Origin: Patescibacteria group bacterium
GTDB taxonomy: Bacteria; Patescibacteriota; Minisyncoccia; Moranbacterales; UBA2206
DNA length: 64,000 nucleotides
Direction of reading: 5' to 3'
Assembly: GCA_022709735.1 (NCBI GenBank)
Contig: JAKLIG010000005.1
Span: 5,884-69,883 of the forward strand
Shown: positions 1-64,000 of the stretch, piece after piece
Layout of the letters: every line of letters starts with the position of its first letter
Numbering within the stretch: the first letter of the stretch is position 1
Notes under the pieces: model-generated
What the model saw: the letters and a program-made list of their open reading frames with translations, nothing else
Told to the model about the DNA's origin: nothing
Databases searched by the model: none
Program-made: the position numbers and the translations under genes

Positions 1-614
1 TGATTTTTTTCCAAGAATTTTTGGAAAACTTTGGCGCCATAAAGCACTGAAAGAAAAATATAATTATGCGAAGAATATAAATCTTGGACTGAAACAGAAA
101 ATTCATCCGTCAAAAAATGATTGAAACAAATGCGATTGGCAATTTTATTTTTGTGCCTTCTTCGGCCAAAAATTTGGACCAGCGCTGTTGCCAAAAGTCT
201 TCCGGTAAAAATTTTTCCGCGCTGAAAAATAATCAACAAATCAATATCGCTTCCATTTTTCGCGTTTTTCATTCCTACTCGGCCGGCGACCGCTATCATT
301 TTTACAAAAGGAACAAATTGTAACCAAAAAATAATCTTTCGCGCTTTCTTGAGCTTCCATTGCGAAATTTTATTCCTCTCAATTCTTTCTTCAACTAAAT
401 TTTTTCGATCTTTTAAGAAATAAAACCCGCGATATTCAGAGACATACTTTTTAATTTCTTCAGTTTCTAAAATTTTTAAAACTTCCGTCAAAGATGTTTT
501 TTCGGCGTTTTGCGCTATCAAATATTTCCAAACTTCAAAAGCCGTCATCGGATAATCCAAAACATCGTAGTAAGTGATAGTGGAAAAAATATTTTTAGAA
601 AGACTATCTGCCAT
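1..614 (-). CDS. Hypothetical protein, partial (C-terminus lies beyond the window start)
   Basis: Reverse-strand ORF starting at ATG 614-612 (MADSLSKNIFSTITYYDVLDYPMTAFEVWKYL...) and running off the window edge, with an in-frame stop just upstream of the ATG. It is absent from the ORF track only because it is incomplete. I recognise no family. Confidence 0.5.
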   Translation of the reverse strand, partial: MADSLSKNIFSTITYYDVLDYPMTAFEVWKYLIAQNAEKTSLTEVLKILETEEIKKYVSEYRGFYFLKDRKNLVEERIERNKISQWKLKKARKIIFWLQFVPFVKMIAVAGRVGMKNAKNGSDIDLLIIFQRGKIFTGRLLATALVQIFGRRRHKNKIANRICFNHFLTDEFSVSVQDLYSSHNYIFLSVLYGAKVFQKFLEKN

Positions 615-735
615 AATTTTCAATGATCAATAATCAATTTACAATAAATCTGCAATTACCAATTTTCAATTGAAAATTATTTCATTAAAACATTGAAAAT
701 TGATTGAAAATTGTAAATTGAAAATTGAAAATTTC

Positions 736-3525
736 TCATAGGTATTTTCCAGTCCAGCTTCGTTTGCATTTTTTAAGCCCAACTGGAAATCCGGCATAAA
801 CTATTTCTCCACCTCCCCTTCCGCCTTCCGGCCCGAGATCAATTACCCAATCAGAATTTTTGACCACATCAGAATTATGCTCGACTACAATCACTGAATT
901 GCCTTTTTCTACGAGCGCATCCAAAACTTTCAAAAGTTTTTTGACATCTTCAAAATGAAGGCCAATTGTCGGCTCGTCTAAAATATACAAAGTTTTTCCG
1001 GTTGATTTTCGGGAAAGTTCCGCCGCTAATTTTATCCTCTGCGCTTCCCCGCCAGAAAGATTAGTTGCACTTTGCCCGAGTTTCAGATATCCCAATCCGA
1101 CTTCTTCCAGTGTTCGAAGTTTTTCCGCAATGAGCGGAGATTTTTTGAAAAATCTTAGCGCATAAGAAACGCTCATATCCAAAACTTGGGCAATGCTCAC
1201 CCCTTGATATTCAATATCCAAAGTTTTTTGATTATACCTGGTTCCTTGGCACGATTCGCACTTCACATACATATCCGGCAAAAGATGCATTTCAATTTTT
1301 TTTGTTCCATCTCCTTGGCACTGTTCGCATCGTCCACCTTTCATATTGAAACTAAATCGGCTGGCATCATAATTTCGATTTTTTGCTTCTTCGGTTGAAG
1401 CAAAAATTTCGCGAATAAGCGAAAAAACTCCGGTATAAGTGGCGGCGTTAGACCTAGGCGTCCGACCGATCGGACTTTGATCAACATTAATTACCTTGTC
1501 AATAAAATTCAAACCGGTTATTTTTTTATGTTTTCCGGGAATTTCTTTGGAACGAAAAAAATGCGCCGAAAGAGCTTTGGCTAAGACGTCAGAAATCAAA
1601 GTAGATTTTCCCGAGCCGGAAACACCCGTGATTGCCACAAATCTTCCCAGTGGAATTTCCACATCAATATTTTTCAAATTATGCTCGCTGGCAGAAATTA
1701 TTTTCAAATATTTTTGAGATTTTACGCGCGGTTTCTTTTTTTGAGAAATTTTTTCCCGACCGCTTAAAAAACAAGCGGTTTTAGTTTTGGAAGCTTTGAG
1801 CTTTTTCACATCTCCTTCAAAAATAATCCGGCCTCCTTCTTCACCGGCCCCCGGACCCATATCAATTATCCAATCCGCTTTTTCAATAATATCCTTGTCG
1901 TGCTCCACTACAATCAATGAATTTCCATTGTCTCTCAAAAATCGCATCGTTTGAATAAGTTTTTCCGTGTCCCGATTATGAAGACCGACTGACGGCTCGT
2001 CCAAAACATAAATTATTCCGGAAAGCTCCGAACTGATTTGCGTAGCGAGCCTGATTCTTTGCCCTTCTCCGCCAGAAATAGAATTGGCCCCGCGGAAAAG
2101 TTCCAAATATTCCAGACCGACATTTTTGAGCGCCTCCGCCTTCCCTTCCATTTCTTTGATGAGCGGGGCTGTTATTTCTTTTTTTGCTTCACTCATCGGT
2201 TCAACTGCCAAAGTTTTCAGAAAATTCAAAAAAGAATCTATGTCCAACTTCGCGATATCATCAATGGATTTTCCGGAAATCAAAACCGACAAATATTCTT
2301 TTTTCAATCTTTTGCCAAGACATTCCGAGCAAACCTTCTCCCGCATATATTTTTCAATTTCTTTTTTGAATGTGAAAGAAGATGATTCCTCATATTTATC
2401 CTTGATAAGAGAAACTACTCCCGGAAAAGAAATGCCCGCTTCTTCGTCTTTTAGTCCGTGAAAAATTATTTCTAAATTTTCCAGCGCTATTTTTTTTATC
2501 GGGTCATCCAAAGAAAAGCCTTTTTTTCTGCCTATTTTTTCCAAAACATCCAGATAATTTCCTTCGCTTCTTGTTCTTCCACCAAGTTTAGAAAGAGGCA
2601 ATACAGCGCCTTCCGAAAGAGACAGGTTTTTATTCGGAACGATGAGTTCCTCGTCTATTTCCTGAACAATTCCAAGCCCGGCGCAATGATCACAAGCACC
2701 TTCCGGACTGTTGAACGAAAAATGTTTGGGCGTAATTTCTGAAATTTTGAAAAAACAATTACTGCAGACAAAATCCCGATTATATATCCGGCTTTCTCCA
2801 TTGTCGATGCTCACCGCCATAAAACCTTTGCCGAGCTTGAATGCGGTTTCAATCGAATCCAAAATTCTTTCTTTGTCCGGATTTTTTTTCTTGAAAGTTA
2901 TTCGATCGACAACAATTTCCACATTGCCATTTAACAATTCTTCGGTGCTTGCCAGCGCTTCCGCGATAAGAATTGTCCGCCCGTTTATTTTTGCCCGCGC
3001 ATATCCTAATTGGCTGATATTTTTCAAAATTTCCCGAATATTTTTTCCATCCGGTCGAATTCTGGCCAGAATAGCTATTTGCGTATTATCCGGCGATTCT
3101 AAAATTTCGCCGATTATTTCCTGATTTTTTTTCCGCGCCATCGGCAATCGGCAATGCGGACAATATGGCAAGCCGGTTTTAGCAAACAAAATTCTAAGAT
3201 AATCATAAATTTCCGTCATTGTTCCAACTGTTGAACGAGGAGAACGGCTCAAACTTTTTTGATCAATCGAAATTGTCGGACTCAAATTTTCAATTTTGTC
3301 TGCATCGGGTTTGGCGGAAATTTCCAAAAATTGGCGAGCATAACTCGACAGAGATTCCAAATATCTTCGGTTGCCTTCCGCATTGATCACATCAAAAGCC
3401 AAGGTAGATTTTCCGCTCCCGGAAAGTCCGGTAATGACCACCAGTTTGTCGCGCGGAATTTCCACGCTTATATTTTTGAGATTATTCACTCTGGCGCCGG
3501 TAATTTTTATTTTGTCTTTTCTCAT
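736..3525 (-). CDS. uvrA: Excinuclease ABC subunit A (UvrA), full-length copy 1
   Basis: 940-aa ORF with two ABC ATPase modules (Walker [14 protein letters not shown] and [10 protein letters not shown]) and zinc-finger CxxC pairs. UvrA hallmarks [13 protein letters not shown] and LDEPSVGLH are present. The likely start is the internal [19 protein letters not shown] (3525) rather than 3558. Confidence 0.93.
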
Positions 3526-3632
3526 AAAAAATAAAATTGGAAAAATTAATTTAAACAAGCATTCTGGGTATTAATCTTACAGGAAATTTTTGAATTTGTC
3601 CACCCCCGCACTAAAATTGTTTTGCAAAGAAA

Positions 3633-3683
3633 AAAGCTCAACTTTAATGAATATTTTTAAGCATTTCAAAAAGTTGAGCTTTA
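3633..3683. terminator. Perfect 13-bp inverted repeat (AAAGCTCAACTTT ... AAAGTTGAGCTTT) flanked by T-runs on both strands; bidirectional terminator between the surface-protein operon and uvrA
   Basis: Read directly from the sequence. Confidence 0.55.
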
Positions 3684-3772
3684 AGATTTTTTTATATTCT
3701 ATACTTCACTTTTTCATTTTTCTTCGTGTCTCATGTTTCCTGCTTCATAATTCCTAATTCATAATTCATAAT

Positions 3773-6433
3773 TTACGGCGCCACTTCCTGCCAAGTACAG
3801 TCTTTTGTGCCAGTGCAAGTTATTGTTGGATTACATCCATCAGTATAATTTCCCACACAATGAGTTGCTCTGTCAGAATCAGAACATTCAGAATAGCCTG
3901 GATTTGGATTACAAGGCACTGAACTATCCGATGGCTTATCTCCTGAGCAACAAGCTTCTGGTGCCGTATTACCACCTGCCGTCAAACATATTGATGTTTG
4001 TGTTTGTGTTCCATTTGTACAAGTTCCAATACAACTACCATTTGGAATCCATCCCCAATTAGCACCTGCTGGACATATAGAAGCCTCACAAAAAGGAGAT
4101 TTTTTGCCTTCATACAATCCCAGACACTCCCATCGTGACGGACTCCCAACAGAAGGAAATGCAGGAAAAGGAGGGCCAACAGGGCTAATAGTTCCTTTGC
4201 TACAAAATGTATCCGTTCCAAAAACAGTTGCTGAAGCTGGATAAACTTTAGAAGCTGTTCCACATTCTCCATCCACTGGCGTAGCTGCTGCTTCTCTGGA
4301 AGCAGAACAATTCCCACTATCGATCCCGCCATAAATTCCAAAACACTTCCAGGTTACCGTTTGGCCCGGCTCGGGAAAACTCGGAGAATTAGCGCCAATA
4401 ATTCCCGACTGACAAAGTGAATAAGGGTTAAAGACGGTTGCCGAATAAGGATAAATCTTTCCGTTAGCACTGCCACAAGCACCATTTACCGGGGTACAAT
4501 TATCTCTTCTAGCTCTACAACTAGCAACGGCCCCTCCATACAAGCCTGAACAAGTCCAACTTAATGTTCTTCCATAAGTAGGAAAATTATTTTTATCTAT
4601 AAGATAATCATAGCTGGGGGTTGAACTTCCAACACTACAAAAAAAAGGACATATGCCAGGAAATTCAGTTTCGCCACAAGCATAAAATCTAGAAAGTGAA
4701 CTGCATTCTCCGGGAACTGGATGAATTGAAACCGAGTAATATGCATATGTATATATTGAATCGATTAATTCTTTGCTTGAATTATATACATTAGCCAAAA
4801 GATAAAAAGCATAATTTCCCACTGAAGATTGAGCAGTAAAATGAATCGGAGATGTGCCATTCCAAGACTTATTATTAACTTTCAAACTAACCATTGTTCC
4901 TCCAGGAAGAGATGTATTGCCTTTTATACTATAATGACCGTCTTCACTAGGAATATAATCAGCCTTATTTAAAACAAAACTGTAGCTGAATTGGATTCCG
5001 TTTTTATTATAATCCAGCCAATAAGTTGTGGCTTTTGCCTTGTTAATATTTACGAAAAAGAATGAAGAAAAAATAATACCTACCAGAAAAATCAGAAATT
5101 TTCCATTTCTTCTCTTTTTCAGAAGCCCAATATATATCATCACAACAAAAAATAGCGCAATAATTAAAATAATCAGAATAATTTTCGGCCAATTTTTATT
5201 AGCTATTTTATTTTTTTCTTTTTGGGGAGCAAGATTTTTAGCAGATTGGATACTTGGAGAAGAAACTGTCAAATTCTCACTAGCTAAAATATTTCCGCCC
5301 TCTCCCTTAATGGATAACTTAATTTGAGGATTGAGACATTCTGAAGTGATAGGAATTTCCAAATTTAAGCTGGAGTTAGCTGAATCAATTTTTTTAGATA
5401 CTAAGGCGGAACAATCGCTTTTTTCATTAGCGATCTTAAATTCTGCCAGAAAATTTTGAGAATTGGAAGACACTCCCGTCCAAAGCAAATTTATCTTGGC
5501 TATATCCCCTTTTTGATAGAAATCTTTATCCAATTTTATATTTTGAATAATCGCCATATCGCCTTTCAAAATATATCGGAAAATTATTTTATTGGAAAAA
5601 TCTTGTCCGTCTTTTTTGAGCGTTAAAATATCCAGATATTCCTGGGGAGTGTTAGCCTTGGGAATATTCATAGTAATATTTTTTTTCTCTCCCGAAGACA
5701 GTATTATAGGAAAATTTCCATCAATTTCTTGATCTGCCACCAAACCACCATAATCAATTTTTTGTGTTTCAAAAACCGGAATAAGCGTTATTTTTTCTTT
5801 TGCTTGATTTTGAACTGTGCAATTAAGCAACAGAGCGTCATCGTTTTCTAAAATAATATTTTGAATATTTTGCGACAATGAGAATTTTTCGGAAAATTTA
5901 CCTTCACCATTTTTTGTTTGCAAAAAACAGCTGACTGGATCAATAAAAACCATCGCCACAGATTGGCTTAATTTCAAATCTCCTACTTTTTCAAAAGCAT
6001 ATAACAATCCGGAAGGACTCTTAGCCTTGATCCAAAGCTGAAAATTCCCAGCTAAATTGCTTGGTGCGATATATTCAATTTCTTTAGTAATACTTTGCTT
6101 TGGCAAAAGAGTTATTGAATCAGAAAAAGCTTTAAAATCAATAATACTGTTGGTTTTATCTTTATTCTCTCTAGTAAGTTCGAAAGAATAATTTATTCCC
6201 GGCTGGACAACGCTGTCATCATTTGTGAGTTTGAAACTTGCCCGAAGGCTGTTTTTATTTTGAGAAATTACCTTAACATTACTAATATTCACATCTGCCA
6301 CAGGTATCGTTTCAGCTTCAGATGAAAAAGCAGTTTCTTCTGCCACTGGCAAAGTTTCCGCCGAGCAAACACTAAAAAATCCCGTCGAAAAAAGACCGAG
6401 CGTAGCAACAGTGAAAATAAATATTTTTTTCAT
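3773..6433 (-). CDS. Cys-rich surface protein paralog P1 (signal peptide, ectodomain, TM hairpin, Cys-repeat C-domain ending ...CTWQEVAP)
   Basis: 886 aa. N-terminal signal peptide MKKIFIFTVATLGLFSTGFFSVCSA. Central hydrophobic helix, KKRRNGK loop, second hydrophobic helix, then NINKAKA. C-terminal region holds three tandem ~45-aa Cys modules (CG.A.GK.YP.SATVF....C..G.......FP..G....W.C.G.YGG). The N-domain aligns with P3. Confidence 0.75.
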   Translation of the reverse strand: MKKIFIFTVATLGLFSTGFFSVCSAETLPVAEETAFSSEAETIPVADVNISNVKVISQNKNSLRASFKLTNDDSVVQPGINYSFELTRENKDKTNSIIDFKAFSDSITLLPKQSITKEIEYIAPSNLAGNFQLWIKAKSPSGLLYAFEKVGDLKLSQSVAMVFIDPVSCFLQTKNGEGKFSEKFSLSQNIQNIILENDDALLLNCTVQNQAKEKITLIPVFETQKIDYGGLVADQEIDGNFPIILSSGEKKNITMNIPKANTPQEYLDILTLKKDGQDFSNKIIFRYILKGDMAIIQNIKLDKDFYQKGDIAKINLLWTGVSSNSQNFLAEFKIANEKSDCSALVSKKIDSANSSLNLEIPITSECLNPQIKLSIKGEGGNILASENLTVSSPSIQSAKNLAPQKEKNKIANKNWPKIILIILIIALFFVVMIYIGLLKKRRNGKFLIFLVGIIFSSFFFVNINKAKATTYWLDYNKNGIQFSYSFVLNKADYIPSEDGHYSIKGNTSLPGGTMVSLKVNNKSWNGTSPIHFTAQSSVGNYAFYLLANVYNSSKELIDSIYTYAYYSVSIHPVPGECSSLSRFYACGETEFPGICPFFCSVGSSTPSYDYLIDKNNFPTYGRTLSWTCSGLYGGAVASCRARRDNCTPVNGACGSANGKIYPYSATVFNPYSLCQSGIIGANSPSFPEPGQTVTWKCFGIYGGIDSGNCSASREAAATPVDGECGTASKVYPASATVFGTDTFCSKGTISPVGPPFPAFPSVGSPSRWECLGLYEGKKSPFCEASICPAGANWGWIPNGSCIGTCTNGTQTQTSICLTAGGNTAPEACCSGDKPSDSSVPCNPNPGYSECSDSDRATHCVGNYTDGCNPTITCTGTKDCTWQEVAP

Positions 6434-6456
6434 TTTATTTTTATCTCCTTAAAAAA

Positions 6457-9024
6457 TTACGGCGCGACTTCCCGCCAATCACCAGAAGAATCAGAAAAAC
6501 CAGGATGGCCGGGAGAACAAGGACATGGAATTGAGCGACTACAATCGTTACATCGAGATTGTGGTAGTAAGGTGCCATTAGTGCTAACACACATATCCTG
6601 TACATCAACACCGCACTGACTTGGAGAACAAGTTGCCTTAATGCAACTAGGCAGTCCTTCAGGTGTTTCACCTTTATACCATTGGCATCCTATTATATTC
6701 GAACATTGACTGGAATTTTCTACCTCTGTCCAGGGAGTATCTTTTGTTAGCCCCGACTCGGTGTTGAGACATTTATTCTTGGGAAGCATAGGAGCTTCGC
6801 CCAAACATATAAAAGGAGCAACCGGTTCACGAACCACAATCATCCAAGAAACTGAGCATCCAGAAATAGGAGAAGCCGTCATGCTGTCCATTTTGTAAAA
6901 TCCGGCTTTATCGTTTTCACTCTTCTTTTCACCCTCTTCATACATCTGCCAAAAACCAGCCACAATTTTAGGTGTAACTGTCGGAAAATTAGCTGTTAAT
7001 ATTGCTATTCCGGGTTTCTTCGCAATACAATTTAATCCATTGCAAGATATCACGCTCGAATCGCTTGATTCAATGCTCCCGGCAACCGGCATCTTGTCAA
7101 AAACATTTAAATAGCCATAATGATCTTCCGTTTTTTCTTCTATTTCTTTTTGCAGTTTTTCAATTTGAGATCTTAAGGTCTCTATTCTTTTTTCTTGCTT
7201 TTGTTTGGCTGTCCCTGGCTCTTCTATTAGATTGTTTAATTCCTTTTCTAAATCAGATTGATATCTTTTTAGCAATTGTTCTTTATCTATGGAATAAAAT
7301 TTAAAATATTTATTTCCAGCGCTTCCGTCATCTATCGCCTTTTTTAGTATGGCTGACATTTCATCTGACGATTTATCCGTCCATTCTCCATACGGCGTAT
7401 CCCACGCTCCTCCGGATGCGTTGTAAGAAAGAAGTTCCGGAAGATAAGAAAAATTTATTGGATTGTTTATTTCAACAATATAATTTCCCGCTGTCATTTC
7501 CATATTGTGCGTCATATTGAAATCGAAATTAAATTTTGCGTCAGATCCAAAAAGTTCGAAAGCAATTGATTCTCCATTGTTTTCCGAACAAGTTTTTCCG
7601 TTATATCCTCCCAGCGCTTTATTCGGATTTGCAATCAGCATTCCAGAACTGATAAGCAAGAAAATGATAACGCTTCTAATTCCCATCCTTTTATTTCTAA
7701 AGAAAATAATAAGAATAACGGAAATTATAATCAAAAGAATTGTTACAAGCATTATTTTCACGCGCTTGGCCGTTTTTTGGTCTTCCATCATTTTGGAAAT
7801 TGTCGAAACAAAACATTTGTCTTTGTTGATTTTGTTACAATCGTAAACTGTTTCATATTCATCAACCATTTCATTCTTATCATTATTCATCGCGGCCCTT
7901 AGTTTTATATAATCATAATTTTTTTTCGCTGTAATATCTTTTTTGCCGGCCATCATTGCGCTGGTAATATTACCTTGATATTCCAACTTATCAATCAAGT
8001 TATCGTTTTTGTCATAAAGGCTTAGTGTAATTTTATTACTGGGCGAAACAACATCAGCCGTATTGTGGAAACAGGAAAAAAGAGTGAACTCATCATTTTC
8101 TTTCACAGGAAATTTGGTAATGGCCGGATAATTGAGTCTTGAGTGAATTTGCTTGCTCGAAAGACGGATGTTCACTATGGATTTTTCATTTTCCGAAATA
8201 GCTGTGATTTTTAGAAAATAGACGGAATCATTCATCTCATCAATGGCATAAGATAAGTTTTTTGATTCACCGGCTGGAATGGTAATTTCTTCTGTTTTAG
8301 ATGTAATCTTGTCTTTTTCATCCAGACTGTCCCAAAAATATAGATCATAAATAACCACCGCTTCCTTATCTTTTTCGTAAGTATTGTTAATCGGCTGAAT
8401 TATTTCCGCTTTTTGACCGGCTTTGATTTCCGGCCAGTTGCCGATATGCCTATATTTTTCGCCATTGACTTGAGTTTTTGATCTGTCAAAAAAAATAGAG
8501 GAATTATTATCAGAATTTATTTTGAAATTAGCCAGACCAGCTACAATTTCATTAGTGAAGGGCAATCCGCCGAGATTGAATTTTTTTCCAACAGAAAAAA
8601 AGAAATCCGCTCGGTATTCCCCGGCTTTGACATTTTCAGGAGCTGTCCAATTAAATTCCACCGCTTTGGTTTCTTTGGCATCAAGGCTAATGTCTTTTAC
8701 GGCAATGAGCTCGTCAATATTAAATTGGCCTTCTTTGGCATAATTTGGATTTTTTTCTGAAATCCTGACAAAAACATTGCCATCCACTACCGGATAATCA
8801 TTCTTGTTGGTAATCTCACCTTTGAATGTCACGGTTTCGCCGGAATTATATTCTCCTTTCTCTGTTCCCAAACTTACCTGAACGCTTTGGAATTTATAAT
8901 AATCAAAACAATCAACGCTGGAAGAATTTGTATCGATTTCTCCTTCTGCGCGAGCGTTCAAAGCCAAAACCGTTAGACCTAAAATTGTTAGCGCCAGGCT
9001 AATTAGAATTTTTTCTTTTCTCAT
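6457..9024 (-). CDS. Cys-rich surface protein paralog P2 (same architecture, different ectodomains, coiled-coil segment, ends ...GDWREVAP)
   Basis: 855 aa with a signal peptide, a central helix / RNKRMGIRS loop / helix, a Cys-rich C-terminal ~120 aa, and the same extreme C-terminal tail. Confidence 0.7.
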   Translation of the reverse strand: MRKEKILISLALTILGLTVLALNARAEGEIDTNSSSVDCFDYYKFQSVQVSLGTEKGEYNSGETVTFKGEITNKNDYPVVDGNVFVRISEKNPNYAKEGQFNIDELIAVKDISLDAKETKAVEFNWTAPENVKAGEYRADFFFSVGKKFNLGGLPFTNEIVAGLANFKINSDNNSSIFFDRSKTQVNGEKYRHIGNWPEIKAGQKAEIIQPINNTYEKDKEAVVIYDLYFWDSLDEKDKITSKTEEITIPAGESKNLSYAIDEMNDSVYFLKITAISENEKSIVNIRLSSKQIHSRLNYPAITKFPVKENDEFTLFSCFHNTADVVSPSNKITLSLYDKNDNLIDKLEYQGNITSAMMAGKKDITAKKNYDYIKLRAAMNNDKNEMVDEYETVYDCNKINKDKCFVSTISKMMEDQKTAKRVKIMLVTILLIIISVILIIFFRNKRMGIRSVIIFLLISSGMLIANPNKALGGYNGKTCSENNGESIAFELFGSDAKFNFDFNMTHNMEMTAGNYIVEINNPINFSYLPELLSYNASGGAWDTPYGEWTDKSSDEMSAILKKAIDDGSAGNKYFKFYSIDKEQLLKRYQSDLEKELNNLIEEPGTAKQKQEKRIETLRSQIEKLQKEIEEKTEDHYGYLNVFDKMPVAGSIESSDSSVISCNGLNCIAKKPGIAILTANFPTVTPKIVAGFWQMYEEGEKKSENDKAGFYKMDSMTASPISGCSVSWMIVVREPVAPFICLGEAPMLPKNKCLNTESGLTKDTPWTEVENSSQCSNIIGCQWYKGETPEGLPSCIKATCSPSQCGVDVQDMCVSTNGTLLPQSRCNDCSRSIPCPCSPGHPGFSDSSGDWREVAP

Positions 9025-9109
9025 TTTATTTATTTATATTTTTTATATTTTACTTTTTCATTTTGCTCCACGTCTCATACTTCCTAATTCATAATTCATA
9101 CTTCAGCAT

Positions 9110-11464
9110 TTACGGTGCCACTTCCTGCCAAGTGCAGTCTTTAGTGCCAGGTCCGCAATTATCATGTGATGGACATTTACTAATATAATCTTGACCTATG
9201 CAAGTATTAGCCCTACCGACAGGGCAACTATCGTTACAACAACTTTTAGTTCCTCCTGTGCATGATCCACAATTATTGCTAGACATCCATGTCTCTGTTG
9301 TGCAATGAGCAGAGGGATCGCCACAAACCGGAGTGCATGAACTAGCAGAAATAAATTCAGCTATTAAGGTTTTATTAGAGCTATTAACATGAATGTTGCA
9401 AACGAAATAATCTCCCGTAACACTTGTGCACAAATCGCTATCCCATCCGGCAAAAGTTGATCCGCTGTCAGGAGTAGCAGTTAATTCAACTGAAGTTGGA
9501 ACAGCAGAGCTAATATTTGCAGAACTTGTAGTACAAGTTGATCCGCAATTAATTATATCTTCATATTTATAATTTCTCCATTGCTTTCCGGATACTGTTC
9601 CCGTTCCACTGCCACTTTTATTTATGGTTAGCTTATAATAAGGAACTACATCATAACCCAAATAACCGCTATCATCATAGCATTCTTTTCTCTCATAGAT
9701 ATTATCATATACACATACATGCAACTTGACCTCTATTTCATAATGACCTTTTTTTGTCGGTGCTGAAAATCTATAAATCCCAGTGCTATGATTCATATCA
9801 GCAACTTTACGGTTGTCAATATATAGTTCAGCATCTGACAATGAAGTCCCTGTTGGCAAAGAATATGTCCCACCTGCATAAATTCGACCATAAACCTTGA
9901 TTTCTTCTCCCGGTTCATATTCAAATAAATCAACATCCGCATTTCCAAAAACGCCTATACAGGAAGGAAGGGAGGACATTATTGTTACATAATCCCCTGC
10001 TTTTGCGCTTTCCGTTTTAGCAAAAAATAAAGCTGGAGCTACAAAAAGAAAAACAAAAATAGTGAAAAATCCATTTCTGCCATTTTTTATCTTACGCCTA
10101 ATAACCCAAAGTAAAATTACCAGCCCTACCAAAATAATAATCAGCATGATAACTGATAATATTGTCCCAGTTGTTTCTGTTTTTTCCACTTGACTGTCTT
10201 CTTTTTTGTTTTCAATATCATTGGTATTTTCAATATTATTTTTTCTTTCCTGCGAAGTGAAAGATATTTTTTGATCAGTTATAACATCTCCTTTTTCATT
10301 TTTAATTATTATTTTAGCCTCAAATTCTTGGCAATCCCGGATTATGGGGATTTCCAAACTGGTCAAATTATTTTTGGAACTTAATTCTTTTTGAATAAGT
10401 TCGGAGCAAGGCTGATTTTTTTCGCCTATTATTTGCAAGGCTAGATAGGTCTTATTTTCTGGAATTTTTAGACTTATCTTGCGAGAATTATCATAGCTTG
10501 AAGAATTGGTTAAATAAGATCGAATGAAAGAAGCCTGAGCGATTTCTCCCTTTTTATAATTATCCTTGTCTAATTTAAAATTATTTATTGAAGCCCCTTG
10601 GCCGATTAAGGCATAATAAAATATTATTTTATTGGAAAAATCATTGCCCTCTTTTTGAAGAGTAAGCGCAGTTCCATAAATATGAGATAATTCAGCTTTC
10701 GGAACAATCAGGCTAACTTGTTTTTTTTCTCCGGCTGCCAAAGTTATCGGCAAATTGGAATTATTTTCTTGCTCGGAAGGTGAACCGGCATATCCATTTT
10801 CAAAAGTTTCAAACTTGGGATTTAGTGATATCTCTTGATTGAAATTATTCTTAATCAAACAATTCAAAATAAGATTTTCTTCGGCTTTCAAAACAACATT
10901 TTCATTGAGTGCATATTTTTTTCTCACATCATTATCTTCCTTTATCTGCAAATAACATTTGGAAGAATCGAGATAAGCCGATCGACTTGAATTTTTCAAA
11001 TTTAAATCACTTATCTTTTTAAAAGAAAAGGGCAAACCAAAGGAATTCCCAGCCTTAAGCCAAAGTTGATATTTTCCTTCCAAATAATCGGGAATATCAT
11101 ATTCGATTTGTCTAGATACGCTCTGATTGGGAGAAAGTGTTACAGCTTCCGGAAACATTTCATAATCAATAATTATTTGTTCTCCTTTTTTATTTTCTTG
11201 AACCAATTCAAAATAATATTTGGTTTCTGGCTGGACAAATTTGTCCTTATTCGTTAAATCAAAATTGATTTTCAACTTGTCCTCATCTTGAGAAACTATT
11301 TTAACATTTTGAAAAATCATCTTGGCTACCGTCGCATATGTTAGACTTTCGGGTTGTTCGCTAGCAGTTATAGCTTGAACATTGGCACCAAAAGAAAAAA
11401 TAGCCGAACTCACAAGTGTCAGTAATAACAAAACTAATAATATTTTTTTATTTTTTTTCTCCAT
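9110..11464 (-). CDS. Cys-rich surface protein paralog P3 (N-domain homologous to P1; C-domain has an InlB-B-repeat-like module; ends ...CTWQEVAP)
   Basis: Likely start MEKKNKKILLV at 11464. Signal peptide, central helix / RRKIKNGRNG loop / helix. Contains a module (INKSGSGTGTVSG...CGSTC...VELTATPDSGSTFAGWDSDLC...CNIHVNSSNKTLIAEF) resembling divergent InlB B-repeats. Shares the C-terminal tail and about 60 nt of 3' flank with P1. Confidence 0.72.
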   Translation of the reverse strand: MEKKNKKILLVLLLLTLVSSAIFSFGANVQAITASEQPESLTYATVAKMIFQNVKIVSQDEDKLKINFDLTNKDKFVQPETKYYFELVQENKKGEQIIIDYEMFPEAVTLSPNQSVSRQIEYDIPDYLEGKYQLWLKAGNSFGLPFSFKKISDLNLKNSSRSAYLDSSKCYLQIKEDNDVRKKYALNENVVLKAEENLILNCLIKNNFNQEISLNPKFETFENGYAGSPSEQENNSNLPITLAAGEKKQVSLIVPKAELSHIYGTALTLQKEGNDFSNKIIFYYALIGQGASINNFKLDKDNYKKGEIAQASFIRSYLTNSSSYDNSRKISLKIPENKTYLALQIIGEKNQPCSELIQKELSSKNNLTSLEIPIIRDCQEFEAKIIIKNEKGDVITDQKISFTSQERKNNIENTNDIENKKEDSQVEKTETTGTILSVIMLIIILVGLVILLWVIRRKIKNGRNGFFTIFVFLFVAPALFFAKTESAKAGDYVTIMSSLPSCIGVFGNADVDLFEYEPGEEIKVYGRIYAGGTYSLPTGTSLSDAELYIDNRKVADMNHSTGIYRFSAPTKKGHYEIEVKLHVCVYDNIYERKECYDDSGYLGYDVVPYYKLTINKSGSGTGTVSGKQWRNYKYEDIINCGSTCTTSSANISSAVPTSVELTATPDSGSTFAGWDSDLCTSVTGDYFVCNIHVNSSNKTLIAEFISASSCTPVCGDPSAHCTTETWMSSNNCGSCTGGTKSCCNDSCPVGRANTCIGQDYISKCPSHDNCGPGTKDCTWQEVAP

Positions 11465-11478
11465 TTCTAATTTTATCA

Positions 11479-12789
11479 TTAATTGCTAACGCTGTTTCTA
11501 AGCACAATGCAAGGAGCTTCAACATTCCCGTTTGTTTTTTTGCACTTCCAACTAACCCATCCGCCTTGAGATGGAAAATTTGGTTCATTTCCAACGAGAG
11601 TGGCGCTAGAAGAACAAAATTCATGCGAGCTGAAATCAGCAGACACGGAAGAATATGTTCCGGTTGTTCCGCTTCTTGATGATCCAAGCGCCGGACCACA
11701 TAAATTGACTGTCGCTTCCGGAAGTTTATTTTTAACCGTAGTGCCTGCTGTGTTTGAATTTGTCACTGAAGATTCCCTATCAACCACTCTGATAACTATA
11801 CTCACTGGCACAGACAAATTATTATTATTGTCCTTGACTTTTAAGTTTATCGTATGCTCGCCAGCTTTAGTAAATTTTGCTTTGGTGCTATATTTATTAC
11901 TTCCCTGACCCAATGGAAGACCGGTTTCATCCGTCCAATAATACCCAGAAATCATTCCGTCATCAGTCCCTTTTCCTTGAAAAACAACAAAATCACCAGC
12001 ATTGACAATTGTTCCATTCGCTGGAGAAAGAATTTTTGCAGTAGGGATAGCATTTGTTGCATTGGAAGAACCGGAAGAATCATTGGAGCCCCCAGAAACA
12101 GTGAAACGGACTGTCTTGCTTTTTATCGGCCTCATTTCTCCTACCCATCCGTCTCCACATTGAAAAGTGCAAGAAAAATTTCCCGCTGAAGTTGGTGTAT
12201 ATATCTTATCTTCAGAATTACCATTGCAACCATGAAGCGGAACAGTGTGCACTGATCCTTCGGGTCTCCTAGAATCATAGTAAGGGCAACCGGGTTTATT
12301 CTCAAATCCGCAATAATCGTTTCCTTTGATTGTTGTATGCCAATTCCAAGTAAATGTAATATTTTCTCCAAGTTTAATATTAGAAGATGAAGCGCTAAAA
12401 TCAAGCGTATCCAATGCAATTCCATAAGAATCAACACCTGACTTACCAGATGTGCATTCCCCGACTTTCGTCGGATTTACGTTATTGACTGGGCGTTCAA
12501 ACAGCCCGGTAGCGCTCCAGTCACAGGCTTTAGCCGTACATTCTGTCGAACCTTTTTTAGGAGTTTTGCATATTGCATTAACTTCTCCTCCAACATAATA
12601 GCCGTCAGACAATACGCTATTACCAGAAATTTGTCGGCAAGTGTTGCAACTTTCAATGCATCTCTCACCTGCGCCGCAAGTTACTTCAGCAAAAACAGAA
12701 GAAGAAAAAGTAAATAAGCCTAGAGCTACTAAAACGAAGAAAATTCCTAAGCTCACATATATCCTGCTAATTTTTTTTATAATTTTCAT
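11479..12789 (-). CDS. Secreted Cys-rich protein P4 (436 aa) carrying the same Cys module at its C-terminus
   Basis: Signal peptide/TM MKIIKKISRIYVSLGIFFVLVALGLFTFSSSVFA. The C-terminal FPSQGGWVSWKCKKTNGNVEAPC matches the P1 repeat unit. Confidence 0.65.
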   Translation of the reverse strand: MKIIKKISRIYVSLGIFFVLVALGLFTFSSSVFAEVTCGAGERCIESCNTCRQISGNSVLSDGYYVGGEVNAICKTPKKGSTECTAKACDWSATGLFERPVNNVNPTKVGECTSGKSGVDSYGIALDTLDFSASSSNIKLGENITFTWNWHTTIKGNDYCGFENKPGCPYYDSRRPEGSVHTVPLHGCNGNSEDKIYTPTSAGNFSCTFQCGDGWVGEMRPIKSKTVRFTVSGGSNDSSGSSNATNAIPTAKILSPANGTIVNAGDFVVFQGKGTDDGMISGYYWTDETGLPLGQGSNKYSTKAKFTKAGEHTINLKVKDNNNNLSVPVSIVIRVVDRESSVTNSNTAGTTVKNKLPEATVNLCGPALGSSRSGTTGTYSSVSADFSSHEFCSSSATLVGNEPNFPSQGGWVSWKCKKTNGNVEAPCIVLRNSVSN

Positions 12790-12831
12790 TTTTTTATTTA
12801 AATTTTTTTAATTTATGGAAGTTATTCGATT

Positions 12832-13266
12832 TTATTTTCTAATTATTACAGTAAGCATAATAAGATCATTACTTTGGCTGTTATAAGTTACATCCACTTC
12901 TTTTTCCAGAGGGATATCAAACAAACCAATGTCTTCCATAGTGCTTCCGCCTTCTGCTTTTTCTGTTTCCTTATACAACGAAACTTCCATTCCATTTTTT
13001 GAGGGGATATTAATAGAAATTTCTTTTCCTTGAGGATCTAAAATCTTAATGGTTTCGCGACTCAAATCTTTGACTGTTCCACCGGTAATTTGTTTTACAG
13101 GATTGGTATCGACGCCCAATTCATTTGTAGCAATCGGATTTTCTGTTTTTTCTAAAGACGATTGGCTGGATTTTTTGCCAAGAATGGAAGTTGTCACAGC
13201 GAAAACAACCACTATTGCCAAAACAATTAGACCGACAAGAATTGCATTTTTTTGTTTTTTTTGCAT
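12832..13266 (-). CDS. Hypothetical N-terminally membrane-anchored protein (144 aa)
   Basis: A single N-terminal TM segment and no recognisable domain. Confidence 0.45.
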   Translation of the reverse strand: MQKKQKNAILVGLIVLAIVVVFAVTTSILGKKSSQSSLEKTENPIATNELGVDTNPVKQITGGTVKDLSRETIKILDPQGKEISINIPSKNGMEVSLYKETEKAEGGSTMEDIGLFDIPLEKEVDVTYNSQSNDLIMLTVIIRK

Positions 13267-13335
13267 AAGAATAATTAAAAAATTACTAAGTTTTATCTTA
13301 GTATAATTCTACCACATTTTTGCCTTTGGCGCCAA

Positions 13336-14739
13336 CTATTTTTTGTCCACAGCTCGCCTAAATTCTTTGTTTCTTAGTTTTCGATGATACCCAATCGCAA
13401 AACGATGCGCTTTATCGCGGATTTGCTGAATTAAATTCAAGGAAATTTCGGGAACTGATCCGAATTTTCGAATATCCAATTTTTTCCGGCTCGGTCCCTT
13501 GGCCACCGCCATAATCGGAATTTCTAGTTTATAATTTCGAAGGATTTTCCGCGCCATATTCAAATGTCCCGCTCCGCCATCAAGAAGAATTAGATTTGGA
13601 AGTGTCCAGCTGTTTTGAAATCTCCTAATTAGTATTTCCCTCATCGCTCCGACATCATTGGCACCGGAAATAGTTTTTATCTTGAATTTTCGATATTCAT
13701 TTTTGTTAGGACCCATTTCACCTAAAGAATTATCAAATACCACCATTGATCCGACATTATGACTTCCGGAAATATTGGAAATATCATAACCCTCGATTCG
13801 CATCTGTTTCGTAGGGAACAAAAATTTTTGTCCCCTGCTGTCTGAAATTAACGCCACATCTCGAATATGTTGCAACGCAAAAATTTTATTTCTTATATCC
13901 AGCGCTTTTTCAAATTCTTCCTTTTTTGAGAATTCGTTCATTTCTTTTTTTAGCGTATTTATCAGATTTTTTTTCTTCCCTTCTAAAATCATTCGAATTC
14001 CCCTGATATTTTTCTGATAATCAAATGCCGAAATAGCGCCATCATACGGCCCAGGGCAAAGTCCAATTTGATAATCCAAACAGCCTTTTTCCGAATTTTC
14101 TTTTTTATTGTGATAGGGAAAAATTTTTCGAAGAATTTTGAGCGCAATTTCAATTTGTTTTTTGGAAGTATACGGCCCATAAATAGCTTTTAGCTTATAG
14201 CTTATAGCTTTTAGGCTTTCACTATTTTTTAGAAATTGGTAATTGGAAATTGGTAATTTATTGAAAATTGGAAATTGTCCGCCGGAGGCGGATCCGCCTT
14301 TGGCGGAAAAATTGAAAATTTTATCAAGTTCCCTGCCTCGCGCAATTAAAATCCTTGGAAATTCATCTTTCGTAATCACAACATAAACAAATGATTTGTC
14401 ATCTTTCCCATCAATATTGTATTTGGGCTGGAGTTTTTTAATTAAATTTTGCTCTAAAATATAGGCTTCTAGAACCGTATCGGTTTTTCTGATTTCAACA
14501 TTTGACACCTCATGAATCATAATTTCAATCGGCCGACCGCTAAAATATGTAGGGGTTTGATTTATCAAACCCTTTTCTGTTTTGGGTTCAATAAATTGAA
14601 CCCCTACAAAATATGAAGAAACCCTATCCTTCAAACTCGTCGCTTTCCCCACATACAAAACATCCCCGGTTTTATTTTTGAAGATATAAACTCCGGGAGA
14701 ATTGGGAAATTTAGCAATTTTACTCTTTAGGCTTGACAT
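13336..14739 (-). CDS. uvrC: Excinuclease ABC subunit C (UvrC), short form lacking the C-terminal (HhH)2 domain, with an in-frame low-complexity insertion
   Basis: N-terminal GIY-YIG (GVYIFKN...VLYVGKA). UVR-like segment and RNase-H-like endonuclease region (RIEGYDISN ... RDKAHRFAIGYHRK). The ORF ends soon after, at 467 aa versus roughly 600 typical. Confidence 0.8.
   Translation of the reverse strand: MSSLKSKIAKFPNSPGVYIFKNKTGDVLYVGKATSLKDRVSSYFVGVQFIEPKTEKGLINQTPTYFSGRPIEIMIHEVSNVEIRKTDTVLEAYILEQNLIKKLQPKYNIDGKDDKSFVYVVITKDEFPRILIARGRELDKIFNFSAKGGSASGGQFPIFNKLPISNYQFLKNSESLKAISYKLKAIYGPYTSKKQIEIALKILRKIFPYHNKKENSEKGCLDYQIGLCPGPYDGAISAFDYQKNIRGIRMILEGKKKNLINTLKKEMNEFSKKEEFEKALDIRNKIFALQHIRDVALISDSRGQKFLFPTKQMRIEGYDISNISGSHNVGSMVVFDNSLGEMGPNKNEYRKFKIKTISGANDVGAMREILIRRFQNSWTLPNLILLDGGAGHLNMARKILRNYKLEIPIMAVAKGPSRKKLDIRKFGSVPEISLNLIQQIRDKAHRFAIGYHRKLRNKEFRRAVDKK
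14186..14320. repeat. Mosaic simple-repeat insertion inside the uvrC coding sequence (AGCTTTT/AGCTTAT heptamers + GAAATTGG repeats + GC-rich palindromes CCGCCGGAGGCGG / CCGCCTTTGGCGG)
   Basis: The same heptamer satellite occurs at 59661-59720 and 30624-30653, and GAAAATTG-type repeats occur at 640-735. Here they are translated in frame (…GGSASGGQFPIFNKLPISNYQFLKNSESLKAISYKLKAI…). Confidence 0.6.
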
Positions 14740-14825
14740 ATTTATAAAATTTAAGGTAGACTTTATAACAAAATAAAAACATCTGATTTTAATTCTTTAA
14801 CAAAAACCGTTTAGGAGGAGCGGTC

Positions 14826-14948
14826 ATGATGAATAAAAATTTTTGGAAAATTGGATTTATGGTTTTTTTGGTTATCAGCATAATGTTTTTATCTGAAAAT
14901 ATGGTGCTGTATGAAAAAATATTATCAACCTTTAATTCATTCTTTTAA
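14826..14948 (+). CDS. Small hydrophobic peptide (40 aa) with a canonical RBS
   Basis: AGGAGG lies 6 nt upstream of ATGATG. The product MMNKNFWKIGFMVFLVISIMFLSENMVLYEKILSTFNSFF lies immediately upstream of the 105-aa ORF. It is absent from the ORF track because it is shorter than 60 aa. Confidence 0.4.
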   Translation: MMNKNFWKIGFMVFLVISIMFLSENMVLYEKILSTFNSFF

Positions 14949-14957
14949 GGAGGCGCG

Positions 14958-15275
14958 ATGACACTTTCAACAAAAGCTCATTTTGCAAAACTACTCTTAC
15001 TGACAACCGGCATTATTTTTTTTCTGATAATTGTAATCTGTGTGACAAGATGGCATGACCGAGAAGTAATGGCTGCCACTGCTGTCAACATTCCGGAAAA
15101 AAAATCTGAGCAAATCAGGGAAGAAACAGCAACCATCGAGTTGGAAGATGCAAAAATTGTCATCTTGCCACCCGGAGAAAAAAAACGATCTGTAACATTT
15201 TTTTCTTCTGGTGGAAAAACAGAGCTTTATTTTTACGCTAAGCCGGAGGATATCCCACCTCTCCTCCCCTATTGA
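14958..15275 (+). CDS. Small membrane protein (105 aa)
   Basis: RBS GGAGG, an N-terminal TM segment, and a rho-independent terminator downstream. Confidence 0.5.
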   Translation: MTLSTKAHFAKLLLLTTGIIFFLIIVICVTRWHDREVMAATAVNIPEKKSEQIREETATIELEDAKIVILPPGEKKRSVTFFSSGGKTELYFYAKPEDIPPLLPY

Positions 15276-15307
15276 ATTAAGCCTTTTAAATTTACTAAGT
15301 TTGCCAC

Positions 15308-15346
15308 CCGGCTCGCAGCGAACACCTGTGAGCCGGCTTTTTTTTA
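15308..15346 (+). terminator. Rho-independent terminator (CCGGCTC...GAGCCGG + T8)
   Basis: Stem-loop followed by TTTTTTTT. Confidence 0.7.
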
Positions 15347-15360
15347 TTTCAAAAAACTAG

Positions 15361-15441
15361 TTGTCATCCTCGCGAAAGCGAGGATCCAGTCTTAAATCTT
15401 TTGGTTTCTACACTAGATTCCCGCTTCCGCGGGAATGACAA
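15361..15441. repeat. TTGTCAT...ATGACAA element copy E1 (two perfect 8-bp hairpins inside)
   Basis: TTGTCAT-CCTCGCGAAAGCGAGG...ATTCCCGCTTCCGCGGGAAT-GACAA. Same end architecture as 19592-19654 and 21335-21390. Confidence 0.5.
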
Positions 15442-15455
15442 AAATATTTATTTTT

Positions 15456-18347
15456 TTATTTTCTATCCAGAATTTCCCTCAAATACTTCCCCGTCCAACT
15501 TTTTTTATAATATTTCGCCACTTCTTCCGGCGTGCCGGAAACAATTAATTTTCCTCCCTTATCCCCGCCTTCCGGCCCGAGATCAATTATCCAATCAGCA
15601 GTTTTGATGACATCCATATTATGTTCAATGACCACGACCGTGTTTCCCGCGTCCACCAAACGATTCAAAACTTTCAATAATTTTTTTATATCGTCAAAAT
15701 GCAGTCCGGTCGTTGGTTCGTCTAAAATATAAAGTGTATCGCCAGTCGCGCGCCGAGAAAGTTCGGTCGCTAATTTTATTCTTTGCGCTTCTCCGCCGGA
15801 AAGCGTTGTCGCACTTTGACCAAGCTGGATATATCCAAGTCCAACATCTTCGAGCACTGCCAACTTATCATGAATTTCTGGAAAATTTTCAAAAAATTCC
15901 CGCGCATCACTCACCGTCATTTCCAAAACTTCCGCAATATTTTTTTCTTTATATTTCACTTTCAAAGTTTCACTGTTATATCTTTTTCCGCCACAAACAT
16001 CGCACGGCAGATACACATCCGGCATAAATTGCATTTCGATTTTGAGATATCCGTCTCCCTGGCAATTATCACATCTTCCCCCAGAAATGTTAAACGAAAA
16101 TCTTCCGGGAGAATATCCTTTAGTCTTGGCATCTTTCGTCATCGAAAAAAGTTCGCGAATTGGAGAAAAAAGTCCGGTATAAGTGGCCGGATTGGAACGC
16201 GGGGTGCGCCCAATCGGACTTTGGTCAATCATAATAACTTTGTTGATATAATGCGCTCCGGCAATTTCATTATGACGCCCCGGTCGATCTAATGAACGCA
16301 TAATATTTCTTGCCAGAGATTTATAAAGTATTTCTTCTACTAGAGTTGATTTTCCGCTTCCGCTTACTCCGGTCACGCAAGTCAAAGCTTTCAGAGGAAA
16401 TTCCACCGTAATATTTTTTAGATTATTTTCCCGCGCTCCGCGAACAATGATTGATTTTTTGTTTTTCATACTCCGCCTGAAGCTCGGAATTTCAATTTTC
16501 AGTTCTTTTCGAAGATATTTGGCCGTTAATGATTTTTTATTTCTCAAAACTTCTTCTGGCAAACCTTGTGCCACAATTTCTCCGCCGTGACGCCCCGCGC
16601 CCGGACCGATATCGACTAAATAATCCGCTGCTAACATGGTTTCTTCATCATGCTCGACAACTATAAGCGTATTTCCAGTATCCCGAAGCTTAATTAATGT
16701 TTCTAAAAGTTTAGCGTTATCCCGCGCATGCAGACCAACTGATGGTTCGTCTAAAATATACAAAACTCCAACTAACTGCGATCCGATTTGTGAAGCCAAG
16801 CGAATTCTTTGCGCTTCTCCGCCAGCCAAAGTGCTGGCACTTCGACCCAGCGTCAAATATCCCAATCCGACATTTTCCAAAAAACTCAAGCGGTTTTGAA
16901 TTTCTTTTAAAATTCTTCCAGAGATCAATTCTTCTTTTTTATTTAATTTTAATTCTCGAAAAAATTCCAGAGATTCAAAAATACTAACATCAGAAATTTG
17001 AGATATATTTTTTCCGCCGACACTTACTAACAAAGTTTCTTTTTTATATCTAGAACCATTGCACATTGAACAAGGATTTTGCGACATATATTTTTCAATG
17101 TCAGTTCGGACCGCATCCGATTGCGTTTTTCGATATCGATCTTGCATATATCCCACCGCTCCTCGCCAGCTCATATTATATTTCCAAACCGCTCCAGTCT
17201 TACTCTTAAGTGTCACTGGGATTTGTTCGGCCTCATCTTCCAAAATCATATCTTTTGCTTCCGGCGCGCCAAATAGCAGTATATTAAAATCATCTTCGGA
17301 TAAATCACGCAGGCGGACATTGTCAGAAATATGGAAATGTTTGCAAACTGCGCGAAGAATTGTCCCTTGCCAATTATTTTTTTTATAACTCCACGGCATA
17401 ATTCCCCCTTCGGAAATAGTTTTATTTTTGTCTGGCGCCACAAGCGCTGGATCAATTTCTTTTTTTGTTCCAAGCCCTTCGCAAGCCGGACACGCGCCAT
17501 ACGGACTGTTGAAGGAAAATAACCGCGGTTCAAGTTCGGGAAATTCCACTTCATGAATCGGACAAGAAAGATTTTGGTTAAATATAATTTCTTTATTATT
17601 TTCTTTTTTTGATTTTAAGATTTGGGATTTAACTTTCACAAGCCCTCCTGAAAGTTTCAACGCTTTTTCCACTCCCTCAAAAATCCTAGAAATATTTTTA
17701 TCATTAATTTCCACTTCATCAATCAAAATATCAATGCTATGTTTTTTATATCTCTCAAGTTTTATTTCACTTTTTATTTTTAAATTCAGTTCAATTTTTT
17801 TTCCGTTAACATACGCCCAGGAAAATCCGCGCTGAAACATTTCAGCCATCATTGTCGAATATTCTCCTTTTCTTTGGCGGACAATCGGAGAAAGAATTTC
17901 TATTTTGCATTCTCCGCACATCTCAAGAATCCTATCCACAATTTCATCAGTGGAAAGTTTGGTAATTTCCCGATTACAAACAGGACAATGAGGAATTCCA
18001 ATTTTGGCATAAAGCAAGCGAAGATAATCTTGGATTTCTGTGACCGTCCCGACAGTTGATCGTGGATTGTGCGAAGCCGCTTTTTGATCGATAGAAATTG
18101 CCGGTGAAAGTCCTTCGATATAATCCACATCTGGCTTGTCTATTTGCCCCAAAAATTGCCGGGCATATGAAGACAAACTTTCTAAATACCGCCTTTGCCC
18201 TTCGGCAAAAATGGTATCAAAAGCCAGCGTGCTCTTTCCTGAGCCGCTGATTCCGGTGAAAACTATAAACTTGTTTCGAGGCAATTCAAGATTAATATTC
18301 TTAAGATTGTGCTCCCGCGCGCCTCGAATTATTAATTTATCATGCAT
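15456..18347 (-). CDS. uvrA: Excinuclease ABC subunit A paralog (second full-length UvrA, 963 aa)
   Basis: [18 protein letters not shown]..., Walker [14 protein letters not shown] and [23 protein letters not shown], Zn-finger cysteines. Clearly distinct in sequence from copy 1. Confidence 0.9.
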
Positions 18348-18509
18348 AAATGCAAAAAACTTCCCCTTTTGAGGTACTTAGTATTAAATTATTACCTTTC
18401 AATCATATTACACTTTATGCTATAAATATATTCTTGGCAAGAAACTTAATATTGAAAATCCAAATGACAAAATCTCAATATCCAATAAATTTCCAAATCT
18501 CAATTTTAA

Positions 18510-18887
18510 TTATTTTTTATTCTTGGAGCTATTTATTATAGATGAAAAAATCCAAACAAATTTTTGAGCTTCTTTATACAATTTTCTACAATTTTCCCTT
18601 CTATCAGAATTAGCTTTAGCTATCATCCTGAACCAATGCATACTTTCCTTTGACTCTTTTCGGCAAATTCCAATTTTATTTTCAAAATCTTTTTTGGAAA
18701 CTGCGCCATCAGCTTCCATGTAATTTGCTCCTATGCTCGTTCCAGATCGCACAATCTGATTTACAAGTGGCTTATTAATTTCATTATGCGGTAAAGAACT
18801 AACAAATTCAATTACATCTTCCCCGAATTTAGCAGTCCTTTCGATTAAATCATAATTACTTTTTTTACTTGGGATTTTATTTGTCAT
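18510..18887 (-). CDS. Four-helix-bundle protein (formerly '23S rRNA intervening-sequence protein' family)
   Basis: Diagnostic motifs SGTSIGANYMEADGAVSKKDF and CRKESKESMHWFRMI. The 125-aa length fits the family. Confidence 0.8.
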   Translation of the reverse strand: MTNKIPSKKSNYDLIERTAKFGEDVIEFVSSLPHNEINKPLVNQIVRSGTSIGANYMEADGAVSKKDFENKIGICRKESKESMHWFRMIAKANSDRRENCRKLYKEAQKFVWIFSSIINSSKNKK

Positions 18888-18910
18888 TGGGATTTTTAAA
18901 TTGGGATTTT

Positions 18911-19579
18911 CTATAAACTAATATATTTTACCGGCAGAACTTTCTTGAAAATTCCGGCAATCAAAACTGAATCAGAAGAGTGGATAAAAATCGGCTGATG
19001 AATCGTGTTGGAAGACCGCGGGAAAAGTCCGATGATTTCCTCACTTACTTTTTTATATCTCTTGATCGTCGCCATACCATTTATCACTGCCACGACAATT
19101 TTCCCTTCCAACTCTTCACTTTTACCATAATCATATTTTTCAAAAATAACATAATCGCCGTCATTGATGCCGTCTTTGTCCATCGAATCGCCCAAAGTTT
19201 TGACTGCGAAAAGTTTAGCGCTGTCTGCTCCACGAAAAAGCGCTTTGGAAATTTGCAAAAATCCGTCCACATTATCTTCGGCATAAGCCAGCGCTTCTCC
19301 GCAAGAAGCCAGGCCATAAACCGGAATGGAAAAAATATTTTTGAAATTAGCAAAGCTTTCATTTTCTACCAAATATATTTTTCTATCTTTGTCTCTTTTG
19401 ATCAGATCTTTTTTCTCCAGCGCTTCAATCACCTGCATCACAGATTTCAAACTATCTTTCACGCCTTGCGATTCCAAATATTTGTGCAATTTATAACTGG
19501 TCGGATTTTCTCCGCGCTGTTCGATCAGCTCGCGGATGTTTTCCAAAATACTTTGTTGCTTAGCTGTAAGTGTTGGCAT
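18911..19579 (-). CDS. lexA: LexA-family repressor (winged-HTH + S24 peptidase)
   Basis: C-terminal S24 Ser/Lys dyad context (AVKTLGDSM ... ATIKRYKK). The N-terminal winged-HTH region is judged from general similarity, not a specific motif. It lies adjacent to the uvr genes. Confidence 0.8.
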   Translation of the reverse strand: MPTLTAKQQSILENIRELIEQRGENPTSYKLHKYLESQGVKDSLKSVMQVIEALEKKDLIKRDKDRKIYLVENESFANFKNIFSIPVYGLASCGEALAYAEDNVDGFLQISKALFRGADSAKLFAVKTLGDSMDKDGINDGDYVIFEKYDYGKSEELEGKIVVAVINGMATIKRYKKVSEEIIGLFPRSSNTIHQPIFIHSSDSVLIAGIFKKVLPVKYISL

Positions 19580-19591
19580 AACAATTTTGAT

Positions 19592-19654
19592 TTGTCATGC
19601 TGAATTTATTTCAGCATCTTCTTAGTTGATCCTGGAACAAGTTCAGGATGACAA
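19592..19654. promoter_or_regulatory. TTGTCAT...ATGACAA element copy E2 immediately upstream of lexA; contains palindromes TGCTGAATTTATTTCAGCA and CCTGGAACAAGTTCAGG (candidate operator)
   Basis: Perfect 7-bp inverted repeats with a 5-nt spacer, 13 nt upstream of the lexA start. Confidence 0.4.
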
Positions 19655-19813
19655 AATATTTAATTATTTACAGTGATATGATAGCACTTCTCAAATATCA
19701 CTGCAACTCCCCCTGTGGATAACTCCACCTGCCTGATTTTTCTATCTTATTATCAAGCCTCAACTGTTTGAATTAAATAATCTTTATTCTTAGTTGTGAA
19801 AAAATATAACAAA

Positions 19814-19842
19814 TAAAAAAATCCCCCGCCTAAGCAGGGGAT
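19814..19842 (-). terminator. Rho-independent terminator for the DsbA-like gene (ATCCCC-loop-GGGGAT followed by T7 on the minus strand)
   Basis: Hairpin followed by an A7/T7 run. Confidence 0.6.
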
Positions 19843-19856
19843 TCTTACTTCTTGCT

Positions 19857-19917
19857 TCTTACTTCTTAATTCTTAATTCTTAATTCTTAATTCTTAATTC
19901 TTAATTCTTAATTCTTA
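19857..19917. repeat. Heptanucleotide microsatellite (CTTAATT)x8 overlapping the stop codon of the upstream gene
   Basis: Eight perfect tandem 7-bp units; the TAA stop of 19915..20946 lies inside the array. Confidence 0.9.
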
Positions 19918-20946
19918 ATTACAGCTTCCGCCTTGCGTTGTCGCAGTAGCAGAACTTAGCGCCTTAGCACATTCTGCTGGCGCAGTATTAAACGCATCGC
20001 AAATCGCTTTTTTATATTCTTCGGAATTTCCGTATTTATAAACTGCTTTAGTAGAAACACCGTTGATCAACATCGTTGGCGAACCGCTCGCTCCCGCTTC
20101 AGTCGAAAGTTTTTCATCGGCTTTCATAAGAGTCGCTCCTTCCGCTTTCACGCAAGCAGAAATTTTAGCTGAATTTAGTCCAACGCTTTTTGCGCCCGCT
20201 TCCCAACAAGCTCCGTCAGTTCCGCAATTTTTGTTAACATAAGCCACAAAATTCATCCACTTATCTTTGCCAAAATATTTGAGCACGCAGGCCTCTCTTT
20301 CATTTTGCGCGACTTCTTTTTCTCCATGCAAAGAATTAATTGTGTCTCCACTCGAGCTCACGATATAGCGAAAATTAAAATCAACTTTGTTTTTGAGAAG
20401 TTCATAAACCGATTTCATCGTGTCCTCCGCTTTGTTTCCAAATGGGCAAAAACTCATTACATAAAGATCAACTTTAGGCTTTTCTGCTTTGGGAACTTCC
20501 TTTTCTGGCTCGGCCGCTGCTTGCTTTTGTTCAGCGTTCTTCTTTTTTATTTCTGCTATATCCATCACTTGAGGAAAGAATTTCTTTCCGTCCAATGACA
20601 AATAAGCATCGATCTCTTGTTTTTGCTGTCCTTCCCCCACCGCAACTTTTATCTTAAACATTCCATTCTCTTTGGCGACTTCTCCTATTTCTGCTTTTTC
20701 TCCCTCTTGCATCAAATTATTATTGATAAAATCTTCTACTTGCGCCTTAGCTTCTTTTTGCGTCAGATTATTTTTCTTCCAAACCATTCTGTAATAACCT
20801 AACCCTCCAATGATGATGATAAAAATCAAGACTCCAATTATTTGAGGTAAAAACTTCTTATACTTTCCGCAAAAGTCTTTCCCGCAAAAACATTCTCCTT
20901 TTTCGCAGTTGCACACTTCGGCAGTTTCCTTTTTTTCTGTTTCCAT
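19915..20946 (-). CDS. Membrane-anchored DsbA-like thiol:disulfide oxidoreductase with an N-terminal Cys4 zinc-ribbon-like segment
   Basis: N-terminal CNCEKGECFCGKDFCGK, one TM segment, thioredoxin-fold CxxC (SFCPFGNKAE), and a DsbA-like C-terminal GSPTMLINGV. Confidence 0.6.
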   Translation of the reverse strand: METEKKETAEVCNCEKGECFCGKDFCGKYKKFLPQIIGVLIFIIIIGGLGYYRMVWKKNNLTQKEAKAQVEDFINNNLMQEGEKAEIGEVAKENGMFKIKVAVGEGQQKQEIDAYLSLDGKKFFPQVMDIAEIKKKNAEQKQAAAEPEKEVPKAEKPKVDLYVMSFCPFGNKAEDTMKSVYELLKNKVDFNFRYIVSSSGDTINSLHGEKEVAQNEREACVLKYFGKDKWMNFVAYVNKNCGTDGACWEAGAKSVGLNSAKISACVKAEGATLMKADEKLSTEAGASGSPTMLINGVSTKAVYKYGNSEEYKKAICDAFNTAPAECAKALSSATATTQGGSCN

Positions 20947-20982
20947 TTTTTTTAAATTAATTAATAATTATCCAGTTTTTAT

Positions 20983-21011
20983 ATTATAAATAATCGTTGA
21001 ATTTAACGCAA
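20983..21011 (-). promoter_or_regulatory. Sigma70-like promoter (TTGCGT-17-TATAAT) for the DsbA-like gene
   Basis: Minus-strand TTGCGT at 21006-21011 and TATAAT at 20983-20988 with a 17-nt spacer, about 40 nt upstream of the start. Confidence 0.45.
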
Positions 21012-21102
21012 GCGATGAGAAAATATCAATTTTTTGACAAATTTAAGGGGAGATGACTATGTCAGCTCCCCGGTTACGTGATTCATGGTTGATTTCCTTT
21101 TT

Positions 21103-21306
21103 TTAGTTTGCTTGTTTTCCCCACTTTGCCCAATCGGGAGTGAGAATTTCCTTGAATTTTCTGATGCAATGTTCTGCACCATTTAAAAAAACTTCGATTT
21201 CCTTATCTCCATTGATAATATTCATTGTCCCAGAAAGATCATTATTCCTAATGATGGTGTCTGCCAATGACATATATCCCCTTTGTATAACCACTCTTTC
21301 TGTCAT
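21103..21306 (-). CDS. Hypothetical small protein (67 aa)
   Basis: Only a complete ORF with no recognisable family. Confidence 0.35.
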   Translation of the reverse strand: MTERVVIQRGYMSLADTIIRNNDLSGTMNIINGDKEIEVFLNGAEHCIRKFKEILTPDWAKWGKQAN

Positions 21307-21334
21307 AATTCCACCTCCTCTTAAAAAACATTAT

Positions 21335-21390
21335 TTATCATCCCGAGCTTAGAAAGAATTTTTTATTCTTCGCTATGCTCGGAACGACAA
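21335..21390. repeat. TTGTCAT-family element copy E3 (TTATCATCCCGAGC ... GCTCGGAACGACAA)
   Basis: Its ends resemble E1 (TTGTCATCCTCGCG ... GCGGGAATGACAA). Confidence 0.4.
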
Positions 21391-21645
21391 ATCGGAGGCT
21401 TATTGTTTTTAATGAAACTGTTAATTATACACCATTTTTACCAAAAAGTCAAGGATGAACCATTTTAGGCTTTTAATAAAGCCTTTTTAAAGAACAAAAA
21501 AACACGCCTAAGCGTGATTCCTATTTAAACTTGCGATTTACTAAATTATAATAAATCCAAAACATATTAATTTATTTTTTGTTTTCTTTTACTCTACTAT
21601 TATATTATATCGCCAAATATTAGCAAATCGAAGTTATGCACAAGC

Positions 21646-21674
21646 TTGACTTCTTAATCAGATTGTTATATATT
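21646..21674 (+). promoter_or_regulatory. Sigma70-like promoter TTGACT-17-TATATT for the small membrane protein gene
   Basis: Near-consensus -35/-10 with 17-nt spacing, about 50 nt upstream of the ATG at 21727. Confidence 0.45.
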
Positions 21675-21726
21675 GCCCTGTCAGAACATAGTTTAAAAAA
21701 TATAAATCAAAATATAGGGGGGGATA

Positions 21727-21924
21727 ATGAGAAAAAAGGTTAAAGAAAATGATTACGCTATCTATGCAATCATTGGCATATATTTGCTAATATCGATAGC
21801 TTGGACAATAGAAGCTTTTTTCCAAGAGGAAATTCCTCTTGTGCCAATAATCAATGTGCCGATATCCATGCTTATTGGCTCAATAACCATTTTCCGTCTC
21901 ATCTGGCTATTGAGAAAAAAATGA
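21727..21924 (+). CDS. Small two-TM membrane protein (65 aa)
   Basis: Hydrophobic ORF with a promoter upstream and a strong terminator downstream. Confidence 0.5.
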   Translation: MRKKVKENDYAIYAIIGIYLLISIAWTIEAFFQEEIPLVPIINVPISMLIGSITIFRLIWLLRKK

Positions 21925-21941
21925 AAAGCCAGATGAGCGAT

Positions 21942-21984
21942 CCATTCCGGATTTGATATCGAAATATCAAATCCGGAATTTTTA
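21942..21984 (+). terminator. Rho-independent terminator (perfect 15-bp stem TTCCGGATTTGATAT / ATATCAAATCCGGAA + T-run)
   Basis: Read directly from the sequence. Confidence 0.75.
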
Positions 21985-22006
21985 TTTCATCTGCAATTTT
22001 CGAAGT
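21979..22006. repeat. Short copy (U1) of the uvrB 3'-end sequence (TTTATTTCATCTGCAATTTTCGAAG)
   Basis: Matches 24056-24082 and 22625-22651. Confidence 0.6.
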
Positions 22007-22077
22007 TATACACAGAACAAAAAAACAAAACTGCTAAACTTATTTTATATGTCTAGCAGTTTTAACGGCAACTCTTT

Positions 22078-22284
22078 TTATTTTTTATCCCCAAACAAGA
22101 AGGTTCTACTCCCTGTTTGTGGCGGAAGCTGTCGCCAGGGCTTAGCAACTCTTACATCTTCCGCAATAATGGAATCCAACACTTGCTCTATTTCTGTTTT
22201 TTTTGGCATTCTGCCAAACCTATTAGAAATTTCAGCAAGTTTTTTGGCCATTCTAAAACCAGTTGAGGCTTTAAGCGAATTCAT
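22078..22284 (-). CDS. Small ribbon-helix-helix-like protein, paralog A (68 aa)
   Basis: A beta-strand/helix/helix pattern at the N-terminus (LKASTGFRMAKKLAEISNRFG...KKTEIEQVLDSIIAEDV). It is a tandem paralog of the next ORF (shared ...EDV..A......P.Q.G.RTFL). Confidence 0.4.
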   Translation of the reverse strand: MNSLKASTGFRMAKKLAEISNRFGRMPKKTEIEQVLDSIIAEDVRVAKPWRQLPPQTGSRTFLFGDKK

Positions 22285-22311
22285 AATACCTCCTTAAATT
22301 TAATATGGTGG

Positions 22312-22533
22312 CTATTTACAGCCATACCTCATTTGCCCAAAACCTAAAAAAGTTCTGGTCCCTGCTTGGATGGGTCCCTGCTTGGATGTTTCAGCTGCTT
22401 CCACATCCTCTTTGACAATAGAAGCAACTAGTTGCGCTATTTCTCCTCTCGTAGGCTTTCTTTTAAAAAGACTAAGAAATTTTTTTAATTTCTTTTTTAA
22501 TCTGTTATCAAATGAAGCGCACATTGAATCCAT
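22312..22533 (-). CDS. Small ribbon-helix-helix-like protein, paralog B (73 aa)
   Basis: Alignable with paralog A (MDSMCASFDNRLKKKLKKFLSLFKRKPTRGEIAQLVASIVKEDV...GTRTFL). Confidence 0.4.
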   Translation of the reverse strand: MDSMCASFDNRLKKKLKKFLSLFKRKPTRGEIAQLVASIVKEDVEAAETSKQGPIQAGTRTFLGFGQMRYGCK

Positions 22534-22621
22534 AGAAACCTCCCTTCAAAATAGGTTAATAAATCGATAATAATTTTAAGTTACTTCCTAAATGGTAATG
22601 CCCTTTCGAAAAATTTGCAAT

Positions 22622-22667
22622 TTTTTATTTCATCTGCAATTTTCGAAGCTCCCCAATTTCATCCCAA
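22622..22667. repeat. 46-bp relic copy (U2) of the uvrB 3' terminus including its stop codon
   Basis: About 92% identical to 24053-24103. On the minus strand it would encode IWDEIGELRKLQMK*, against the uvrB C-terminus IIRDEIGELRKLQMK*. Confidence 0.7.
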
Positions 22668-22678
22668 ATAAAAATCAA

Positions 22679-23434
22679 CTATCCCAGCAGTTTGCTCATA
22701 GTCCATAGCGCTTCATAGAAAGCTCGCATAGTATCGGCAAACGATTTGCTTTCAATAACGAAACTGTAATTTTCTTCAATAGGAGCGAAAGAAGCAACGA
22801 CATTGCCATAAATAAGCAAAGAATTTTTTAGTTTCATATTCATCGGCAATTCGCGCGCTTCGCGATTGGTCGCTTTGAGAGTTTCCGGTGAATAATAGCG
22901 ATGCAGATTTTTTTGTCCGTAATTCCTAAGAATTTTGCTATGCATGCCTTTCTCTTTCACTTTTTCAATATAATGCTCTACAAATTGTTTTCCTAAAATA
23001 ATCGTAGTCGCTTCATGAGCAATCGTCCATAATAATTCCTTCTGCTTGGACTCCAAGGCATCCAGCCAAATTTTTTTCATTCCTTCTTTTCCGCGATAAT
23101 ATTTAAAATTAGTGGAAAATTTTTCTGATTCAAATATTTTCTTGAGACCAGGCATTGATTCTACCAGCGTGTTTTGATTTCTTTTTTGGATTTCTTCCAA
23201 AATTTCAGGACTTTCCGCAATAAACAATTTTCTTTTCCCGGATTGTGATTGACTTACCAATCCAAGCTGAATAAGTTTTTCGACAAAATTATATACAGTT
23301 GTTCTTTTGACCTTAGCCTTAACAGCAATATCCTGGATTGATCCGGCTCCCAATTCCAAGCAAGCTAAATAAATTTTAGATTCTTTTTCCGAAAACCCCA
23401 AATTCCTGATAGAAGCGATTATTTTTTGATTCAT
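22679..23434 (-). CDS. TrmB-family HTH transcriptional regulator
   Basis: N-terminal TrmB-type wHTH (LGFSEKESKIYLACLELGAGSIQDIAVKAKVKRTTVYNFVEKLIQLGLV). Length 251 aa. Confidence 0.55.
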   Translation of the reverse strand: MNQKIIASIRNLGFSEKESKIYLACLELGAGSIQDIAVKAKVKRTTVYNFVEKLIQLGLVSQSQSGKRKLFIAESPEILEEIQKRNQNTLVESMPGLKKIFESEKFSTNFKYYRGKEGMKKIWLDALESKQKELLWTIAHEATTIILGKQFVEHYIEKVKEKGMHSKILRNYGQKNLHRYYSPETLKATNREARELPMNMKLKNSLLIYGNVVASFAPIEENYSFVIESKSFADTMRAFYEALWTMSKLLG

Positions 23435-23570
23435 AAATTTAATATAAATTTGTCTAAATTATAGACAAAAAGTCTTGTATTTGTCAATTCCTCTGATAAA
23501 ATAAGCCAGTAAAAAAATATGTCTGTTAATTGCAAGTTCGTTAAAATTTTATTAAAAAGGAGGAATTATT

Positions 23571-23993
23571 ATGTTTTTCACAAAAGACATCAACCAGCTT
23601 GTAGCAGGATACGATCAAATTGAAAAAGCCGTTAATGAATTATTTAAGGAATTGGCTAAAGTTTCGACAGAAGCCGACATCCCACTGCAGATATTTGAAT
23701 CTACGTTAGAAACACTTAAAAAAATACGCTCCGAGATGAAAAAAAGAAAAATTCCAAAAGAAGTCTTGGAACAAATTTCTAAAAAAATATTTGAGCCTGC
23801 TGTGGAAACTGCCATTGTTAGAATTGCTTTTATTGAAGATAAATTAGAAGGAAAGGAAAAGAAAAAAATAAATAAGTCTTTGATGAATGTAATGGAATTA
23901 ATAGTAGGCAATACGGATGAATTCATTTTACATGTAGATAAGCAAGCGGCAATGGCGTTTGGAGATAAAATGTATCGACATAACATAAGATAA
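23571..23993 (+). CDS. Hypothetical protein (140 aa)
   Basis: Good RBS (AAAGGAGG) and a terminator hairpin at 24019-24046. No family recognised. Confidence 0.5.
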   Translation: MFFTKDINQLVAGYDQIEKAVNELFKELAKVSTEADIPLQIFESTLETLKKIRSEMKKRKIPKEVLEQISKKIFEPAVETAIVRIAFIEDKLEGKEKKKINKSLMNVMELIVGNTDEFILHVDKQAAMAFGDKMYRHNIR

Positions 23994-24018
23994 GAAGGGG
24001 CGGCAGATACAAAGAAAG

Positions 24019-24046
24019 GCTTGATTATAAATAATCAAGCCTTCCC
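24019..24046. terminator. Bidirectional terminator hairpin (AAGGCTTGATTA-TAAA-TAATCAAGCCTT)
   Basis: Perfect 12-bp stem between two convergent genes. Confidence 0.6.
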
Positions 24047-24058
24047 TATCGCAACTTT

Positions 24059-26065
24059 TTATTTCATCTGCAATTTTCGCAGCTCCCCGATTTCATCCCG
24101 AATGATCGCAGCTTTCTCGAACTCAAGATTTCTCGCCGAGTCTTTCATTTCACGCTCTCGCTGTTTGATATATCCCGCGATATCTTCCAAATTTTCCAGT
24201 TTCACAAAATCTTTGGAAATTTCCGGCTTGATTTCATGATCCACAATTGATTGAATTTTTTTCTGGATAGTTTTAGGCGTGATATGATGCTTCCTGTTAT
24301 ATTCCATTTGTAATTTTCTTCGTCGATTTGTTTCTGAAATCGCCCGCTTCATAGAACCGGTCAAGTTGTCGGCATATAAAATCACTTTTCCGCGAACATT
24401 TCTGGCTGCTCGTCCAATTGTTTGAATAAGTGAAGTTTCGCTTCGAAGAAATCCTTCTTTGTCGGCATCCAGTATTGCCACAAGCGAAACTTCCGGAAGA
24501 TCCAACCCTTCCCGAAGAAGATTTACTCCCACCAAAACATCGAACTCTCCTCGTCGAAGTTTTTCCAAAATTCTGATGCGATCCAGTGTGTCAACACCAC
24601 TATGCAAATATTCCGATTTTATTTTAGATTCTTTCAAAAATTCCGCCAGATCTTCCGCCATCCTTTTGGTCAGAGCTGTGATCAAAACTCTTTCCTTTCT
24701 CTCAATTATAATTTTAATTTCTTCTAAAACATTTTTAACTTGTCCTCGCGCCGGCTTAATTTCAATTTCCGGATCAATGAGTCCAGTCGGCCTAATTATC
24801 TGTTCCGTAATTCCGCTTTCCACTTTCGACTTTCGACTTTTAACTAGCTCGTAAGAGCCTGGCGTCGCTGAAGTAAAAATCACTTGGTTGATTTTCTTTT
24901 CAAATTCCGGAAACTTCAAAGGCCGGTTGTCAAAAGCACTCGGCAGACGAAAACCATTTTCTACCAAAGATTTTTTTCTAGAATAATCTCCGCTAAACAT
25001 TCCCCCGATTTGCGGAACAGTCACATGTGATTCGTCAATGACTAATAAAAAATCTTTCTCAAAATAATCAATTAGGGTATAGGGCGCTTCGCTCGCTTTT
25101 CTCCCGGAAAGATAGCGGGAATAATTTTCAATCCCGTTGCAATAGCCGATTTCTTTCATCATTTCAATATCTTGGCGAGTCCTGCGCGACAATCTTTCCG
25201 CTTCCAGAAGTTTTCCATTTTTTTTGAGATATTCCACGCGTTCTTCCATTTCTTTTTGGATTTCACCCAATGATTCTGCCATAACCGGTTCCGGCACTAC
25301 GAAATGCTTGGCGGGATAAATCAAAGTTTTTTCTAATCCGCCAGCTGGCGGACCCAATTCTTCCCCCGTCAAAAAATCATATTCGGAAATTTTGCTGATA
25401 GAATTATTTTCTAAAGTTATTCTGGTTATTACTTCTCTACCAGGCGTGATTATTTCCAAAGTATTTCCGGTGAGCCTAAATTTTCCGCGAGACAAAATAT
25501 CCGACCGGATATATTGCATGTCGATTAATTTTTTCACAATTTCATCGCGATCAAATTTTTCTCTTATTTTAATTTCCAACGAAATATCCCGATAATATTC
25601 CGGACTCCCCAAACCATAAATGCAGGAGACTGAAGCGCAAATAATCACATCCCGCCTTGAAAGCAAAGCGGAAGTAGCCGCATGGCGAAGCCGGTCAATT
25701 TCATCATTGATCTGAGCTTCTTTTTCAATATATGTGTCACTGGAAGCGATGTAGGCTTCCGGCTGATAATAATCATAATAACTCACAAAATATTCCACTG
25801 CATTTTTTGGAAAAAAAGTTCGAAATTCTTGGGCGAGTTGCGCTGCTAAAGTTTTGTTCGGCGCGATAACCAAAGTCGGTTTCTGCACTTTTTCAATCAC
25901 ATTCGCAATCGTAAAAGTCTTGCCTGATCCCGTCACGCCCAAAAGCGTCTGGAATTTTTTTCCAGCCTTTAATCCTTCCGTCAGCTTTTTAATCGCTTTC
26001 GGCTGATCACCCTCCGGCTTGAATTTTGAATTAATTTTAAATTTCATACCTATATACTCCCTCAA
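24059..26065 (-). CDS. uvrB: Excinuclease ABC subunit B (UvrB)
   Basis: GDQP..AI, Walker A GVTGSGKTFT, helicase motifs, C-terminal UVR domain (DEIGELRKLQ). The start is possibly the internal MKFKINS at 26047. Confidence 0.93.
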   Translation of the reverse strand: MREYIGMKFKINSKFKPEGDQPKAIKKLTEGLKAGKKFQTLLGVTGSGKTFTIANVIEKVQKPTLVIAPNKTLAAQLAQEFRTFFPKNAVEYFVSYYDYYQPEAYIASSDTYIEKEAQINDEIDRLRHAATSALLSRRDVIICASVSCIYGLGSPEYYRDISLEIKIREKFDRDEIVKKLIDMQYIRSDILSRGKFRLTGNTLEIITPGREVITRITLENNSISKISEYDFLTGEELGPPAGGLEKTLIYPAKHFVVPEPVMAESLGEIQKEMEERVEYLKKNGKLLEAERLSRRTRQDIEMMKEIGYCNGIENYSRYLSGRKASEAPYTLIDYFEKDFLLVIDESHVTVPQIGGMFSGDYSRKKSLVENGFRLPSAFDNRPLKFPEFEKKINQVIFTSATPGSYELVKSRKSKVESGITEQIIRPTGLIDPEIEIKPARGQVKNVLEEIKIIIERKERVLITALTKRMAEDLAEFLKESKIKSEYLHSGVDTLDRIRILEKLRRGEFDVLVGVNLLREGLDLPEVSLVAILDADKEGFLRSETSLIQTIGRAARNVRGKVILYADNLTGSMKRAISETNRRRKLQMEYNRKHHITPKTIQKKIQSIVDHEIKPEISKDFVKLENLEDIAGYIKQREREMKDSARNLEFEKAAIIRDEIGELRKLQMK

Positions 26066-26085
26066 TTTTAAAATTTTGTCTAATA

Positions 26086-26115
26086 GAAAAGCCGTAAGGT
26101 AAGACCATACGGCTT
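26086..26115 (-). terminator. Rho-independent terminator after argG (AAGCCGTA...TACGGCTT + T-run on the minus strand)
   Basis: 8-bp stem followed by TTTTCTATT on the minus strand. Confidence 0.55.
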
Positions 26116-26141
26116 TAGTTTTATAACATTGAAATTTAGAG

Positions 26142-27380
26142 TTAGGACTTATGAGCTAACCCGGCATGGGCCATAGCTCTTGCTGTGACGCCAGCGATGT
26201 TGAGATATCCTTGCGAATCTTCATGATTGAATTCTCCAATTTTTTCCATTGAAGATCGTTCGGGATCATAAAGGCTGTGTCTGGCGTCGGCTGATGCGAA
26301 AAAAATATTGCCTTTATATAACTTGAAAACAACAACTCCCGTTACCATTTTGGCAATATTTTCCGTTACAGCCAGCAGGTCGCTTGCTAACGGACTAAAC
26401 CATTCACCCTCATAAACTACATCGGCAAGTTTTCGGGAAATAATTTCAAAAGACTTTCGCCTTTCCCGATCCAAAATGAGTTCGAGCATTTTGGCATACG
26501 CTCTGCCGAGAAGCGTTACGCCCGGTGCTTCATAAATTCCCCGAGACTTGATGCCAACACGCCGGTTCTCAACCACATCCAGAATACCAACTCCATTGCG
26601 ACCAGCAATTTTGTTAAGCTCCAGAAAAATATTAACAAGATCAAGGCCATGACCATTAATGCCTACGGGGACACCGTTTTCAAAAACGATTAATACAGTT
26701 TCTTCCTTGTCCGGGGCATCTTTTGGATGAACGCACATGATAAAGTTGACAAAATCGGTGGGTGTGTTCAAAAATTCCAGCTTACCAGCTTCATGGGTAA
26801 GACCGCACAAATTAGAGTCCGTGCTGTAAGGTTTTTTGATAGTGGTGCTAACCTCGAGACAATGATTTTGGCAATACTCAATCATCTCCCGCCGGCCGCC
26901 GAATTCTTTTAAAAAATCACGCTTACGCCACGGGGCATAAATCTGAATTTTCGGATCGAGCATTGCAAATCCAAGTTCGAAACGAACTTGGTCGTTTCCA
27001 CGGCCGGTAGCTCCATGGACGACGGTTTTAATTTCTCTTTTTTGAATTTCCGATAAGGCCACAGACACAGCAGACATTCTGGCAATGCCCGTCGTATTCC
27101 AGTACCCGCCTTCGTGAAATGCCTGAGCATGGATAACTTTCATTGCGTCTTTCGCCAACCTGTTTTTTCCATCAATTAAGATAGCTTCTTCGGCTCCAGC
27201 CGCTTTCATTCTCCGCGGGATATCTTCCATATCGCTTTCGTCCGGCTGGCCAAGGTCAACGGTTAAGGCCAGAACTCGAACTCCCCTGGAAGACAACCAT
27301 TTAACAATTGTTGTTGAATCAAGGCCACCAGATACAAGCGCGACCACCCATTTGCCGACAAGATCTTTCCAAGTTTCCAT
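26142..27380 (-). CDS. argG: Argininosuccinate synthase (ArgG)
   Basis: PP-loop SGGLDSTT and ArgG signature GATGRGNDQVRFE. Length 412 aa. The locus appears visibly GC-richer than its flanks (eyeball estimate). Confidence 0.85.
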   Translation of the reverse strand: METWKDLVGKWVVALVSGGLDSTTIVKWLSSRGVRVLALTVDLGQPDESDMEDIPRRMKAAGAEEAILIDGKNRLAKDAMKVIHAQAFHEGGYWNTTGIARMSAVSVALSEIQKREIKTVVHGATGRGNDQVRFELGFAMLDPKIQIYAPWRKRDFLKEFGGRREMIEYCQNHCLEVSTTIKKPYSTDSNLCGLTHEAGKLEFLNTPTDFVNFIMCVHPKDAPDKEETVLIVFENGVPVGINGHGLDLVNIFLELNKIAGRNGVGILDVVENRRVGIKSRGIYEAPGVTLLGRAYAKMLELILDRERRKSFEIISRKLADVVYEGEWFSPLASDLLAVTENIAKMVTGVVVFKLYKGNIFFASADARHSLYDPERSSMEKIGEFNHEDSQGYLNIAGVTARAMAHAGLAHKS

Positions 27381-27662
27381 GTGCCACCTCTCCTTTTTTG
27401 GTTGATAAAATGTACAAACAATTAGTTCTCCTTTGCCTAATTGATATTGAAGTTTATAATGAAAAGTTTATAAAGTCAACTCCAATTTACATCTTACCCC
27501 TTATCCGCTATAATTAGAATGTTATGAAAAAGACAAGGTCAGAAAAAAGAGAAAAGAAGAAAAAGCTGAAAATGAAAGTTTCCGGCAAAAGCGTGTTTCA
27601 AATAAAGAAAATCATAGTTAAAAAGTCGAATTGACTAATAATATAACTTTTGATATCATAAT

Positions 27663-28022
27663 ATGAAGTTGGTTTCAAAATTAATAATCAGAATATTGGC
27701 TAATTGTGCCGCTATTTTAGCGGCTGATTATCTCGTTCCAGGCTTTGTCTTTAACGGAAATTGGCAGGATCTCGTCATTGCCGGAGCGATTCTCGGGATC
27801 GTCAACTCATTCATAAGACCGGTTGTGAAGCTCATAACTTTCCCACTGATTCTTCTGACTTTGGGACTATTCACAATAGTCATAAACATCGTCCTTTTCA
27901 TTCTAGCCATCAATTTCATCCCCTCACTTTCCGTCCATGGATTTTCTGCCATCGTTTGGGGAATAATCGTAATTAGTCTTGTAAATTATATATTACTATC
28001 AATTTTTGACACAAAAGAATAA
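27663..28022 (+). CDS. Four-TM membrane protein of the phage-holin-4_2 / DUF360 family
   Basis: About 119 aa with four hydrophobic helices. The motifs AADYLVPGF...G..W and LGIVNSFIRPVVKLITFPLILLTLGLF are typical of that family. Confidence 0.5.
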   Translation: MKLVSKLIIRILANCAAILAADYLVPGFVFNGNWQDLVIAGAILGIVNSFIRPVVKLITFPLILLTLGLFTIVINIVLFILAINFIPSLSVHGFSAIVWGIIVISLVNYILLSIFDTKE

Positions 28023-28023
28023 T

Positions 28024-28245
28024 ATGCTAAAAATTATAAACATTGCAGAAATAATCATCTCCGTATTGCTCGTTATCTCCATTCTCCTCCAAAACCGCGG
28101 AGCGGGACTTTCTGGAACATTCGGCGGAGGATTTGGCGGATACCACACTAAACGAGGTTTTGAAAAATTCCTAGTAACTTTTTCCGTAGTGCTGGCCGGA
28201 TTATTTATTATCTTAGCTATTGCCAATCTCATTTTAGCAAAATGA
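28024..28245 (+). CDS. secG: Preprotein translocase subunit SecG
   Basis: Two-TM protein with LLQNRGAGLSGTFGGGFGG. Confidence 0.75.
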   Translation: MLKIINIAEIIISVLLVISILLQNRGAGLSGTFGGGFGGYHTKRGFEKFLVTFSVVLAGLFIILAIANLILAK

Positions 28246-28504
28246 CAATTAATAATTTTAGTTAAAACATATTAGCGATTTTATTAATAGAAAAAATAAT
28301 TGGCCAAAAATCAGTGAATGGCCAAAAATCGTCCAAGTTCTAAGTTTCAAAGAAAAACTTCTTTTTTATTTTTTCCTATTATTATTTGTCGGCTCTATCA
28401 TTAGTTCGGGAGTCGTTTTTTATTATTCCAAAACTAAAGCTATTCCAAATTATGGCGGAGAATATATTGAAGGCATCGTCGGCCAGCCCCTTTATATCAA
28501 TCCT

Positions 28505-29983
28505 TTGCTTTCGCCGTCCAATGAAACGGACGCTGATTTAGTTCAATTGATTTATTCTTCTCTTTTCAAATATGACGGCGCGGGAAATGCCATTCCGGAT
28601 TTGGCGGAAAGTTATGATTTAAGCGAAGATAAACTAACTTATACCGTGCATCTTCGAAAAAATGTCCGCTGGCACGATGGAGAATCATTCAATGCAGACG
28701 ATGTAATTTTTACGATCAATTTGATTTCCAACCCAGCTTACAAAAGTCCGCTTCGGGGAAGTTGGCAAGGTATTGAAACAAACCTAATTGATGATTCCAC
28801 TATTGAGTTTAGAATAAAAACTCCTTTTGTTGGATTTCTGAATGATCTGACTTTTGGAATTTTACCCAAGCATCTTTGGGACGCCTCCGCGCCGGAAAAT
28901 TTCAGTTTGAACTCTTTGAATTTGCGCCCAATCGGCACCGGACCATATAAATACAGCGCTATTCAAAAAGATTCTAAAGATAATATTCTTTCCTATAAAT
29001 TAGTTTCCAATCCGGATTATTTTTCCGGCCGACCATATATTTCAAAAATGACTTTCAATTTTTATCTGGACGAAGAATCGGCTATAAGTGCCCTAAACCG
29101 CAAAGAAATCATGGGGATAAGCATTGCTTCTTCGGATAATATCAAAAGTATAAAAAATCAAAAAACAGTCGCCATTCATAAAGTGGAAATTCCCCGCTAT
29201 TTTGCGGTTTTTCTCAATCAAACAAAAAGCGTTTCCTTGGCCAGTGATGAAGTGAGAGAAGCGCTAAGCTATGCCACTGATCGAAAAGAAATTGTTGAAA
29301 AAGTTTTAGGCGGATTAGGTCAGGAAGTCTATTCTCCTTTTCTTCCTTATATGATTGGCTACCGTGCTGATGCAAATGAACCAGGTTTCGATTTGGAAAA
29401 AGCCAACAAAATTTTGGAAGAAAAAAATTGGAAAAAAACAGATGAGGGATGGCGAGAAAAAGATGGGACAAAATTGGAAATTAATTTAGTCACCACTGAT
29501 TGGGAAGAACTAACCAAGACCGCGGAAATTCTAAAAACCCAATGGGAGAAAGCCGGCATCAAAGTAAATATAAATTCCTATACCATTTCCGATGTCCAGG
29601 AAAATTATATCCGACCGCGCGAATATGAGGCTTTGCTTTTTGGCCAAGCCATTGGTGCTGACCCTGATCCATATTATTTCTGGCACTCGGACAACAAAAA
29701 AGATCCCGGCCTCAATCTTTCACTTTTTGGCAGTAGCGATTCTGATAAATTAATCGATGCGGGCCGAATAGAATTTGATAATGAAAAAAGAGCGCAAAAC
29801 TATACAGACTTTCAAAAACTTGTTTCCAAAGAAATCCCGGCTATTTTTCTCTATAGCCCAAACTATCTTTACCCGGTCAACCAGCGCGTCAAAGGCATAA
29901 ATATTGAAACTCTAATCTCACCTTCCAATCGTTTTAGCGAAGCTAATCTTTGGTATATAAAAACAAAAAGGATAAAAAAATAA
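28505..29983 (+). CDS. ABC transporter substrate-binding protein, peptide/nickel (family 5, OppA/DppA-like); N-terminus probably begins upstream (ATG 28318 in another frame)
   Basis: SBP_bac_5-like sequence throughout. The open frame continues upstream through a TM/lipid anchor-like LLFYFFLLLFVGSIISS without ATG/GTG/TTG. An ATG (MAKNRPSSKFQRKTSF) lies in the +1 frame before a T-homopolymer. Confidence 0.7.
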   Translation: MLSPSNETDADLVQLIYSSLFKYDGAGNAIPDLAESYDLSEDKLTYTVHLRKNVRWHDGESFNADDVIFTINLISNPAYKSPLRGSWQGIETNLIDDSTIEFRIKTPFVGFLNDLTFGILPKHLWDASAPENFSLNSLNLRPIGTGPYKYSAIQKDSKDNILSYKLVSNPDYFSGRPYISKMTFNFYLDEESAISALNRKEIMGISIASSDNIKSIKNQKTVAIHKVEIPRYFAVFLNQTKSVSLASDEVREALSYATDRKEIVEKVLGGLGQEVYSPFLPYMIGYRADANEPGFDLEKANKILEEKNWKKTDEGWREKDGTKLEINLVTTDWEELTKTAEILKTQWEKAGIKVNINSYTISDVQENYIRPREYEALLFGQAIGADPDPYYFWHSDNKKDPGLNLSLFGSSDSDKLIDAGRIEFDNEKRAQNYTDFQKLVSKEIPAIFLYSPNYLYPVNQRVKGINIETLISPSNRFSEANLWYIKTKRIKK

Positions 29984-29993
29984 TTTTAAAAAT

Positions 29994-30602
29994 ATGCAAA
30001 TTAATTTTGAATTTGTGCCCAAGCACTATGCCGCGCGAGAACATGAAGAAATGAAAGATGTGCTGATGGATCCAAATGGGATTGGTCCAGCGATTCACTA
30101 TTATATGATTCGTGGCGGAGTGGAACAAAAAAATGTTACTGTTTGGGAACCAGGAACTATTTCAGGGGAATATATAAAAACTTATGGCCACTATCATGTC
30201 GGGCAGTTAGAAGAAGATTACGATATTTTATTTGGAGAAGGCATTGCACTTCTGCAAAAATTATCCGTCGATGAAAATGGAAATATGATTGCCGACTGCG
30301 TCGAAGAATTCAAAGCGATTATAACAAAGCCGGGAGACAAAATTCATATGGGGCCAGGTTATGGGCATTTACTCGTCAATACCGGTTTGACTTATTTCAT
30401 CACCGCTGATACCAGCCCAGTCAACTTTGATGAAAAAAATCCAGTTGATTTTCCAGGACACGCTGACTATGAACCAGTAAAAAAGATGCGTGGCTTTGCT
30501 TATTATGTCATTGAAAATAACGGCAAGCCCGCTCTCAAAAGAAATCCTAATTACAAAAAAATCTTAAACGAAGATTTAGGCGGATTGGAAATAATTGGTT
30601 AA
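29994..30602 (+). CDS. Cupin-type glucose-6-phosphate isomerase (archaeal-type cPGI)
   Basis: Recalled from memory, it aligns with Pyrococcus cPGI: metal ligands TYGHYH...E...H, and a C-terminal YYVIENNGKPALKRNPNYKK matching cPGI's IVIEENGEVKVVDNPRWKK. Confidence 0.75.
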   Translation: MQINFEFVPKHYAAREHEEMKDVLMDPNGIGPAIHYYMIRGGVEQKNVTVWEPGTISGEYIKTYGHYHVGQLEEDYDILFGEGIALLQKLSVDENGNMIADCVEEFKAIITKPGDKIHMGPGYGHLLVNTGLTYFITADTSPVNFDEKNPVDFPGHADYEPVKKMRGFAYYVIENNGKPALKRNPNYKKILNEDLGGLEIIG

Positions 30603-30623
30603 TTTAATCATCTTTTGGCCTTG

Positions 30624-30653
30624 CTTCCCAGAAGCTAAAAGCTAAAAGCTAAA
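30624..30653. repeat. (AGCTAAA)x4 heptamer microsatellite upstream of manC
   Basis: Same unit as the arrays at 59661 and 14188, in reverse orientation. Confidence 0.8.
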
Positions 30654-30661
30654 AGCTAGTT

Positions 30662-32038
30662 ATGTACAGCGTCATCCTCTGCGGCGGATCAGGAACTCGC
30701 CTCTGGCCACTAAGCCGGAAAAATTTCCCCAAACAATTTCTAAAACTTATAAGCAATCATTCCCTTCTTCAGGAAACTTATCTTCGAATGAGAAAATTAA
30801 TGCCCGCTGACCATATTTTTTTCATTACCAATTATGAAAGTTATTTTAATGTTGTTAATCAAATCAAAGAAATTGAGAGCGGAAATTTCAATGAAAAAAG
30901 AGTAATCACGGAACCAATAAGCCTCAACACTGCTCCAGCTATCGCTCTTTCTGTAAAATATCTTGAAGAAAAATTTAAAGTAAAGAAAGACGATCCAATC
31001 CTTTTTCTTCCTTCTGATCATTATATTGGAAATTTAGAAAAATATGTTGAGGTTCTCAAAAATGCTTTTCAAAATGTTGGAGATAAAATTGGCACCATCG
31101 GTATCACGCCAAACAAACCGGAAACCGGTTACGGTTATATCAAAAAGGGAGAAAAAAAAGAAAATTATTTTGAAGTTTTAGAATTTAGCGAAAAACCCAA
31201 TGAAGACACAGCTAAAAAATACCTCGAAAGCGGAAATTATGTCTGGAACGCCGGAAATTATATGTTCACGCCAGAAGCTTTTTGGCGAGAAGCTAAATTA
31301 TATTCAAAAGAAATTTTTGATTTAGGAGCAAAAACATTTGATGAATTTTTGAAAAATTTTTCAACTCTTCCGGCTATTTCTATTGACTATGCCATTTCAG
31401 AAAAATCTAAAAATATCATCACCTTTGAGGGAGATTTTGGTTGGAGCGATATTGGATCATTTGAAAATCTAGCTGAAATAAAAAATAAAGATGAAAATAC
31501 AAGGACTGTTGAAATTGACAGTGAAAATATTTATGCCCTTAGCGCTGGCGGAAAATTAATTGCCACGGTTGGCGTCAAAGATCTTGTCATTGTGGAAAAT
31601 ACCGATAGCATTTTGATTCATAAAAAAGGACGCGGGCAAGATGTAAAAAAAGTTGTGGATTATCTCAAGGAAAATAAAATGCCGGAAGTCGAACATAATA
31701 TGATTGTCCACCGCCCTTGGGGAAAATACGAAGTTCTAATTGATGATCCTGAGCATAAAGTAAAAAAAATTACAGTCTATCCTAAAGGTAAATTAAGCTT
31801 ACAACATCATAATCGCCGAGCGGAACACTGGGTAGTAATTCAAGGAATTGCCAAAATAACCAATGGCGAAAAAGAAATTGAACTTGGAAAAAATGAAAGC
31901 ACCTTTATCCCTGTTGGCAACAAGCATAGATTAGAAAACCCGGGAGAAACTAATTTGGAATTAATTGAAGTTCAAACTGGTGATTACTTTGGCGAAGACG
32001 ACATTATTCGCCATGAAGATATTTATAAAAGAGCTTGA
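30662..32038 (+). CDS. manC: Bifunctional mannose-1-phosphate guanylyltransferase / mannose-6-phosphate isomerase (ManC/CpsB type)
   Basis: N-terminal nucleotidyltransferase LCGGSGTRLWPLSR, C-terminal cupin PMI domain. Length 458 aa. Confidence 0.85.
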   Translation: MYSVILCGGSGTRLWPLSRKNFPKQFLKLISNHSLLQETYLRMRKLMPADHIFFITNYESYFNVVNQIKEIESGNFNEKRVITEPISLNTAPAIALSVKYLEEKFKVKKDDPILFLPSDHYIGNLEKYVEVLKNAFQNVGDKIGTIGITPNKPETGYGYIKKGEKKENYFEVLEFSEKPNEDTAKKYLESGNYVWNAGNYMFTPEAFWREAKLYSKEIFDLGAKTFDEFLKNFSTLPAISIDYAISEKSKNIITFEGDFGWSDIGSFENLAEIKNKDENTRTVEIDSENIYALSAGGKLIATVGVKDLVIVENTDSILIHKKGRGQDVKKVVDYLKENKMPEVEHNMIVHRPWGKYEVLIDDPEHKVKKITVYPKGKLSLQHHNRRAEHWVVIQGIAKITNGEKEIELGKNESTFIPVGNKHRLENPGETNLELIEVQTGDYFGEDDIIRHEDIYKRA

Positions 32039-32074
32039 TTTAAGCCAAAATTAGCTGATTTTAGGAATTTGCCC

Positions 32075-32102
32075 TTGACAATTCTCTGGTTTGGAGTATA
32101 AT
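32075..32102 (+). promoter_or_regulatory. Consensus sigma70-type promoter TTGACA-16-TATAAT upstream of rnj (about 215-nt AT-rich leader)
   Basis: Perfect hexamers at 32075-32080 and 32097-32102. Confidence 0.55.
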
Positions 32103-32317
32103 AGTATGATATTATAAACTTGCTTAGATTTCTTTTATACATTTCTTGAATTCTTCACTTAGTTTTCAAAAATCTAATTTTTGTCTTTTTTTTCGTTTTT
32201 TATATTTTATATATTATTTTTTGCTAGTTTATTTTATTTATTCGTATTTAATACGAATTCTTTAATCATTAATAATTAATTAAGCTCATTTAATATGAGC
32301 AGTTTATTCTTAACTTT

Positions 32318-34096
32318 ATGTTTAGTAGAATTTCCAGCCTAGCTGTTTCAGCCAAGCCGGATCAAAAAACAATTCAAACAAAAGCTTTCGTAGAAAGAAA
32401 GCTTCAAATCCAAAGAGGCAATGCCCGCCATAATTTGCGGGTTATCCCTTTGGGAGGCCTTGAAGAAATCGGACGCAATATGACCGTTTTTGAATATGGC
32501 CAGGATATTATAATCGTCGATATGGGACTTCAGTTTCCAGATGAAGATATGCCAGGAATTGATTATCTCATTCCTGATGTTAGTTATCTTCGGGGCAAAG
32601 AAAAAAATATCCGCGGAATAATTATTACCCACGGGCATTACGACCACATTGGTGCCATTCCCCATTTGATGGAAAAAATCGGCAACCCGCCGATCTATAT
32701 GGCCGAGCTTACTCGTGGAATAGTTGTAAAAAGACAGGAAGATTATAAAGACAAAGCACCTCTAAATATTCGTATTGTCAAAAAAATAGACCGCATTCGA
32801 TTAGGATCATTCAGCGTGGAATTTTTCCATGTTAATCATACCATTCCGGATGCTATTGGACTCTCTATTTCCACTCCGGTTGGAACAATTGTTCACACTG
32901 GTGATTTTAAATTTGACCATTCTCCCGTTTCCGATGCACCGGCTGACATCGCAAAAATTGCACGCTTGGGAGATGAAAATATTTTGGCACTTATGAGTGA
33001 TTCTACATCTGCAATGACTCCCGGTTATTCACTTTCAGAATCGCATATTGCCAAAACACTCGATGAAGTTTTTGAAAAAAATCAGCAAGACCGTTTGATT
33101 TTTGCCACTTTTTCTTCTCTTATCAGCCGTATTCAATCTATTATGCTAGCAGCCGAAAAAAATGGAAGAAAAGTAGCGGTGGATGGATATTCTATGAAAA
33201 CCAATGTAGAAATTGCGAGAACATTGGGGTATCTGCAAATTAAAAAAACTACCCTGATTCCAATAAACAAAGTTAATGAATATCCGGATAATAAGGTGGC
33301 GATTTTATGCACCGGCTCTCAAGGCGAATCAAACGCAGTTTTGATGCGAATTGTAAATGGCGAACACCGTTTTGTGAAAGTCCACAAAAATGATATCTTT
33401 GTGCTTTCTTCTTCGGTCATTCCTGGAAATGAAAGGACAGTACAGTCTATCATGGATACTATCTATCGCCATGATGCCAAAGTTATAAACTATGAAATGA
33501 TGGATGTGCACGCGGGAGGACATGCTCGGCAAGAAGATCTCAAAATGATGATTAATCTAATTCGGCCGAAGTATCTTATCCCGATCCACGGAAATTATTA
33601 TATGTTGAAACTTCATGGCGAACTCGGCGTATCAGTCGGCATGGATCCGAAAAATATTCTGATTGGAGAAAACGGACGCGTGATTGAATTTGATTATCGC
33701 GGAAACGGCAAAGTGACTATGGAAAAATTAAATATTTCGAATGTTATGGTGGATGGGCTCGGCGTCGGCGACATCGGGCAAGTAGTCCTTAGGGACCGCC
33801 AGCTTCTCGCCAAAGACGGAATGTTTGTGATCACTGTGATCATCGACGGCCAGACGAAAAAAATTGTTGGAAAGCCTCAAGTGACTTCTCGCGGATTTAT
33901 TTTCGTCAAAGAAAATTTTGATCTCGTTAACGCCACCAAGAAAAAAGTGGAAGAAGTAATTTATTCCAAGATATCCCCTACTGGCGCGACTAACTGGGAT
34001 TATGTAAAAAATAATATCCGCGAAGTCGTTGGACAATTCTTATTCACCAAAACCCAACGGCGACCAATGGTGCTACCAGTAATAATAGAAGTGTAA
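32318..34096 (+). CDS. rnj: Ribonuclease J (metallo-beta-lactamase / beta-CASP)
   Basis: HGHYDH motif (ITHGHYDHIGAIP), beta-CASP region and RNase J C-terminal domain. Length 592 aa. Confidence 0.9.
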   Translation: MFSRISSLAVSAKPDQKTIQTKAFVERKLQIQRGNARHNLRVIPLGGLEEIGRNMTVFEYGQDIIIVDMGLQFPDEDMPGIDYLIPDVSYLRGKEKNIRGIIITHGHYDHIGAIPHLMEKIGNPPIYMAELTRGIVVKRQEDYKDKAPLNIRIVKKIDRIRLGSFSVEFFHVNHTIPDAIGLSISTPVGTIVHTGDFKFDHSPVSDAPADIAKIARLGDENILALMSDSTSAMTPGYSLSESHIAKTLDEVFEKNQQDRLIFATFSSLISRIQSIMLAAEKNGRKVAVDGYSMKTNVEIARTLGYLQIKKTTLIPINKVNEYPDNKVAILCTGSQGESNAVLMRIVNGEHRFVKVHKNDIFVLSSSVIPGNERTVQSIMDTIYRHDAKVINYEMMDVHAGGHARQEDLKMMINLIRPKYLIPIHGNYYMLKLHGELGVSVGMDPKNILIGENGRVIEFDYRGNGKVTMEKLNISNVMVDGLGVGDIGQVVLRDRQLLAKDGMFVITVIIDGQTKKIVGKPQVTSRGFIFVKENFDLVNATKKKVEEVIYSKISPTGATNWDYVKNNIREVVGQFLFTKTQRRPMVLPVIIEV

Positions 34097-34100
34097 TTGT

Positions 34101-34133
34101 AGAGAGCGCATATATGCGCTCTCTTTTATTTTA
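34101..34133 (+). terminator. Rho-independent terminator (perfect palindrome AGAGAGCGCATATATGCGCTCTCT + T-run)
   Basis: Read directly from the sequence. Confidence 0.75.
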
Positions 34134-34391
34134 TTATATTTTTTCAGCCTATTTCGGCGACGGCACAAATTGAAGTTTGCGAGCGTAAAAAATTTACTCA
34201 TTATTATCCTTAGAGGAGTTTAGTAAATTTAGCAAGCAAACTGAAAATTTGTCGGAGACGAAATTAGGCTGAGAGCTCTTTTTGCTACTTTTTCTCGCGG
34301 AGAGAAAAAGTAGAATGTGAATTTGCGTCTGCTCTTTTTGTTTGGTATTATTAATTTATCTAAAATAATTCAAGCCAAGGGGGCGAAAAAT

Positions 34392-34943
34392 ATGGACAAA
34401 ATAAAAGATAAATTAAGCGTAAAAAGATACTTCCTTTATTTGTGCCGTTGGCAATTATCTACGCCAATTATGGCTCCAGTCACCTATTATCTCGGTGCAA
34501 CAGTTGAGGGCGCTGTAGCAGCCAATTTAGTCGGCGGACTCATTTTCTTTTGGATTGATAAATTTATTTTTAGCTCCGACCGAAAAGATCTTTTCAAAAA
34601 ATATGTCCTCTATCTTGGGAGATGGCAAATGACTTCCGTTACGCTCTACCCTTGTATGCTTTTGTTTGGTTCAGAACTAAAAGGAATAATTATCGCAAAC
34701 TTTATCGGCGGACTAATTTTTTTCTGGGTTGATAAGTATATTTTTTCTGACAAAATCTATCCGACTTATTGGGATGTTTTGGAAGAAACGACTTGTTTTG
34801 ACTGCGGAAAAATCGGTCGAGGTTATCGAATAATTAAGGCGAAAAATTATGACCGAAGAAAAGATGTCGCGCCCGAATACCGCTGTGAGCAATGTTCCAA
34901 GAAAAAAACCGAGGAATTGAGGCTTCGAGGCATTGAAGTATAA
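34392..34943 (+). CDS. Membrane protein with an internally duplicated 2-TM module and a C-terminal CxxC...CxxC zinc ribbon
   Basis: Repeats KRYFLYLCRWQLS...GGLIFFWIDKFIFSS and KKYVLYLGRWQMT...GGLIFFWVDKYIFSD; C-terminal CFDCGK...CEQCSKKK. The likely start is the ATG at 34392 after a GGGGG RBS. Confidence 0.5.
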   Translation: MDKIKDKLSVKRYFLYLCRWQLSTPIMAPVTYYLGATVEGAVAANLVGGLIFFWIDKFIFSSDRKDLFKKYVLYLGRWQMTSVTLYPCMLLFGSELKGIIIANFIGGLIFFWVDKYIFSDKIYPTYWDVLEETTCFDCGKIGRGYRIIKAKNYDRRKDVAPEYRCEQCSKKKTEELRLRGIEV

Positions 34944-34961
34944 ATCACTAAAAATAATTTT

Positions 34962-36110
34962 ATGAAACAACGAATTTTTTCCGGCATTCAGCCTTCAGGC
35001 AATCTTCATTTGGGCAATTATTTAGGTGCAATTAAAAATTGGGTTAAGCTTCAAGATGAATACGACTCAATTTTTTGCGTCGTGGATATGCATGCAATCA
35101 CCGTTCCGCAAAATCCCCAAGATTTACGCCAAAGGACGATTGAAGTGGCAAAAGTTTATTTAGCTTCTGGCATAGACCCAAAAAAATCAGCAATGTTTAT
35201 CCAATCGCAAGTTTCAGAACACGCCGAACTGACTTGGATTTTGAATACAATTGCAAAAAATGGCGACTTAACAAAAATGACACAGTTTAAAGACAAGGCT
35301 GGTTTACAGTTTGACCTTGAAGATTTTGAAAAATCATTAGAAGAATTACAAAATCAAACATTTGAATACAAAAATAGAAAAGAGATTAAAGAACTTGATA
35401 AAAATACAGCTATTAAACTAGCCAGGGATGTGGCTTTTGAAACTTCACGAAAATTTATCCATGACTTTATTATTAAATTTAATTCTGCAAAAATTGGACT
35501 TTTTGGTTACCCTGTTCTTATGGCTTCCGATATTTTGCTTTATAATACAAATTTAGTTCCGGTTGGAAAGGATCAATTACAGCATATTGAATTAACCAGA
35601 GAATTAGCTAATCGATTTAATAAAAAATTCGGCGAAACTTTTGTAGTTCCCAAAGCCTACACAACACAAGAAAGCGAAAACATTATGGGGCTTGATGATC
35701 CGACTAAAAAAATGTCCAAGTCTGCCAAATCGGAATATAACTACATCGCACTAACTGACGATGAAGAAACAGTTCGAAGAAAAATTAAAAAAGCCGTCAC
35801 TGACAGCGGATCAGAAATTGTTTACAGCGATTCAAAACCAGCTTTAAAAAATCTTATTAACATCTATTCTTTAATCGCGGATATTTCTATTAAGGATGTT
35901 GAAAAAAAATTCCAGAAAAAAAATTACGCGGATTTTAAAGCGGATTTAGCGGAAGTTATTATCGCTTTTCTAAAACCTCTTCAAGAAAAAATGGCAAAAC
36001 TAACCGACGAAAAAGTTCTGAAAATCCTAGAAAACGGGGCAAAAAAAGTTCGACCAATCGCTACAAAAAAACTTCAAGAAGTTAAAGAAAAAATTGGGTT
36101 TATTAATTAA
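34962..36110 (+). CDS. trpS: Tryptophanyl-tRNA synthetase
   Basis: Class I HIGH region (GIQPSGNLHLGNYLG), KMSKS, and a TrpS-like fold with an insertion. Confidence 0.88.
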   Translation: MKQRIFSGIQPSGNLHLGNYLGAIKNWVKLQDEYDSIFCVVDMHAITVPQNPQDLRQRTIEVAKVYLASGIDPKKSAMFIQSQVSEHAELTWILNTIAKNGDLTKMTQFKDKAGLQFDLEDFEKSLEELQNQTFEYKNRKEIKELDKNTAIKLARDVAFETSRKFIHDFIIKFNSAKIGLFGYPVLMASDILLYNTNLVPVGKDQLQHIELTRELANRFNKKFGETFVVPKAYTTQESENIMGLDDPTKKMSKSAKSEYNYIALTDDEETVRRKIKKAVTDSGSEIVYSDSKPALKNLINIYSLIADISIKDVEKKFQKKNYADFKADLAEVIIAFLKPLQEKMAKLTDEKVLKILENGAKKVRPIATKKLQEVKEKIGFIN

Positions 36111-36116
36111 AATTTT

Positions 36117-36764
36117 ATGTCATTTGAAGTTGATGATTTTTTACCTACCAACCCCGACCTTCCAACATATGGGCTAAATATTGCTTTCGCTTGGCCATTG
36201 CCTGAAAATTTGAGAAAGGCTTATGAAAAACTATACAAAGAGCTCTCCTATTTTGGAGATAATGTTTATGTATATCCGTATGAAAAAACGCATACAACTG
36301 TAATGACCTTGGTAAATTTTAAAAATCATCAGAATCCAAGCAATGAAGAAATTCAAAAAATAAAAAAAATAATACCTGCTATTATTTCTATAGTTTCTGA
36401 AGTACTCCTAAGAGAAAGAATAAAACCCTTCAAAATAAACATAGGGTCTCCAATCCTTTCCAAGCGTGCTGCATATTTACCAATTTCTAACCCAACAGGT
36501 GAAATTTTTTTACTAAGGAAGAAAGTTGCACAAATTTTAGAAAAAAAACTTTCTTTGAAAGTTGAATATAACAAAGATTTTATTCATTCAACAATTATGC
36601 GCTTTTATAAGATTCCGTCTGATACAAAAAAATTTATAAATAAATTTGAATCAATCGCAAAGGATAATCAAATAGGATCAGCCACTATCAATGAATTGCT
36701 GTTAACATCAGAAACAATGCCCTATATGAGAAACGGTGAGAAAATACATGTATTTTCTCTCTGA
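36117..36764 (+). CDS. 2H-phosphoesterase superfamily protein (LigT / cyclic phosphodiesterase-like)
   Basis: Two H-x-T/S-x motifs (EKTHTTVMT and IHSTIMRF) at the expected spacing. Confidence 0.45.
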   Translation: MSFEVDDFLPTNPDLPTYGLNIAFAWPLPENLRKAYEKLYKELSYFGDNVYVYPYEKTHTTVMTLVNFKNHQNPSNEEIQKIKKIIPAIISIVSEVLLRERIKPFKINIGSPILSKRAAYLPISNPTGEIFLLRKKVAQILEKKLSLKVEYNKDFIHSTIMRFYKIPSDTKKFINKFESIAKDNQIGSATINELLLTSETMPYMRNGEKIHVFSL

Positions 36765-36766
36765 GT

Positions 36767-38227
36767 CTATTTCTTCATTTCAGCCAACTTATTTAAAACT
36801 TCTTCTGTCATTTTTTTCGATTTTTCTAAACTCCCTGTTTCACAATAAACTCGTAGTTCTGGCGAATTTCCCGAAGGTCTAACATGAAGAATTTCGCCAC
36901 TTGATAAAAACATTCGTGCACCATCAAGAAAATTAATTTCTTCTATCTCTGAAACCAGCCCAAATATTTTTTGCGCTGTTTTTTTAGCTGTTAAATCTCC
37001 GGCAGAAATTTTTTTCAAAATTTCCTGTCCTTTTTCCGTAGGAAAACCCTTAATACTTTGACTATAAACAAAACGCTGTGGGAAAAGTCTCACTAACTTT
37101 GAAAGCGGTAAATTCTTTTTTTTGGCCAATGCTAGCGCGCTAAGAATTGGTAGCATCGAATCGCGCGTTGGCAATGCCCGCAGTTCACACCCATTTAGTT
37201 TCAAGTTAGTCTGTAAAAGATATCCGCCGTTCGCTTCATAAGAGCCTACCCTTCTGAATCCTTTTTTCTCATCATTTTGCATTGCTTCAACCACATAAGG
37301 CGAACCAATTTTTGTTCTGTTTATTTTTCTAAAAAGTTTGCTTTTTTCCAGCGCCGTCGTGCAGCTGGCCGTTGCAGAAACTGAATCTGCTTTCAAATAT
37401 GCAGAAGTAATTACGCCCAAAAAATCACCGCGGATAAAAGTTCCTGTCTCATCAAATAACATCGGCCGATCGCTATCACCATCGGCTGATAGAATTGCAT
37501 CGGCTTTATATTTTTTCACCCAAGTCTGGGCTTTTTTCAAATAAATTTCCTGGATTGCCTCCGTGTCAATCGGAATAAATTTTTCTGAGCGTTCAACTTT
37601 TATCACCACGGCTCCTAGTTTTTTCAGCGCACTGGCCATAATATCGCGGATCACAGCCGAATGTTGGAAAACAACAATTCGCTTGCCTTTTAACAAATTC
37701 TTTGGAAAAAATTTCAAATATCTTTCAATATATTCCGTTTCAGCTTTTTTATTTAATTTTGGCAGAGAAATATTTTTTTTCAGCGTTCCTTTCTTGTCGA
37801 ATAATTGATTAAATTTTTCGTTGTTTGCTATTTTCTGATGTTTTGCTGTGATTATCTGCTCATCTTTTTTTAATATTTCTGCCGTTGGCAGATTAAATTT
37901 TATTCCATTCCTATCGTACGGGATATGACTTCCGGTTACCATGATACTTGGTATTTTTCTTTGAAAAGCATAGAAAGAAACTGTTGGAGTAGGAATAATT
38001 CCGCAATAATCAATCTGAAAGCCGAAATCCTTAATCGCTGCCACGCAAGCTTTCAAAATTCTCGGCGTGCTTGGACGAAAATCTCCAGCGATAGAAACAG
38101 TGCAATTTTTTTTGACTAATTTTAAATCTTGGAGATATTCCAAAAAAGCTATTGTATATAAATAACATTCTTTGTCAGTTAGCTCCTCTACTAATCCGCG
38201 AAGCCCGCTTGTGCCAAATTTTAACAT
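36767..38227 (-). CDS. Phosphohexomutase (phosphomannomutase/phosphoglucomutase family), copy 1
   Basis: Active-site loop TGSHIPYDRNG (variant of TASHNP) and metal-binding GDGDSDR. Length 486 aa. Confidence 0.65.
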   Translation of the reverse strand: MLKFGTSGLRGLVEELTDKECYLYTIAFLEYLQDLKLVKKNCTVSIAGDFRPSTPRILKACVAAIKDFGFQIDYCGIIPTPTVSFYAFQRKIPSIMVTGSHIPYDRNGIKFNLPTAEILKKDEQIITAKHQKIANNEKFNQLFDKKGTLKKNISLPKLNKKAETEYIERYLKFFPKNLLKGKRIVVFQHSAVIRDIMASALKKLGAVVIKVERSEKFIPIDTEAIQEIYLKKAQTWVKKYKADAILSADGDSDRPMLFDETGTFIRGDFLGVITSAYLKADSVSATASCTTALEKSKLFRKINRTKIGSPYVVEAMQNDEKKGFRRVGSYEANGGYLLQTNLKLNGCELRALPTRDSMLPILSALALAKKKNLPLSKLVRLFPQRFVYSQSIKGFPTEKGQEILKKISAGDLTAKKTAQKIFGLVSEIEEINFLDGARMFLSSGEILHVRPSGNSPELRVYCETGSLEKSKKMTEEVLNKLAEMKK

Positions 38228-38237
38228 ATTGTTTTAG

Positions 38238-39602
38238 TTATATACTACTTTTAATTTCGGAAATTATTTCCTCCTTTTTTTCGTCATATAATTCTTTTTT
38301 GTTTGCTTCAAAATTAAGCCTGATAACTGGTTCCGATTGAGATTTTCGAAGATTAAACCACCAATCTTTGAATATTACGCTTAGCCCATCTACTTCTAAA
38401 ATTTCTGCTCCTTCTTTAGAATATTTTTCTCTTAATCTGCCAATCACTTCATCAGCTTTTTGCATATTTGGCATTTCAAAATTCGTTTCATCCATTACAA
38501 AATATTTTTTTCTAAAATCTTCTATTATTCCATCGATTGGCTCTTCCTTAACACTAATAGCTTGCAAAAAAGTCAGCGCTGACATAATACCATCATCCGC
38601 TTCATGTAATTCTGGAAAAACATAATGACCGGAAGTTTCCCCTCCGATAATAACATCAGGATCATTTTGCATTTTTAATTTTATTGGAATAGTCCAACAC
38701 TCTGAAACCATGACACTTCCTCCGACTTTTCCCACCCAATCATGTACAATAGTGGAGGTTCTAGTTTCAATTACAACTTTCTTTTTCGAAGAATTCTTAA
38801 CCCTATATTCGGCAAGAATAGCCATCAAAAGGCTATAATCAAGAAGCTTGCCGTTTCTATCTATAACACACACCCTATCAGCATCACCATCAAACATAAA
38901 TCCCAAATCAGCTTTTTCTGCGATTACTTTTTCTTTGAGCTTTTCCCTATTCTCCGGAAGCTTCGGATTAGTTTCATGATTAGGAAAATTTCCATCCAAT
39001 TCGGTAAATATAGGAACAATATTTATGCCTAAGCCGGAAAAAACTTTTTCGATATAGAGTCCTGCCATGCCATTCCCAGCATCCATAACAACTTTTAGCG
39101 GTTTTATTTTTTCTTTAATTGAATTTTTTACTACTTGAACATAATTATTTGTAGGATCTTCTTCTGTTATCGATCCTTTGGTGCCAGAAATTGGCGATTG
39201 TTCTCCCATTACTATTTTTTTAAGTTCCAAAATCTGTTCTTTAGTTAATGGAACATTTTTGCCGAAAACCATTTTAAAACCATTATTTTCTTTGCTGGCG
39301 TGCGAAGCAGTCACCATTATTCCGCTATATTCAGATTCTCCAACAGTATAATAGAAGCAAGAGGTGCTACAAAGACCAATATCAATAACATTTACACCTT
39401 GGTCTGCTATGCCTTTTATAAGGTTCTCCGCTAAAGAAGGCGAAGAAAGTCGTGTGTCGCGTCCAACGATAATCGATTCACTTTTTGCGTAATTTGCAAA
39501 ACTCTGCCCAATTTTATAGGCTATTTCTTCATTTAGCTCCGTTGGATACACACCCCGAATGTCATAAGCCTTAAAAATGCCAGGATTTATTGGTTTTTCC
39601 AT
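38238..39602 (-). CDS. Phosphohexomutase (phosphomannomutase/phosphoglucomutase family), copy 2
   Basis: TASHASKENNG active-site loop, FDGDADR metal site. Length 454 aa. Confidence 0.7.
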   Translation of the reverse strand: MEKPINPGIFKAYDIRGVYPTELNEEIAYKIGQSFANYAKSESIIVGRDTRLSSPSLAENLIKGIADQGVNVIDIGLCSTSCFYYTVGESEYSGIMVTASHASKENNGFKMVFGKNVPLTKEQILELKKIVMGEQSPISGTKGSITEEDPTNNYVQVVKNSIKEKIKPLKVVMDAGNGMAGLYIEKVFSGLGINIVPIFTELDGNFPNHETNPKLPENREKLKEKVIAEKADLGFMFDGDADRVCVIDRNGKLLDYSLLMAILAEYRVKNSSKKKVVIETRTSTIVHDWVGKVGGSVMVSECWTIPIKLKMQNDPDVIIGGETSGHYVFPELHEADDGIMSALTFLQAISVKEEPIDGIIEDFRKKYFVMDETNFEMPNMQKADEVIGRLREKYSKEGAEILEVDGLSVIFKDWWFNLRKSQSEPVIRLNFEANKKELYDEKKEEIISEIKSSI

Positions 39603-39611
39603 ATTATTAAT

Positions 39612-40538
39612 TTAAATATTAATTTTATTTAGCTCAATTTTTGATTTCCAAAAAAAATATCCCACCACTCCAAAAGTTGAAAGAGGAGAAACCCAACTCG
39701 GAACTTTGATTCCAAAACTATCCATAAGCATAATTATTCCTAAAAATAAAATTGAATACATTGCACCATTTTTGAGATATATATATTTTTTTATTCTATC
39801 GATATTCCCAACCGTAAATTGTCTTAGGACTATAGCGCCCAGGCCATTTCCCAAAATTATAAGAGGCACGGATAAGGTAAAAGCAAAAGCTCCCAAAACT
39901 CCATCAATTGAAAAAGTGGCATCAATTACTTCCAAATATAAAATTTTGCTTATATCCGATAGATTTCGAGTATTATCCAATAATTCTTTTTCTCTCTGTT
40001 CCGCGTTTTGTTTGAATCCATGAGTTATAAAAAAAGCAGTAGATCCAACCACTGTCCCAAAGGCCATAAGAGGATTAATTTTTGAAGCAAACCAAACAAT
40101 AGTAGCAAGCAAAATTGATACGACCGCATAAAACCAAATGCCTTGTGAGTGAAAAAATCTTTCTCCTTTTAGCCCATAGTTTTTCGGTTCAATAAAAAGC
40201 CAATGAAAAAATAGAAAAATCAAGAAAGTTCCACCGCCAGCCAAAAGAATCGGGGAAGACATCTCAATCGCTTCAATAATTTTAGGATCATTGCTAAAAG
40301 TAGCAGTTAGCGATCCCAAAAATCCTAAACTCGGATTGGCTGCCCAAACAATGACCCAGGGTAAAAATCCCCGAACAATAAAAACTGCGAATAAGAGCCC
40401 CCAAAACAAAAACCACCTTCTGGCTTTTTTCCCCATAGTAGACAGAACTTCCGCGTTGACAATGGCGTTGTCAATACTACTAATTATCTCAAACAGACTT
40501 AATCCTAAAACTGTGAAAATCATTAACGATAAATTCAT
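39612..40538 (-). CDS. Polytopic integral membrane protein (DUF475/TerC-like)
   Basis: Multiple TM segments. N-terminal EIISSIDNAIVNA and LEVIDATFSIDGV resemble DUF475. Confidence 0.4.
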   Translation of the reverse strand: MNLSLMIFTVLGLSLFEIISSIDNAIVNAEVLSTMGKKARRWFLFWGLLFAVFIVRGFLPWVIVWAANPSLGFLGSLTATFSNDPKIIEAIEMSSPILLAGGGTFLIFLFFHWLFIEPKNYGLKGERFFHSQGIWFYAVVSILLATIVWFASKINPLMAFGTVVGSTAFFITHGFKQNAEQREKELLDNTRNLSDISKILYLEVIDATFSIDGVLGAFAFTLSVPLIILGNGLGAIVLRQFTVGNIDRIKKYIYLKNGAMYSILFLGIIMLMDSFGIKVPSWVSPLSTFGVVGYFFWKSKIELNKINI

Positions 40539-40643
40539 ATTTCTTTAGAAATAGCTTTTATACTAATATATTAGCACAAATTTTGCCCAAATCAAAAATC
40601 CCTTTTTAGGGGGATTTTTGAGTAAAAAAGCTACTTTATCAAA

Positions 40644-41414
40644 TTATCTATTGGTAGCAGTCATTTTCGAAGCAACCGTTTGCACATCGATTATGTCAAT
40701 TTTCCCATCATCGTTTAAGTTGCAATCAAAATTTCTATTTCTTTCTCCCTTGCAACACCCATAAACTGAACCGCAATCAGTATTCCAACTTGCTTTAACT
40801 ATTTCCAAATCCCTCGAGTCTGTTCTGCCGTCTCGATTTATATCCGCAGTATTATTATTTGGATATGGAGTAGCTATTTTCGAAGCCACTGTCTGCACAT
40901 CCACTATGTCAATTTTCCCATCGTCGTTTAAATTGCAATCGAAATTTTTATTTCTTTCGCCTTTGCAACAACCGTAAGTAGAACTGCAATTAGTATTCCA
41001 GCTATCCTTAACTATTTCTACATCATCCATATCCGTTTTGCCATCGCGATTTATATCCGCAGTATTACTATTTGGATATGGAGTGGTTACTGCTATCTTC
41101 GAAGCAACAGTTTGCACATCCACTATGTCAATTTTACCATCATCGTTTAAATTACAATCAAAGTCCTTATTGACATCGCCTTTGCAACAGCCATAAGCAT
41201 CTTCACAGCTTGTATTCCAATTTGCTTTGACTATCTCCAAATCTGCCATATCGATTTTTCCGTCTCGATTTATATCCGCAGTATTGTTATTAGTATATGG
41301 AGTTCCGCCTGTCATTACTGTCGCCGCCATTATTCCACCTGTTCCAATTATTGCTATAGCCAACGCCACCACAGTTCCAGTTTTAACTTTTGTTTTTGTG
41401 ATTGTTTGAGACAT
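40644..41414 (-). CDS. Secreted/membrane-anchored protein with three tandem dockerin-like Ca-binding repeat pairs
   Basis: N-terminal TM/signal, then 3x about 65-aa repeats: TADINRDGKIDMADLEIVKANWNT.C...YGCCKG..N..FDCNLNDDGKIDIVDVQTVASKI. The DNA shows 3 tandem units of about 200 bp. Confidence 0.55.
   Translation of the reverse strand: MSQTITKTKVKTGTVVALAIAIIGTGGIMAATVMTGGTPYTNNNTADINRDGKIDMADLEIVKANWNTSCEDAYGCCKGDVNKDFDCNLNDDGKIDIVDVQTVASKIAVTTPYPNSNTADINRDGKTDMDDVEIVKDSWNTNCSSTYGCCKGERNKNFDCNLNDDGKIDIVDVQTVASKIATPYPNNNTADINRDGRTDSRDLEIVKASWNTDCGSVYGCCKGERNRNFDCNLNDDGKIDIIDVQTVASKMTATNR
40655..41330. repeat. Three tandem units of about 200-225 bp (roughly 85% identical by eye) encoding the dockerin-like repeats
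   Basis: Repeated blocks begin near 40663, 40862 and 41090. Confidence 0.7.
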
Positions 41415-41483
41415 ATTATAAAATTAATAATTACATTTAACCTCTAAATTATAGCACCTTTCGCAATAATAGTTATCCACAGC

Positions 41484-42449
41484 CTAACTCTTAACTTCCT
41501 TATATTCCTCCGCTATCTTTTTGACATCCTCGACCTTTACTTCAGGAATTATTTTGCACTTTTTTGATTTTTTATTCTTGCCAACGCATTCCATTCTAGC
41601 CTTGCTCGATGCTTCATCCATAAGATCTATCGCTTTGTCCGGAAAAGACCGGCCAGGAAGCATTTTCTCTGATTGCTCTATGCAAGAAGCGAGAACTTTC
41701 TCTGAAATTCTAACATTATGAAAAGCTTCGTATTTTGTTTTTACTCCCTTGAGTATTTCTAAAGTCTCCTTTTTACTTGGTTCATTCACAAAAATCGGCT
41801 GCATTCTTCTCTTGAAAGCCAAGTCAACATGGAAATATTGGTCATATTCTTCTTTGGTCGTTGCCCCCACTATTTGAAGCTCTCCTCTGGCCATCGCCGG
41901 CTTGAAAATATCGCCGACTGAAACAGATTCGCCCGAGCTTTCCGCTTGGATAAGATTGTGAATTTCATCAATAAAAAGAATTATATTTCTTTTTGATTTG
42001 GATATTTCTTCCGTAAGTTTTCGCACTCTTTCTTCAAATTCACCCCGATATTTTGTCCCAGCCAAAAGCGCGTTAAGATCAAGCATCAAAACTCTTTTTC
42101 CAAAAAGACTAGGCGGAACATTTTTTGCAAAAACATTATGCGCCAATCCTTCAACAATCGCAGTTTTTCCCACTCCGGCCTCGCCGATAAGCACAGCATT
42201 ATTTTTTGTCCTTCGGCTTAGGACCATTATCAAATGATTTATTTCTTTTTGTCGGCCGACCACTGGATCAAGTTCATTCCTTCTGGCCGATTCCGTAATA
42301 TCCTTGGAAAAACTATTTATAATCGGCGTAGAAACAAATAAACTGGAAGATTTATTTCTCGAAAATTTAAATACCAAATAGCCTAAAATAATAATTCCTG
42401 CTATAGCTAGAAAAGAGATGGGATCAAAATGCCCGGAAAATATATTCAT
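41484..42449 (-). CDS. Membrane-anchored AAA+ ATPase resembling a lone Clp/Hsp100 D1 domain
   Basis: N-terminal TM. GEAGVGKTAIVEGLAHNV ... KYRGEFEERVRKL ... ILFIDEIHNL ... GELQIVGATT match ClpA/B/C NBD1. Only 321 aa. Confidence 0.6.
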   Translation of the reverse strand: MNIFSGHFDPISFLAIAGIIILGYLVFKFSRNKSSSLFVSTPIINSFSKDITESARRNELDPVVGRQKEINHLIMVLSRRTKNNAVLIGEAGVGKTAIVEGLAHNVFAKNVPPSLFGKRVLMLDLNALLAGTKYRGEFEERVRKLTEEISKSKRNIILFIDEIHNLIQAESSGESVSVGDIFKPAMARGELQIVGATTKEEYDQYFHVDLAFKRRMQPIFVNEPSKKETLEILKGVKTKYEAFHNVRISEKVLASCIEQSEKMLPGRSFPDKAIDLMDEASSKARMECVGKNKKSKKCKIIPEVKVEDVKKIAEEYKEVKS

Positions 42450-42508
42450 TCTTTTTATTTTTATTTATTATTTAATTTTATTATACCACAAAAAATTGGA
42501 TTTTTGAA

Positions 42509-44245
42509 TTACCAGCCTCCTCCGCCTCCGCCACCTCCGCCACCTCCTGATCCTCCTCCGCCACCAGCGCCAGAACCAGATGAAGAAGTGTTGGAACTTA
42601 CGCTAGAAGATATACTGTTCAATTTTGAAGTAAAACTGTCCGTATCAAAAGAAGCTAAATTGCCTGCGCTTCCAACATACCAGACCGGATGATAATTTTT
42701 GAAATAATCTGCTCCATATATTTCTTCCATTTTCTTTGCCCACTCCTTGGCAATGCCGAAAACTATGGCATAGGGCAGAAATTTTTCAAAAATATTTTCT
42801 TTTTCATAAAACTTTTGGCGGTATTTTTCCGCCGTTTCCATATATAATTTGAAGCCTTTTATCTTCCAATTCAGTTCCGCACCCATCGGTGTTCGTTTCG
42901 CCATAAAAAGACCAAAAATAAACAAAATCAGTCCTGATAATCCAACACCGGACCCCCAATAGATACTCACAAAAAATAAAAAGAAACTCACAATAAAACT
43001 AACGATTGCCAAAACGATAAAGCCTATCTTATAATTCAATCCTCTCTTGGTAATCCAGCCTCTGTCAATTATGTCTTTTTCCGCCCTCTCTTCTATTTGG
43101 CTTAATTTTTCGTTAAAATTGTTTTTGAGTGAAGAAAGTTCGATAGATTTTCTCCCCCCAAGCATCTTTTTTAGAATTAAATTTTCAATTGCATCCTTAT
43201 TGCTTGTTTCATAATCATCTTTTATGAGTTTTATTTTTATATCTTTTAATTTAAAAAAGGTGACTTTTTTTTCTGTTTCTTCGATAATTATTATTTTTTT
43301 GACTGCCAAATTGATAATTGCCGCTGAAATAAATTCATTACTGAAAGATCCGTTATCCATCACCATCCCCATTTGAATCGGCGTAATATTTTCAGGAATT
43401 CCAAATTCCGGAATTATTGTCTTTTTTATGCGAGGATCTTTTCCATATTTTACCCAAGTTTTAAAACAAAAGAAAAATATTAAAATTGGCAAAAAAACTG
43501 CCAAAATCCAATGCCATTTTTCCCAAAATGGTGGCTCATAAGGAATGAAGATGTTTTTTGGAAAAGTGACAGAGACGGTCACTCCTTGGCGCTCGTATAT
43601 TGTTCCGAGAGAATTAAATTCCAAAATATTTTTATCCGTCCATTTATACTCTGCCAAATTTTTATCTTTACTGTTAAGAATACCGGTATAATATTCCACT
43701 TGGCTATTTTTGTTGTCCACAACTTCTGGAAAAATAATTTTTACCTTAAATTTATCTATATCAATATCCCAAAAATTTCCAGTTAAATTCCAATACCATT
43801 CGTCAAATTGGGGATCATCAAATATTATCGCGTTTTCGATCTTATAAGTAATTTTGTAATAATTTACCCCATTCACTGTTTTGTCTGCATCTCCAATTTT
43901 CCAAGTAATCGTATTATTTGTAGTATCTTTTATTGTTTTATAATTTAATGATTTTCCATCAAAGTCAGTGATACTTATCAAACTCACGGGCATTTTCACC
44001 GTTTTTTTGGTTGTTTTCCAAGCAGTCGGCAAAACGCGAAAAATTCCATGCTTCCCCGGCAAATTCCCGCAATCCGCCGTTATCTTTTCGGTAATAAGTA
44101 GCGTCGAGTCTTCGTTTACTTTTATTTCCGACTCAAAATCCAGAATATACCAATCGGTGATGTTTTCACGAGCTTCGGAAAAAAACGGAATAAAAAGAAA
44201 CAGGCTAAAAAACAATAGGCCTATTATTTTATTAATTTTTTTCAT
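42509..44245 (-). CDS. DUF2207-family membrane protein with a C-terminal Gly-rich tail
   Basis: Signal peptide, large ectodomain, TM segments, C-terminal SSSGSGAGGGGGSGGGGGGGGGGGW. Confidence 0.55.
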   Translation of the reverse strand: MKKINKIIGLLFFSLFLFIPFFSEARENITDWYILDFESEIKVNEDSTLLITEKITADCGNLPGKHGIFRVLPTAWKTTKKTVKMPVSLISITDFDGKSLNYKTIKDTTNNTITWKIGDADKTVNGVNYYKITYKIENAIIFDDPQFDEWYWNLTGNFWDIDIDKFKVKIIFPEVVDNKNSQVEYYTGILNSKDKNLAEYKWTDKNILEFNSLGTIYERQGVTVSVTFPKNIFIPYEPPFWEKWHWILAVFLPILIFFFCFKTWVKYGKDPRIKKTIIPEFGIPENITPIQMGMVMDNGSFSNEFISAAIINLAVKKIIIIEETEKKVTFFKLKDIKIKLIKDDYETSNKDAIENLILKKMLGGRKSIELSSLKNNFNEKLSQIEERAEKDIIDRGWITKRGLNYKIGFIVLAIVSFIVSFFLFFVSIYWGSGVGLSGLILFIFGLFMAKRTPMGAELNWKIKGFKLYMETAEKYRQKFYEKENIFEKFLPYAIVFGIAKEWAKKMEEIYGADYFKNYHPVWYVGSAGNLASFDTDSFTSKLNSISSSVSSNTSSSGSGAGGGGGSGGGGGGGGGGGW

Positions 44246-44304
44246 ATTTATAAACCCTAATTTTTATGGCTTTATAATACCATATAAAATGATATACTTA
44301 AACT

Positions 44305-45543
44305 ATGCCAATTTTTAATTTTCCTACTAAAAAAAACATCTCTATTTTAGCTCTTGGCGCTGAATCAGCCGGAAACTTTTCCGTTTTCAATAAAGGAAAA
44401 ATTTATTTTTCCGAAGATTTTGGAGATTTGCTAGAAGAAAAAAACTGGAAAAAATTTCAGTCGGCAGTTTTGAAATATTTAAAAGATAATAAAATTAAGC
44501 CTGAAATAATTCTGACTGACCTTCACCCTCTTTTTAAAACTACCCTCTGGGGGAAAGAATTAGCCAAAAAATATGGCGCAAAACATATTCCAGTCCAGCA
44601 TCATATATCCCACACTTTTTCTTCTGTCGGCGATAGCTTCCTTAAGACACCCGGTGTCTTGAGTTTTAGACACCGGGTGTCTAAAACTTTTTATGGGATT
44701 GCTTTAGACGGCACCGGTTTTGGAACTGATGAAAAAATTTGGGGTGGAGAAGTTTTTAAGGGGAAAATGTCCGCAAGACAAAAGGGGTTAAGTGTTGAAA
44801 GAATTGGCCATCTTGAAAATCAAATTATGATTGGTGGAGATTTAGCAATAAAAGAGCCAGCCAGAATGCTAATTAGTATTTTGAATAAGTTTTTAAGTAA
44901 AAAAGAAATTTATTCTTTCGTTAAAAAATATTATACCCAAAACGAATTTGAATTAATTTATAATCAGCTAGCGCAAAATTTCAATTGCCTTGAAACTTCC
45001 AGCGCTGGAAGAGTTTTGGACGCCGTTTCGATTCTTTTAGGATTTTGCGGCAATGCTAGAAAATACAAGCACGAACCAATTGATAAATTAGAAAAAAATT
45101 CAACAAAACCATATACAGATTTAAGGCCTAAAATAGATAATAACTGCGAATTACAAATTACTTACTTATTTAATTACTTAATAAATTACTTGCATAAACG
45201 GGATAGAAAACGCCTCGCCGCCACTGCCCAGTTATATATTGCTCAAGGTTTATATAAAATAATTGAATTAGCGCGTCATCCTGATCCGCCAACTGGCGGA
45301 GAAGGATCTGCCTACAAAAATCTCAAGCTTAATAATTGTCGCAAAACAAAAAGTATCACAAAGCAGATTCTTCACAGCACTTCGCTTGTTCAGAATGACG
45401 ATGTTTTTATTTCCGGCGGCCTGACTAATAATAAAATAATTTCTTCTTTTTTGGAATCTAAGGGCGCTTATATAAACAAAAAAATCCCGCGTGGCGACGC
45501 CGGAATTTCTTTCGGACAATTGGTCTACTATTTATCTTCCTAA
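44305..45543 (+). CDS. hypF: HypF-like carbamoyltransferase, C-terminal Kae1-like domain only
   Basis: GIALDGTGFGTDEKIWGGE (HypF ALDGTGYG.DG.IWGGE) and C-terminal SGGLTNNKI...PRGDAGISFGQL (HypF SGGVFQN...P.NDGGISLGQ). Acylphosphatase, Zn-finger and YrdC domains are absent. Confidence 0.5.
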   Translation: MPIFNFPTKKNISILALGAESAGNFSVFNKGKIYFSEDFGDLLEEKNWKKFQSAVLKYLKDNKIKPEIILTDLHPLFKTTLWGKELAKKYGAKHIPVQHHISHTFSSVGDSFLKTPGVLSFRHRVSKTFYGIALDGTGFGTDEKIWGGEVFKGKMSARQKGLSVERIGHLENQIMIGGDLAIKEPARMLISILNKFLSKKEIYSFVKKYYTQNEFELIYNQLAQNFNCLETSSAGRVLDAVSILLGFCGNARKYKHEPIDKLEKNSTKPYTDLRPKIDNNCELQITYLFNYLINYLHKRDRKRLAATAQLYIAQGLYKIIELARHPDPPTGGEGSAYKNLKLNNCRKTKSITKQILHSTSLVQNDDVFISGGLTNNKIISSFLESKGAYINKKIPRGDAGISFGQLVYYLSS

Positions 45544-45646
45544 CATTCGATGTTAGGAATAATTGCTACTACATATAGGCGAATGGTAGTAAAAATAAAA
45601 CAAGGCGGGAACAATAATTTTACTTGTTCTCGCCTTGCGCAACTTG

Positions 45647-46270
45647 TCAGTGACCTATTTTTAATTTATCGCCCTCCTTTATGAGAGCACAGGTCTGATA
45701 AAAGAAAGAACTGCTTTCCAGTACCCGATTCATTGATTTTTTGAATTTTCTCATGTTGGGCAGTGTAATTAGAAAATCCACTTCTCCAACATGATTGAGA
45801 TGGAAGAATGGGGACTCCCACCCATCAGCGGTTTTTTTCGCATAAATGAGATAACAACCACCTATGCGAACCCATTTGCACAGGACAAACCAGGTACTTC
45901 CCAATTTTAGCGAGAAAATGATTCCCGCCGTCAACGATACAACATATAGCAGTGCGAAGTCTAATGTTTTTGGTAACGACAACGAGTAGCCTAACCCCAT
46001 AAGTAAAACTATCAGGGATAAACTACACCGAAAAAATACTGATATGCATTTTTGTGGTCCGGAGTATTTATTCACAACATACAGCGTTGTCGGAAATACA
46101 TAAAATGCTACAGTACACAACATTAATACATCGGCAATTTCCGCAAGGGAAAATATTTTTAAAAAAATAAAATATCCGATATACAACGCGACAAACAGCA
46201 TATCTCCCAGTTCATTTTTCCAATTTTTCATTATGTATGTTCTTCCCATGATCCACACCCTTTCTCTCAT
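45647..46270 (-). CDS. Hypothetical membrane protein (about 200 aa)
   Basis: Several TM helices, no motif recognised. Confidence 0.4.
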   Translation of the reverse strand: MRERVWIMGRTYIMKNWKNELGDMLFVALYIGYFIFLKIFSLAEIADVLMLCTVAFYVFPTTLYVVNKYSGPQKCISVFFRCSLSLIVLLMGLGYSLSLPKTLDFALLYVVSLTAGIIFSLKLGSTWFVLCKWVRIGGCYLIYAKKTADGWESPFFHLNHVGEVDFLITLPNMRKFKKSMNRVLESSSFFYQTCALIKEGDKLKIGH

Positions 46271-46390
46271 TTAGAATGAGAATTTTAAAGTACGACATCT
46301 GACCAGTGAAATACTGCTCGAAATCTCGAGTTAACCTGCGATCGCAGGATAAAATCAGATATCCTACTGTATCATACTTTTTATTATTTG

Positions 46391-47404
46391 TCAACAGATC
46401 CTTGGAATCAACTTCCCTCTTGGCACTTCGATTTTTTTTATGCTTCCTATTTTAGTTTTGAGCCAAACGCCGTTGCCTTTTTCAACTTCGCCGATAATCT
46501 TGGCGCCGGCATTATATTTTTGAAGAATTTTGATGACTTTTTGAGAATTATTTTTAGAAACTGTCGCCATAAATCGCCCTTCGGATGGGAAAGAAAATAC
46601 ATCTATGCCTAAGAGTTCTGAAATCGCAACAGTTTCTTTTTTAAACGGCAAAGTTTTTTCTTCCAAAATAAATTTAGTCTTAGATTTTTCTGACATTTCA
46701 TTTAATACCGCCGCTGTTCCGCCTCGCGTTGGATCTTTCGCCGAAGTTAGAAATTTTTCCACGCTTTGAATTTCTCGAGTTAGTGACTGGCAATCGCTTT
46801 TTATTTTCGTTTGATAATTAAACCTTTTGGAAAGAAGCGCTACGGCATGTTCGCCTAAATCTCCGGAAGCTATAATTACATCTCCAACTTTCGCTCCATC
46901 ATTAGAAATTATTTTTTTGGCAATCCCAACTCCGGAAGTTGTAATTTCAATTTTGTCTATTTTTCCTTTCTCTGTTACTTTCGTGTCCCCCGTCACGATT
47001 GGCACATTTTCTTTTTTAGAAATTTCTTGGATTGATTGAATTATTTTTCTCAAATCGCTTTCCGGAAATCCTTCTTCAATCACAATACTTAATGATAGCC
47101 CAATCGGACGCGCGCCCATAACAGAGAGGTCATTTATCGTCCCGCAAATAGCAATTTTGCCAATGTCCCCTCCTGAAAAAAATAATGGATCAATAATAAA
47201 AGCGTCCGTCGTGAAAACTAAATTATTTTGCTTCGTAGAGACGCAATTAATTGCGTCTCTACCTAAATCAAAAACTGCTCCATCATCTTTTGTATTTTTC
47301 CACTTTCCTTTGACACTCAAAACTTTTCTTATATTTGAAATAAGTTCTTCTGACTTTTTACCTCCTGCCCCCATTTCTAATTCAATTGTTTTATTCTCAT
47401 CCAT
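46391..47404 (-). CDS. hypE: Hydrogenase maturation protein HypE
   Basis: AIR-synthase-related fold, FTTDAFIIDPLFFSGGDIGKIAICGTINDLSVMGARP, IVTGDTKV, and the characteristic C-terminal PRIC. Confidence 0.85.
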   Translation of the reverse strand: MDENKTIELEMGAGGKKSEELISNIRKVLSVKGKWKNTKDDGAVFDLGRDAINCVSTKQNNLVFTTDAFIIDPLFFSGGDIGKIAICGTINDLSVMGARPIGLSLSIVIEEGFPESDLRKIIQSIQEISKKENVPIVTGDTKVTEKGKIDKIEITTSGVGIAKKIISNDGAKVGDVIIASGDLGEHAVALLSKRFNYQTKIKSDCQSLTREIQSVEKFLTSAKDPTRGGTAAVLNEMSEKSKTKFILEEKTLPFKKETVAISELLGIDVFSFPSEGRFMATVSKNNSQKVIKILQKYNAGAKIIGEVEKGNGVWLKTKIGSIKKIEVPRGKLIPRIC

Positions 47405-48428
47405 AACGATATTCTACATTACAACTTCCTTCTCTTGAAACCATGCAAGCTCCTTGCGGATTATCTGGCGTACAAACTTTTCTAAAAAGCGGACAATTTT
47501 TCGGCTCAATTATCCCTTGCAAAACTTCTCCACAATGACAAACACTAGGCTTGTTTTTTATATTTTTTTTAATTTTAGCAATCAATTCTCTGTGAATAAA
47601 TTCAGCATCTTGGTTTTTATATTTCTTTTTAATTTTAAGTCCAGAATTTTTAATTTCTCCCAAGCCCCTCCATCTGGCATTTTTGGCTTCAAAAACTTTG
47701 GAAATTAATTTCTGCGCTTTTTTATTTCCTTCTTTTTGCACAAGTCTCGCATATTCATTTTCTACTTTTTTTTCTTTTTTGGTTATTTGATCTAATAGCA
47801 TATCAATTGCTTTGATCACGTCCGTTGCGGAAAATCCGGCTACTACCTGGGGAATTTTAAATTTTTTATAAATCTCTGCACCGATTATCACACTCACATG
47901 TCCAGGATTAATAAAGCCGTCAATTTTAATTTTATTATTTCGTAGCAAGGCTCTCATCGCTGGCGGAAAAATTTTATGCGAAGAAAAAACCTTGAGACCA
48001 TTTTGAATTCCCCAAGCCGTCATTGGCGCGGTTGTTTCAAAGCCAATTCCCCAAAATATTAAATCAGGATTTTTTTTAGAAATTTTTAAAGCTTCTGAAA
48101 TATCATAAACAATATAAATTTCAGCTCCTTGTTGTCTGGCGTTTTCTAAACTTCCCAGATTTCCCGGGATATTAGCCGAATCGCCATAGCAGGCGATTGG
48201 AATGCCGGAAAGCGCAAGGCCAGTTATAATATCGACATCGCTTTGATCTGCCACGCAAACTGGACAGCCCGGACCGGAAATCATTTTTATATTTTTTGGC
48301 AAAATATTTTTTATTCCATATTTGGCAATTGTTTCACTGTGCGTTCCGCAAAGTTCCATAAGCCTAATCGGCCGTCTTATTATTTTCGCTTTTTCTTGAA
48401 TGTTTTTTAAAATTTTTTTATACTTCAT
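47397..48428 (-). CDS. hypD: Hydrogenase maturation protein HypD
   Basis: CGTH, GPGCPVCV and C-terminal CxCGxxL...CPxF...CTP..P.GACMVS.EG.C motifs. Confidence 0.88.
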   Translation of the reverse strand: MKYKKILKNIQEKAKIIRRPIRLMELCGTHSETIAKYGIKNILPKNIKMISGPGCPVCVADQSDVDIITGLALSGIPIACYGDSANIPGNLGSLENARQQGAEIYIVYDISEALKISKKNPDLIFWGIGFETTAPMTAWGIQNGLKVFSSHKIFPPAMRALLRNNKIKIDGFINPGHVSVIIGAEIYKKFKIPQVVAGFSATDVIKAIDMLLDQITKKEKKVENEYARLVQKEGNKKAQKLISKVFEAKNARWRGLGEIKNSGLKIKKKYKNQDAEFIHRELIAKIKKNIKNKPSVCHCGEVLQGIIEPKNCPLFRKVCTPDNPQGACMVSREGSCNVEYRYG

Positions 48429-48624
48429 TTTTTAAATAAGCTTTTATTTCTTTTGCATTATCTTTATCCATTTTTTCAATTGCAAATCCGGCATGTACCA
48501 TTACATAGTCGCCAATTTTTGCCGAAATTAGACTAATATTTATTTCTTTTTTCATGCCTTGAAAATCAACTATTGCCAGTTGATTTTTGATTTTTATTAT
48601 TTTTCCAGGAATTGCCAAACACAT
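48418..48624 (-). CDS. hypC: Hydrogenase assembly chaperone HypC
   Basis: Starts MCLAIPGKII. The ORF-track N-terminal extension (MQGCSILFLL...) is encoded by repeat element D1. Confidence 0.8.
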   Translation of the reverse strand: MCLAIPGKIIKIKNQLAIVDFQGMKKEINISLISAKIGDYVMVHAGFAIEKMDKDNAKEIKAYLKNEV

Positions 48625-48660
48625 GCCAATTTTGTCTGCGAACATAGTGAGCAGGAACAA

Positions 48661-48788
48661 AATTGAGCATCCCTGCACTAATTCACAAATTAAACTTTTT
48701 ATTAAAATATAACTAAGCCGTAGGCGATTCCGTGGAATAATTTTTACATTAAATAAAATCTCTATTCGGAATTAGTGCGGGATCGCCA
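48661..48788. repeat. Intercistronic repeat family D, copy D1 (about 125 bp, terminal inverted repeats GCATCCCTGCACTAATTC ... GAATTAGTGCGGGAT)
   Basis: Aligns along its length with 62470-62598 (D2). Both have 15-17-bp terminal inverted repeats and an internal AGCCGYAGGCGAATTC core. Confidence 0.7.
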
Positions 48789-48794
48789 GTCAAC

Positions 48795-49832
48795 TCACAA
48801 ACGAATTTTTCCTGTCTTTATCTTCTCCTTATCCCTAACCAGTCTTGCCACTTCCCTTTCAGAAAGCACATAATCTAAAAACTCGTTTTTATTTTTCTTT
48901 TTGTATATTTTGGAAGAGATGAAAAATACTGCGATGTCAGCTGGATTTATTTTTTCTTGCTTCGCATAATCAGTTTTAATTTGCTTTATAATTTCATCTT
49001 CGTTATCTTTGTCCTTTTCTGATAAACTTATAATTTTCTCAAAACCTAAATTAATTAGCAATTTATTCAAATCTTTCTCCGGGCTTATGCCAATTTTAAT
49101 TTGCTCTAATATTTTTTCTTCTATCCCAAAATCCAAAACTGCTACAGAAAATTTCTTGAGATCATCTAGTGTTTCTACAATTTCCCCATAATTATTTTGA
49201 TCCATAAGCGAAGCAGTCGGGCAAACTCGAACGCACTCCCCACAAAAACTGCAATCCAAAACTTTTTCATAAGGCGTCCCGACCACAATGTCACTTCCTC
49301 TGTGATTAAACCCAAAAGCTTTTTCTGGACAAACATTTATGCACTTCCGGCATTCCACGCAAAATTCGCTGTTTCTGGAAATGCATGGGTTTTCATTTTC
49401 CACTACGACTCTTGTCCAGTTGTCGCGTATCAAATCTAGCTCTTCCTGGCCAGTTATCTCGCCCTTTCTCGGAATAAAATGAAAATTTTCAATTTTATAT
49501 TCCTCGGCCAAACTTTGCAATTTGCACATTCGGTTTTTCTTGCAAGTCGCGCATTTTCCGGCATGATCTGCCCAAAGCAGTTCCAAATTAATTCTCCTAG
49601 CCTTGTCTATATTCTCGCTTTCGGTAATAATTTCCATCCCTTCCGCCACTTTCGTGTTGCAGGATGTCATTAATTTTCCATTAATTTCCACCACGCAAAT
49701 TCGGCATAATCCTTCCTGAAATTCTTTGCTCGAACACAAAGTGGGAATTTTTATTCCATTATTTTTACAAACTTTAAATATCCCCTCTCCCTCTTTCGCT
49801 TCGTAAATTTTATTGTTGATTTTTATTTCCAT
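48795..49832 (-). CDS. Iron-sulfur subunit resembling NuoG N-terminus / HoxU (2Fe-2S + His-ligated 4Fe-4S + two 4Fe-4S ferredoxin motifs), no H-cluster domain
   Basis: Cys patterns C..C...C (2Fe-2S), HAGKCATCKKNRMC, CVECRKCINVCP, CSFCGECVRVCP. The C-terminal about 110 aa has no cysteines. Confidence 0.65.
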   Translation of the reverse strand: MEIKINNKIYEAKEGEGIFKVCKNNGIKIPTLCSSKEFQEGLCRICVVEINGKLMTSCNTKVAEGMEIITESENIDKARRINLELLWADHAGKCATCKKNRMCKLQSLAEEYKIENFHFIPRKGEITGQEELDLIRDNWTRVVVENENPCISRNSEFCVECRKCINVCPEKAFGFNHRGSDIVVGTPYEKVLDCSFCGECVRVCPTASLMDQNNYGEIVETLDDLKKFSVAVLDFGIEEKILEQIKIGISPEKDLNKLLINLGFEKIISLSEKDKDNEDEIIKQIKTDYAKQEKINPADIAVFFISSKIYKKKNKNEFLDYVLSEREVARLVRDKEKIKTGKIRL

Positions 49833-51061
49833 ATTTTTAATTTTTCCACTGCGTCTTGAAACGCAGTTGCCGAAAATTTTCCCAGCGGGCAAAATGTAGT
49901 ATTATTCAGCGTCCACAAAATATCTTTAACCGCTTCTTTGTCTCTATCAGAAATTTTATTGTCCCGAAATCTTTTAGCAATTTCCCAAAGCCTAAAAGTT
50001 CCTTCCCGGCACGGCACGCATTTCCCGCAGGATTCCCGCCGAAAAAAATCCGTCCAAGAAATCAGAAGGTCGTGAATATTCACACTTTTATCAACCACTA
50101 AAATTGAACCGGAACCCATTTGTACGGACAGGTCGCGACCTGTCCCTACGCTGAAATTTAATTTTGCATCCAATTCTTTTTCCAAAAACAATTTTCCGCA
50201 TGCTCCGCCAATTTGCGCAAACCAAAATTCTTTTCCCTTTTGAATTCCGCCAGCATATTCTTCAATTAATTCTTTGACTGTTATCCCGGTCGGTGCTTCA
50301 TAAACTCCCGGATTCTTGACTGCTCCGCTTAGAATAAATAATTTTGTCCCAGGCGAATTTTTCGCGCCAATCTTTGCATATTCTTTTCCGCCCTGCAAAA
50401 TTATCCAGGGAATATTAGAAATAGTTTCGGCATTATTCACTGCTGTCGGACAACCAAATAATCCAGCCTGGGTAGGATAAGGCGGACGGTATTTTGGTTC
50501 TCCACGATTGCCTTTGATGGAGTTTATAAGCGCCGTTTCCTCTCCGCAGATATAAGCCCCGGCGCCAGAAAAAATTTCAATTTCCAAATTATATTCTGAA
50601 CCTAAAATATTTTCTCCCCAATATTTTTTTTCTTTGGCCTGCTCTATCGCTCTTTCCAAAATTTCTTTTTGTTTTTCAAAATTTCCATTAATATAGATAT
50701 AAGCGCGTTTCGCACCAATAGAAAGCGCGGAAATTATTATTCCTTCCAAAAGCAAATGTGGATTATTATCTACGATTAATCTATCTTTGTATGTTCCCGG
50801 TTCTGATTCTTCCAAGTTGCAGATAAAATATTTTTCCGCTTTAGGATTATTTGCTACCGACTCTAATTTATTTCCAGTTGAAAAGCCCGCTCCTCCTCTT
50901 CCGCAAAGCCCGGATTTTTTAATTTCTTCCACCACTTCTTCCGGTTTCATTTTCGAAATAAATTTTCCAAGCGCTTCATATCCGCCAACTCCAAGATAGT
51001 CTTCTATTTTTAGAGGATCTATTTTTCCCCAGTGTTCAGTTATGATTTTTATATCTTTCAC
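49823..51061 (-). CDS. NuoF/HoxF-like flavoprotein subunit (NADH-binding, FMN, 4Fe-4S)
   Basis: GLCGRGGAGFSTGNK, FMN/NADH motifs, and a C-terminal CGKCVPCREG cluster motif. GTG start. Confidence 0.8.
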   Translation of the reverse strand: MKDIKIITEHWGKIDPLKIEDYLGVGGYEALGKFISKMKPEEVVEEIKKSGLCGRGGAGFSTGNKLESVANNPKAEKYFICNLEESEPGTYKDRLIVDNNPHLLLEGIIISALSIGAKRAYIYINGNFEKQKEILERAIEQAKEKKYWGENILGSEYNLEIEIFSGAGAYICGEETALINSIKGNRGEPKYRPPYPTQAGLFGCPTAVNNAETISNIPWIILQGGKEYAKIGAKNSPGTKLFILSGAVKNPGVYEAPTGITVKELIEEYAGGIQKGKEFWFAQIGGACGKLFLEKELDAKLNFSVGTGRDLSVQMGSGSILVVDKSVNIHDLLISWTDFFRRESCGKCVPCREGTFRLWEIAKRFRDNKISDRDKEAVKDILWTLNNTTFCPLGKFSATAFQDAVEKLKIWK

Positions 51062-51062
51062 A

Positions 51063-51170
51063 GAATTTTTAATTTTATAATTTTATAATTTTTAAATAAT
51101 TTCTAATGCTAAAATTTTTAAACATTAAAAATTAATATTTATTTATAAAATTAAAAATTCAAAAATTACA
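51063..51170. repeat. Intercistronic AT-rich repeat family A/B, copy A (about 105 bp) between the NuoE-like and NuoF-like genes
   Basis: About 92% identical over about 100 bp to 58258-58372. It begins 2 nt from the NuoF-like start codon. Confidence 0.7.
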
Positions 51171-51175
51171 AAATT

Positions 51176-51589
51176 TTACAAATATTCTTCCAAAATATCC
51201 CGTAGCTTGCTCAAATTAACTTTTTCATAAATTTTTCCATTCACAATCATAATTGGCCCCTCGCCACATTTCCCCAAACAACTTATTTCTTCTGCTTTTA
51301 TTTTGAATGAATTTTCAATTTCTCTGATTATTTCAAAAGAATTGTTGACCGCGCAATTGGCCGAAGAACACACTTGAATCAAAATTTGCGGTTGTTTTTT
51401 TGTTTTTACTAAATCATAAAAACTGGCCGTTTCAAAAACTTTACTTTGGGGGATAGAAAAATAACCAGCGATTTTCTGCGCATCTTCTTCGCTCACATAA
51501 CCAAAAGTGGCGCTAGTTTTTTTTAGCGCCGGAAGTAAATTTTCTACTTTAGGTTCAAATTCCAGAAGTATTTTTTGTATTGTTTGCAT
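51176..51589 (-). CDS. NuoE/HoxE-like thioredoxin-fold 2Fe-2S subunit
   Basis: CSSANCAVNNS ... CLGKCGEGP four-Cys pattern. The likely start is MQTIQKI (51589). Confidence 0.7.
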   Translation of the reverse strand: MQTIQKILLEFEPKVENLLPALKKTSATFGYVSEEDAQKIAGYFSIPQSKVFETASFYDLVKTKKQPQILIQVCSSANCAVNNSFEIIREIENSFKIKAEEISCLGKCGEGPIMIVNGKIYEKVNLSKLRDILEEYL

Positions 51590-51603
51590 AATTTCATACG
51601 GCG

Positions 51604-51686
51604 ACCCGAATTTACAAATGAACACTCGAATGATTCGAATGAATTCGGGACATTCGGATGAAGATTCGAGTTATTCGAGTCGCTTA
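51604..51686. repeat. Intercistronic repeat family C, copy C1 (about 80 bp) between fba stop and NuoE-like start
   Basis: About 90% identical to 60772-60852 and 61214-61293. Its end overlaps the fba stop codon. It lies 15 nt upstream of the downstream ATG, as the other two copies do. Confidence 0.75.
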
Positions 51687-52547
51687 AGCTTTGTCTTCGC
51701 TTCCAAAATATTTTATTTTCTGCTTAACCACTTCCTCGACTGCTTCTCTCGCTTCTTCCAAAAGCTTTCGAATATCAAAAGAAACTTCTTCTTTTTTTGC
51801 AGAGTTTATTATTCGATCGACAAAGGCCATTCTAATTGCCGTATCAACATTAAGACAACTTATTCCTCTTTTTATCACTTCCGCCACTTTTCCATTTTCC
51901 CAATCTGATGCGCCATGAAGAATGAGAGGAATACCTCCGCAAAGTTCATTTATCTTGCTCAGTCTTTCAAAATCCGGCTCTGATCTCTCTCTCACAAATC
52001 CATGCGCATTTCCAATCGCCACTGCCAGCGCGTCTATTCCGGTTTCTTTCACAAATCTTTCCGCTTCGTTTGGATCAGTCATATATTTTTCCCAATTTAT
52101 CTCCCGACTTCCTGCTTCTCCAAGATACGGAACGCTACCCAATTCTCCCTGAACATCGATTCCTTTTTCATGACAGAAATCAACAACTTTTTTTGTTGCT
52201 TCAACATTATCTTCATATTTTTTTCGCGAACCGTCATACATAACTGAAGTTAGACCAATTTCAGCGCAATGCTGGATAATTTCAAAACTTTTTCCGTGAT
52301 CAAGATGAATGCCGACTGGAATTTCTGGCGCATAAAATTCAACATCATTTTTTACTAAATGATAAATTAATCTGCCACCAGCATATTCCATGGTTTTTTC
52401 AGTAATCTGGATAATCACCGGCGAATGCATTTTTTTAGCCGCATCCACAATTGCTCTGGTCGTTTCTAAATTAACTGTGTTAAACGCTCCGACAGCGTAT
52501 CCTCCTTCTTTAGCTTTGGTTAGAATTTCTTTGACTGAAGTAATCAT
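51684..52547 (-). CDS. fba: Class II fructose-bisphosphate aldolase
   Basis: YAVGAFN, HLDHG, Zn ligands and the class II FBA/TBA fold. The likely start is MITSVKEIL. Confidence 0.8.
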   Translation of the reverse strand: MITSVKEILTKAKEGGYAVGAFNTVNLETTRAIVDAAKKMHSPVIIQITEKTMEYAGGRLIYHLVKNDVEFYAPEIPVGIHLDHGKSFEIIQHCAEIGLTSVMYDGSRKKYEDNVEATKKVVDFCHEKGIDVQGELGSVPYLGEAGSREINWEKYMTDPNEAERFVKETGIDALAVAIGNAHGFVRERSEPDFERLSKINELCGGIPLILHGASDWENGKVAEVIKRGISCLNVDTAIRMAFVDRIINSAKKEEVSFDIRKLLEEAREAVEEVVKQKIKYFGSEDKA

Positions 52548-52555
52548 ATTTTTTA

Positions 52556-53320
52556 TTAATTTATTATCTCTGCTATTTTTATAAACTCGTGCGGGGTCAA
52601 ACTTTCTCTTCCTACAAGAACTCCATCCAGCCCTGGTTTCAAACAAACTTGATCAACATTCAAAGAAGAAACGGAACCGCCATAAATAATTTTCACTTTT
52701 TCTGCATATTTTACTCCGAAAAGACCGGAGAGAATTTTTCGAATCAAAACTTTTGCTTCCATAATTTCATTTTCCGTAGGAATGACATCAGTTCCAACCG
52801 ACCAAATTGGTTCATAGGCAATGATAATATTTTCCGCTTTTGTCCGACTGATTTTTTCCAAAGCATTCTTGACTTGCTGACTGATAATTTTTAGCGTCTG
52901 TCCGCTATCTTTTTCTACCTTGGATTCTCCGACACAAATAATTGGCATGAGTCTATTCTTGAGCGCGGAAATAATTTTAAAATTTATTTCTTCATCCCGT
53001 TCACAAAAATATCTCCTTCTTTCGCTGTGCCCGACTATCACATATTCGCAACCAAAATTCTTAAGCATCAATGGAGAAATTTCTCCAGTATATGATCCTT
53101 TTTCTTCCCAAAACATATTTTGAGCACCAATTTTTGTTTTTTTTATTTTAGCTTTTTCAAATCCTTCCAGATGGATAGCCGGCGGGCAAAGAACAATTTC
53201 ACAATTTTTTATTTTTTTTCCGGCCAATTCTTTTTGAAAAAGTTCCAAATATTGGTCTCGCTCTGTCTTGGACAGTATATTCATTTTTAAGTTAGCTACG
53301 ATTATTTTATTCATTTTCAT
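52556..53320 (-). CDS. tpiA: Triosephosphate isomerase
   Basis: ANLKMN, VGHSERR, AYEPIWSVGTD. Confidence 0.85.
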   Translation of the reverse strand: MKMNKIIVANLKMNILSKTERDQYLELFQKELAGKKIKNCEIVLCPPAIHLEGFEKAKIKKTKIGAQNMFWEEKGSYTGEISPLMLKNFGCEYVIVGHSERRRYFCERDEEINFKIISALKNRLMPIICVGESKVEKDSGQTLKIISQQVKNALEKISRTKAENIIIAYEPIWSVGTDVIPTENEIMEAKVLIRKILSGLFGVKYAEKVKIIYGGSVSSLNVDQVCLKPGLDGVLVGRESLTPHEFIKIAEIIN

Positions 53321-53933
53321 TTTTTCTTATATTAATATGTCTTTTTATAAACCAAATAACTCCGACTAAAATTATTATCCCAATAATCAAATCGAATTTA
53401 TGAAAATATACGCCTAAAGTATTCCAGTTCTCTCCTAATTTTTCCCCGATATAGGCCAAAAGAAAACAAAAAGGAAATGAACCTAAGAATGTATAGGTGA
53501 TAAACTGCCAGAAATTCATTCGAGCAATTCCGGCTGGAAGTGAAATAAAAGTTCGAACAACCGGAAGAAGGCGAGAAATAAAAACTGCCGTGTTCCCATA
53601 TTTTTTGAAAAAATTATCCGCGATATCTAAATCATGCTTTGTTACCAGGACATATCGCCCGTATTTTTCAGCCAGTGGCCGTCCGCCGATATAGCCAATC
53701 CAATAAGCTAAAATTGAACCAATCACGCAACCGATTGCTCCGGCCAGAGATACTCCTAAAAGCGAAAATTGCCCTTTGAAAACTAGGTATCCAGAAAAAG
53801 GCATAATTATTTCAGAAGGTAGCGGAATGCAAGCTGATTCAATCGCCATCATCAAAGCCACGCCGGAATATCCCAAGAGAGAAATTCCCCAAATTATAAA
53901 ACTAGCTAAAATTTCAATTATTTTTGCAACCAT
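53307..53933 (-). CDS. DedA-family (VTT/SNARE-associated domain) membrane protein
   Basis: ESACIPLPSEIIMPFSGYLV motif with about 5 TM segments. Length 208 aa. Confidence 0.7.
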   Translation of the reverse strand: MVAKIIEILASFIIWGISLLGYSGVALMMAIESACIPLPSEIIMPFSGYLVFKGQFSLLGVSLAGAIGCVIGSILAYWIGYIGGRPLAEKYGRYVLVTKHDLDIADNFFKKYGNTAVFISRLLPVVRTFISLPAGIARMNFWQFITYTFLGSFPFCFLLAYIGEKLGENWNTLGVYFHKFDLIIGIIILVGVIWFIKRHINIRKNENE

Positions 53934-54943
53934 TAATTTTCTCTTAAAAATTCTGACGCTTCTTCCGGATTCATTGTGATAATTTCAATGCCGGTTGAAA
54001 TTTCAAATCCCGCCCAAATATTCAATTTTGGCAGAATTTCTATATGCCAGTGGAAATGCGGATAATCTTTGCCGTCGCAAGGAGAAGTATGGATATAGAA
54101 ATTAAAATCCGGATTATTAAGTTTCTCACTCAATCTTTTTATCGCTTCGTGAAGCGCTTCGCCTCCTGAAATTTTTTCTTTTTCGCTTATTCTTTCAAAA
54201 TACGGCTTGTGTTTTTTCGGGATAACCCACATTTCAAAATTTGATCTCGATGCAAACGGACAGAAAAGCAAGAAGTCATCGTTTTCAAAAACTATTCTTT
54301 TTTTATGTTCCATTTCCCATTCAATCATCGCACAATAAGCGCAATGTTTGTTTTGCCGGTGATATTTTTCTGCGCCGTCCAATTCGCTTTCAACATAAGG
54401 CGAGATTACCGGAATAGCAATCAGCTGGGAATGCGGATGAGTAATGGATGCTCCGGCCGACGCTCCGTGATTGTGGAAAATATCAATGTAATTTACCGAC
54501 TTTTTATTCATGAGATCAATATATCTCGACTGATAGGCATCCAAAATTTCAGCCACCCCCAGCGGTTCCATTTTCCCAATATGATCATAGTGATCTTTTG
54601 TCACAATTACTTCATGATAACCGATTGAGTCCATCCAAAAATATGGCCCCTCTTCTTTATGTTTGATTTGTCCGCCGGAAGGCCTTGAGAAAGCCGGGAA
54701 CTTATTGGGAAAAACTCGAAGGCTCCAATCATTATCCGTTGTATTATAAATCAAAACATCCTTTTCTTGGCCACTCGCTTCGGGATTGCAAAACAAACAA
54801 TCATTCGGATTTTCTTCGATTAATTCTTTTTCTTTTTTAATGAATTCGTCCGGACGGCGCGAGCGGATTTTGGAAACGACTACCCAATCCCCCGTTACCA
54901 AATCTTGCCGAAGTTCTGAAATTTTATTTTTTTCCTCCTTCAC
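53933..54943 (-). CDS. Galactose-1-phosphate uridylyltransferase (GalT)-family HIT-like nucleotidyltransferase
   Basis: N-terminal CLFCNPE zinc-site cysteines, and HxHxQ in ITHPHSQLIAIP. Confidence 0.6.
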   Translation of the reverse strand: MKEEKNKISELRQDLVTGDWVVVSKIRSRRPDEFIKKEKELIEENPNDCLFCNPEASGQEKDVLIYNTTDNDWSLRVFPNKFPAFSRPSGGQIKHKEEGPYFWMDSIGYHEVIVTKDHYDHIGKMEPLGVAEILDAYQSRYIDLMNKKSVNYIDIFHNHGASAGASITHPHSQLIAIPVISPYVESELDGAEKYHRQNKHCAYCAMIEWEMEHKKRIVFENDDFLLFCPFASRSNFEMWVIPKKHKPYFERISEKEKISGGEALHEAIKRLSEKLNNPDFNFYIHTSPCDGKDYPHFHWHIEILPKLNIWAGFEISTGIEIITMNPEEASEFLREN

Positions 54944-54967
54944 TTTTATTTTATTTTAAAATTATTT

Positions 54968-55735
54968 TTATTTTTCAAATTCGCTCATTTTTTTATTGAG
55001 CTGATAAACTCCTCGCACCTTATTCCACCAAACCTTGAATAATTCTCGAAATGTAATAAGATAACCCTTGATTCCAACCAAACTATTTCCCATATCCAGC
55101 CATTCGACCGGCACTTCTTCTATTTTGTAGCCTAATTTTTTCGCGATCATCAAAATTTCAAAATCAATTCCCCAGCGATCAACTTTTGTCCGCGGAAAAA
55201 CTTCTTTCACCACTTCTTCTTTGAAAGCTTTGAAACCGCATTGCGTATCATAAATTCCATACAGTCCCATCATAATTTGAATCAAAATATTTCCAGCATT
55301 CCCCATCCATTCTTTCCATTTTGGCTGGTGTTTTTTTATGCTCGAAGCCTTAAGATCTCTTGAACCAATTACTATGTCGGTCTCTTTGAATTTTGGAATA
55401 AAATTATCCAAATTATCAATTGGCGTTGCGCCGTCCATATCAGTCCAGATCACCCATTCTCCTTTAGCCATTGCAAATCCTTCTCGAATACTATAGCCCT
55501 TGCCCTTATTTTCTTTTCTGTCGATTATTCTAAAGTTAGGTTTATTCTTAATTTTATCTCTGACTATTTCCGCTGTTTTGTCAGTTGGCCCGTCCAGCGC
55601 AATTATGACCTCATAACTCTTCCCTATTTTTTCAAAATAACTTTTAATAGAGTTGAGATGATCCTCCATTTCTTTTTCTTTTGGCGCTTCGTTGTAGGTT
55701 GGAATAACTACAGATATAAATGGTTTCTGTTCCAT
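54968..55735 (-). CDS. Family 2 glycosyltransferase (dolichyl/polyprenyl-phosphate glycosyltransferase-like)
   Basis: ISVVIPTYNE ... ALDGPTDKT ... DMDG motifs. Length 255 aa. Confidence 0.7.
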   Translation of the reverse strand: MEQKPFISVVIPTYNEAPKEKEMEDHLNSIKSYFEKIGKSYEVIIALDGPTDKTAEIVRDKIKNKPNFRIIDRKENKGKGYSIREGFAMAKGEWVIWTDMDGATPIDNLDNFIPKFKETDIVIGSRDLKASSIKKHQPKWKEWMGNAGNILIQIMMGLYGIYDTQCGFKAFKEEVVKEVFPRTKVDRWGIDFEILMIAKKLGYKIEEVPVEWLDMGNSLVGIKGYLITFRELFKVWWNKVRGVYQLNKKMSEFEK

Positions 55736-55861
55736 TTTTCTTGTGGGTTAATGGTTATTTATTGACTATATTGTAGCATAGAATTGATGAATTATGAAGT
55801 ATGAATCAAGAATTAGGAATTTTAAAATTTTATTCATAATTCATGCTTCTTAATTCCTAAT

Positions 55862-56287
55862 TCATTTCTTGTCCAGCCAGCTTTGAAGAATAATCCTCGC
55901 CGCTTCCTGATCATCAAATCTTTTGACGCCTTTGACTTTTTTGGCAATTAAATTCGCCTGCGCCATTTTGGTCGTGAACATTTCATTTTGATATTCAATT
56001 TCCATCTTAGGCAAAGATTTTTTTATCATTTCTCCTAGCTTTTCGCCTTCGTAAACGACCTCTTTTTTATTTATATAGCTCGGCACACCGATAATAATCT
56101 TGGAAATATTTTCTTTTTGGATAATTTTCAGCAAATTTTCCAGAAAATTTTTGTCATTTTCCAGTGTATTATAGGCAAAAGCAATTTTAGTCTCAAAATC
56201 TGCCAAAGCCAAACCAACTTTGGCTTCTCCAAAATCTATACCGAGAATGTGGCTTATTTGAGGGTCATTTTGCTGGTCTATTGACAT
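55862..56287 (-). CDS. ruvX: RuvX/YqgF Holliday-junction-resolvase-like nuclease
   Basis: ILGIDFGEAKVGLALAD RNase-H-like motif. The likely start is MSIDQQ. Confidence 0.75.
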   Translation of the reverse strand: MSIDQQNDPQISHILGIDFGEAKVGLALADFETKIAFAYNTLENDKNFLENLLKIIQKENISKIIIGVPSYINKKEVVYEGEKLGEMIKKSLPKMEIEYQNEMFTTKMAQANLIAKKVKGVKRFDDQEAARIILQSWLDKK

Positions 56288-56377
56288 ATTAGTAAAATTA
56301 GCGTATAATTTAGAGTTAGTATTAAAGTAAAGAATGTTCCCTAACAACAATAATATAAATTAAAAAAGGGGTGGCTT

Positions 56378-56746
56378 ATGAAATTAACAGGATGGGTCTA
56401 TTTTCTGGTTTTGGGAGGATTATTTCTGCTCGCAGGGAATGCTGGCTTTTCTGAAGGTCATTCAGTATTCGGATGGTGCTATATAACACTCGGGGTAGTT
56501 GTATTATTTTTTCCTTTTATCCTGAGATTCATTCAATCGAAGGGGAAGAAAAAGTTTTTCTGGAAATCGCTCCGAGTAGTTGGCAGCGGGATTGTTATTT
56601 TTACTATTGGCATCGTGTCTTGTGTATATGATGTCAATAATATTTTTAACAATCTTTATATTCTTATGCTTATTGGAGTAGCTTGCATGCTTGGCATAGG
56701 AATATCGCTAATTGTAGTATCCTCCTGGAAGTTACAGGAGAGATAG
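56378..56746 (+). CDS. Hypothetical polytopic membrane protein (122 aa)
   Basis: RBS AAAAGGGGTGG and four hydrophobic segments. Confidence 0.5.
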   Translation: MKLTGWVYFLVLGGLFLLAGNAGFSEGHSVFGWCYITLGVVVLFFPFILRFIQSKGKKKFFWKSLRVVGSGIVIFTIGIVSCVYDVNNIFNNLYILMLIGVACMLGIGISLIVVSSWKLQER

Positions 56747-56799
56747 GATAAGTTCGCTTTGTGATCATTCAACAATGATTGTCACTGAGCTTATCCGAA

Positions 56800-56838
56800 A
56801 ACCGGGACATGTCTAGCAGTAGACCCCCGGTTTTTTTA
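56800..56838. terminator. Terminator hairpin (AACCGGG...CCCGGTT + T7) between convergent genes
   Basis: Read directly from the sequence. Confidence 0.65.
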
Positions 56839-57597
56839 TTTTCTTGTCAAAATCTCGCACCCTCCTTTTTTGACTAGCACTGTATCTTCAAAATGCGCGC
56901 TAAGTTTTCCGTCGTCCGTAATATATGTCCAACCATCCGCGCCTAATTTAATCCTAAACTTTCCTTCATTTATCATCGGCTCAAGCGCGAGCGTCATTCC
57001 TTCTTTGAGAATTATGTCTTTGACATTCCAGCGATAATTTGGAATCTGCGGATCTTCATGAAGAATTTTTCCAACGCCGTGTCCGACTAAATCGCGAATA
57101 ACAGAAAATCCAAAAGTGCGAACATAACTTTCAACTGCCTCGGAATATTCGCTAAGCTTTGCTCCGGCTCTAATTTTTGCAATTCCTTGATTCAACGCTT
57201 CCTGCGTCGCTTTCACTAACTTATGCGCTTCAAGACTCACTGTTCCAACAGGAAATGTGCGAGCCATATCAGTTATCATTCCCTTATATTCCATGCCAAT
57301 GTCAATTTTCACCAAATCGCCTTCTCGAATTATAATTTTTTCGCTCGGAATTCCATGCACCACTTCATTATTTATCGAAGCGCAAATTGTCGCAGGATAT
57401 GGATTATTTTTTTCTCCATAACCTTTGAAGGCAGGTTTGCCCCCATTATCAAAAACAAGTCTCTCCGCGAGCTTGTCTAGTTCCAATGTATTTATGCCCG
57501 GAGCAATTTTCTCTCCTATTTCTTCCATAATACCCGCCAAAATTTTCCCTCCCCGGCGCATTGATTCTATTTCATTTTGAGTTTTAATTACTACCAT
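56836..57597 (-). CDS. map: Methionine aminopeptidase type I
   Basis: Pita-bread fold motifs (VVHGIP..., DLVKIDIG, metal ligands D/D/H/E/E). Confidence 0.88.
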   Translation of the reverse strand: MVVIKTQNEIESMRRGGKILAGIMEEIGEKIAPGINTLELDKLAERLVFDNGGKPAFKGYGEKNNPYPATICASINNEVVHGIPSEKIIIREGDLVKIDIGMEYKGMITDMARTFPVGTVSLEAHKLVKATQEALNQGIAKIRAGAKLSEYSEAVESYVRTFGFSVIRDLVGHGVGKILHEDPQIPNYRWNVKDIILKEGMTLALEPMINEGKFRIKLGADGWTYITDDGKLSAHFEDTVLVKKGGCEILTRK

Positions 57598-58256
57598 ATT
57601 TTCTCTAATATATCCTCGAACACTTTTTCAATTTCCTGATCACCGTTAATTTCTGCTAACTTTCCTTCTTTTTTATAATATTCCACAATTGGCATCGTTT
57701 CTTCTTTGAATATCCCCAATCTTTTTTTCACACCTTCTTCACTGTCATCAATCCGCTGAATTATTTTCCCTCCACATTCATTGCCTGCCTGCCGGTAGGC
57801 ATGGCATTTTTCTCCTGCACTCTGAATATCTTTTCCTAGAATAAAAACTTTTTTGCATTTTTCACAAACTCTTCTTTTGGAGATTCTTTTGATTGATTCT
57901 TCCTTTGAAAGATTAATGGAAATAACTTTGTCTATTTTTCTTCCTGATTCTTTGATCGCTTCTTCAAAATAGCCAAGCTGATCAATGCTTCTCGGCACCC
58001 CATCAAAAACAATTCCTTGTTCTCTTGGAAGCCCTAATAATTTCAAATGGATCACTTCTCGTAATATTCTGTCGCTTACTAATTCTTTTTTAATGTTAAC
58101 GATTTCGTGAATTTCTTTTCCAAGCGGAGTTTCAAGAAGCGCTACCTCGCGCAAAAACTTTCCCATATCAATATGTTCCGCTTCAAATTTCTTTGCTAAT
58201 TTTTCCGCTTGCGTTCCTTTGCCGGAACCTTGCGGACCTAAAATTACTATATTCAA
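57591..58256 (-). CDS. adk: Adenylate kinase (with Cys4 LID zinc site)
   Basis: NIVILGPQGSGKGTQA P-loop; CEKCKK...C...C in the LID. Apparent TTG start. Confidence 0.85.
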   Translation of the reverse strand: MNIVILGPQGSGKGTQAEKLAKKFEAEHIDMGKFLREVALLETPLGKEIHEIVNIKKELVSDRILREVIHLKLLGLPREQGIVFDGVPRSIDQLGYFEEAIKESGRKIDKVISINLSKEESIKRISKRRVCEKCKKVFILGKDIQSAGEKCHAYRQAGNECGGKIIQRIDDSEEGVKKRLGIFKEETMPIVEYYKKEGKLAEINGDQEIEKVFEDILEKIW

Positions 58257-58257
58257 A

Positions 58258-58372
58258 AAATTTTATAATTTTATAATTTTATAATTTTTAAATAATTTTT
58301 AATGCCAAATTTTTAAACATTAGAAATTAAGATTTATTTATAAAATTAAAAATTGGAAATTAAAAATTCGAG
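58258..58372. repeat. Intercistronic AT-rich repeat family A/B, copy B (about 110 bp) between secY stop and adk start
   Basis: Aligns with 51063-51170. It contains one extra TTTTATAA unit. Confidence 0.7.
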
Positions 58373-58385
58373 CGAAGCGAGTTTT

Positions 58386-59657
58386 TCAAAATCCTTCGTA
58401 ATCCCTCATTACCAATTGTCCTTCAATTTGATTGATAAGTTCAATTACCACGGAAACTACGATCAAAAGTCCCGTGCCTCCAATTGAAACTGAACCGATG
58501 CTGGTAAAATTTTGAACAATGAAAGGCAAGACGGCAATGAGCCCAAGAAACACGGCGCCGGTGAGCGTCACGCGATTCATAATCCGAAAAAGATATTCGG
58601 AAGTATTTTTTCCCGGACGAATTCCCGGAACATATCCGCCTTGTTTTTGCAAATTTTCCGCAATTTTGTTGGGATCAAAAACTACCGCGGTATAAAAATA
58701 AGTGAAAGCTACAACTAGAACGAAATAAATTGCGCCGTAGAAAAATTGATTTTGGAAAAAATTTCCCACTGCGCGCGCAATTCCAGCAACTGTTCCATTG
58801 GAAGAGCTAGCCAAAAAATTTGCTACCATTCCTGGGAAAAGCATAATCGACATCGCAAAAATAATTGGGATAACTCCGGCTTGATTGATGCGAAGCGGAA
58901 GATGCGTGGAAGTTCCGCCATACATTCGGTTTCCTCGAATTCTCTTGGCATAAGAAATGGGAATATTTCTCTGCCCTTCCGTCATAAAAACCACTGCGCC
59001 AACCGCGCCAACTGTGATGGCTAAAAATATAATATAAGTGAAAAGTTGGGATGAATCCCAAGTGGAAACAATGCGGGAAATCGCTGAAGGCAAACTAGAA
59101 ACTATGCCGGCAAAGATAATAAGCGAAACTCCATTGCCGATTTTTTTTTCTGTAATCAACTCACCTAGCCACATCAGAAATATCGTTCCGGCCACAGCTA
59201 CAATTATAATTGAGGCTAGCCCAAACATACCTTCCGGCGCCATAATTTGTTGAGCACGAAAAAGCGACATCATACCAATTGTTTGAAGCGCCGCGAGAGG
59301 AACTGTGAGCCAGCGAGTCCATTGATTGAATTTTTCCCGGCCGGCTTCGCCTTCTTCCTTGTAGATTTGTTCGAGTCTCGGGCTAATCATTGTCATAAGC
59401 TGCATAATAATAGAAGAGGTAATGTATGGTCCGACTCCGAGCATCACGATTGAAATACTGGATAGTCCTCCGCCGGAAAAAAGATTAAGTAGCCCGAAAA
59501 ATTGATTGTTATCAAAAAACATCTTGAGTCTTTCCTGGTCAATTCCTGGTATAGGAATGTTGGCCGCCAGACGAAAAATTACCAAAAGCGCCAAGATAAA
59601 AAATATCTTGTTTCTTAGTTCTTTTACTTTGAAGATTTGGATTATTTTGTCAAACAT
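58386..59657 (-). CDS. secY: Preprotein translocase subunit SecY
   Basis: 10-TM SecY topology and motifs. Length 423 aa. Confidence 0.9.
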   Translation of the reverse strand: MFDKIIQIFKVKELRNKIFFILALLVIFRLAANIPIPGIDQERLKMFFDNNQFFGLLNLFSGGGLSSISIVMLGVGPYITSSIIMQLMTMISPRLEQIYKEEGEAGREKFNQWTRWLTVPLAALQTIGMMSLFRAQQIMAPEGMFGLASIIIVAVAGTIFLMWLGELITEKKIGNGVSLIIFAGIVSSLPSAISRIVSTWDSSQLFTYIIFLAITVGAVGAVVFMTEGQRNIPISYAKRIRGNRMYGGTSTHLPLRINQAGVIPIIFAMSIMLFPGMVANFLASSSNGTVAGIARAVGNFFQNQFFYGAIYFVLVVAFTYFYTAVVFDPNKIAENLQKQGGYVPGIRPGKNTSEYLFRIMNRVTLTGAVFLGLIAVLPFIVQNFTSIGSVSIGGTGLLIVVSVVIELINQIEGQLVMRDYEGF

Positions 59658-59660
59658 AAG

Positions 59661-59720
59661 TTAGCTTTTAGCTTTTAGCTTTTAGCTTTTAGCTTTCTCT
59701 ATAAGCTATAAGCTAACTCC
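59661..59720. repeat. Heptamer microsatellite (AGCTTTT)x5 followed by (TATAAGC) units
   Basis: GTTAGCTTTTAGCTTTTAGCTTTTAGCTTTTAGCTTTCTCTATAAGCTATAAGCTAAC. Confidence 0.85.
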
Positions 59721-60157
59721 TATAAGCTAATCTTGCTATTGGATTTTTCAATTGACTTTGAAAAGAGAATGCCTTTTTCAAAAGAAAGTTTCTTTGTAAT
59801 TTTCCCGCCACCGATAATTTTCACACCATTCTTTTTATTCTTTCTGTCAATTAAACCGGCCTGAATTAAAGTATCAATGCTTACAGTTTCTCCATCCTTG
59901 AATTTTTTTTCAATCTTGGAAAACTGGACTATATTCTTTTTTTCTTTTCTAGATTTGAAACCTCTATTTTTTTTCATGTGATCAATAAGCGTTGAGCGCC
60001 CGCCTTCAAATAAAGGATCAACATGCGCGCCACTTCGCGCCTTTTGCCCCTTGTTTCCCTTACCACAATATGTTCCCTTTTTTCCGCCTCGCCCGATAGT
60101 CTTTCTTTTTTTTCTTTTATTATTAAGTTTTAGATTATTAACTTGCATATTTTTCAT
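59720..60157 (-). CDS. rplO: 50S ribosomal protein L15
   Basis: GRGGKKGTYCGKGNKGQKARSG matches the uL15 signature. Confidence 0.8.
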   Translation of the reverse strand: MKNMQVNNLKLNNKRKKRKTIGRGGKKGTYCGKGNKGQKARSGAHVDPLFEGGRSTLIDHMKKNRGFKSRKEKKNIVQFSKIEKKFKDGETVSIDTLIQAGLIDRKNKKNGVKIIGGGKITKKLSFEKGILFSKSIEKSNSKISL

Positions 60158-60259
60158 TTACGAACTACGAAATGATCGAAATACGAAACGTTTTTAGATA
60201 TATTCTCGTATTAATTTTTCGTATTTTCGTATTTAGTATTAATTTCGTATTTCGTAAAA

Positions 60260-60757
60260 CTATTTCATTCTTTCTCCTCTTGTTTTTGAATCTTTAAGAA
60301 TTTTCAAAGCTTCAATGGTGGCTCTCGCAACATTCAGCTTGTTCGCTGTTCCTAGAGATTTTGAAACGATATCTTTTATTCCAGCCAAATCAATGACCGC
60401 TCGCACTGCACCTCCTGCCACGATTCCTCGTCCTTTCGGCGCTGGTTTCAAAATTATCTTAGCACTGCCTGATTTTATGAATATATCATGGCTAATCGTA
60501 TTTTTTTGAACATCAATGTTTATCATGTTCTTTTTGCCGTCATCAAAAGCTTTTTTGATTGCATCTGTCACATCAGCGCCTTTTCCGACTCCTACACCTA
60601 CTCGCCCTTTTTTATTGCCAATAACCAAAGTAGCGCGGAATCTAAATCTTCTTCCACCCTTAACCACGCGAGTGACTCTCGCTAAATCCAAAAGTTTTTG
60701 GTCATATTCCGGCTTTTCTCTTCTGCCTTTTGATCTTCGATTATTATCTCTTCCCAT
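60260..60757 (-). CDS. rpsE: 30S ribosomal protein S5
   Basis: dsRBD-like N-terminal and S5 C-terminal domains (VVKGGRRFRF...). Confidence 0.88.
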   Translation of the reverse strand: MGRDNNRRSKGRREKPEYDQKLLDLARVTRVVKGGRRFRFRATLVIGNKKGRVGVGVGKGADVTDAIKKAFDDGKKNMINIDVQKNTISHDIFIKSGSAKIILKPAPKGRGIVAGGAVRAVIDLAGIKDIVSKSLGTANKLNVARATIEALKILKDSKTRGERMK

Positions 60758-60771
60758 TTGATTTATGCGAC

Positions 60772-60852
60772 ACTAATTTACGAATGATCACTCGAATGTT
60801 TCGAATAAATTCGGGTCATTCGGGTGATAATTCGTATTATTCGAGTCGCTTT
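60772..60852. repeat. Intercistronic repeat family C, copy C2 (between L18 stop and S5 start)
   Basis: TAATTTACGAATGATCACTCGAATGTTTCGAATAAATTCGGGTCATTCGGGTGATAATTCGTATTATTCGAGTCGCTTT. Confidence 0.75.
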
Positions 60853-61199
60853 TAGAATTTTAATCCGCCCGTTCTTGCTCCTTCAGCCAGAGCTTTTATT
60901 TTTCCGTGATATTTATAACCGCTTCTATCATATACGACTTCATTAATTTTTTTCTCAAGACATTTTTTCGCTACCAATTCTCCGACGCTTTTCGCTCCTT
61001 CTAAATTATTTTTAGCTTTTTTTATTTCCTTAAGACTGGCAAAAACCAGCGTCTTTCCCTTGGTGTCATCAATTACTTGCGCCGATATTCCCTTAAGGCT
61101 TTTGAAAACTGAAAGTCGCGGTCTTTTAGCCTCGCCTTTAACTTTCGCCCTTACGCGTCTTTTTCGATGGAGTCTTAGATTGTTTCTACTTGTTTTCAT
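60852..61199 (-). CDS. rplR: 50S ribosomal protein L18
   Basis: uL18 N-terminal basic region and fold. Length 115 aa. Confidence 0.85.
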   Translation of the reverse strand: MKTSRNNLRLHRKRRVRAKVKGEAKRPRLSVFKSLKGISAQVIDDTKGKTLVFASLKEIKKAKNNLEGAKSVGELVAKKCLEKKINEVVYDRSGYKYHGKIKALAEGARTGGLKF

Positions 61200-61213
61200 A
61201 TAATTTATGCAAC

Positions 61214-61293
61214 CCTAATTTACGAATGAACACTCGAATTATTCGAATGAATTCGGGTCATTCGGGTGATAATTCGTGTCATTCGAGTCGCTT
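61214..61293. repeat. Intercistronic repeat family C, copy C3 (between L6 stop and L18 start)
   Basis: Near-identical to C2. It ends at the L6 stop codon and lies 15 nt upstream of the L18 ATG. Confidence 0.75.
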
Positions 61294-61837
61294 ATTTAAC
61301 GGCTCCCGCTTTTTTTCCAACTTTTCTTATAACTTTTTCTCCCTGATATCTGAATCCTTTTCCTTTATACGGTTCAACTTTCTTAAGCGCTCTAATGTTT
61401 GCGGTAAATTGTCCAACTTTTTGCTTGTCAAATCCAGAAATAGACAGCGTGTTATTTTCTTCAATTTTAACTGTCAGTCCTTCCGGAACAATTACTTCTA
61501 CCGGATGAGAAAATCCCAGCGCCATAACTAATTTCTTGCCCTGAAGAGACATTCGAAATCCCACGCCCTGAAGCTCCAATTTTTTCTCATAACCATTTTT
61601 TGCGCCAATAATCATATTATTCACCAGCGCCCGAGTGAGCCCCCAAAGCGCATTCGCTTCCTTGGAACTTCTAAGTGGAGAGGTTTTTATTTCTCCGTCA
61701 GCTATTTCCAATTTGATCTGGCGATTAACTTCCAAATTCAAAGTTCCCTTGGGGCCTTTTACTTCCAATTTATCACCTTCGAGTTTTACTTCAATCCCCT
61801 GCGGAATTGTAATTATTTTTTTTCCTATTTTTGACAT
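61292..61837 (-). CDS. rplF: 50S ribosomal protein L6
   Basis: Two uL6 alpha/beta repeats. The likely start is MSKIGKKIITIP. Confidence 0.85.
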   Translation of the reverse strand: MSKIGKKIITIPQGIEVKLEGDKLEVKGPKGTLNLEVNRQIKLEIADGEIKTSPLRSSKEANALWGLTRALVNNMIIGAKNGYEKKLELQGVGFRMSLQGKKLVMALGFSHPVEVIVPEGLTVKIEENNTLSISGFDKQKVGQFTANIRALKKVEPYKGKGFRYQGEKVIRKVGKKAGAVK

Positions 61838-61847
61838 AAATTTATGT

Positions 61848-62240
61848 TTACCAGACTTCGCAAATATATTCTCCACCTAAACCAAGTTTCCTTGATTCAC
61901 TGCCGGTCATTACTCCTTTAGAAGTAGAGAGAATAGCTGTGCCATAATTATTTTTAACATCCTTAATATCCTTATTTTTAATATAAATTCTCTGGCCCGA
62001 TTTACTGATTTTTCGCAGTCCCGTAATGGCCGGAATTTTTCTAGTCTTCGAAGCTTGATAATATTTCAGGGTTATTTTGATCAATCCTTCTTTCTCCATA
62101 GAAACTGCTTCTATGAAACCTTCCTTTTTTAATATTTCCGCCAAAGCAAATCTAAGCTTAGACGGTCTTATCACCGTTTCCTTTTGCCCAGCCATCTGAG
62201 CATTTCTTATTTTAGTTAGCATTTCAGAAATTTTGTCCAT
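61848..62240 (-). CDS. rpsH: 30S ribosomal protein S8
   Basis: MLTKIRNA... uS8 signature. Length 130 aa. Confidence 0.88.
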   Translation of the reverse strand: MDKISEMLTKIRNAQMAGQKETVIRPSKLRFALAEILKKEGFIEAVSMEKEGLIKITLKYYQASKTRKIPAITGLRKISKSGQRIYIKNKDIKDVKNNYGTAILSTSKGVMTGSESRKLGLGGEYICEVW

Positions 62241-62254
62241 AATTTATAAATTAA

Positions 62255-62440
62255 TTACCAACTGGCTTTTTTAACTCCTGGAATTTGTCCGGTACTGGCT
62301 AATTCTCGAAAACATATCCGGCAAAGATCAAAATGCCTCATATAGCCATGCTTTCTTCCGCACTTCCAACAACGCCTGACAATTCGGGTTGAAAATTTAG
62401 GTTTTTTTCGAGCTCTTGCTTCTGTTGATTTCTTTGCCAT
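62255..62440 (-). CDS. rpsN: 30S ribosomal protein S14 type Z (zinc-binding)
   Basis: 61-aa core MAKKST...[25 protein letters not shown]. The upstream extension in the ORF track is encoded by repeat D2. Confidence 0.82.
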
Positions 62441-62469
62441 AATTGTCTTCGAGCGGAGCGAGAAGCTAC

Positions 62470-62598
62470 AATTATGAGCATCCCGCACCAATTCACAGAT
62501 TAATTTTTCTATTACATCTTAGCTTAGCCGCAGGCGAATTCGCAATTTAAATTATACACTTTGTAAAATTTTAATTGGAATTGGTGCGGGATAGCCAT
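62470..62598. repeat. Intercistronic repeat family D, copy D2 (terminal inverted repeats GCATCCCGCACCAATTC ... GAATTGGTGCGGGAT)
   Basis: Aligns with 48661-48788. It lies between the L5 stop and the S14 start. Confidence 0.7.
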
Positions 62599-62616
62599 CT
62601 TTTTTCTTCTTTATTG

Positions 62617-63159
62617 TTATTTAACCTCCATCGGAAATCCTAATAATTTAAACAGGGTTAATCCTTTGGCTCTATCATGTGCATCCGTTACTATCGTCAC
62701 TTCCAAGCTGAAAATATTCTTAACTTCTTCCGGCAAAATTTCTGGAAAAATCAAATGCTCTTTTATCCCGATATTCAAATTCCCCGATGCATCCACTGCT
62801 GAATCCTTGAGCCCGTGAAAATCTTTCACGCGAGGAAGCGCTGCTTGGACTAATTTTTCCACAAAATTCCACATTCTTTCTCCGCGCAAAGTCACTTTCA
62901 TTCCAACTTCCAATCCTTCTCTTATTTTGAAACCAGCAATTGATTTTTTTGATTTGGTTGAGAGCGGTTTTTGACCAGTAATAGTCGAGATGGATTTTGC
63001 TATATCTTCAATCTGATTGGAATCTTTCAAAAATTTCCCCACTCCGACATTCACTACAACTTTTTTGATTCTTGGCACTTCTAAATCGTTGGAAAGATTG
63101 AATTCTTTCTTCATTTGAGGAACTACTTCTTTTTTATACTTTTCGCGAATACTATTCAT
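62617..63159 (-). CDS. rplE: 50S ribosomal protein L5
   Basis: uL5 fold. Length 180 aa. Confidence 0.88.
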   Translation of the reverse strand: MNSIREKYKKEVVPQMKKEFNLSNDLEVPRIKKVVVNVGVGKFLKDSNQIEDIAKSISTITGQKPLSTKSKKSIAGFKIREGLEVGMKVTLRGERMWNFVEKLVQAALPRVKDFHGLKDSAVDASGNLNIGIKEHLIFPEILPEEVKNIFSLEVTIVTDAHDRAKGLTLFKLLGFPMEVK

Positions 63160-63183
63160 GGGTTTTTTACTAATTACTAAATT

Positions 63184-63489
63184 TTATATTTCTCCTTGGC
63201 ATTTTTTACAAATTCTTTGTTTTTCTCCGTTTATAATTTTATATCCAATTCGGGAAGTTTTCGCGCATTTCGGACAAACTAGCATTGCGTTGGAAACTTC
63301 AACTTTTCTCGGTATCTCAATTCGCTGTCCTTTTTCTCCTTGCTTCCTCGGTTTAGCATGCTTTTTCATTATATTTAAACCTTCCACAGTTATTTTTCCT
63401 TCTTGTGGAAAAGACTGTAAAACTTTTCCGGTTTTCCCAGAATCTTTTCCTGCTTTCATTTTAACTATGTCATTTTTCTTTATCTTCAT
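63184..63489 (-). CDS. rplX: 50S ribosomal protein L24 (with C-terminal CxxC...CxxC extension)
   Basis: KOW motif IKKNDIVKMKAGKDSGKTGKV; C-terminal CPKCAK...CKKCQG. Confidence 0.85.
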   Translation of the reverse strand: MKIKKNDIVKMKAGKDSGKTGKVLQSFPQEGKITVEGLNIMKKHAKPRKQGEKGQRIEIPRKVEVSNAMLVCPKCAKTSRIGYKIINGEKQRICKKCQGEI

Positions 63490-63509
63490 AATATTTTCTT
63501 AAACAATTC

Positions 63510-63875
63510 TTACAAAACTTCTGGCGCGAGTGAAATTATCTTATTATATCCTCTGTCTCTTATTTCTCTGGCTACCGGCCCGAAAATTCTTGTACCCTTT
63601 GGTTCTTCACCTTCCAAAATAACTGCCGCGTTTTCATCAAATCTAATATATGATCCGTCGCGTCTTCGCAGTTCTTTTCTTTGTCTCACTATTACCGCTT
63701 TTACCTTGTCTCCCTTTTTTACCATTCCACGCGGTTCAGCAGATTTCACCGAAGCCACGACAACATCTCCGATTCTAGCAAATCGTCTTCTTGTCCCACC
63801 CAAAACCTTGAAGCATTCAATTATTTTTGCTCCAGTGTTATCAGCTACTTTCAATTTTGTTTCTGCTTGAATCAT
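63510..63875 (-). CDS. rplN: 50S ribosomal protein L14
   Basis: [17 protein letters not shown]... uL14 signature. Confidence 0.9.
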
Positions 63876-63889
63876 ATATTTAAACTATC

Positions 63890-64000
63890 TTATATTTCTT
63901 ATCCTTGCTCATTGGTCGACAAGCGACAATTTCTACTTTGTCTCCGACCTGACATTTATTTTCTTCATCATGCGCCTTGTATCTTTTGGTTGATTGATAT
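63890..64000 (-). CDS. rpsQ: 30S ribosomal protein S17, partial (N-terminus beyond the window end)
   Basis: Reverse-strand reading to the window end gives ...[35 protein letters not shown]. Confidence 0.7.

Follow-up and report, generated by a model that had tools for sequence, protein, structure and literature searches.

A dispersed two-hairpin element at the starts of Moranbacteria genes, with copies upstream of hypC and S14

Introduction

The Correia/NEMIS elements of Neisseria and the ERIC sequences of enterobacteria are classical inverted-repeat MITEs of 100–160 bp. Transcribed together with the genes around them, they fold into long RNA hairpins that may be cleaved by RNase III or affect how stable the mRNA is; their inverted repeats are truly terminal, target-site duplications (TA for Correia) flank them, and both orientations are found. 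In the MS2 coat-protein operator and in ribosomal-protein operators, a short stem with a bulged base and a conserved loop carries the start codon in its 3′ strand, and islands that integrate at tRNA 3′ ends carry a copy of the target end, so that the interrupted gene is reconstituted. Mycobacterial MIRUs are small operon repeats, oriented with transcription and apparently mobile, that are inserted at start codons and leave downstream expression intact (PMC12548453). They measure 46–101 bp, are often tandem, and contain a small ORF that overlaps the flanking stop and start codons. REPINs consist of two conserved inverted REPs with a more variable spacer of ∼70–80 nt between them, form a long hairpin, and are extragenic, multicopy and long-persisting (PMC3116915).

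The element analysed here, two copies of which (D1 and D2) lie in a 64,000-nucleotide window of a Moranbacterales contig (JAKLIG010000005.1), joins a long helix (P1) to a second hairpin (H2). It resembles MIRUs in lying within operons, co-oriented with them, at start codons, but it is single at each site, palindromic, structured and without a conserved ORF, holds the start codon in a hairpin, and belongs to the CPR. P1 has exactly the REPIN layout (invariant 15-nt arms, ∼80-nt variable spacer), whereas REPINs are placed regardless of start codons, have no H2-like second module and are tied to a RAYT gene, for which a crude regular expression found no match in the examined loci; a GTAG-type head sequence is also absent. 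Unlike in Correia and ERIC elements, the right inverted repeat lies 45 nt from the end of the unit, orientation is fixed and there is no consistent target-site duplication. H2 looks like an MS2-type start-codon stem, yet the element is mobile and stands before dozens of unrelated genes. As in tRNA islands, the element ends in a copy of its target (ATGGC) and a probable native ATGGC is left 5′, although this remnant is found in only a minority of copies, the unit is 160 nt rather than kilobases, and neither an integrase nor att arms were identified.

Two copies in the window

A first-pass annotation had placed a repeat pair of ∼125 bp at 48661-48788 and 62470-62598. Both copies are present at these positions, and pairwise alignment shows them to be homologous with ∼80% column identity, but the homology reaches 37–45 nt further at the low-coordinate side, to 48624 (D1) and 62435 (D2), so that the size had been underestimated and H2 overlooked. 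The full unit is ∼163 nt, has its sense on the minus strand, and consists of P1 and H2. With a covariance model (R1) built from homologues outside the window, D2 scores 166.9 bits (E 6e-35) and D1 157.7 bits (E 6e-33), and no third copy is found in the window with filters off. Pfam assignments agree with the intercistronic minus-strand context originally described (NuoG-like / D1 / HypC, HypD, HypE; L5 / D2 / S14, S8), and the ORFs 48418-48678 and 62255-62491 do extend into the elements. The features are as follows.

62617-62619: L5 stop codon, upstream of D2
62435..62597, minus strand: full D2 element, between L5 and S14 (covariance model R1)
62593..62598, minus strand: ATGGCT, directly 5′ of D2
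62578..62592, minus strand: D2 P1 5′ arm, AUCCCGCACCAAUUC (pairing and covariation)
62526..62536, minus strand: D2 core CGCCUGCGGCU, a GCC/GGC mini-hairpin inside P1
62480..62494, minus strand: D2 P1 3′ arm, GAAUUGGUGCGGGAU, its final U common to H2
62435..62480, minus strand: D2 hairpin H2, UGC-U-CAUAAUUGU ... ACAAUUAUG-GCA (RNAalifold, pair counts)
48795-48797: stop codon of the NuoG-like gene, upstream of D1
48624..48788, minus strand: full D1 element, between the NuoG-like gene and hypC (covariance model R1)
48769..48783, minus strand: D1 P1 5′ arm, AUCCCGCACUAAUUC
48716..48726, minus strand: D1 core CGCCUACGGCU
48669..48684, minus strand: D1 P1 3′ arm, GAAUUAGUGC-A-GGGAU, with the A bulged
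48624..48669, minus strand: D1 hairpin H2, UGC-U-CAAUUUUGU ... ACAAAAUUG-GCA

On the minus strand D2 runs UGGCU-P1-interior-P1-H2, with AUGGCA as its last letters. The inverted repeats reported earlier are found on the plus strand of both copies, as ATCCCGCACCAATTC (62480-62494) and its complement (62578-62592) in D2, and as ATCCCTGCACTAATTC (48669-48684, with one extra base) and GAATTAGTGCGGGAT (48769-48783) in D1, where the U/A at a single covarying position of P1 has its match in the 3′ arm. The core given as AGCCG(T/C)AGGCGAATTC is exact in D2, whereas D1 reads AGCCGTAGGCGATTCC. D2 belongs to what we term type i, in which the start codon (S14, 62438-62440) and codon 2, GCA, lie within the 3′ strand of H2. 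D1 is of type ii: its stem triplet is UUG instead of AUG, and the last A of the hairpin is the first base of the hypC start codon (48622-48624), with HypC running from 48624 by Pfam. The ATGGCT directly 5′ of D2 is preceded by a spacer that resembles the native S14 spacer of two relatives with empty sites (L079, L190), and is likely a remnant of the S14 start as it was before insertion.

Family, fold and conservation

More than 200 copies were found, an outcome in favour of the first-pass reading by its own check. All are from genomes and metagenomes of Moranbacteria, tiny uncultured members of the CPR (75 metagenome loci and at least 119 genome loci); among the matches listed, the model-confirmed loci all belong to Moranbacteria, Parcubacteria or Patescibacteria MAGs. 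Rfam 15 gave zero matches at the gathering threshold over the whole window, and D1 and D2 alone returned noise or nothing at E ≤ 10. The element is a Moranbacteria-specific family without a catalogued RNA-family match. Most of the genes downstream, which represent >30 different families, have growth-related products (ribosomal proteins, EF-Ts, NusG, NusB, GroEL, SecY, MreB), but HypA, HypC, UvrA, GyrB, MurA, GAPDH and pilin-like genes are also among them.

The copied unit extends from (U)AUCCC through AUGGCA and measures ∼160 nt. P1 is a helix of 13–15 bp formed by two nearly invariant 15-nt inverted arms, with a bulged A in either arm depending on the copy; covariation within it is present in diverged relatives. 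It encloses ∼80 nt of AU-rich interior of variable length with a conserved CGCCUNCGGCU core, the columns of which are nearly invariant in alignments of 47 and 92 sequences. The core loop is enlarged by an inserted hairpin in some homologues (L015, L051, L065), and optional hairpins occur at fixed peripheral sites of the element. As the collection scans needed both arms (metagenomes) or the 3′ arm plus GCU (genomes), their conservation is partly by construction, and the few decayed copies seen are an under-sampled class.

The second hairpin, H2, covaries; it has 12 + 4 bp, a bulged U, a conserved loop UCG...CUC and the 3′ strand GACAAAAAUGGCA. Changes on both sides are seen in 13 of its 16 pairs (RNAalifold, pair counts); in the alignment 97.6% of cells are paired and 14 pairs show both-side changes, a result matched by none of 500 shuffles. 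The long intercistronic hairpin proposed from the inverted repeats is supported as well. In a strand test, the bottom strand of H2 folds better and the P1 interior folds no better than shuffled sequence; the test provides no evidence for the sense RNA as the fold under selection. The hairpin over the start codon has a stability of about −13 kcal/mol, a value that should hinder initiation without Shine-Dalgarno sites and so sits uneasily with a mobile cassette. No mutually exclusive pairing able to open H2 was found. Because the interior varies in length from copy to copy, no reading frame is conserved across the element; short upstream ORFs start only occasionally from the stem AUG, as in the MAKL* that overlaps the L24 start in L082.

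Placement at start codons

Nearly all copies are in sense orientation with respect to the downstream gene, and where copies lie on opposite strands of one locus, each faces its own gene (L158, L141, L174, L151). The start codon occupies one of two fixed positions in 82 of 93 non-redundant copies: 49/93 use the stem AUG, giving a Met-Ala N-terminus, and 33/93 use GC-AUG, in which the first base of the AUG is the last base of H2. The stem AUG is retained in 10 of the 33 copies whose real start follows the hairpin, and its loss in these copies is compensated on the opposite H2 strand. L4 starts with MKISVY where the element is lacking and with MAKISVY where it is present, and L3 with MK, MTK or MSK in the first case and MAK or MATK in the second. 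As read from the sequence, the element often supplies the start codon of the downstream gene. ATGGCn stands immediately 5′ of 7/43 type-i copies versus 0/33 type-ii copies (p = 0.017).

The median distance from the end of the upstream same-strand ORF to the element is 16 nt (≤30 nt in 52/82), and 18/82 copies are >100 nt from any such ORF. No promoter or terminator was found inside the copies. The genome is without Shine-Dalgarno usage (an SD-like motif of any kind accompanies 8 of 54 ORFs), in agreement with PMC9297842.

Filled, empty and shared sites

Empty orthologous sites, which the first-pass annotation had proposed to look for, exist: the relatives L079 and L190 (∼80% identical to the window) have no copy at S14, the site of D2, and at secY both are occupied while the window is not. 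Occupancy across the ribosomal-protein genes is patchy (among others L3 7/11, S14 5/17, SecY 5/12). Because empty orthologous sites contain no H2, P1 and H2 arrived together. The interiors of paralogues are 100%, 98% and 95% identical with unrelated flanks, and recent paralogues share everything from (T)ATCCC to ATGGCA(TG), H2 included, which places the right inverted repeat 45 nt inside the unit; near-identity of this kind, it may be noted against a cassette, could also arise by gene conversion between existing copies. Target-site duplications, likewise to be looked for according to that annotation, are absent from the flanks of these recent paralogues (L158/L172, L100/L191, L035/L061), and the 5′ and 3′ flanks show no correlation.

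The hypC copy is retained at the orthologous site in L066, L077/L100, L018, L064, L110 and L143, and so D1 also acts like a conserved leader. Conservation of orthologous copies matches that of the neighbouring coding DNA (83–90% identity in the interior, 72–93% in the flanks). The conservation of orthologues at coding level, the few decayed copies and the invariant arms and core suggest a host-level function beyond tolerance. In 1.5 Mb of locus sequence, no ORF lay between a pair of arms, and no transposase or other partner was found; in the same loci, an incomplete sample, a crude regular expression (HUH...Y..N[PQ]) found no HUH-Y1 (RAYT) gene.

Discussion

We favour, with moderate confidence, the reading that D1 and D2 are copies of a non-autonomous, start-codon-targeting mobile cassette that rebuilds the translation start. 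The element would insert at or into a gene start, most clearly in D2, where the insertion appears to lie just after the native ATGGC, and would bring its own A-rich AUG-GCA initiation region; because it carries AUG-GCA in a genome without Shine-Dalgarno use, the downstream gene could stay translatable, and the operon transcript would be neither terminated nor re-promoted. By analogy with REPINs, a putative mobilising or binding protein most likely recognises the hairpin of the invariant P1 arms. H2 would be required either in that step, as a DNA hairpin, or, as RNA, in start-site presentation or mRNA stability. Such an insertion logic would be that of the mycobacterial MIRUs with a different anatomy.

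A cis-regulatory RNA, with P1 and the conserved junction as sensor or binding domain and H2 as an expression platform hiding the start codon, is a possible though clearly less probable explanation; on this view the dozens of housekeeping mRNAs would belong to a single regulon, and the spread of copies would be secondary. It would account for a conserved, covarying structure upstream of a gene in sense orientation and at fixed distance from an AUG, for a covarying stem that holds the start codon and has a bulged U and conserved UCG...CUC loop, for the near-invariance of the arms and core, for optional hairpins at fixed peripheral sites and for the coding-like conservation of orthologous copies; P1-only relatives with covarying arms also lie just 3′ of promoter-like boxes, 8–50 nt before starts (L059, L073, L129). 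The growth-related bias of the downstream genes fits a regulon, but the HypA, HypC, UvrA, GyrB, MurA, GAPDH and pilin-like genes leave it functionally incoherent, the set of genes carrying the element differs between close relatives, and 100% identical paralogues stand before unrelated genes. Nor does this explanation sit well with the lack of an alternative pairing opening H2, an interior folding signal not above that of shuffled sequence, or a degenerate-H2 copy still ahead of an intact L29 gene (L061). The elements may instead punctuate RNA processing, after the model of phage T7 intercistronic sites and rRNA intervening sequences: a double-strand-specific RNase would cut P1 and separate the cistrons, leaving H2 as a protective 5′ hairpin. 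We regard this as unlikely. A conserved-sequence helix of at least 13–15 bp does directly adjoin a second helix where a cistron begins, within long operons and without terminator or promoter, and plain long hairpins closed by the same arm motif also occur downstream of genes and in 5′ leaders; but processing sites can normally do without an invariant primary sequence or a history of copy-and-paste, the two exact start-codon positions and the donation of Met-Ala are left unexplained, and the copies >100 nt from any upstream same-strand ORF (18/82) have no such cistron close by.

The MITE-like character assigned by the first-pass annotation stands in so far as the element is dispersed, mobile and bounded by inverted repeats, but orientation is locked, the repeats are not terminal and target-site duplications are missing. 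A classical MITE, i.e. a P1-only unit of ∼125 bp moved by cut-and-paste of a DDE transposase with target-site duplication and with H2 as target feature or passenger, is accordingly quite improbable, even if many short (∼160 nt), non-coding copies (>200), terminal-looking 15-bp inverted repeats and insertion polymorphism between related genomes speak for it. Against it stand empty sites without H2, recent paralogues that share H2, non-random orientation and the lack of any autonomous element in the 1.5 Mb examined. The wider set of plain long hairpins, which share the arm motif but have different interiors, also speaks for it: some are nested in H2 loops, direct repeats (CTTCG and (G)CTCG) perfectly flank those in L009, three others have TTGA on both flanks, and about 29% of element copies have GCT at either side of P1. 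Direct repeats around plain hairpins are, however, sporadic and inconsistent in length (0, 2, 4 or 5 bp). The conserved-leader alternative raised earlier fits the hypC copy, kept in orthologues of several genomes, but not the S14 copy, absent from close relatives. In its gene-specific form, as a spc-operon ribosomal-protein operator or hyp-operon leader with an incidental likeness of D1 to D2, it is barely credible and already contradicted by the distribution across genes, the same element standing before >30 gene families.

Two copies of a two-hairpin element in the window

The first-pass annotation had described two copies of a MITE-like repeat of about 125 bp with 15–17-bp terminal inverted repeats, and inspection of the sequence places both copies, with these inverted repeats, as follows.

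48661–48788, minus strand: D1, the copy upstream of hypC
62470–62598, minus strand: D2, the copy upstream of the S14 gene

D1 and D2 are homologous (~80% identity on alignment). The proposed extent holds for the inverted-repeat stretch, hereafter the helix P1, but the similarity runs 45 nt past the right-hand repeat as a second hairpin (H2) that reaches into the downstream start codon. Pfam matches bear out the gene context, with NuoE, NuoF and NuoG-like before D1 and HypC, HypD and HypE after it, and with L5 before and S14 and S8 after D2; in both operons, transcripts would have the sense of the minus strand. The N-terminal extensions that had been called artefactual are indeed mechanical ORFs reading into D1 and D2. 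In addition, the public gene calls of the source contig (JGI Ga0116154_10000225) miss the 61-aa S14 gene after D2 (L001 10543–10920, corresponding to window 62240–62617), which is intact and matches Pfam Ribosomal_S14; the element thus both conceals short genes and generates false N-terminal extensions. No sense-strand promoter or terminator is present in D1 or D2, and no third copy was found in the window by two covariance models run with filters off (R1, built from 47 aligned copies, and R2, for P1 alone).

P1 and H2 are covarying hairpins

In the sense strand, the P1 arms AUCCC(A)GCACYAAUUC and GAAUURGUGC(A)GGGAU form 13–15 bp around an AU-rich interior of ~80 nt that holds the near-invariant core (C)GGAAUCGCCU-N-CGGCUUAG. 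The arms are near-invariant except for one C-G/U-A switch and a bulged A placed in either arm; additional compensated changes occur in the genome set, in which the 5′ arm lay outside the search pattern, and several P1 pairs are changed with compensation in diverged relatives that contain P1 only. The interior folds at the level of shuffled sequences, except for one closing pair (G22:C54 or A22:U54), and the core loop is enlarged by an additional hairpin in some copies (L015, L051 and L065). Raw energies favoured the sense strand for the P1 interior, a preference that was lost against shuffles (z near 0 for both strands). By eye, the core CCUGCGGCU is similar to 16S rRNA (helix 45, 3′ strand); its 8/9 match is about the chance expectation, and the likeness was discarded.

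H2 adjoins P1 without a linker and is laid out as listed.

Layout of H2, from the basal pairs outward
Basal pairs: UGC/GCA, 3 bp, covarying to CGC/GCG and CAC/GUG
Next: bulged U
Next: 9 AU-rich bp
Next: 2-nt bulge
Inner stem: 4 bp
Loop: 9–11 nt, UCG...CUC

Changes on both sides are seen in 13 of the 16 H2 pairs. Over P1 and H2 together, pairing is found in 97.6% of cells, the observed values were reached by 0/500 shuffles, and pairing falls to ~40% when the partners are slid by 1–3 columns. The hairpin over the start codon amounts to about −13 kcal/mol. The H2 loop varies between otherwise identical copies, and H2 also accepts additions, with optional GC-rich hairpins in the internal loop of some copies and entire P1-like hairpins in the terminal loop of others. 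Read on the sense strand, H2 mismatches include A·C and almost no G·U; H2 folds modestly better as the bottom strand (z −3.7 vs −3.0), and P1 is symmetric in this respect.

Family size and taxonomic range

Further copies, for which the first-pass annotation proposed a search, do exist: an exact pattern for both P1 arms recovered 75 metagenome loci, and a pattern for the 3′ arm and the next bases recovered at least 119 genome loci. Within the first 100 of the latter, R1 confirms ~110 copies, with more elsewhere, and all R1-confirmed copies lie in Moranbacteria, Parcubacteria or Patescibacteria assemblies. Copies may be dense (four in 4.9 kb at L131, five in 3.5 kb at L179). R1 did not bear out the 20-mer matches in Paenibacillus, Hymenobacter, Pirellulales and Lewinellaceae, nor the one exact 20-mer match in a viral contig (L197), which is taken as a chance match. 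Rfam gave no match to the window at the gathering threshold, and none to either copy in permissive scans, and a literature search did not find the element described; the covariance models could seed an Rfam entry for this family.

The element often supplies the downstream start codon

Start codons were classed over 93 non-redundant copies.

Start-codon classes among 93 non-redundant copies
Type i: 49/93; AUG inside the H2 stem; N-terminus Met-Ala, with Met-Ala-Lys in 33
Type ii: 33/93; AUG beginning with the last A of H2 (GC-AUG)
Later start: 5/93; start up to 40 nt downstream
Other: 6/93; no clear start or truncated copy

In type ii copies the stem triplet is kept as AUG in 10/33 and is otherwise UUG, AUU, AUC or UCG with a matching change of the 5′ strand, and such loss of the stem AUG is expected if ribosomes actually see this out-of-frame codon. 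At L082 the stem AUG starts a four-codon ORF, the stop of which overlaps the L24 start. A MIRU-style internal ORF was looked for, and no conserved frame is present in the element.

The genes downstream, some assigned by tblastn or Pfam and the remainder read from their N-termini, are of diverse function.

Genes downstream of the element
Ribosomal proteins, large subunit: L3, L4, L6, L11, L14, L16, L23, L24, L27, L28, L29, L36
Ribosomal proteins, small subunit: S3, S5, S7, S13, S14, S17, S19
Other growth-related: SecY, EF-Ts, NusG, NusB, GroEL, MreB
Unrelated functions: HypA, HypC, GyrB, UvrA, MurA, GAPDH and others

On this distribution across genes, a gene-specific ribosomal-protein operator for S14 is rejected. 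The upstream same-strand ORF ends at a median of 16 nt before the element (≤30 nt in 52/82), but 18/82 copies have no such ORF within 100 nt, so that the element can do without an upstream cistron. Where a single 8-kb locus has copies on both strands (L158, L141, L174 and L151), each copy points towards its own gene, so that orientation follows the gene and not the replication strand.

The window genes are devoid of Shine–Dalgarno (SD) motifs, with any loose match in only 8/54 long ORFs, and AT-rich sequence precedes the start codons of all window genes examined (e.g. 63160–63189, 62241–62270 and 59658–59687). This agrees with the reported frequent absence of the anti-SD motif in a Parcubacteria subgroup (PMC9297842). 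At L129 (~1010–1030), where a diverged P1-only relative precedes a gene, a canonical AAGGAGG lies 7 nt before the ATG of that gene, and SD use is thus not absent from all Moranbacteria genes.

Occupancy, persistence and decay

The existence of orthologous empty sites in relatives is borne out at the D2 position. In L079, a Candidatus Moranbacteria MAG, and in L190, both ~80% identical to the window (for L079, in the ribosomal-protein operon), the L5/S14 gap is 34 and 9 nt, respectively, and lacks the element; conversely, both carry the element in the L15/secY gap, which in the window contains a simple repeat only. In the S10-spc region, examined at 30 loci, strict detection, which scored as empty some sites that contain diverged copies, gave an occupancy of 7/11 for L3, 5/12 for SecY, 5/17 for S14 and 4/16 for L16, with further copies before S3, L14 and L4 and single occupied cases at L23, S19, L24, L6 and S5. 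In these loci the element was never found before EF-Tu, S10, L5 or S8. Persistence is illustrated by D1, whose orthologous hypC site is still occupied in L066, with 90% identity of the interior, and also in genomes that are more distant.

A few copies have decayed or have lost internal sequence (L061:1622, L179:3348 and L131:1459). At L131 (~1459–1530) an internal deletion joins the 5′ arm region to GACAAAAATGGCA; at L061 (1622–1786) the H2 5′ strand is unpaired, yet the copy still precedes L29; and at L179 (3348–3512) a degenerate copy lies 57 nt upstream of an intact one. Many element-free orthologues have GACAAAA-ATGGCA before the gene, which may be the footprint of lost copies.

Proposed insertion site and relation to known mobile elements

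Near-identical interiors were found in paralogue pairs with unrelated flanks (100% for L158/L172, 98% for L100/L191 and 95% for L035/L061), the identity spanning (T)ATCCC to GGCATG. Such pairs could also arise by gene conversion between resident copies. Target-site duplications, which the first-pass annotation proposed to look for, were not found: none of these recent pairs has a flanking duplication, and 5′ and 3′ flanks are uncorrelated. At D2, a spacer like the native S14 spacer of relatives is followed by ATGGC-T and then by the element, which ends in ATGGC-A. ATGGCn stands directly 5′ of the element in 7/43 type i vs 0/33 type ii copies (p = 0.017), and GGCn in 14/43 and 6/33, respectively. 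Orthologues with the element have an additional alanine: the N-terminus of L4 is MKISVY without the element and MAKISVY with it, and that of L3 is MK, MTK or MSK without and MAK or MATK with it. In the simplest reading, a unit TATCCC...ATGGC would insert either after a native (A)TGGC or immediately before an ATG and supply a new start, and the old start would then decay. A crude regular-expression search for a RAYT or HUH transposase in 1.5 Mb of collected loci had no match, and an arm-based search of these loci for an autonomous version or solitary arms, limited by the variable outer 5′ arm, gave no arm pair around an ORF.

P1 also occurs in a wider set of hairpins. R2 finds P1-only relatives with covarying arms (L059, L073, L129, L080, L058 and L038), which take leader-like positions after promoter-like boxes, and plain long hairpins with the arm motif CCC(C/G)CAC(C/T)AA(T/C)TT (L081, L138, L096, L084, L044, L071 and L065). 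Long P1-like hairpins are nested in the H2 terminal loop at L009 (950–1188 and 7–226) and at L012, L055, L175 and L106. Both nested L009 hairpins have perfect flanking direct repeats, 5-bp CTTCG and 4–5-bp (G)CTCG, which look like target-site duplications, and TTGA is found on both sides of three stand-alone hairpins. The wider set shares the layout of REPINs, in which two conserved inverted sequences surround a variable spacer (PMC3116915). As far as P1 is concerned, this lends real, if partial, support to the term MITE-like.

The best explanation for the element is a non-autonomous mobile cassette that bears structure, targets start codons and rebuilds the translation start of the invaded gene. 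In form it comes closest to REPINs and MITEs, and in logic to MIRUs, which insert at start codons (PMC12548453); it departs from each of the three in at least one defining property. Much of the evidence would also fit a role in regulation or RNA processing. We consider it rather improbable that the element is a portable initiation and control RNA, with a P1/H2-binding factor gating housekeeping starts and with spread by UGC-U-CAU/AUG-GCA pairing. In such a scheme Moranbacteria, without SD pairing, would use the structured RNA to flag or gate where translation of dozens of housekeeping genes begins, a putative dedicated factor would bind P1 or H2, and the UGC-U-CAU of the element would pair with AUG-GCA of the invaded gene, directing the spread; if true, CPR bacteria would have a global cis-acting RNA of a new class, and the insertion, directed at start codons, would itself be of a new mode.

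Among small interspersed palindromic repeats, a familiar kind of sequence, this element is unusual in that it is sense-locked to start codons, gives a Met-Ala start to many essential genes and keeps a covarying structure across a whole CPR lineage. As a mobile cassette, it would provide a model for tolerated mobile DNA within the most conserved operons (ribosomal-protein, groEL and secY), which it leaves unbroken. These bacteria are barely tractable, and the element offers a concrete, testable handle on start-codon choice without SD pairing.

Other repeats in the window and in a relative

Several other repeats were observed in the window.

Other repeats, window coordinates unless stated
61200–61291 (L6/L18), 60758–60851 (L18/S5) and 51589–51685 (near the nuoE region): CGAAT-rich repeat
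60158–60259 (S5/L15): ACGAAA-rich repeat
L190, 971–1112, 4333–4423, 4721–4836, 5379–5478 and 6816–6943: ACGAAA-rich repeat
58257–58385 (SecY/Adk) and 51057–51171: ~115-nt palindrome, almost all A/T
59662–59695, 30632–30658 and 14178–14215: intergenic heptamer repeats
40656–41300: tandem 213-nt unit

The CGAAT-rich repeat is a second intercistronic family, a long hairpin of 97 nt (GCGAC...GUCGC) with copies 79–90% identical to one another. The third intercistronic family, ACGAAA-rich, occurs once in the window operon and five times in the orthologous operon of L190, a further case of gain and loss of small repeats within the ribosomal-protein operon. The heptamer repeats are (AGCTAAA)n or (AGCTTTT)n, and one of them occupies the L15/secY gap in which relatives carry the element. 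The 213-nt unit is present in three tandem copies that are 77–82% identical.

Follow-up and report, generated by a model that had tools for sequence, protein, structure and literature searches.

The window analysed here, a single stretch of DNA of 64 kb, contains two AT-rich intercistronic stretches of closely similar sequence (hereafter family A), one between the NuoE-like and NuoF-like genes and the other between secY and adk. The identities of the NuoE-like, NuoF-like, SecY and ADK products were confirmed with Pfam. As the genes lie on the minus strand, their stop and start codons are read on the reverse complement. Both stretches were found where the preliminary description had placed them, with slightly shifted borders. 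The features of the two sites are the following.

51059..51061, minus strand: GTG start of the NuoF-like gene (412 aa)
51064..51175, minus strand: family A copy 1, 112 nt, AT-only imperfect palindrome; NuoE-like TAA directly before it, 2 nt to the NuoF-like GTG; nhmmer 57 bits
51097..51134, minus strand: apical stem-loop of copy 1, AAUUUUUAAUGUUU / AGCAUUAGAAAUU with a 10-nt loop, in the MFE and centroid structures
58254..58256, minus strand: TTG start of adk (221 aa), aligning with the ATG of the orthologues
58259..58368, minus strand: family A copy 2, 110 nt, 92% identical to copy 1; 2 nt to the adk TTG; nhmmer 55 bits
58293..58329, minus strand: apical stem-loop of copy 2, in the MFE and centroid structures
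58369..58385, minus strand: 17-nt segment AAAACTCGCTTCGCTCG between the secY stop and copy 2, outside family A

The likeness of the two stretches, on which the preliminary description was founded, was reproduced by blastn (92.2% identity over 102 nt, E=4e-30, 119 bits), and the next-best unrelated match anywhere in the 64 kb reached 35 bits. The local alignment score of the two copies was 89, compared with 31.3 +/- 4.0 (maximum 51) for 1000 dinucleotide-preserving shuffles (z=14.6). When 110-nt windows were taken in 10-nt steps, only three others, overlapping and located at about 32.2 kb, had a GC content of 15% or less, and these scored at most 28. From the shuffles and these control windows it follows that AT-rich composition alone, which had been named as the possible refutation, does not account for the similarity. 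The extra TTTTATAA unit was also real, and the outer words of the arms vary among copies.

The claim that the element fills the whole gap held for copy 1, which occupies the 114-nt gap except for the last 2 nt before the GTG, but not for copy 2, where the 17 nt following the secY stop are not family A sequence. The first 9 nt of this segment match the element-free 20-nt secY>adk spacer of a relative (L043), and its CTCGCTTCGCTC motif recurs in the L15>secY spacers of L040 and L043. The GTG and TTG starts were identical in the JGI gene calls and align with the N-termini of the orthologues. A tie between the element and non-ATG starts was not upheld, as ATG was used next to 7 of the 11 copies that abut a start in the same orientation. 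The adk start is ATG in all orthologues, and the GTG of the NuoF-like gene is also present with a different upstream family (L040) or with no element (L042 and L043). At four syntenic loci, a GGAG, GAGG or AGGA motif was present upstream of 4 of 121 genes, whether or not an element was present, and empty junctions such as TAA-TAAAAAAT-ATG likewise lacked a Shine-Dalgarno motif. Initiation in this lineage thus appears, from sequence, to proceed without Shine-Dalgarno pairing, and since such sites are almost never used, the earlier argument that a ribosome-binding determinant must be inside the element is moot.

Family A elements are 110-113 nt long with a G+C content of 6-13%, and carry no open reading frame. 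Their termini are inverted repeats (5'-AATTTTRTAATTTTT ... AAAAATTAYAAAATT-3'), and their arms consist of AATTTTT/AAAAATT words flanking an apical stem-loop which contains G/C; in copy 1 the G/C residues are confined to this stem-loop. Of the 24 copies that were folded, nearly all were predicted to form a single hairpin spanning the whole element. The alignable stem of family A was invariant, with no compensatory double substitutions. No match to a covariance model of Rfam release 15 was obtained at either copy in the interval 45000-64000, even at E<=1.

A search of GTDB genomes with a pattern from the loop returned 9 true matches. An independent 5'-arm pattern was applied to metagenomes, and the 3' arm of the element was retained in 22 of 24 matches, the exceptions being a chance match (L028) and a copy cut at the contig end (L027). 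Together with a profile search, the count reached about 27 copies. They are dispersed over about 24 independent, non-homologous sites and come from at least 10 other Patescibacteria/Moranbacteria assemblies. All copies but one lie between co-directional genes. Seventeen are oriented along gene sense and 6 in the opposite direction (n=23; two-sided binomial p ~0.035, calculated by hand). The copy in L029 is interrupted by a nested GC-rich mini-hairpin. A published description of family A was not found.

The same junctions were compared in six syntenic genomes (the window, L038, L039, L040, L042 and L043). At TIM>FBA, the window has an 8-nt spacer, L038 and L043 have family A, and L039, L040 and L042 have other families. 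The secY>adk junction is occupied by family A in the window, by ACGAAAT words in L038, GCGAATG words in L039 and CATGAAA words in L040, and is the above-mentioned 20-nt spacer in L043. At NuoE>NuoF, the window and L038 carry family A, and L039 and L040 carry hairpins of other kinds. The 13-nt spacer at this junction in L043 corresponds exactly to the last 13 nt of the L038 gap, and the 6-nt AATTTT of L042 to the first 6 nt of the family A element, so that both look like deletion remnants. Deletion end-points were located at short direct repeats (AATT, GT). Family A is therefore an insertion and no fixed part of these two operons, the junctions of relatives being empty or otherwise filled. No consistent target-site duplication was found at about 15 inspected boundaries, where AT-only ends would mask a duplication of 1-2 bp; a possible GT/GT at NuoE>NuoF would suit a deletion end-point equally well. 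The roughly 60 open reading frames of the 64-kb window included neither a transposase nor a recombinase gene, and no autonomous partner was found.

The copies which have remained at one junction are highly conserved. The family A element at NuoE>NuoF was identical at 111 of 114 positions between the window and L038/L034, while 81 of 138 third codon positions of the flanking genes (59%) were identical between the window and L038. Same-junction elements of L038 and L039 were identical at 422 of 426 positions, compared to 1158 of 1356 third codon positions in the flanking genes. The TIM>FBA copies of L038 and L043 have in common a private CCAAAT/ATTTGG stem variant, and differ by 3 substitutions in 78 aligned nt at a third-position identity of 52%. 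Conservation of same-junction copies is thus far above that of synonymous sites, which was unexpected. The substitution rate was 5.0% at paired and 11.7% at unpaired positions, stems evolving 2.3 times more slowly than loops. Such conservation departs from that expected of neutral selfish DNA and points towards a host-level role or at least enforced maintenance.

Family A is accompanied by other hairpin families of the same kind in the window.

48646..48794, minus strand: CCCGCAC...GTGCAGGGAT long-range hairpin element, NuoG>HypC gap
51590..51683, minus strand: family C hairpin (CGAAT words), same element class but a different family, filling the FBA>NuoE gap
55736..55861, minus strand: ATGAATT-word hairpin, RuvX>GT2 gap
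59658..59719, minus strand: AGCTAAA/AGCTTAT-word hairpin, filling the L15>secY gap
60158..60259, minus strand: ACGAAAT-word hairpin, filling the S5>L15 gap
60758..60851, minus strand: family C hairpin, filling the L18>S5 gap
61200..61291, minus strand: family C hairpin, filling the L6>L18 gap
62492..62616, minus strand: second, diverged copy of the CCCGCAC element (about 72% identical), L5>S14 gap

The NuoE-like gene is therefore also flanked by family C, as first described, and this family is present twice more in the spc operon. The proposed multi-family intercistronic system was borne out and extends beyond one genome, as family A and the ACGAAAT family (the commonest in the relatives L038 and L039) recur in other Moranbacteria/Patescibacteria. 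The family C element at L18>S5 is also present at L18>S5 of L040 (82 of 94 aligned nt identical, 0.87), and the CCCGCAC element at NuoG>HypC is identical at 133 of 139 aligned nt to that at the same junction of L038. When a gap of at least 55 nt was counted as occupied, at least 8 hairpin families were distributed over 62 of 112 junctions. Such gaps were present at 32 of 68 ribosomal-protein junctions and at 30 of 44 other junctions of the same loci; the suggested preference for highly transcribed operons was therefore not seen as ribosomal-operon enrichment. One enclosing hairpin was predicted in 46 of the 55 gaps of 60-135 nt, and 50 of the 55 had z<-2. Measured across all families, the median distances are 2 nt from the stop codon to the predicted hairpin and 9 nt from the hairpin to the start codon. 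In the window organism, L2>S19 and L22>S3 carry identical copies (106/106 nt), and the ACGAAAT copies at L18>S5 and S8>L6 of L038 are nearly identical; this is recent copying of sister families between neighbouring junctions.

MITEs lack a transposase gene and are small, generally below 200 bp although sizes of up to about 400 bp occur, and ERIC/IRU (~127 bp), Correia/NEMIS (~104-157 bp) and RUP (107 bp) are of comparable size and class (PMC3184786). Family A agrees with the MITE definition in its size, its lack of a transposase gene, its inverted-repeat ends, its whole-element stem-loop, its multiple dispersed copies, and its presence or absence at orthologous junctions. Like family A, ERIC is an imperfect palindrome (~110-130 bp) of transcribed operon intergenic regions, found in either orientation and with no known transposase. 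Orthologous ERIC copies are reportedly more conserved than expected of neutral spacers (Wilson & Sharp 2006). However, ERIC belongs to the Enterobacteriaceae and has no sequence similarity to family A, which is AT-only, built of words and found in Patescibacteria; here, moreover, many unrelated families have one architecture and occupy about half of the operon junctions, including those of ribosomal-protein operons. The Correia/NEMIS elements of Neisseria are also small, non-coding, co-transcribed elements between genes, with terminal inverted repeats and a long hairpin. RNase III cleaves their hairpins, which can also influence how neighbouring genes are expressed. Their terminal inverted repeats measure 26 bp, and they carry an IHF site and a duplicated TA target, whereas neither a target duplication nor an IHF site was discernible in family A. 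The RUP element of Streptococcus pneumoniae (107 bp) resembles family A in its size class, but differs in that it is thought to be mobilised, with a TA duplication, by an IS630-type transposase. Rickettsia palindromic elements insert into gene ends and contribute codons; the ACGAAAT words which encode the last five adk codons and the stop in L038 and L039 are similar in this respect, but family A copies are intergenic and not inside open reading frames.

Family A was also compared with other classes. REP/BIME/REPIN sequences are likewise extragenic and palindromic, often between co-directional genes. REPINs are inverted doublets which form hairpins of about 100 nt, without target duplications, and persist as long-lived sequence populations (PMC3116915, PMC8049555), and REPs are G+C-rich palindromes of 20-40 nt with a GTAG or CGTC tag (PMC3733652). 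Family A is AT-only and lacks either tag, and no RAYT gene (the Y1 transposase cognate to REPs) was found in the 64-kb window. Integron attC sites, imperfect palindromes of 60-140 nt in the gap after each co-directional ORF, are similar in form and act as folded single strands. The genes flanking family A, though, are syntenic core genes and not cassettes; no R''/R' core sites of the GTTRRRY/RYYYAAC type were evident by eye in the family A alignments, and no integrase was found. The TIGR arrays of Patescibacteria and phages consist of tandem units/stem-loops of about 36 nt with box C/D motifs and an adjoining Tas gene, whereas the present elements are single and dispersed between housekeeping genes, with no array and no Tas/Nop-domain gene.

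From these sequence comparisons, family A is probably an ERIC/Correia-like, MITE-type hairpin repeat of Candidatus Moranbacteria, originally mobile, co-transcribed and kept folded by selection. Its non-homologous sites, the empty, filled and exchanged junctions, the loss remnants and the identical neighbouring copies argue that the element is, or was, copied into operon spacers. Its seeming gap-filling and abutment to start codons would then arise because stop-to-start spacers are practically the only non-coding DNA of these compact genomes. The element would be transcribed within the operon mRNA and fold as one self-contained A-U hairpin, and it may be tolerated because no Shine-Dalgarno sites are used and the fold conceals the AU-rich insert. 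Ribosomes that reach the stop codon could open the lower part of the stem as they terminate and so expose the start region, and stop-start coupling would thereby survive insertion, in line with the RNA-unfolding model of translational coupling (PMC12548453). Purifying selection may hold resident copies folded, which would explain their conservation above synonymous sites. Over 62 elements, no excess stability of the transcribed strand was observed (33 vs 27, p=0.52), and stability therefore does not favour an RNA-level over a DNA-level constraint.

A host function might instead come first, with copying incidental: the elements would be interchangeable intercistronic RNA modules under selection, such as RNase III-type processing sites, mRNA stabilisers or coupling devices. 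This explanation overlaps with the MITE-type reading but puts function first. In its full form, the word-built hairpins of about 100 nt would be exchangeable operon punctuation in Moranbacteria that lack Shine-Dalgarno use, copied between junctions, flush with stops, kept by purifying selection beyond synonymous saturation, and mediating stop-start coupling and/or endonucleolytic mRNA processing, also in ribosomal-protein operons. Both the general proposal and this specific form are rather unlikely, although the same-junction conservation and slower stems, the polar geometry (hairpin flush with the stop, about 9 nt free ahead of the start), the replacement of one junction family by another rather than by an empty junction, and the 17:6 bias to gene sense would all fit. 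However, a hand count gave differences at about 10 of 29 junctions between close genomes with a coding identity of 93%, including filled junctions versus 1-2-nt spacers; 6 of the 23 copies run antisense to their operon, and the stability is without strand asymmetry. Several of the same junctions are spacers of 3-24 nt in L043, which indicates that no junction needs a hairpin. If this explanation were true, the hairpins would make up a new kind of mobile RNA module, integrated in function, with family A as one of its allele classes and a logic comparable to mitochondrial tRNA punctuation.

Spread with no transposase, by microhomology template switching or gene conversion between AT-rich spacers and copies, possibly with imported DNA, is less probable still. 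It would agree with the lack of a detected target-site duplication and transposase, with the deletion end-points at direct repeats, and with the tendency of paralogues to neighbour each other; in L039, the L14>L24 element has the variant which both compared genomes carry at S5>L15, a conversion-like pattern between copies about 3.5 kb apart. Yet families with G/C ends (GCGACTCGAAT... and CTTTACGAAT...) also enter AT-rich spacers of 1-10 nt without homology, and the first copy at an empty junction is beyond the reach of conversion.

A signal at the DNA level (a promoter/UP-element, an intrinsic terminator, or heptamer-word sites for a nucleoid or other protein) is very improbable. The AT-only sequence contains -10-like words, copy 2 has one weak promoter-like match (58308-58281, 9/12), the 7-8-nt word periodicity could suit repeated protein contacts, and the absence of strand asymmetry is compatible with a DNA-level constraint. 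Against this, promoter-like and terminator-like counts in the region were at chance expectation, and neither copy has a terminator-like site, the stems being A-U only with no G+C and the U-run inconsistent among copies. A terminator in almost every gap between ribosomal-protein genes could not be reconciled with operon expression, and at least 8 families of unrelated words would require as many binding proteins from a very small genome. Finally, that there is no real repeat family but only AT-rich low complexity, as the GC content of 6-13% and the short repeated words of the arms might suggest, is hardly credible given z=14.6, 119 vs at most 35 bits, scores of at most 28 vs 89 in AT-rich windows, and the recovery of the full-length element elsewhere by two independent sequence patterns.

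The two look-alike stretches represent one of several palindromic families residing in the tiny gaps between operon genes of Moranbacteria, even between ribosomal-protein genes.

The two family A copies of the window, AT-only palindromic repeats of about 110 nt, lie between genes on the minus strand, as follows.

51178-51176, minus strand, stop codon TAA of the NuoE-like gene
51064-51175, family A, copy A, in the NuoE-NuoF gap
51061, minus strand, start codon GTG of the NuoF-like gene
58388-58386, minus strand, stop codon TGA of secY
58259-58368, family A, copy B, in the secY-adk gap
58256, minus strand, start codon TTG of adk

The identities of these four genes and of the neighbouring spc-operon genes were confirmed with Pfam. 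The same GTG and TTG starts were present in the JGI gene calls (Ga0116154_10000225), and both line up with the N-termini of orthologues. The preliminary description had located both elements, but with boundaries that are corrected here; the first 17 nt past the secY stop are a motif other than family A. The similarity it had reported between the two gaps was upheld, with about 110 nt common to both and 92.2% identity over 102 nt by blastn (119 bits, versus 35 bits for the strongest unrelated match in the window). The local alignment score of the two copies was 89, compared with 31.3 ± 4.0 (maximum 51) for dinucleotide shuffles (z=14.6), and the few remaining windows with a GC content of 15% or less scored 28 at most. 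The repeat is therefore real, and AT-rich composition alone, which had been named as a possible refutation, is insufficient to explain it.

Each copy is an AT-only imperfect palindrome, with AATTTTT-type words in the 5' outer arm and AAAAATT-type words in the 3' outer arm, followed inwards by an internal loop and an apical stem-loop that holds the sole G and C residues. The outer words vary in number and order between the copies, in agreement with the word difference described earlier. Predicted folding energies ranged from -15 to -25 kcal/mol, depending on copy and strand. For copy A, none of 200 shuffles had as good a predicted fold as the native sequence on either strand; for copy B this held for the plus strand only (z=-3.1; sense strand z=-1.5). 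No terminator-like site was found in either copy, one weak promoter-like match (9/12) was present in copy B, and promoter and terminator counts over the region were those expected by chance. An Rfam scan at a permissive threshold gave no match to family A, and only chance miRNA-like matches to other hairpins.

Family A was searched for with two patterns, the apical loop in species-representative genomes and, independently, the 5' arm in metagenomes. The first returned nine full-length copies, five of them in the Candidatus Moranbacteria MAG CG23 (PCRW01) and four in other Patescibacteria-type MAGs, along with two chance matches. The second returned 24 metagenome stretches, 22 of which contained the rest of the element; one of the others was a chance match (L028) and one ended at a contig end (L027). 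The source contig of the window was not among the stretches returned. With two further diverged copies from a profile search, the total after de-duplication came to about 27 copies, distributed over about 24 independent sites. By its adk protein, the window organism belongs to Moranbacteria, with the nearest relatives 76-80% identical. All sites except one were between co-directional genes, and the gap was mostly 105-131 nt, such that the element was essentially the entire gap. Orientation relative to the genes was the same for 17 copies and opposite for 6 (two-sided binomial p about 0.035). Phage as a vector was rejected, as a scan of 2.9 million viral contigs with either pattern yielded no copy of the family.

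Six syntenic loci spanning the genes from L4 to HypD were compared. L001 denotes the window organism, L034, L038 and L041 are from CG23, and L039, L040, L042 and L043 are from further relatives. Coding identity between lineages was 74-79%, with third codon positions near saturation (48-60%); closer pairs were L038 and L039 (93% coding, 86% third position) and L040 and L042 (85% and 77%). The lengths of the intergenic gaps were bimodal, at either about 30 nt or less or about 75-130 nt. The long gaps are hairpins: among 55 gaps of 60-135 nt, a single enclosing fold was predicted in 46 and z was below -2 in 50. By sequence, these hairpins sort into eight or more families that are all built alike, of words, a loop and the complementary words, which bears out the system of intercistronic elements that had been proposed. 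The states of three junctions, each running from the stop of one gene to the start of the next, were as follows (families other than A are named by their repeated word).

States of three operon junctions among relatives
secY-adk: family A in the window; ACGAAAT family in L038; GCGAATG family in L039; CATGAAA family in L040; 56 nt of other sequence in L042; 20-nt spacer in L043
TIM-FBA: 8-nt spacer in the window; family A in L038 and L043; three other families in L039, L040 and L042
NuoE-NuoF: family A in the window and L038; unrelated hairpins in L039 and L040; 6-nt AATTTT in L042; 13-nt AATTAAAAATTCC in L043

The 13 nt of the L043 spacer at NuoE-NuoF match the end of the L038 gap exactly, and the 6 nt of the L042 spacer match the start of the family A element; both spacers may be read as what deletions left behind, with the end-points lying at short direct repeats. 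Clean filled/empty pairs were present between L038 and L039 despite their 93% identity. At L16-L29, TAA-T-ATG in one corresponds to a 93-nt element in the other, and L2-S19 and L24-L5 are similar. Two 106-nt hairpins of another family, at L001 3117-3222 (L2-S19) and 4134-4240 (L22-S3) on the same contig just past the window end, were 100% identical, a sign of very recent duplication or conversion. A further family A copy, in L029, holds a nested GC-rich mini-hairpin that is also present at window 14252-14333. Taken together, the junction states, filled/empty pairs, identical copies and nested hairpin show that the elements are copied, replaced, nested and lost in the manner of mobile repeats, and are insertions rather than a fixed part of the operons.

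Several other repeats were observed in the same regions. Family C comprises three CGAAT-word hairpins of 92-94 nt, mutually 84-91% identical, each of which fills its gap.

51590-51683, family C, FBA-NuoE gap
60758-60851, family C, L18-S5 gap
61200-61291, family C, L6-L18 gap

Family C also occurs at L18-S5 of L040 (82/94 aligned nt identical). An ACGAAAT-word hairpin is present at window 60158-60259 (S5-L15); this is the commonest family in the relatives, with at least eight copies inside 20 kb of L038 and others in L039, L040, L004, L011, L013, L026 and L036. A G/C-containing element with the long-range pairing ATCCCGCAC...GTGCGGGAT lies at window 48646-48794 (NuoG-HypC, 133/139 identical between the window and L038) and 62492-62616, and also in L038, L040 and L043 (L15-secY), so that several junctions hold it; it may represent an independent structured RNA. 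The small GC-rich palindrome nested in the L029 copy (about 2167-2204), of the CCGCC..GGCGG type, matches that of the window over 38 nt at 87%. By eye, similar CCCGCCTCG...CGAGGCGGG hairpins are nested in other word-built hairpins, at FBA-NuoE of L038 and at S19-S3 and L15-secY of L040, which suggests that a second class of inserting element, of smaller size, exists.

An intergenic gap of 335 nt contains a tandem array of the heptamers ATTCTTA/CTTCTTA (window 19841-19920), from which word-built hairpins may arise or into which they may decay. Heptamer hairpins or arrays of AGCTAAA/AGCTTAT were present at window 59658-59719, 14178-14225 and 30627-30664; one such stretch fills the L15-secY gap, and a related stretch is found in L022. 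A repeat of about 128 nt with ATGAATT/ATTCATA words (window 3686-3813 and 9023-9150, 80% identical) is situated between two large genes without Pfam matches, and has words in common with the RuvX-GT2 hairpin (55736-55861). The sequence similarity of two UvrA paralogues (window 736-3558 and 15456-18347), with UvrB, UvrC and LexA-like genes close by, accounts for the direct-repeat families D2, D3 and D9. A dockerin-domain open reading frame contains three tandem 213-nt repeats, 77-82% identical (window 40656-41300).

Where two genomes hold the same family at one junction, the elements were much more conserved than synonymous sites, as set out below.

Identity of resident elements and of third codon positions
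L038 and L039, four junctions: element 422/426; third codon positions of flanking genes 1158/1356
Window and L038, family A at NuoE-NuoF: element 111/114; third codon positions of flanking genes 81/138
L039 and L040, NuoG-HypC: element 133/143; third codon positions of flanking genes 62%
L038 and L043, family A at TIM-FBA: 3 substitutions in 78 aligned nt; third positions 52% (computed over every equal-length gene that the loci share)

Recent horizontal transfer of the nuo region as the source of the 97% identity at NuoE-NuoF was rejected, as the flanking genes were 74-76% identical. Concerted evolution within genomes was also rejected, since copies did not cluster by genome. A stem variant, CCAAAT...ATTTGG, is private to the TIM-FBA copies of L038 and L043, and favours common descent over independent insertion. 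Between L038 and L039, coding identity is about 0.95 but falls to 0.79-0.87 in the nuo/hyp genes (NuoE to HypC), which suggests a recombination breakpoint; the hairpin families at NuoE-NuoF and NuoG-HypC differ between these two close relatives.

All three differences between the family A copies of the window and L038 are at unpaired positions. Over reference folds from single sequences, used in place of RNAalifold pair structures, which were set aside as circular, substitutions affected 5.0% of paired versus 11.7% of unpaired positions (odds ratio 0.40), and about half of the altered base pairs remained paired. The consensus fold of 24 family A copies retained only an invariant 13-pair stem, with no compensatory double substitutions. 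Sense/antisense stability gave no sign of RNA-level selection, as the transcribed strand and its complement did not differ (33 vs 27); the constraint could thus act at either the RNA or the DNA level. In family A, it was usually the element-sense strand that was the more stable, irrespective of gene orientation, and this is therefore an inherited feature rather than independent evidence.

The preliminary description had reasoned that any ribosome-binding determinant must lie inside the element. The only non-coding places within these operons are spacers of 0-25 nt, so that a 110-nt insert necessarily fills the gap. A GGAG/GAGG/AGGA motif was found upstream of only 4/121 genes of L001, L038, L039 and L040, with or without an element, which makes that reasoning moot; the upstream regions are A/T-rich, and the lineage appears to start translation without Shine-Dalgarno pairing. 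Nor was there a link between the element and non-ATG starts, the starts downstream of family A copies being mostly ATG. A preference for highly expressed operons was likewise not seen, with 32/68 ribosomal-protein and 30/44 other junctions occupied (gap of at least 55 nt).

An attC site, a terminator or any Rfam family was rejected as the identity of family A, as was a TIGR array (TIGR-Tas), raised by literature on Patescibacteria and hairpins, the architecture of which does not match. ERIC elements are palindromes of about 127 bp, situated in intergenic regions that are transcribed, and are conserved between species; family A is closest in behaviour to them and to Correia elements, and differs from REP/REPIN in composition and tag. 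Of the features that define MITEs (PMC3184786), it also shows a matching size, inverted ends, hairpin folding, dispersal and absence of coding capacity. Family A was classed as an ERIC/MITE-like palindromic repeat. Three features are unusual: the many word-built families of one common architecture, the saturation of operon junctions, including those of ribosomal-protein operons, and the deep conservation of resident copies. In literature searches, no account of repeats of this kind was found for Moranbacteria or for the Candidate Phyla Radiation.

The data show a dispersed, palindromic, non-coding repeat family with polymorphism of insertion, loss and replacement, and with sequence constraint. 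Across all families, the median distance from the stop codon to the predicted hairpin was 2 nt, and that from the hairpin to the start codon 9 nt. The element would be co-transcribed and fold as a self-contained hairpin. A terminating ribosome could then melt the lower stem and make the start region accessible, keeping translational coupling by the RNA-unfolding route (PMC12548453). As Shine-Dalgarno motifs are lacking, start sites are presumably picked by absence of structure. An unfolded AU-rich spacer of 110 nt would present false starts, so that mutations weakening the stem would be selected against; deletion of the whole element would be tolerated, and together these would account for both conservation and turnover. 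No transposase was found among all larger open reading frames of the 64-kb window, and no target-site duplication was visible at element boundaries or in filled/empty pairs, where AT-only ends could mask 1-2 bp. Some copy patterns are consistent with gene conversion.

The genomes of Candidate Phyla Radiation bacteria are regarded as very small and streamlined, and as poor in mobile elements, and the S10/spc operons are normally among the most compact and conserved bacterial loci. In a 20-kb core region that takes in these ribosomal-protein operons, about half of the stop-to-start junctions are occupied by hairpin repeats, each about 100 nt long and belonging to one of at least eight families. 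The repeats turn over fast between relatives, yet resident copies evolve many times slower than synonymous sites. At times the elements extend into the upstream gene, as in L038 and L039, where the coding sequence of adk ends in ACGAAAT words, which supply its final five codons and its stop. Since an element can contribute a stop codon and C-terminal residues to a gene, both gene callers and operon predictors need caution on these genomes. S14 (window 62255-62491) is absent from the database gene calls of L001 and L038, and L22 (L040 2075-2921) from those of L040; hairpin elements adjoin both genes and may disturb gene callers. The hairpin repeats provide abundant strain-level markers for these uncultivated organisms, and a testable case of selfish palindromes living in essential operons where translation is Shine-Dalgarno-independent. 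If the hairpins do act in coupling or mRNA processing, a major lineage without cultivated members would prove to have a new layer of control over gene expression.

Follow-up and report, generated by a model that had tools for sequence, protein, structure and literature searches.

The window analysed here is a stretch of 64,000 nucleotides on an 82-kb source contig of an uncultured member of the Moranbacteria (CPR). On its minus strand, the junctions fba/NuoE-like, L18/S5 and L6/L18 each contain one copy of a short repeat, termed family C; the flanking operons are essential, with core ribosomal and glycolytic genes next to the copies (Pfam). A preceding inspection of the letters (the sequence-only reading) had named the same three junctions, and the Pfam matches and JGI gene calls from which the flanking genes were identified agree with it. 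The copies, the codons enclosing them and the unpaired tails between hairpin and start codon are as follows:

51601..51683, minus strand: family C copy c1, an 83-nt imperfect-palindrome hairpin at the fba/NuoE-like junction (MFE -30.6 kcal/mol, 29 bp, z -4.5)
51686-51684 and 51589-51587, minus strand: TAA of fba and ATG of the NuoE-like gene around c1
51590..51600, minus strand: unpaired A/U-rich 11-nt tail CGTATGAAATT from hairpin c1 to the start codon
60767..60849, minus strand: family C copy c2, hairpin at the L18/S5 junction (MFE -30.6, 31 bp, z -6 to -8)
60854-60852 and 60757-60755, minus strand: TAA of L18 and ATG of S5 around c2
60758..60766, minus strand: unpaired 9-nt tail ATAAATCAA from hairpin c2 to the S5 start codon
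61209..61291, minus strand: family C copy c3, hairpin at the L6/L18 junction (MFE -25.7, 28 bp, z -4 to -5)
61294-61292 and 61199-61197, minus strand: TAA of L6 and ATG of L18 around c3
61200..61208, minus strand: unpaired 9-nt tail ATAAATTAT from hairpin c3 to the L18 start codon

Exactly three copies were retrieved from the window by repeat search, by nhmmer (E 1e-30 to 1e-32; the runner-up match reached only E 0.8) and by a scan for the core pattern (three matches versus 0.02 expected); the count covers about 74 kb examined. All of them are intergenic and in sense orientation on the minus strand, and their pairwise identities over the 83-nt hairpin amount to 86%, 88% and 90%, consistent with the three copies and the approximately 90% identity reported before. 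The 83-bp unit has been copied to at least three junctions. The same elements were detected by nhmmer at matching places in three other independent assemblies, which rules out an assembly artefact; the exact core pattern gave no match in the public genome, metagenome and viral collections scanned.

The 5' end of the element meets the upstream stop codon, as already recognised from the letters: GCGAC directly follows TAA in c1 and c3 (0 nt), and two nucleotides intervene in c2 (TAA-AA-GCGAC). On the downstream side, the spacing is tightly constrained, but the value of exactly 15 nt given by the sequence-only reading is incorrect: counted from the final base pair of the fold, ATG follows after 11 (c1), 9 (c2) and 9 nt (c3); the end coordinates underlying the earlier value differ in register between the copies and give 14 nt for each copy, but at non-homologous positions. 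The supposedly common GCATAAAT(T/C)A(T/A)ATG context is restricted to c2 and c3, c1 having GCCGTATGAAATTATG instead. The c2 tail is similar to native short spacers of this genome, e.g. ACATAAATTT before L6. A Shine-Dalgarno motif is absent from the c1 tail; SD-like motifs precede only about 14 of the 65 genes of the window. The plus-strand ORFs 61190-61531 and 51507-51908, which share the translation NLxMNTRxIRMNSGHS...SSRL, are indeed spurious and correspond to the opposite strand of the element.

According to the folding predictions, each copy forms one long imperfect hairpin of 28-31 bp with internal loops and an apical tetraloop, in place of the multi-stem structure formerly proposed. The entire unit is a non-coding inverted repeat (termini GCGAC...GTCGC; G+C content 40-43%) with arms that consist of arrays of 8-12-nt units: CGAAT occurs at positions 7, 16, 28, 37 and 47 (spacing of 9, 12, 9 and 10 nt, 5' arm) and ATTCG at 44, 53 and 65 (9 and 12 nt, 3' arm). 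A search of the window against Rfam 15, including the ribosomal-protein leaders, gave no match at gathering thresholds; the sub-threshold matches were miRNA-precursor-like chance matches (25-26 bits versus thresholds of 80-100).

For comparison, about 150 related SecY-region loci were inspected, with spacer-length statistics based on 2080 junctions. The spacer lengths were bimodally distributed (a peak at 0-30 nt and a shoulder at 80-110 nt), and the loci yielded 126 whole-spacer hairpins, distributed over 56 genomes. Elements of this type (60-120 nt) are widespread in the ribosomal-protein operons of Patescibacteria; the occupancy of junctions by hairpins fell from 14.5% in the closest relatives through 7.0% and 5.8% to 0.5% in non-Patescibacteria as SecY identity dropped from at least 75% to below 50%. 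The unpaired tails of the class are asymmetric, with a median of 2 nt on the 5' side and 7 nt on the 3' side (Wilcoxon p = 9e-10), and both sides added together give a median of 10 nt, equal to that of the native short spacers. Within families, 27 of 28 independent comparisons were co-oriented (binomial p = 2e-7). In the two relatives L005 and L006 (90% SecY identity), the L6-L18 and L18-S5 spacers comprise 21 and 15 nt between conserved coding flanks, compared with 92 and 94 nt in the present genome; conversely, both relatives carry elements with CGAAT units at S17-L14 and L14-L24, where the present genome has spacers of 4 and 20 nt. Judged by these comparisons, related elements have been gained and lost at orthologous junctions among close relatives. 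Two sister genomes, L008 and L090, harbor families of their own with six and nine copies, respectively; each copy fills the whole spacer, and the copies have precise common ends. The number of 5'-arm units varies among those of L008, which indicates slippage. The (T)ACGAA(A/T)/CGAAT motif recurred at shared junctions in no fewer than seven genomes, other elements of the class are built from unrelated units (AGCTAAA, GTTAAAA, CATAACG, AT-only), and one and the same junction can hold elements of quite different sequence in different genomes. Some spacers contain a one-armed tandem array only, e.g. L18-S5 and fba-nuoE (CATGAAA x4) of genome L007. By crude gene calls, approximately 20% of the repeated-element sites are located in convergent or divergent spacers.

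Among known systems, REPs were first described as intercistronic operon elements and influence mRNA stability (PMC3184786); REPINs form hairpins of about 100 nt in ssDNA or mRNA and constitute genome-specific families with hairpin-keeping compensatory changes (PMC3116915). Family C shares their repeated, extragenic, palindromic, non-coding and hairpin-forming nature. However, REPs are G+C-rich stem-loops of 20-40 nt with a conserved head motif, of which REPINs are doublets, they reach tens to hundreds of copies per genome, as opposed to three in the approximately 74 kb examined, and they alternate in orientation, in contrast to the uniform orientation of family C; a RAYT (Y1 transposase) gene, which in REPIN systems is flanked by the same repeats, was not seen among the Pfam matches of the 82-kb contig. 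An inverted REP doublet was rejected: the single 83-nt hairpin of 40-43% G+C with its CGAAT/ATTCG units contains no REP-like sub-unit. Bacterial MITEs are shorter than 200 bp, have terminal inverted repeats and are polymorphic in presence at orthologous intergenic sites (PMC3184786). Family C resembles Correia/NEMIS of Neisseria, ERIC/IRU of enterobacteria and RUP/BOX of Streptococcus in size, terminal inverted repeats, lack of coding capacity and long predicted hairpin, and presence/absence polymorphism was found at L6-L18 and L18-S5 relative to L005/L006; it differs from them in filling the whole stop-start spacer (with 0-2 nt left over at one end and 9-11 nt at the opposite end), in its co-orientation and in the tandem short-unit arrays of its arms. 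When Correia and ERIC elements are transcribed together with their neighbors, RNase III or RNase E cleaves their hairpins, with altered stability of the neighboring cistrons. Phage T7 mRNAs and E. coli operons likewise contain imperfect intercistronic hairpins, 60-100 nt long and interrupted by internal loops, that are processed by RNase III; they represent a functional analogue to the imperfect intercistronic hairpin predicted for family C, but are conserved functional signals, whereas family C is a turnover-prone repeat family. Sites of this type present some 20 bp or more of near-continuous dsRNA in the transcript; the helix predicted for family C comprises 28-31 bp with internal loops.

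The Rickettsia palindromic elements (RPEs) are likewise palindromic repeats that a reduced genome tolerates at uncommon locations; as far as cited in PMC3184786 (Ogata et al. 2000), they occur inside genes. The UvrC ORF of the window holds an in-frame unit-repeat sequence of similar style, reminiscent of RPEs within Rickettsia genes, while the family C copies are all intergenic and unrelated to RPEs in sequence. Integron attC sites and Vibrio cholerae repeats, which are recognised as folded single strands, are also species-specific imperfect palindromes (60-140 nt) positioned just downstream of ORFs in one orientation; an assignment to attC was dismissed, as the copies contain no R''/R' core sites (RYYYAAC / GTTRRRY; GTTRRRY is absent), their flanks are core glycolytic and universal ribosomal-protein genes, the latter in conserved order, and not cassettes, and Pfam revealed no integrase on the 82-kb contig. 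TIGR arrays (TIGR-Tas) possess box C as well as box D motifs around two variable 8-12-nt spacers beside a Nop-domain tas gene (PMC12045711). This candidate was discarded as well: none of the copies has UGAUGA or CUGA, the stretches between the units are conserved from copy to copy, nearly the whole hairpin is paired, and no Nop-domain gene was identified by Pfam on the contig.

Taken together, we consider it probable (roughly 0.6) that family C represents a short palindromic repeat, dispersed and without coding capacity, REPIN/MITE-like in behavior and specific to this Moranbacteria lineage, and that it is tolerated since folding of the hairpin re-establishes the native stop-start distance of about 10 nt. 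A mobile REP/MITE-like element with target preference had been envisaged before. Its mobility is supported by the empty orthologous junctions, by the occurrence of the superfamily elsewhere in relatives and by the six- and nine-copy sister families; the apparent preference, in turn, is largely a consequence of genome compactness, since the median native spacer measures only 10 nt and a viable insertion has to fall within a few nucleotides of both codons. Survival of copies would be limited to the tiny spacers of the compact genome. Copying might proceed by IS200/RAYT-type single-strand hairpin transposition, by another transposase acting in trans or by template switching. No transposase of any kind (including Y1_Tnp) was among the Pfam matches of the 82-kb source contig, nor did the contig contain a parent insertion sequence with matching termini. 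A clear target-site duplication was not observed (TA/TAA possible at c3, with indels at c1, not at c2), and chance TA/TAA matches are likely in these AT-rich flanks. In the polycistronic mRNA, the hairpin base would return stop and next start to their native separation, with 9-11 nt of unpaired, A/U-rich leader remaining; most genes of this genome lack a Shine-Dalgarno sequence. On termination at the stop codon, the ribosome would open the base of the hairpin and thereby make the following initiation region accessible, which would maintain or even enforce translational coupling; possibly, the hairpin also protects or punctuates the mRNA. These effects on coupling and mRNA are inferred; an RNA-level role of family C is plausible. 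The near-perfect co-orientation speaks against a dispersed repeat of this kind, as it is unlike most MITEs, Correia and ERIC, and could reflect selection on the RNA.

Alternatively, the hairpin could primarily be an RNA device that acts in cis and is under selection (a processing site of the RNase III type, a barrier to 3'-exonucleases setting the relative stability of cistrons or a coupling-enforcing structure) and that has spread by recruitment of a useful module, which we regard as unlikely. The high stability of the hairpins (z -4 to -8), the strict sense co-orientation of the families and the asymmetric tails, which leave the initiation region unpaired, are in line with such a device; furthermore, when a REP lies less than 16 nt away from a stop codon, the gene upstream is reportedly translated less, as far as cited in PMC12306157. 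Among the three copies, unpaired columns carried substitutions at 2.6 times the density of paired ones (Fisher p = 0.05) and all three pair-preserving changes were G-U on the sense strand, but the covariation called for by the sequence-only reading did not emerge (no double compensatory change, five single changes that disrupt pairs). In the sister-family alignment of four genomes, pairing was preserved in 97% of the cells, and 4 of 27 pairs showed double changes. Across the 126 hairpins, however, the sense strand had neither a folding-energy advantage over the antisense strand (p = 0.65) nor a significant G-U excess (328 versus 272, p = 0.15); moreover, the closest relatives lack any element at the same junctions, different genomes fill a given junction with different sequences, and, by the crude gene calls, about 20% of the repeated-element sites are in convergent or divergent spacers. 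A more speculative extension, to which we give somewhat less credence still, would treat the sense-oriented whole-spacer cassettes as a Patescibacteria-wide system of operon "punctuation": portable modules, processed by a host RNase or used by terminating ribosomes to re-initiate in largely SD-less genomes and spread by a strand-specific hairpin-recognising machinery, with family C as a recently amplified one.

Growth of the hairpins in place, i.e. by slippage of 7-10-nt units and intrastrand template switching of the arms, with similar copies arising by ectopic gene conversion and no transposition, appears improbable. It would account for the tandem unit arrays and their variable number in L008, the one-armed arrays, the completely filled spacers and the strand-symmetric folding expected of a DNA-level process, and template switching is a documented source of perfect hairpins (PMC8794818). 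Yet three 83-nt copies of 86-90% identity, 9 kb apart and without flanking homology, make independent growth impossible, conversion without flanking homology is no established mechanism, and the copies in L090 and L008 have precise common ends. That the phased CGAAT/ATTCG units, spaced by 9-12 nt (about one helical turn), form a DNA- or dsRNA-binding array for a putative protein, so that the element would serve a structural or regulatory purpose instead of being a selfish repeat, is very doubtful: the regular spacing and the recurrence of the motif at the same junctions in several genomes would fit, but many class members use unrelated units, a known candidate protein is lacking, and the periodicity is a natural outcome of unit slippage. 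Least credible are intrinsic terminators or attenuators tuning the stoichiometry of operon products. Although the intercistronic hairpins are strong and a permissive terminator scan caught sub-stems, the full hairpin is followed by AUAAAU or CGUAUG without a U-run, the region gave 14 matches versus 10.2 +/- 2.8 in shuffled sequence (no excess), and the evident terminators of the genome are GC-rich stems followed by T-runs (e.g. in spacers 15276-15455, 19580-19914 and 40539-40643).

As a dispersed repeat, family C falls within a larger "CGAAT-unit" superfamily and, more broadly still, within the operon-spacer hairpin class of Patescibacteria; as judged from the sequence comparison, it is one lineage-specific family within this widespread class of gap-filling hairpins, of which a much larger, apparently undescribed population exists in this bacterial group. 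The window itself contains further spacer hairpins:

60158..60259, minus strand: different whole-spacer hairpin with TACGAAA units, S5-L15 (z -4.2; separated by 2 nt from the stop and by 0 nt from ATG)
59658..59719, minus strand: whole-spacer hairpin with TTAGCTT / AAGCTAA units, L15-SecY (z -8.6)
58257..58385, minus strand: AT-rich hairpin, SecY-adk, of the same family as 51062-51175 (repeat search)
51062..51175, minus strand: AT-rich hairpin in the spacer of the NuoE-like / NuoF-like genes
62441..62616, minus strand: hairpin element of about 120 nt with CCCGCACCAATT termini, L5-S14
48646..48794, minus strand: another copy of the hairpin element with CCCGCACCAATT termini, at the NuoG-like/HypC junction

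The CCCGCACCAATT-terminated family was also encountered at other junctions in relatives, namely at L15-SecY of L005-L007, and in L008.

Family C, an 83-nt hairpin repeat, is a real feature that largely matches its first description, and a variant of the REP/MITE kind is the best classification for it. Three copies of about 80 bp had been claimed in a sequence-only reading of the window, and repeat search grouping together with a profile search confirmed these three and none further in the window: the profile built from them recovered the copies with nhmmer E-values of 1e-30 to 1e-32 (next-best match, E 0.8), and a 21-base core pattern of the family matched 3 times in the window versus 0.02 expected. 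The identities of the flanking genes are based on Pfam and on the JGI gene calls for the source contig.

Copies of family C and their flanking codons
c1, minus strand: fba TAA 51686-51684; gap 0 nt; hairpin 51683-51601; tail 11 nt; ATG 51589-51587 of a NuoE-like 2Fe-2S protein
c2, minus strand: L18 TAA 60854-60852; gap AA; hairpin 60849-60767; tail 9 nt; ATG 60757-60755 of S5
c3, minus strand: L6 TAA 61294-61292; gap 0 nt; hairpin 61291-61209; tail 9 nt; ATG 61199-61197 of L18

The distance to the downstream ATG, originally described as exactly 15 nt, is 11, 9 and 9 nt when taken from the hairpin, the three end coordinates of that reading being non-homologous positions; its remark on spurious look-alike plus-strand ORFs over the copies was correct. 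The 83-nt cores align without gaps (pairwise identity 86%, 88% and 90%; termini GCGACTCGAAT...GTCGC), and each is predicted to form a single long imperfect hairpin of 28-31 base pairs with an apical tetraloop (MFE -26 to -31 kcal/mol; z-score -4 to -8 against shuffles, the opposite strand folding about equally well). The arms are arrays of pentamers (CGAAT at 7, 16, 28, 37 and 47; ATTCG at 44, 53 and 65) with a consequent unit spacing of 9-12 nt; a simple mirror-image pairing register was ruled out because the hairpin contains bulges.

The window originates from an 82-kb JGI metagenome contig (3300009776, Ga0116154_10000225) that was placed in Candidatus Moranbacteria (Patescibacteria/CPR) by SecY-based retrieval of 160 related loci, the nearest genomes being UBA12116, UBA2206 and UBA4824 (SecY identity 90%); a tRNA/tmRNA scan yielded none. 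Family C elements are present at identical junctions in three other assemblies (ENA ERZ795055, ERZ27257480 and Logan SRR5007146) and are therefore no assembly artefact. The exact core CGAATGNCCCGAATTNATTCGAA gave 0 matches in collections of genomes, metagenomes and viral contigs, the source contig itself evidently lying outside the metagenome collection.

Family C is no isolated curiosity: between 48 and 63 kb of the window, most long co-directional spacers are whole-spacer hairpins, i.e. elements occupying the stop-to-start spacer between operon genes, that are composed of other short units.

Other spacer hairpins of the window
S5-L15 spacer, 60158-60259: hairpin of TACGAAA units
L15-SecY spacer: hairpin of TTAGCTT/AAGCTAA units
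SecY-adk spacer, 58257-58385, and NuoE-NuoF spacer, 51062-51175: two copies of an AT-rich family, an almost pure A/T hairpin (AATTTTTAATTTTATAAATAAAT...ATTATAAAATTATAAAATT)
L5-S14 spacer, 62441-62616, and NuoG-HypC spacer, 48646-48794: hairpin family of about 120 nt with CCCGCACCAATT termini
55736-55861: whole-spacer hairpin

The S5-L15 spacer is the site where L30 would stand; L30 is located between S5 and L15 in most bacteria, and its absence, as in the window, is typical of CPR. The hairpin at this site shares its first 21 nt (TAGTTTTACGAAATACGAAAT) without mismatch with the beginning of the L18-S5 spacer, a different junction, in the related SecY-region locus L007.

In every locus, the survey followed the gene order from tuf to map over 23 successive junctions (2080 in total) and revealed a bimodal distribution of spacer lengths, which peaks mainly at 0-30 nt and forms a shoulder at 80-110 nt. 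According to the criteria applied (spacer of 55-160 nt, single hairpin over at least 75% of the spacer, z < -2.5), 126 of the 368 spacers of 55-160 nt, from 56 genomes, are single whole-spacer hairpins. Such hairpins occupy 14.5% of junctions in loci with a SecY identity to the window of at least 75%, 7.0% at 60-75%, 5.8% at 50-60%, and 0.5% (2/397) below 50%, the latter mostly Firmicutes-like controls; at maximum occupancy, 9 of the 23 junctions of one ribosomal-protein operon hold genome-specific hairpins of about 100 nt. Family C is one visible part of a phenomenon that is class-wide among Patescibacteria operons; a non-exhaustive full-text literature search retrieved no description of such elements in Patescibacteria.

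The fixed position between stop and start codon that had been ascribed to the element is partly trivial: native spacers in the surveyed operons are so short (median 10 nt, IQR 3-22) that any non-lethal insertion comes to lie within a few nucleotides of both codons. The regularity of the tail lengths across the 126 hairpins is real: unpaired tails are shorter on the 5' side (median 2 nt) than on the 3' side (median 7 nt; paired Wilcoxon p = 9e-10), and the two together come to a median of 10 nt, equal to that of a native short spacer. Family C fits this pattern with 0-2 nt upstream and 9-11 nt downstream, its tails (ATAAATTAT, ATAAATCAA) being similar to native spacers, e.g. ACATAAATTT before L6. 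As a Shine-Dalgarno-like (GGAG-like) motif is present upstream of only about 14 of the 65 predicted genes in the window, initiation generally depends on A/U-rich unstructured leaders; the sequence ahead of most start codons is A/T-rich and frequently contains TAAAT. By folding, the hairpin would render the insertion topologically neutral, with stop and start as far apart as in a native junction; on termination at the stop codon, a ribosome would have to melt the hairpin base, and the next initiation region would thereby be freed.

The orthologous junctions have conserved coding flanks, between which lies a short spacer in some genomes and a genome-specific hairpin, filling the spacer, in others. 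The L6-L18 spacer comprises 92 nt in the window, 21 nt in the related loci L005/L006, 77 nt in L007 (a different element) and 115 nt in L008, and the L18-S5 spacer 94 nt in the window versus 15 nt in L005/L006. A combined profile of family C and the repeat family of L008 located related elements of the CGAAT type. In L005/L006 they lie at S17-L14 and L14-L24, junctions with spacers of 4 and 20 nt in the window; further ones are in L104, L123, L090, L023 and others. Locus L008 (83% SecY identity) contains six copies of this sister family, whose termini align with those of family C (5' GCGAYNCGAAT; 3' CATTCGTNNATTNGNNTCGS followed by TAAAT). In L090, another family, of 106-119 nt, is present in nine copies at nine junctions, with two homologous copies in the source genome outside the window (source contig L001, 4659-4764 and 5676-5782, at L2-S19 and L22-S3); its arms of 5' CGAAT and 3' ATTAG units would pair with a regular G-A mismatch, and it folds only weakly by canonical pairing (z about 0 to -3.4). 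The last unit of c2 and c3 exhibits the same change, from ATTCG to ATTAG. The CCCGCACCAATT-terminated family is a second, more widely shared, mobile-looking family that resides at L5-S14 and NuoG-HypC in the window but at L15-SecY in L005-L007; its termini are GGCTATCCCGCACCAATTCC...GGAATTGGTGCGGGATGCTCA, and it was also seen in L008 at about 3270-3575.

The shifting junction occupancy and the multicopy families cannot arise without copying from site to site and frequent gains or losses. Since the unit number varies in one arm of the L008 copies and some spacers consist of a one-armed tandem array only, slippage also reshapes elements in place. One-armed arrays with no or a partial complementary arm were observed in the fba to NuoE-like spacer of L007 and in the L18-S5 spacers of L007, L085 and L093, with the units (CATGAAA)x4, (TACGAAA)n, (GTTAAAA)x4 and (CATAACG)x4; such arrays may be stages in the growth or the decay of a hairpin. 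Perfect hairpins are documented to arise by template switching (PMC8794818).

Within genomes, 15 repeat families were identified over 43 ribosomal-operon junctions, and their copies are co-oriented in 27 of 28 independent comparisons (binomial p = 2e-7), with orientation score differences far beyond what the tails could account for. Because all these junctions are on one strand, the bias may follow either transcription or the replication strand; GC skew in the window tracks the coding strand, without a replication switch. A single informative case, two copies of an AGCTAA-unit hairpin in L108 (5517-5596 and 16926-17004) that are direct on the chromosome in oppositely oriented operons, favours a DNA-strand-linked mechanism, albeit as one datum only. 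Three other apparent cases of this kind were artefacts of crude ORF calling, and elements of AGCTAAA units are not orientable from their arms because the palindrome reads alike both ways.

Evidence for selection at the RNA level is weak. The covariation proposed as a check of a conserved structure did not emerge from the three family C copies, as none of the base pairs has changed on both sides in a compensatory way; of the single changes, three preserve pairing as G-U and five break pairs, and variable columns amount to 8 of 62 paired versus 7 of 21 unpaired positions (Fisher p = 0.05). Neither strand folds better across the 126 hairpins (64 sense versus 60 antisense, p = 0.65), and G-U pairs are in slight sense excess (328 versus 272, p = 0.15). 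In the sister-family alignment (ten sequences, four genomes), pairing is kept in 97% of cells, double changes occur at 4 of 27 pairs, and the covariation score lies above all 500 shuffles and all slid controls. This shows that the sister-family palindrome is maintained, either at the RNA or at the DNA level. A joint alignment of family C and the L008 family resulted in a poor consensus structure, since the repeated CGAAT units permit several pairing registers; family-specific structures were used instead.

With regard to other identities, Rfam at gathering and permissive thresholds contained no meaningful match for family C. A canonical terminator was ruled out by the missing U-run after the hairpin, the evident terminators of this genome being GC-rich stems followed by T-runs; likewise a TIGR array (box C/D motifs and variable spacers absent, no Nop-domain gene on the contig) and an integron attC site (no core sites, no integrase on the contig, core genes as flanks). 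A ribosomal-protein-specific autoregulatory leader is excluded by the copy between fba and the hydrogenase/NuoE-like gene alone. Among known kinds, family C comes closest to REPINs/REPs (PMC3116915, PMC3184786) and to MITEs that form hairpins, e.g. Correia and ERIC, which share with it the extragenic palindromic repeats, genome-specific families, intercistronic site and presence/absence polymorphism. In contrast to these, family C has AT-rich unit-array arms without a REP sub-unit, the comparison of filled with empty sites revealed no consistent target-site duplication, and no transposase of any kind was among the Pfam hits of the 82-kb contig; its class further deviates in that the copies are almost all co-oriented and exactly fill the spacers between stop and start in a streamlined genome's most conserved operons. 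A report cited in PMC12306157 describes reduced translation of the upstream gene when a REP is less than 16 nt from a stop codon. By analogy, an effect of family C on the upstream cistron is possible, because all three copies are positioned 0-2 nt from the stop.

The genomes of CPR/Patescibacteria count as extremely streamlined, and ribosomal-protein operons rank with the most compact and most conserved of known loci; hairpins nevertheless occupy up to 9 of 23 junctions in one such operon, turn over between close relatives and have a nearly uniform orientation. Should the elements be selfish, the palindrome would be invisible to selection inside essential operons, its folding restoring the stop-start geometry; if they are functional, they would point to mRNA processing or translational coupling of a hitherto unrecognised kind in organisms mostly without Shine-Dalgarno sequences. 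In practice, the elements give rise to false ORFs on the antisense strand, make the intergenic distances on which operon prediction relies too large, and can break short-read assemblies.

Repeat-like DNA is also present elsewhere in the window. The UvrC ORF (13336-14739, minus strand) contains about 130-150 nt of in-frame, repeat-element-like DNA at 14178-14333, comprising a AAAATTTTCAATTTTTCCGCC...GGCGGACAATTTCCAATTTTCAAT palindrome, AATTACCAATTTCC units and (AAGCTAT/AAGCTAA)n; it terminates in ...GCTATTTATG exactly as the L15-SecY spacer element does at its 3' end. Judged by its sequence, the insert resembles an in-frame insertion of the RPE style that separates the GIY-YIG domain from the remainder of UvrC; solved structures of UvrC do not extend over this region, and none of the retrieved loci includes uvrC. 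About 11 GAATTAA/GAAGTAA heptamers (minus strand) are arranged in tandem at 19841-19920, directly upstream of a GC-rich terminator-like hairpin in the 335-nt spacer 19580-19914. A dockerin/EF-hand-like gene (40644-41414) includes three internal tandem repeats of 213 nt (40656-41300) that are 77-82% identical.
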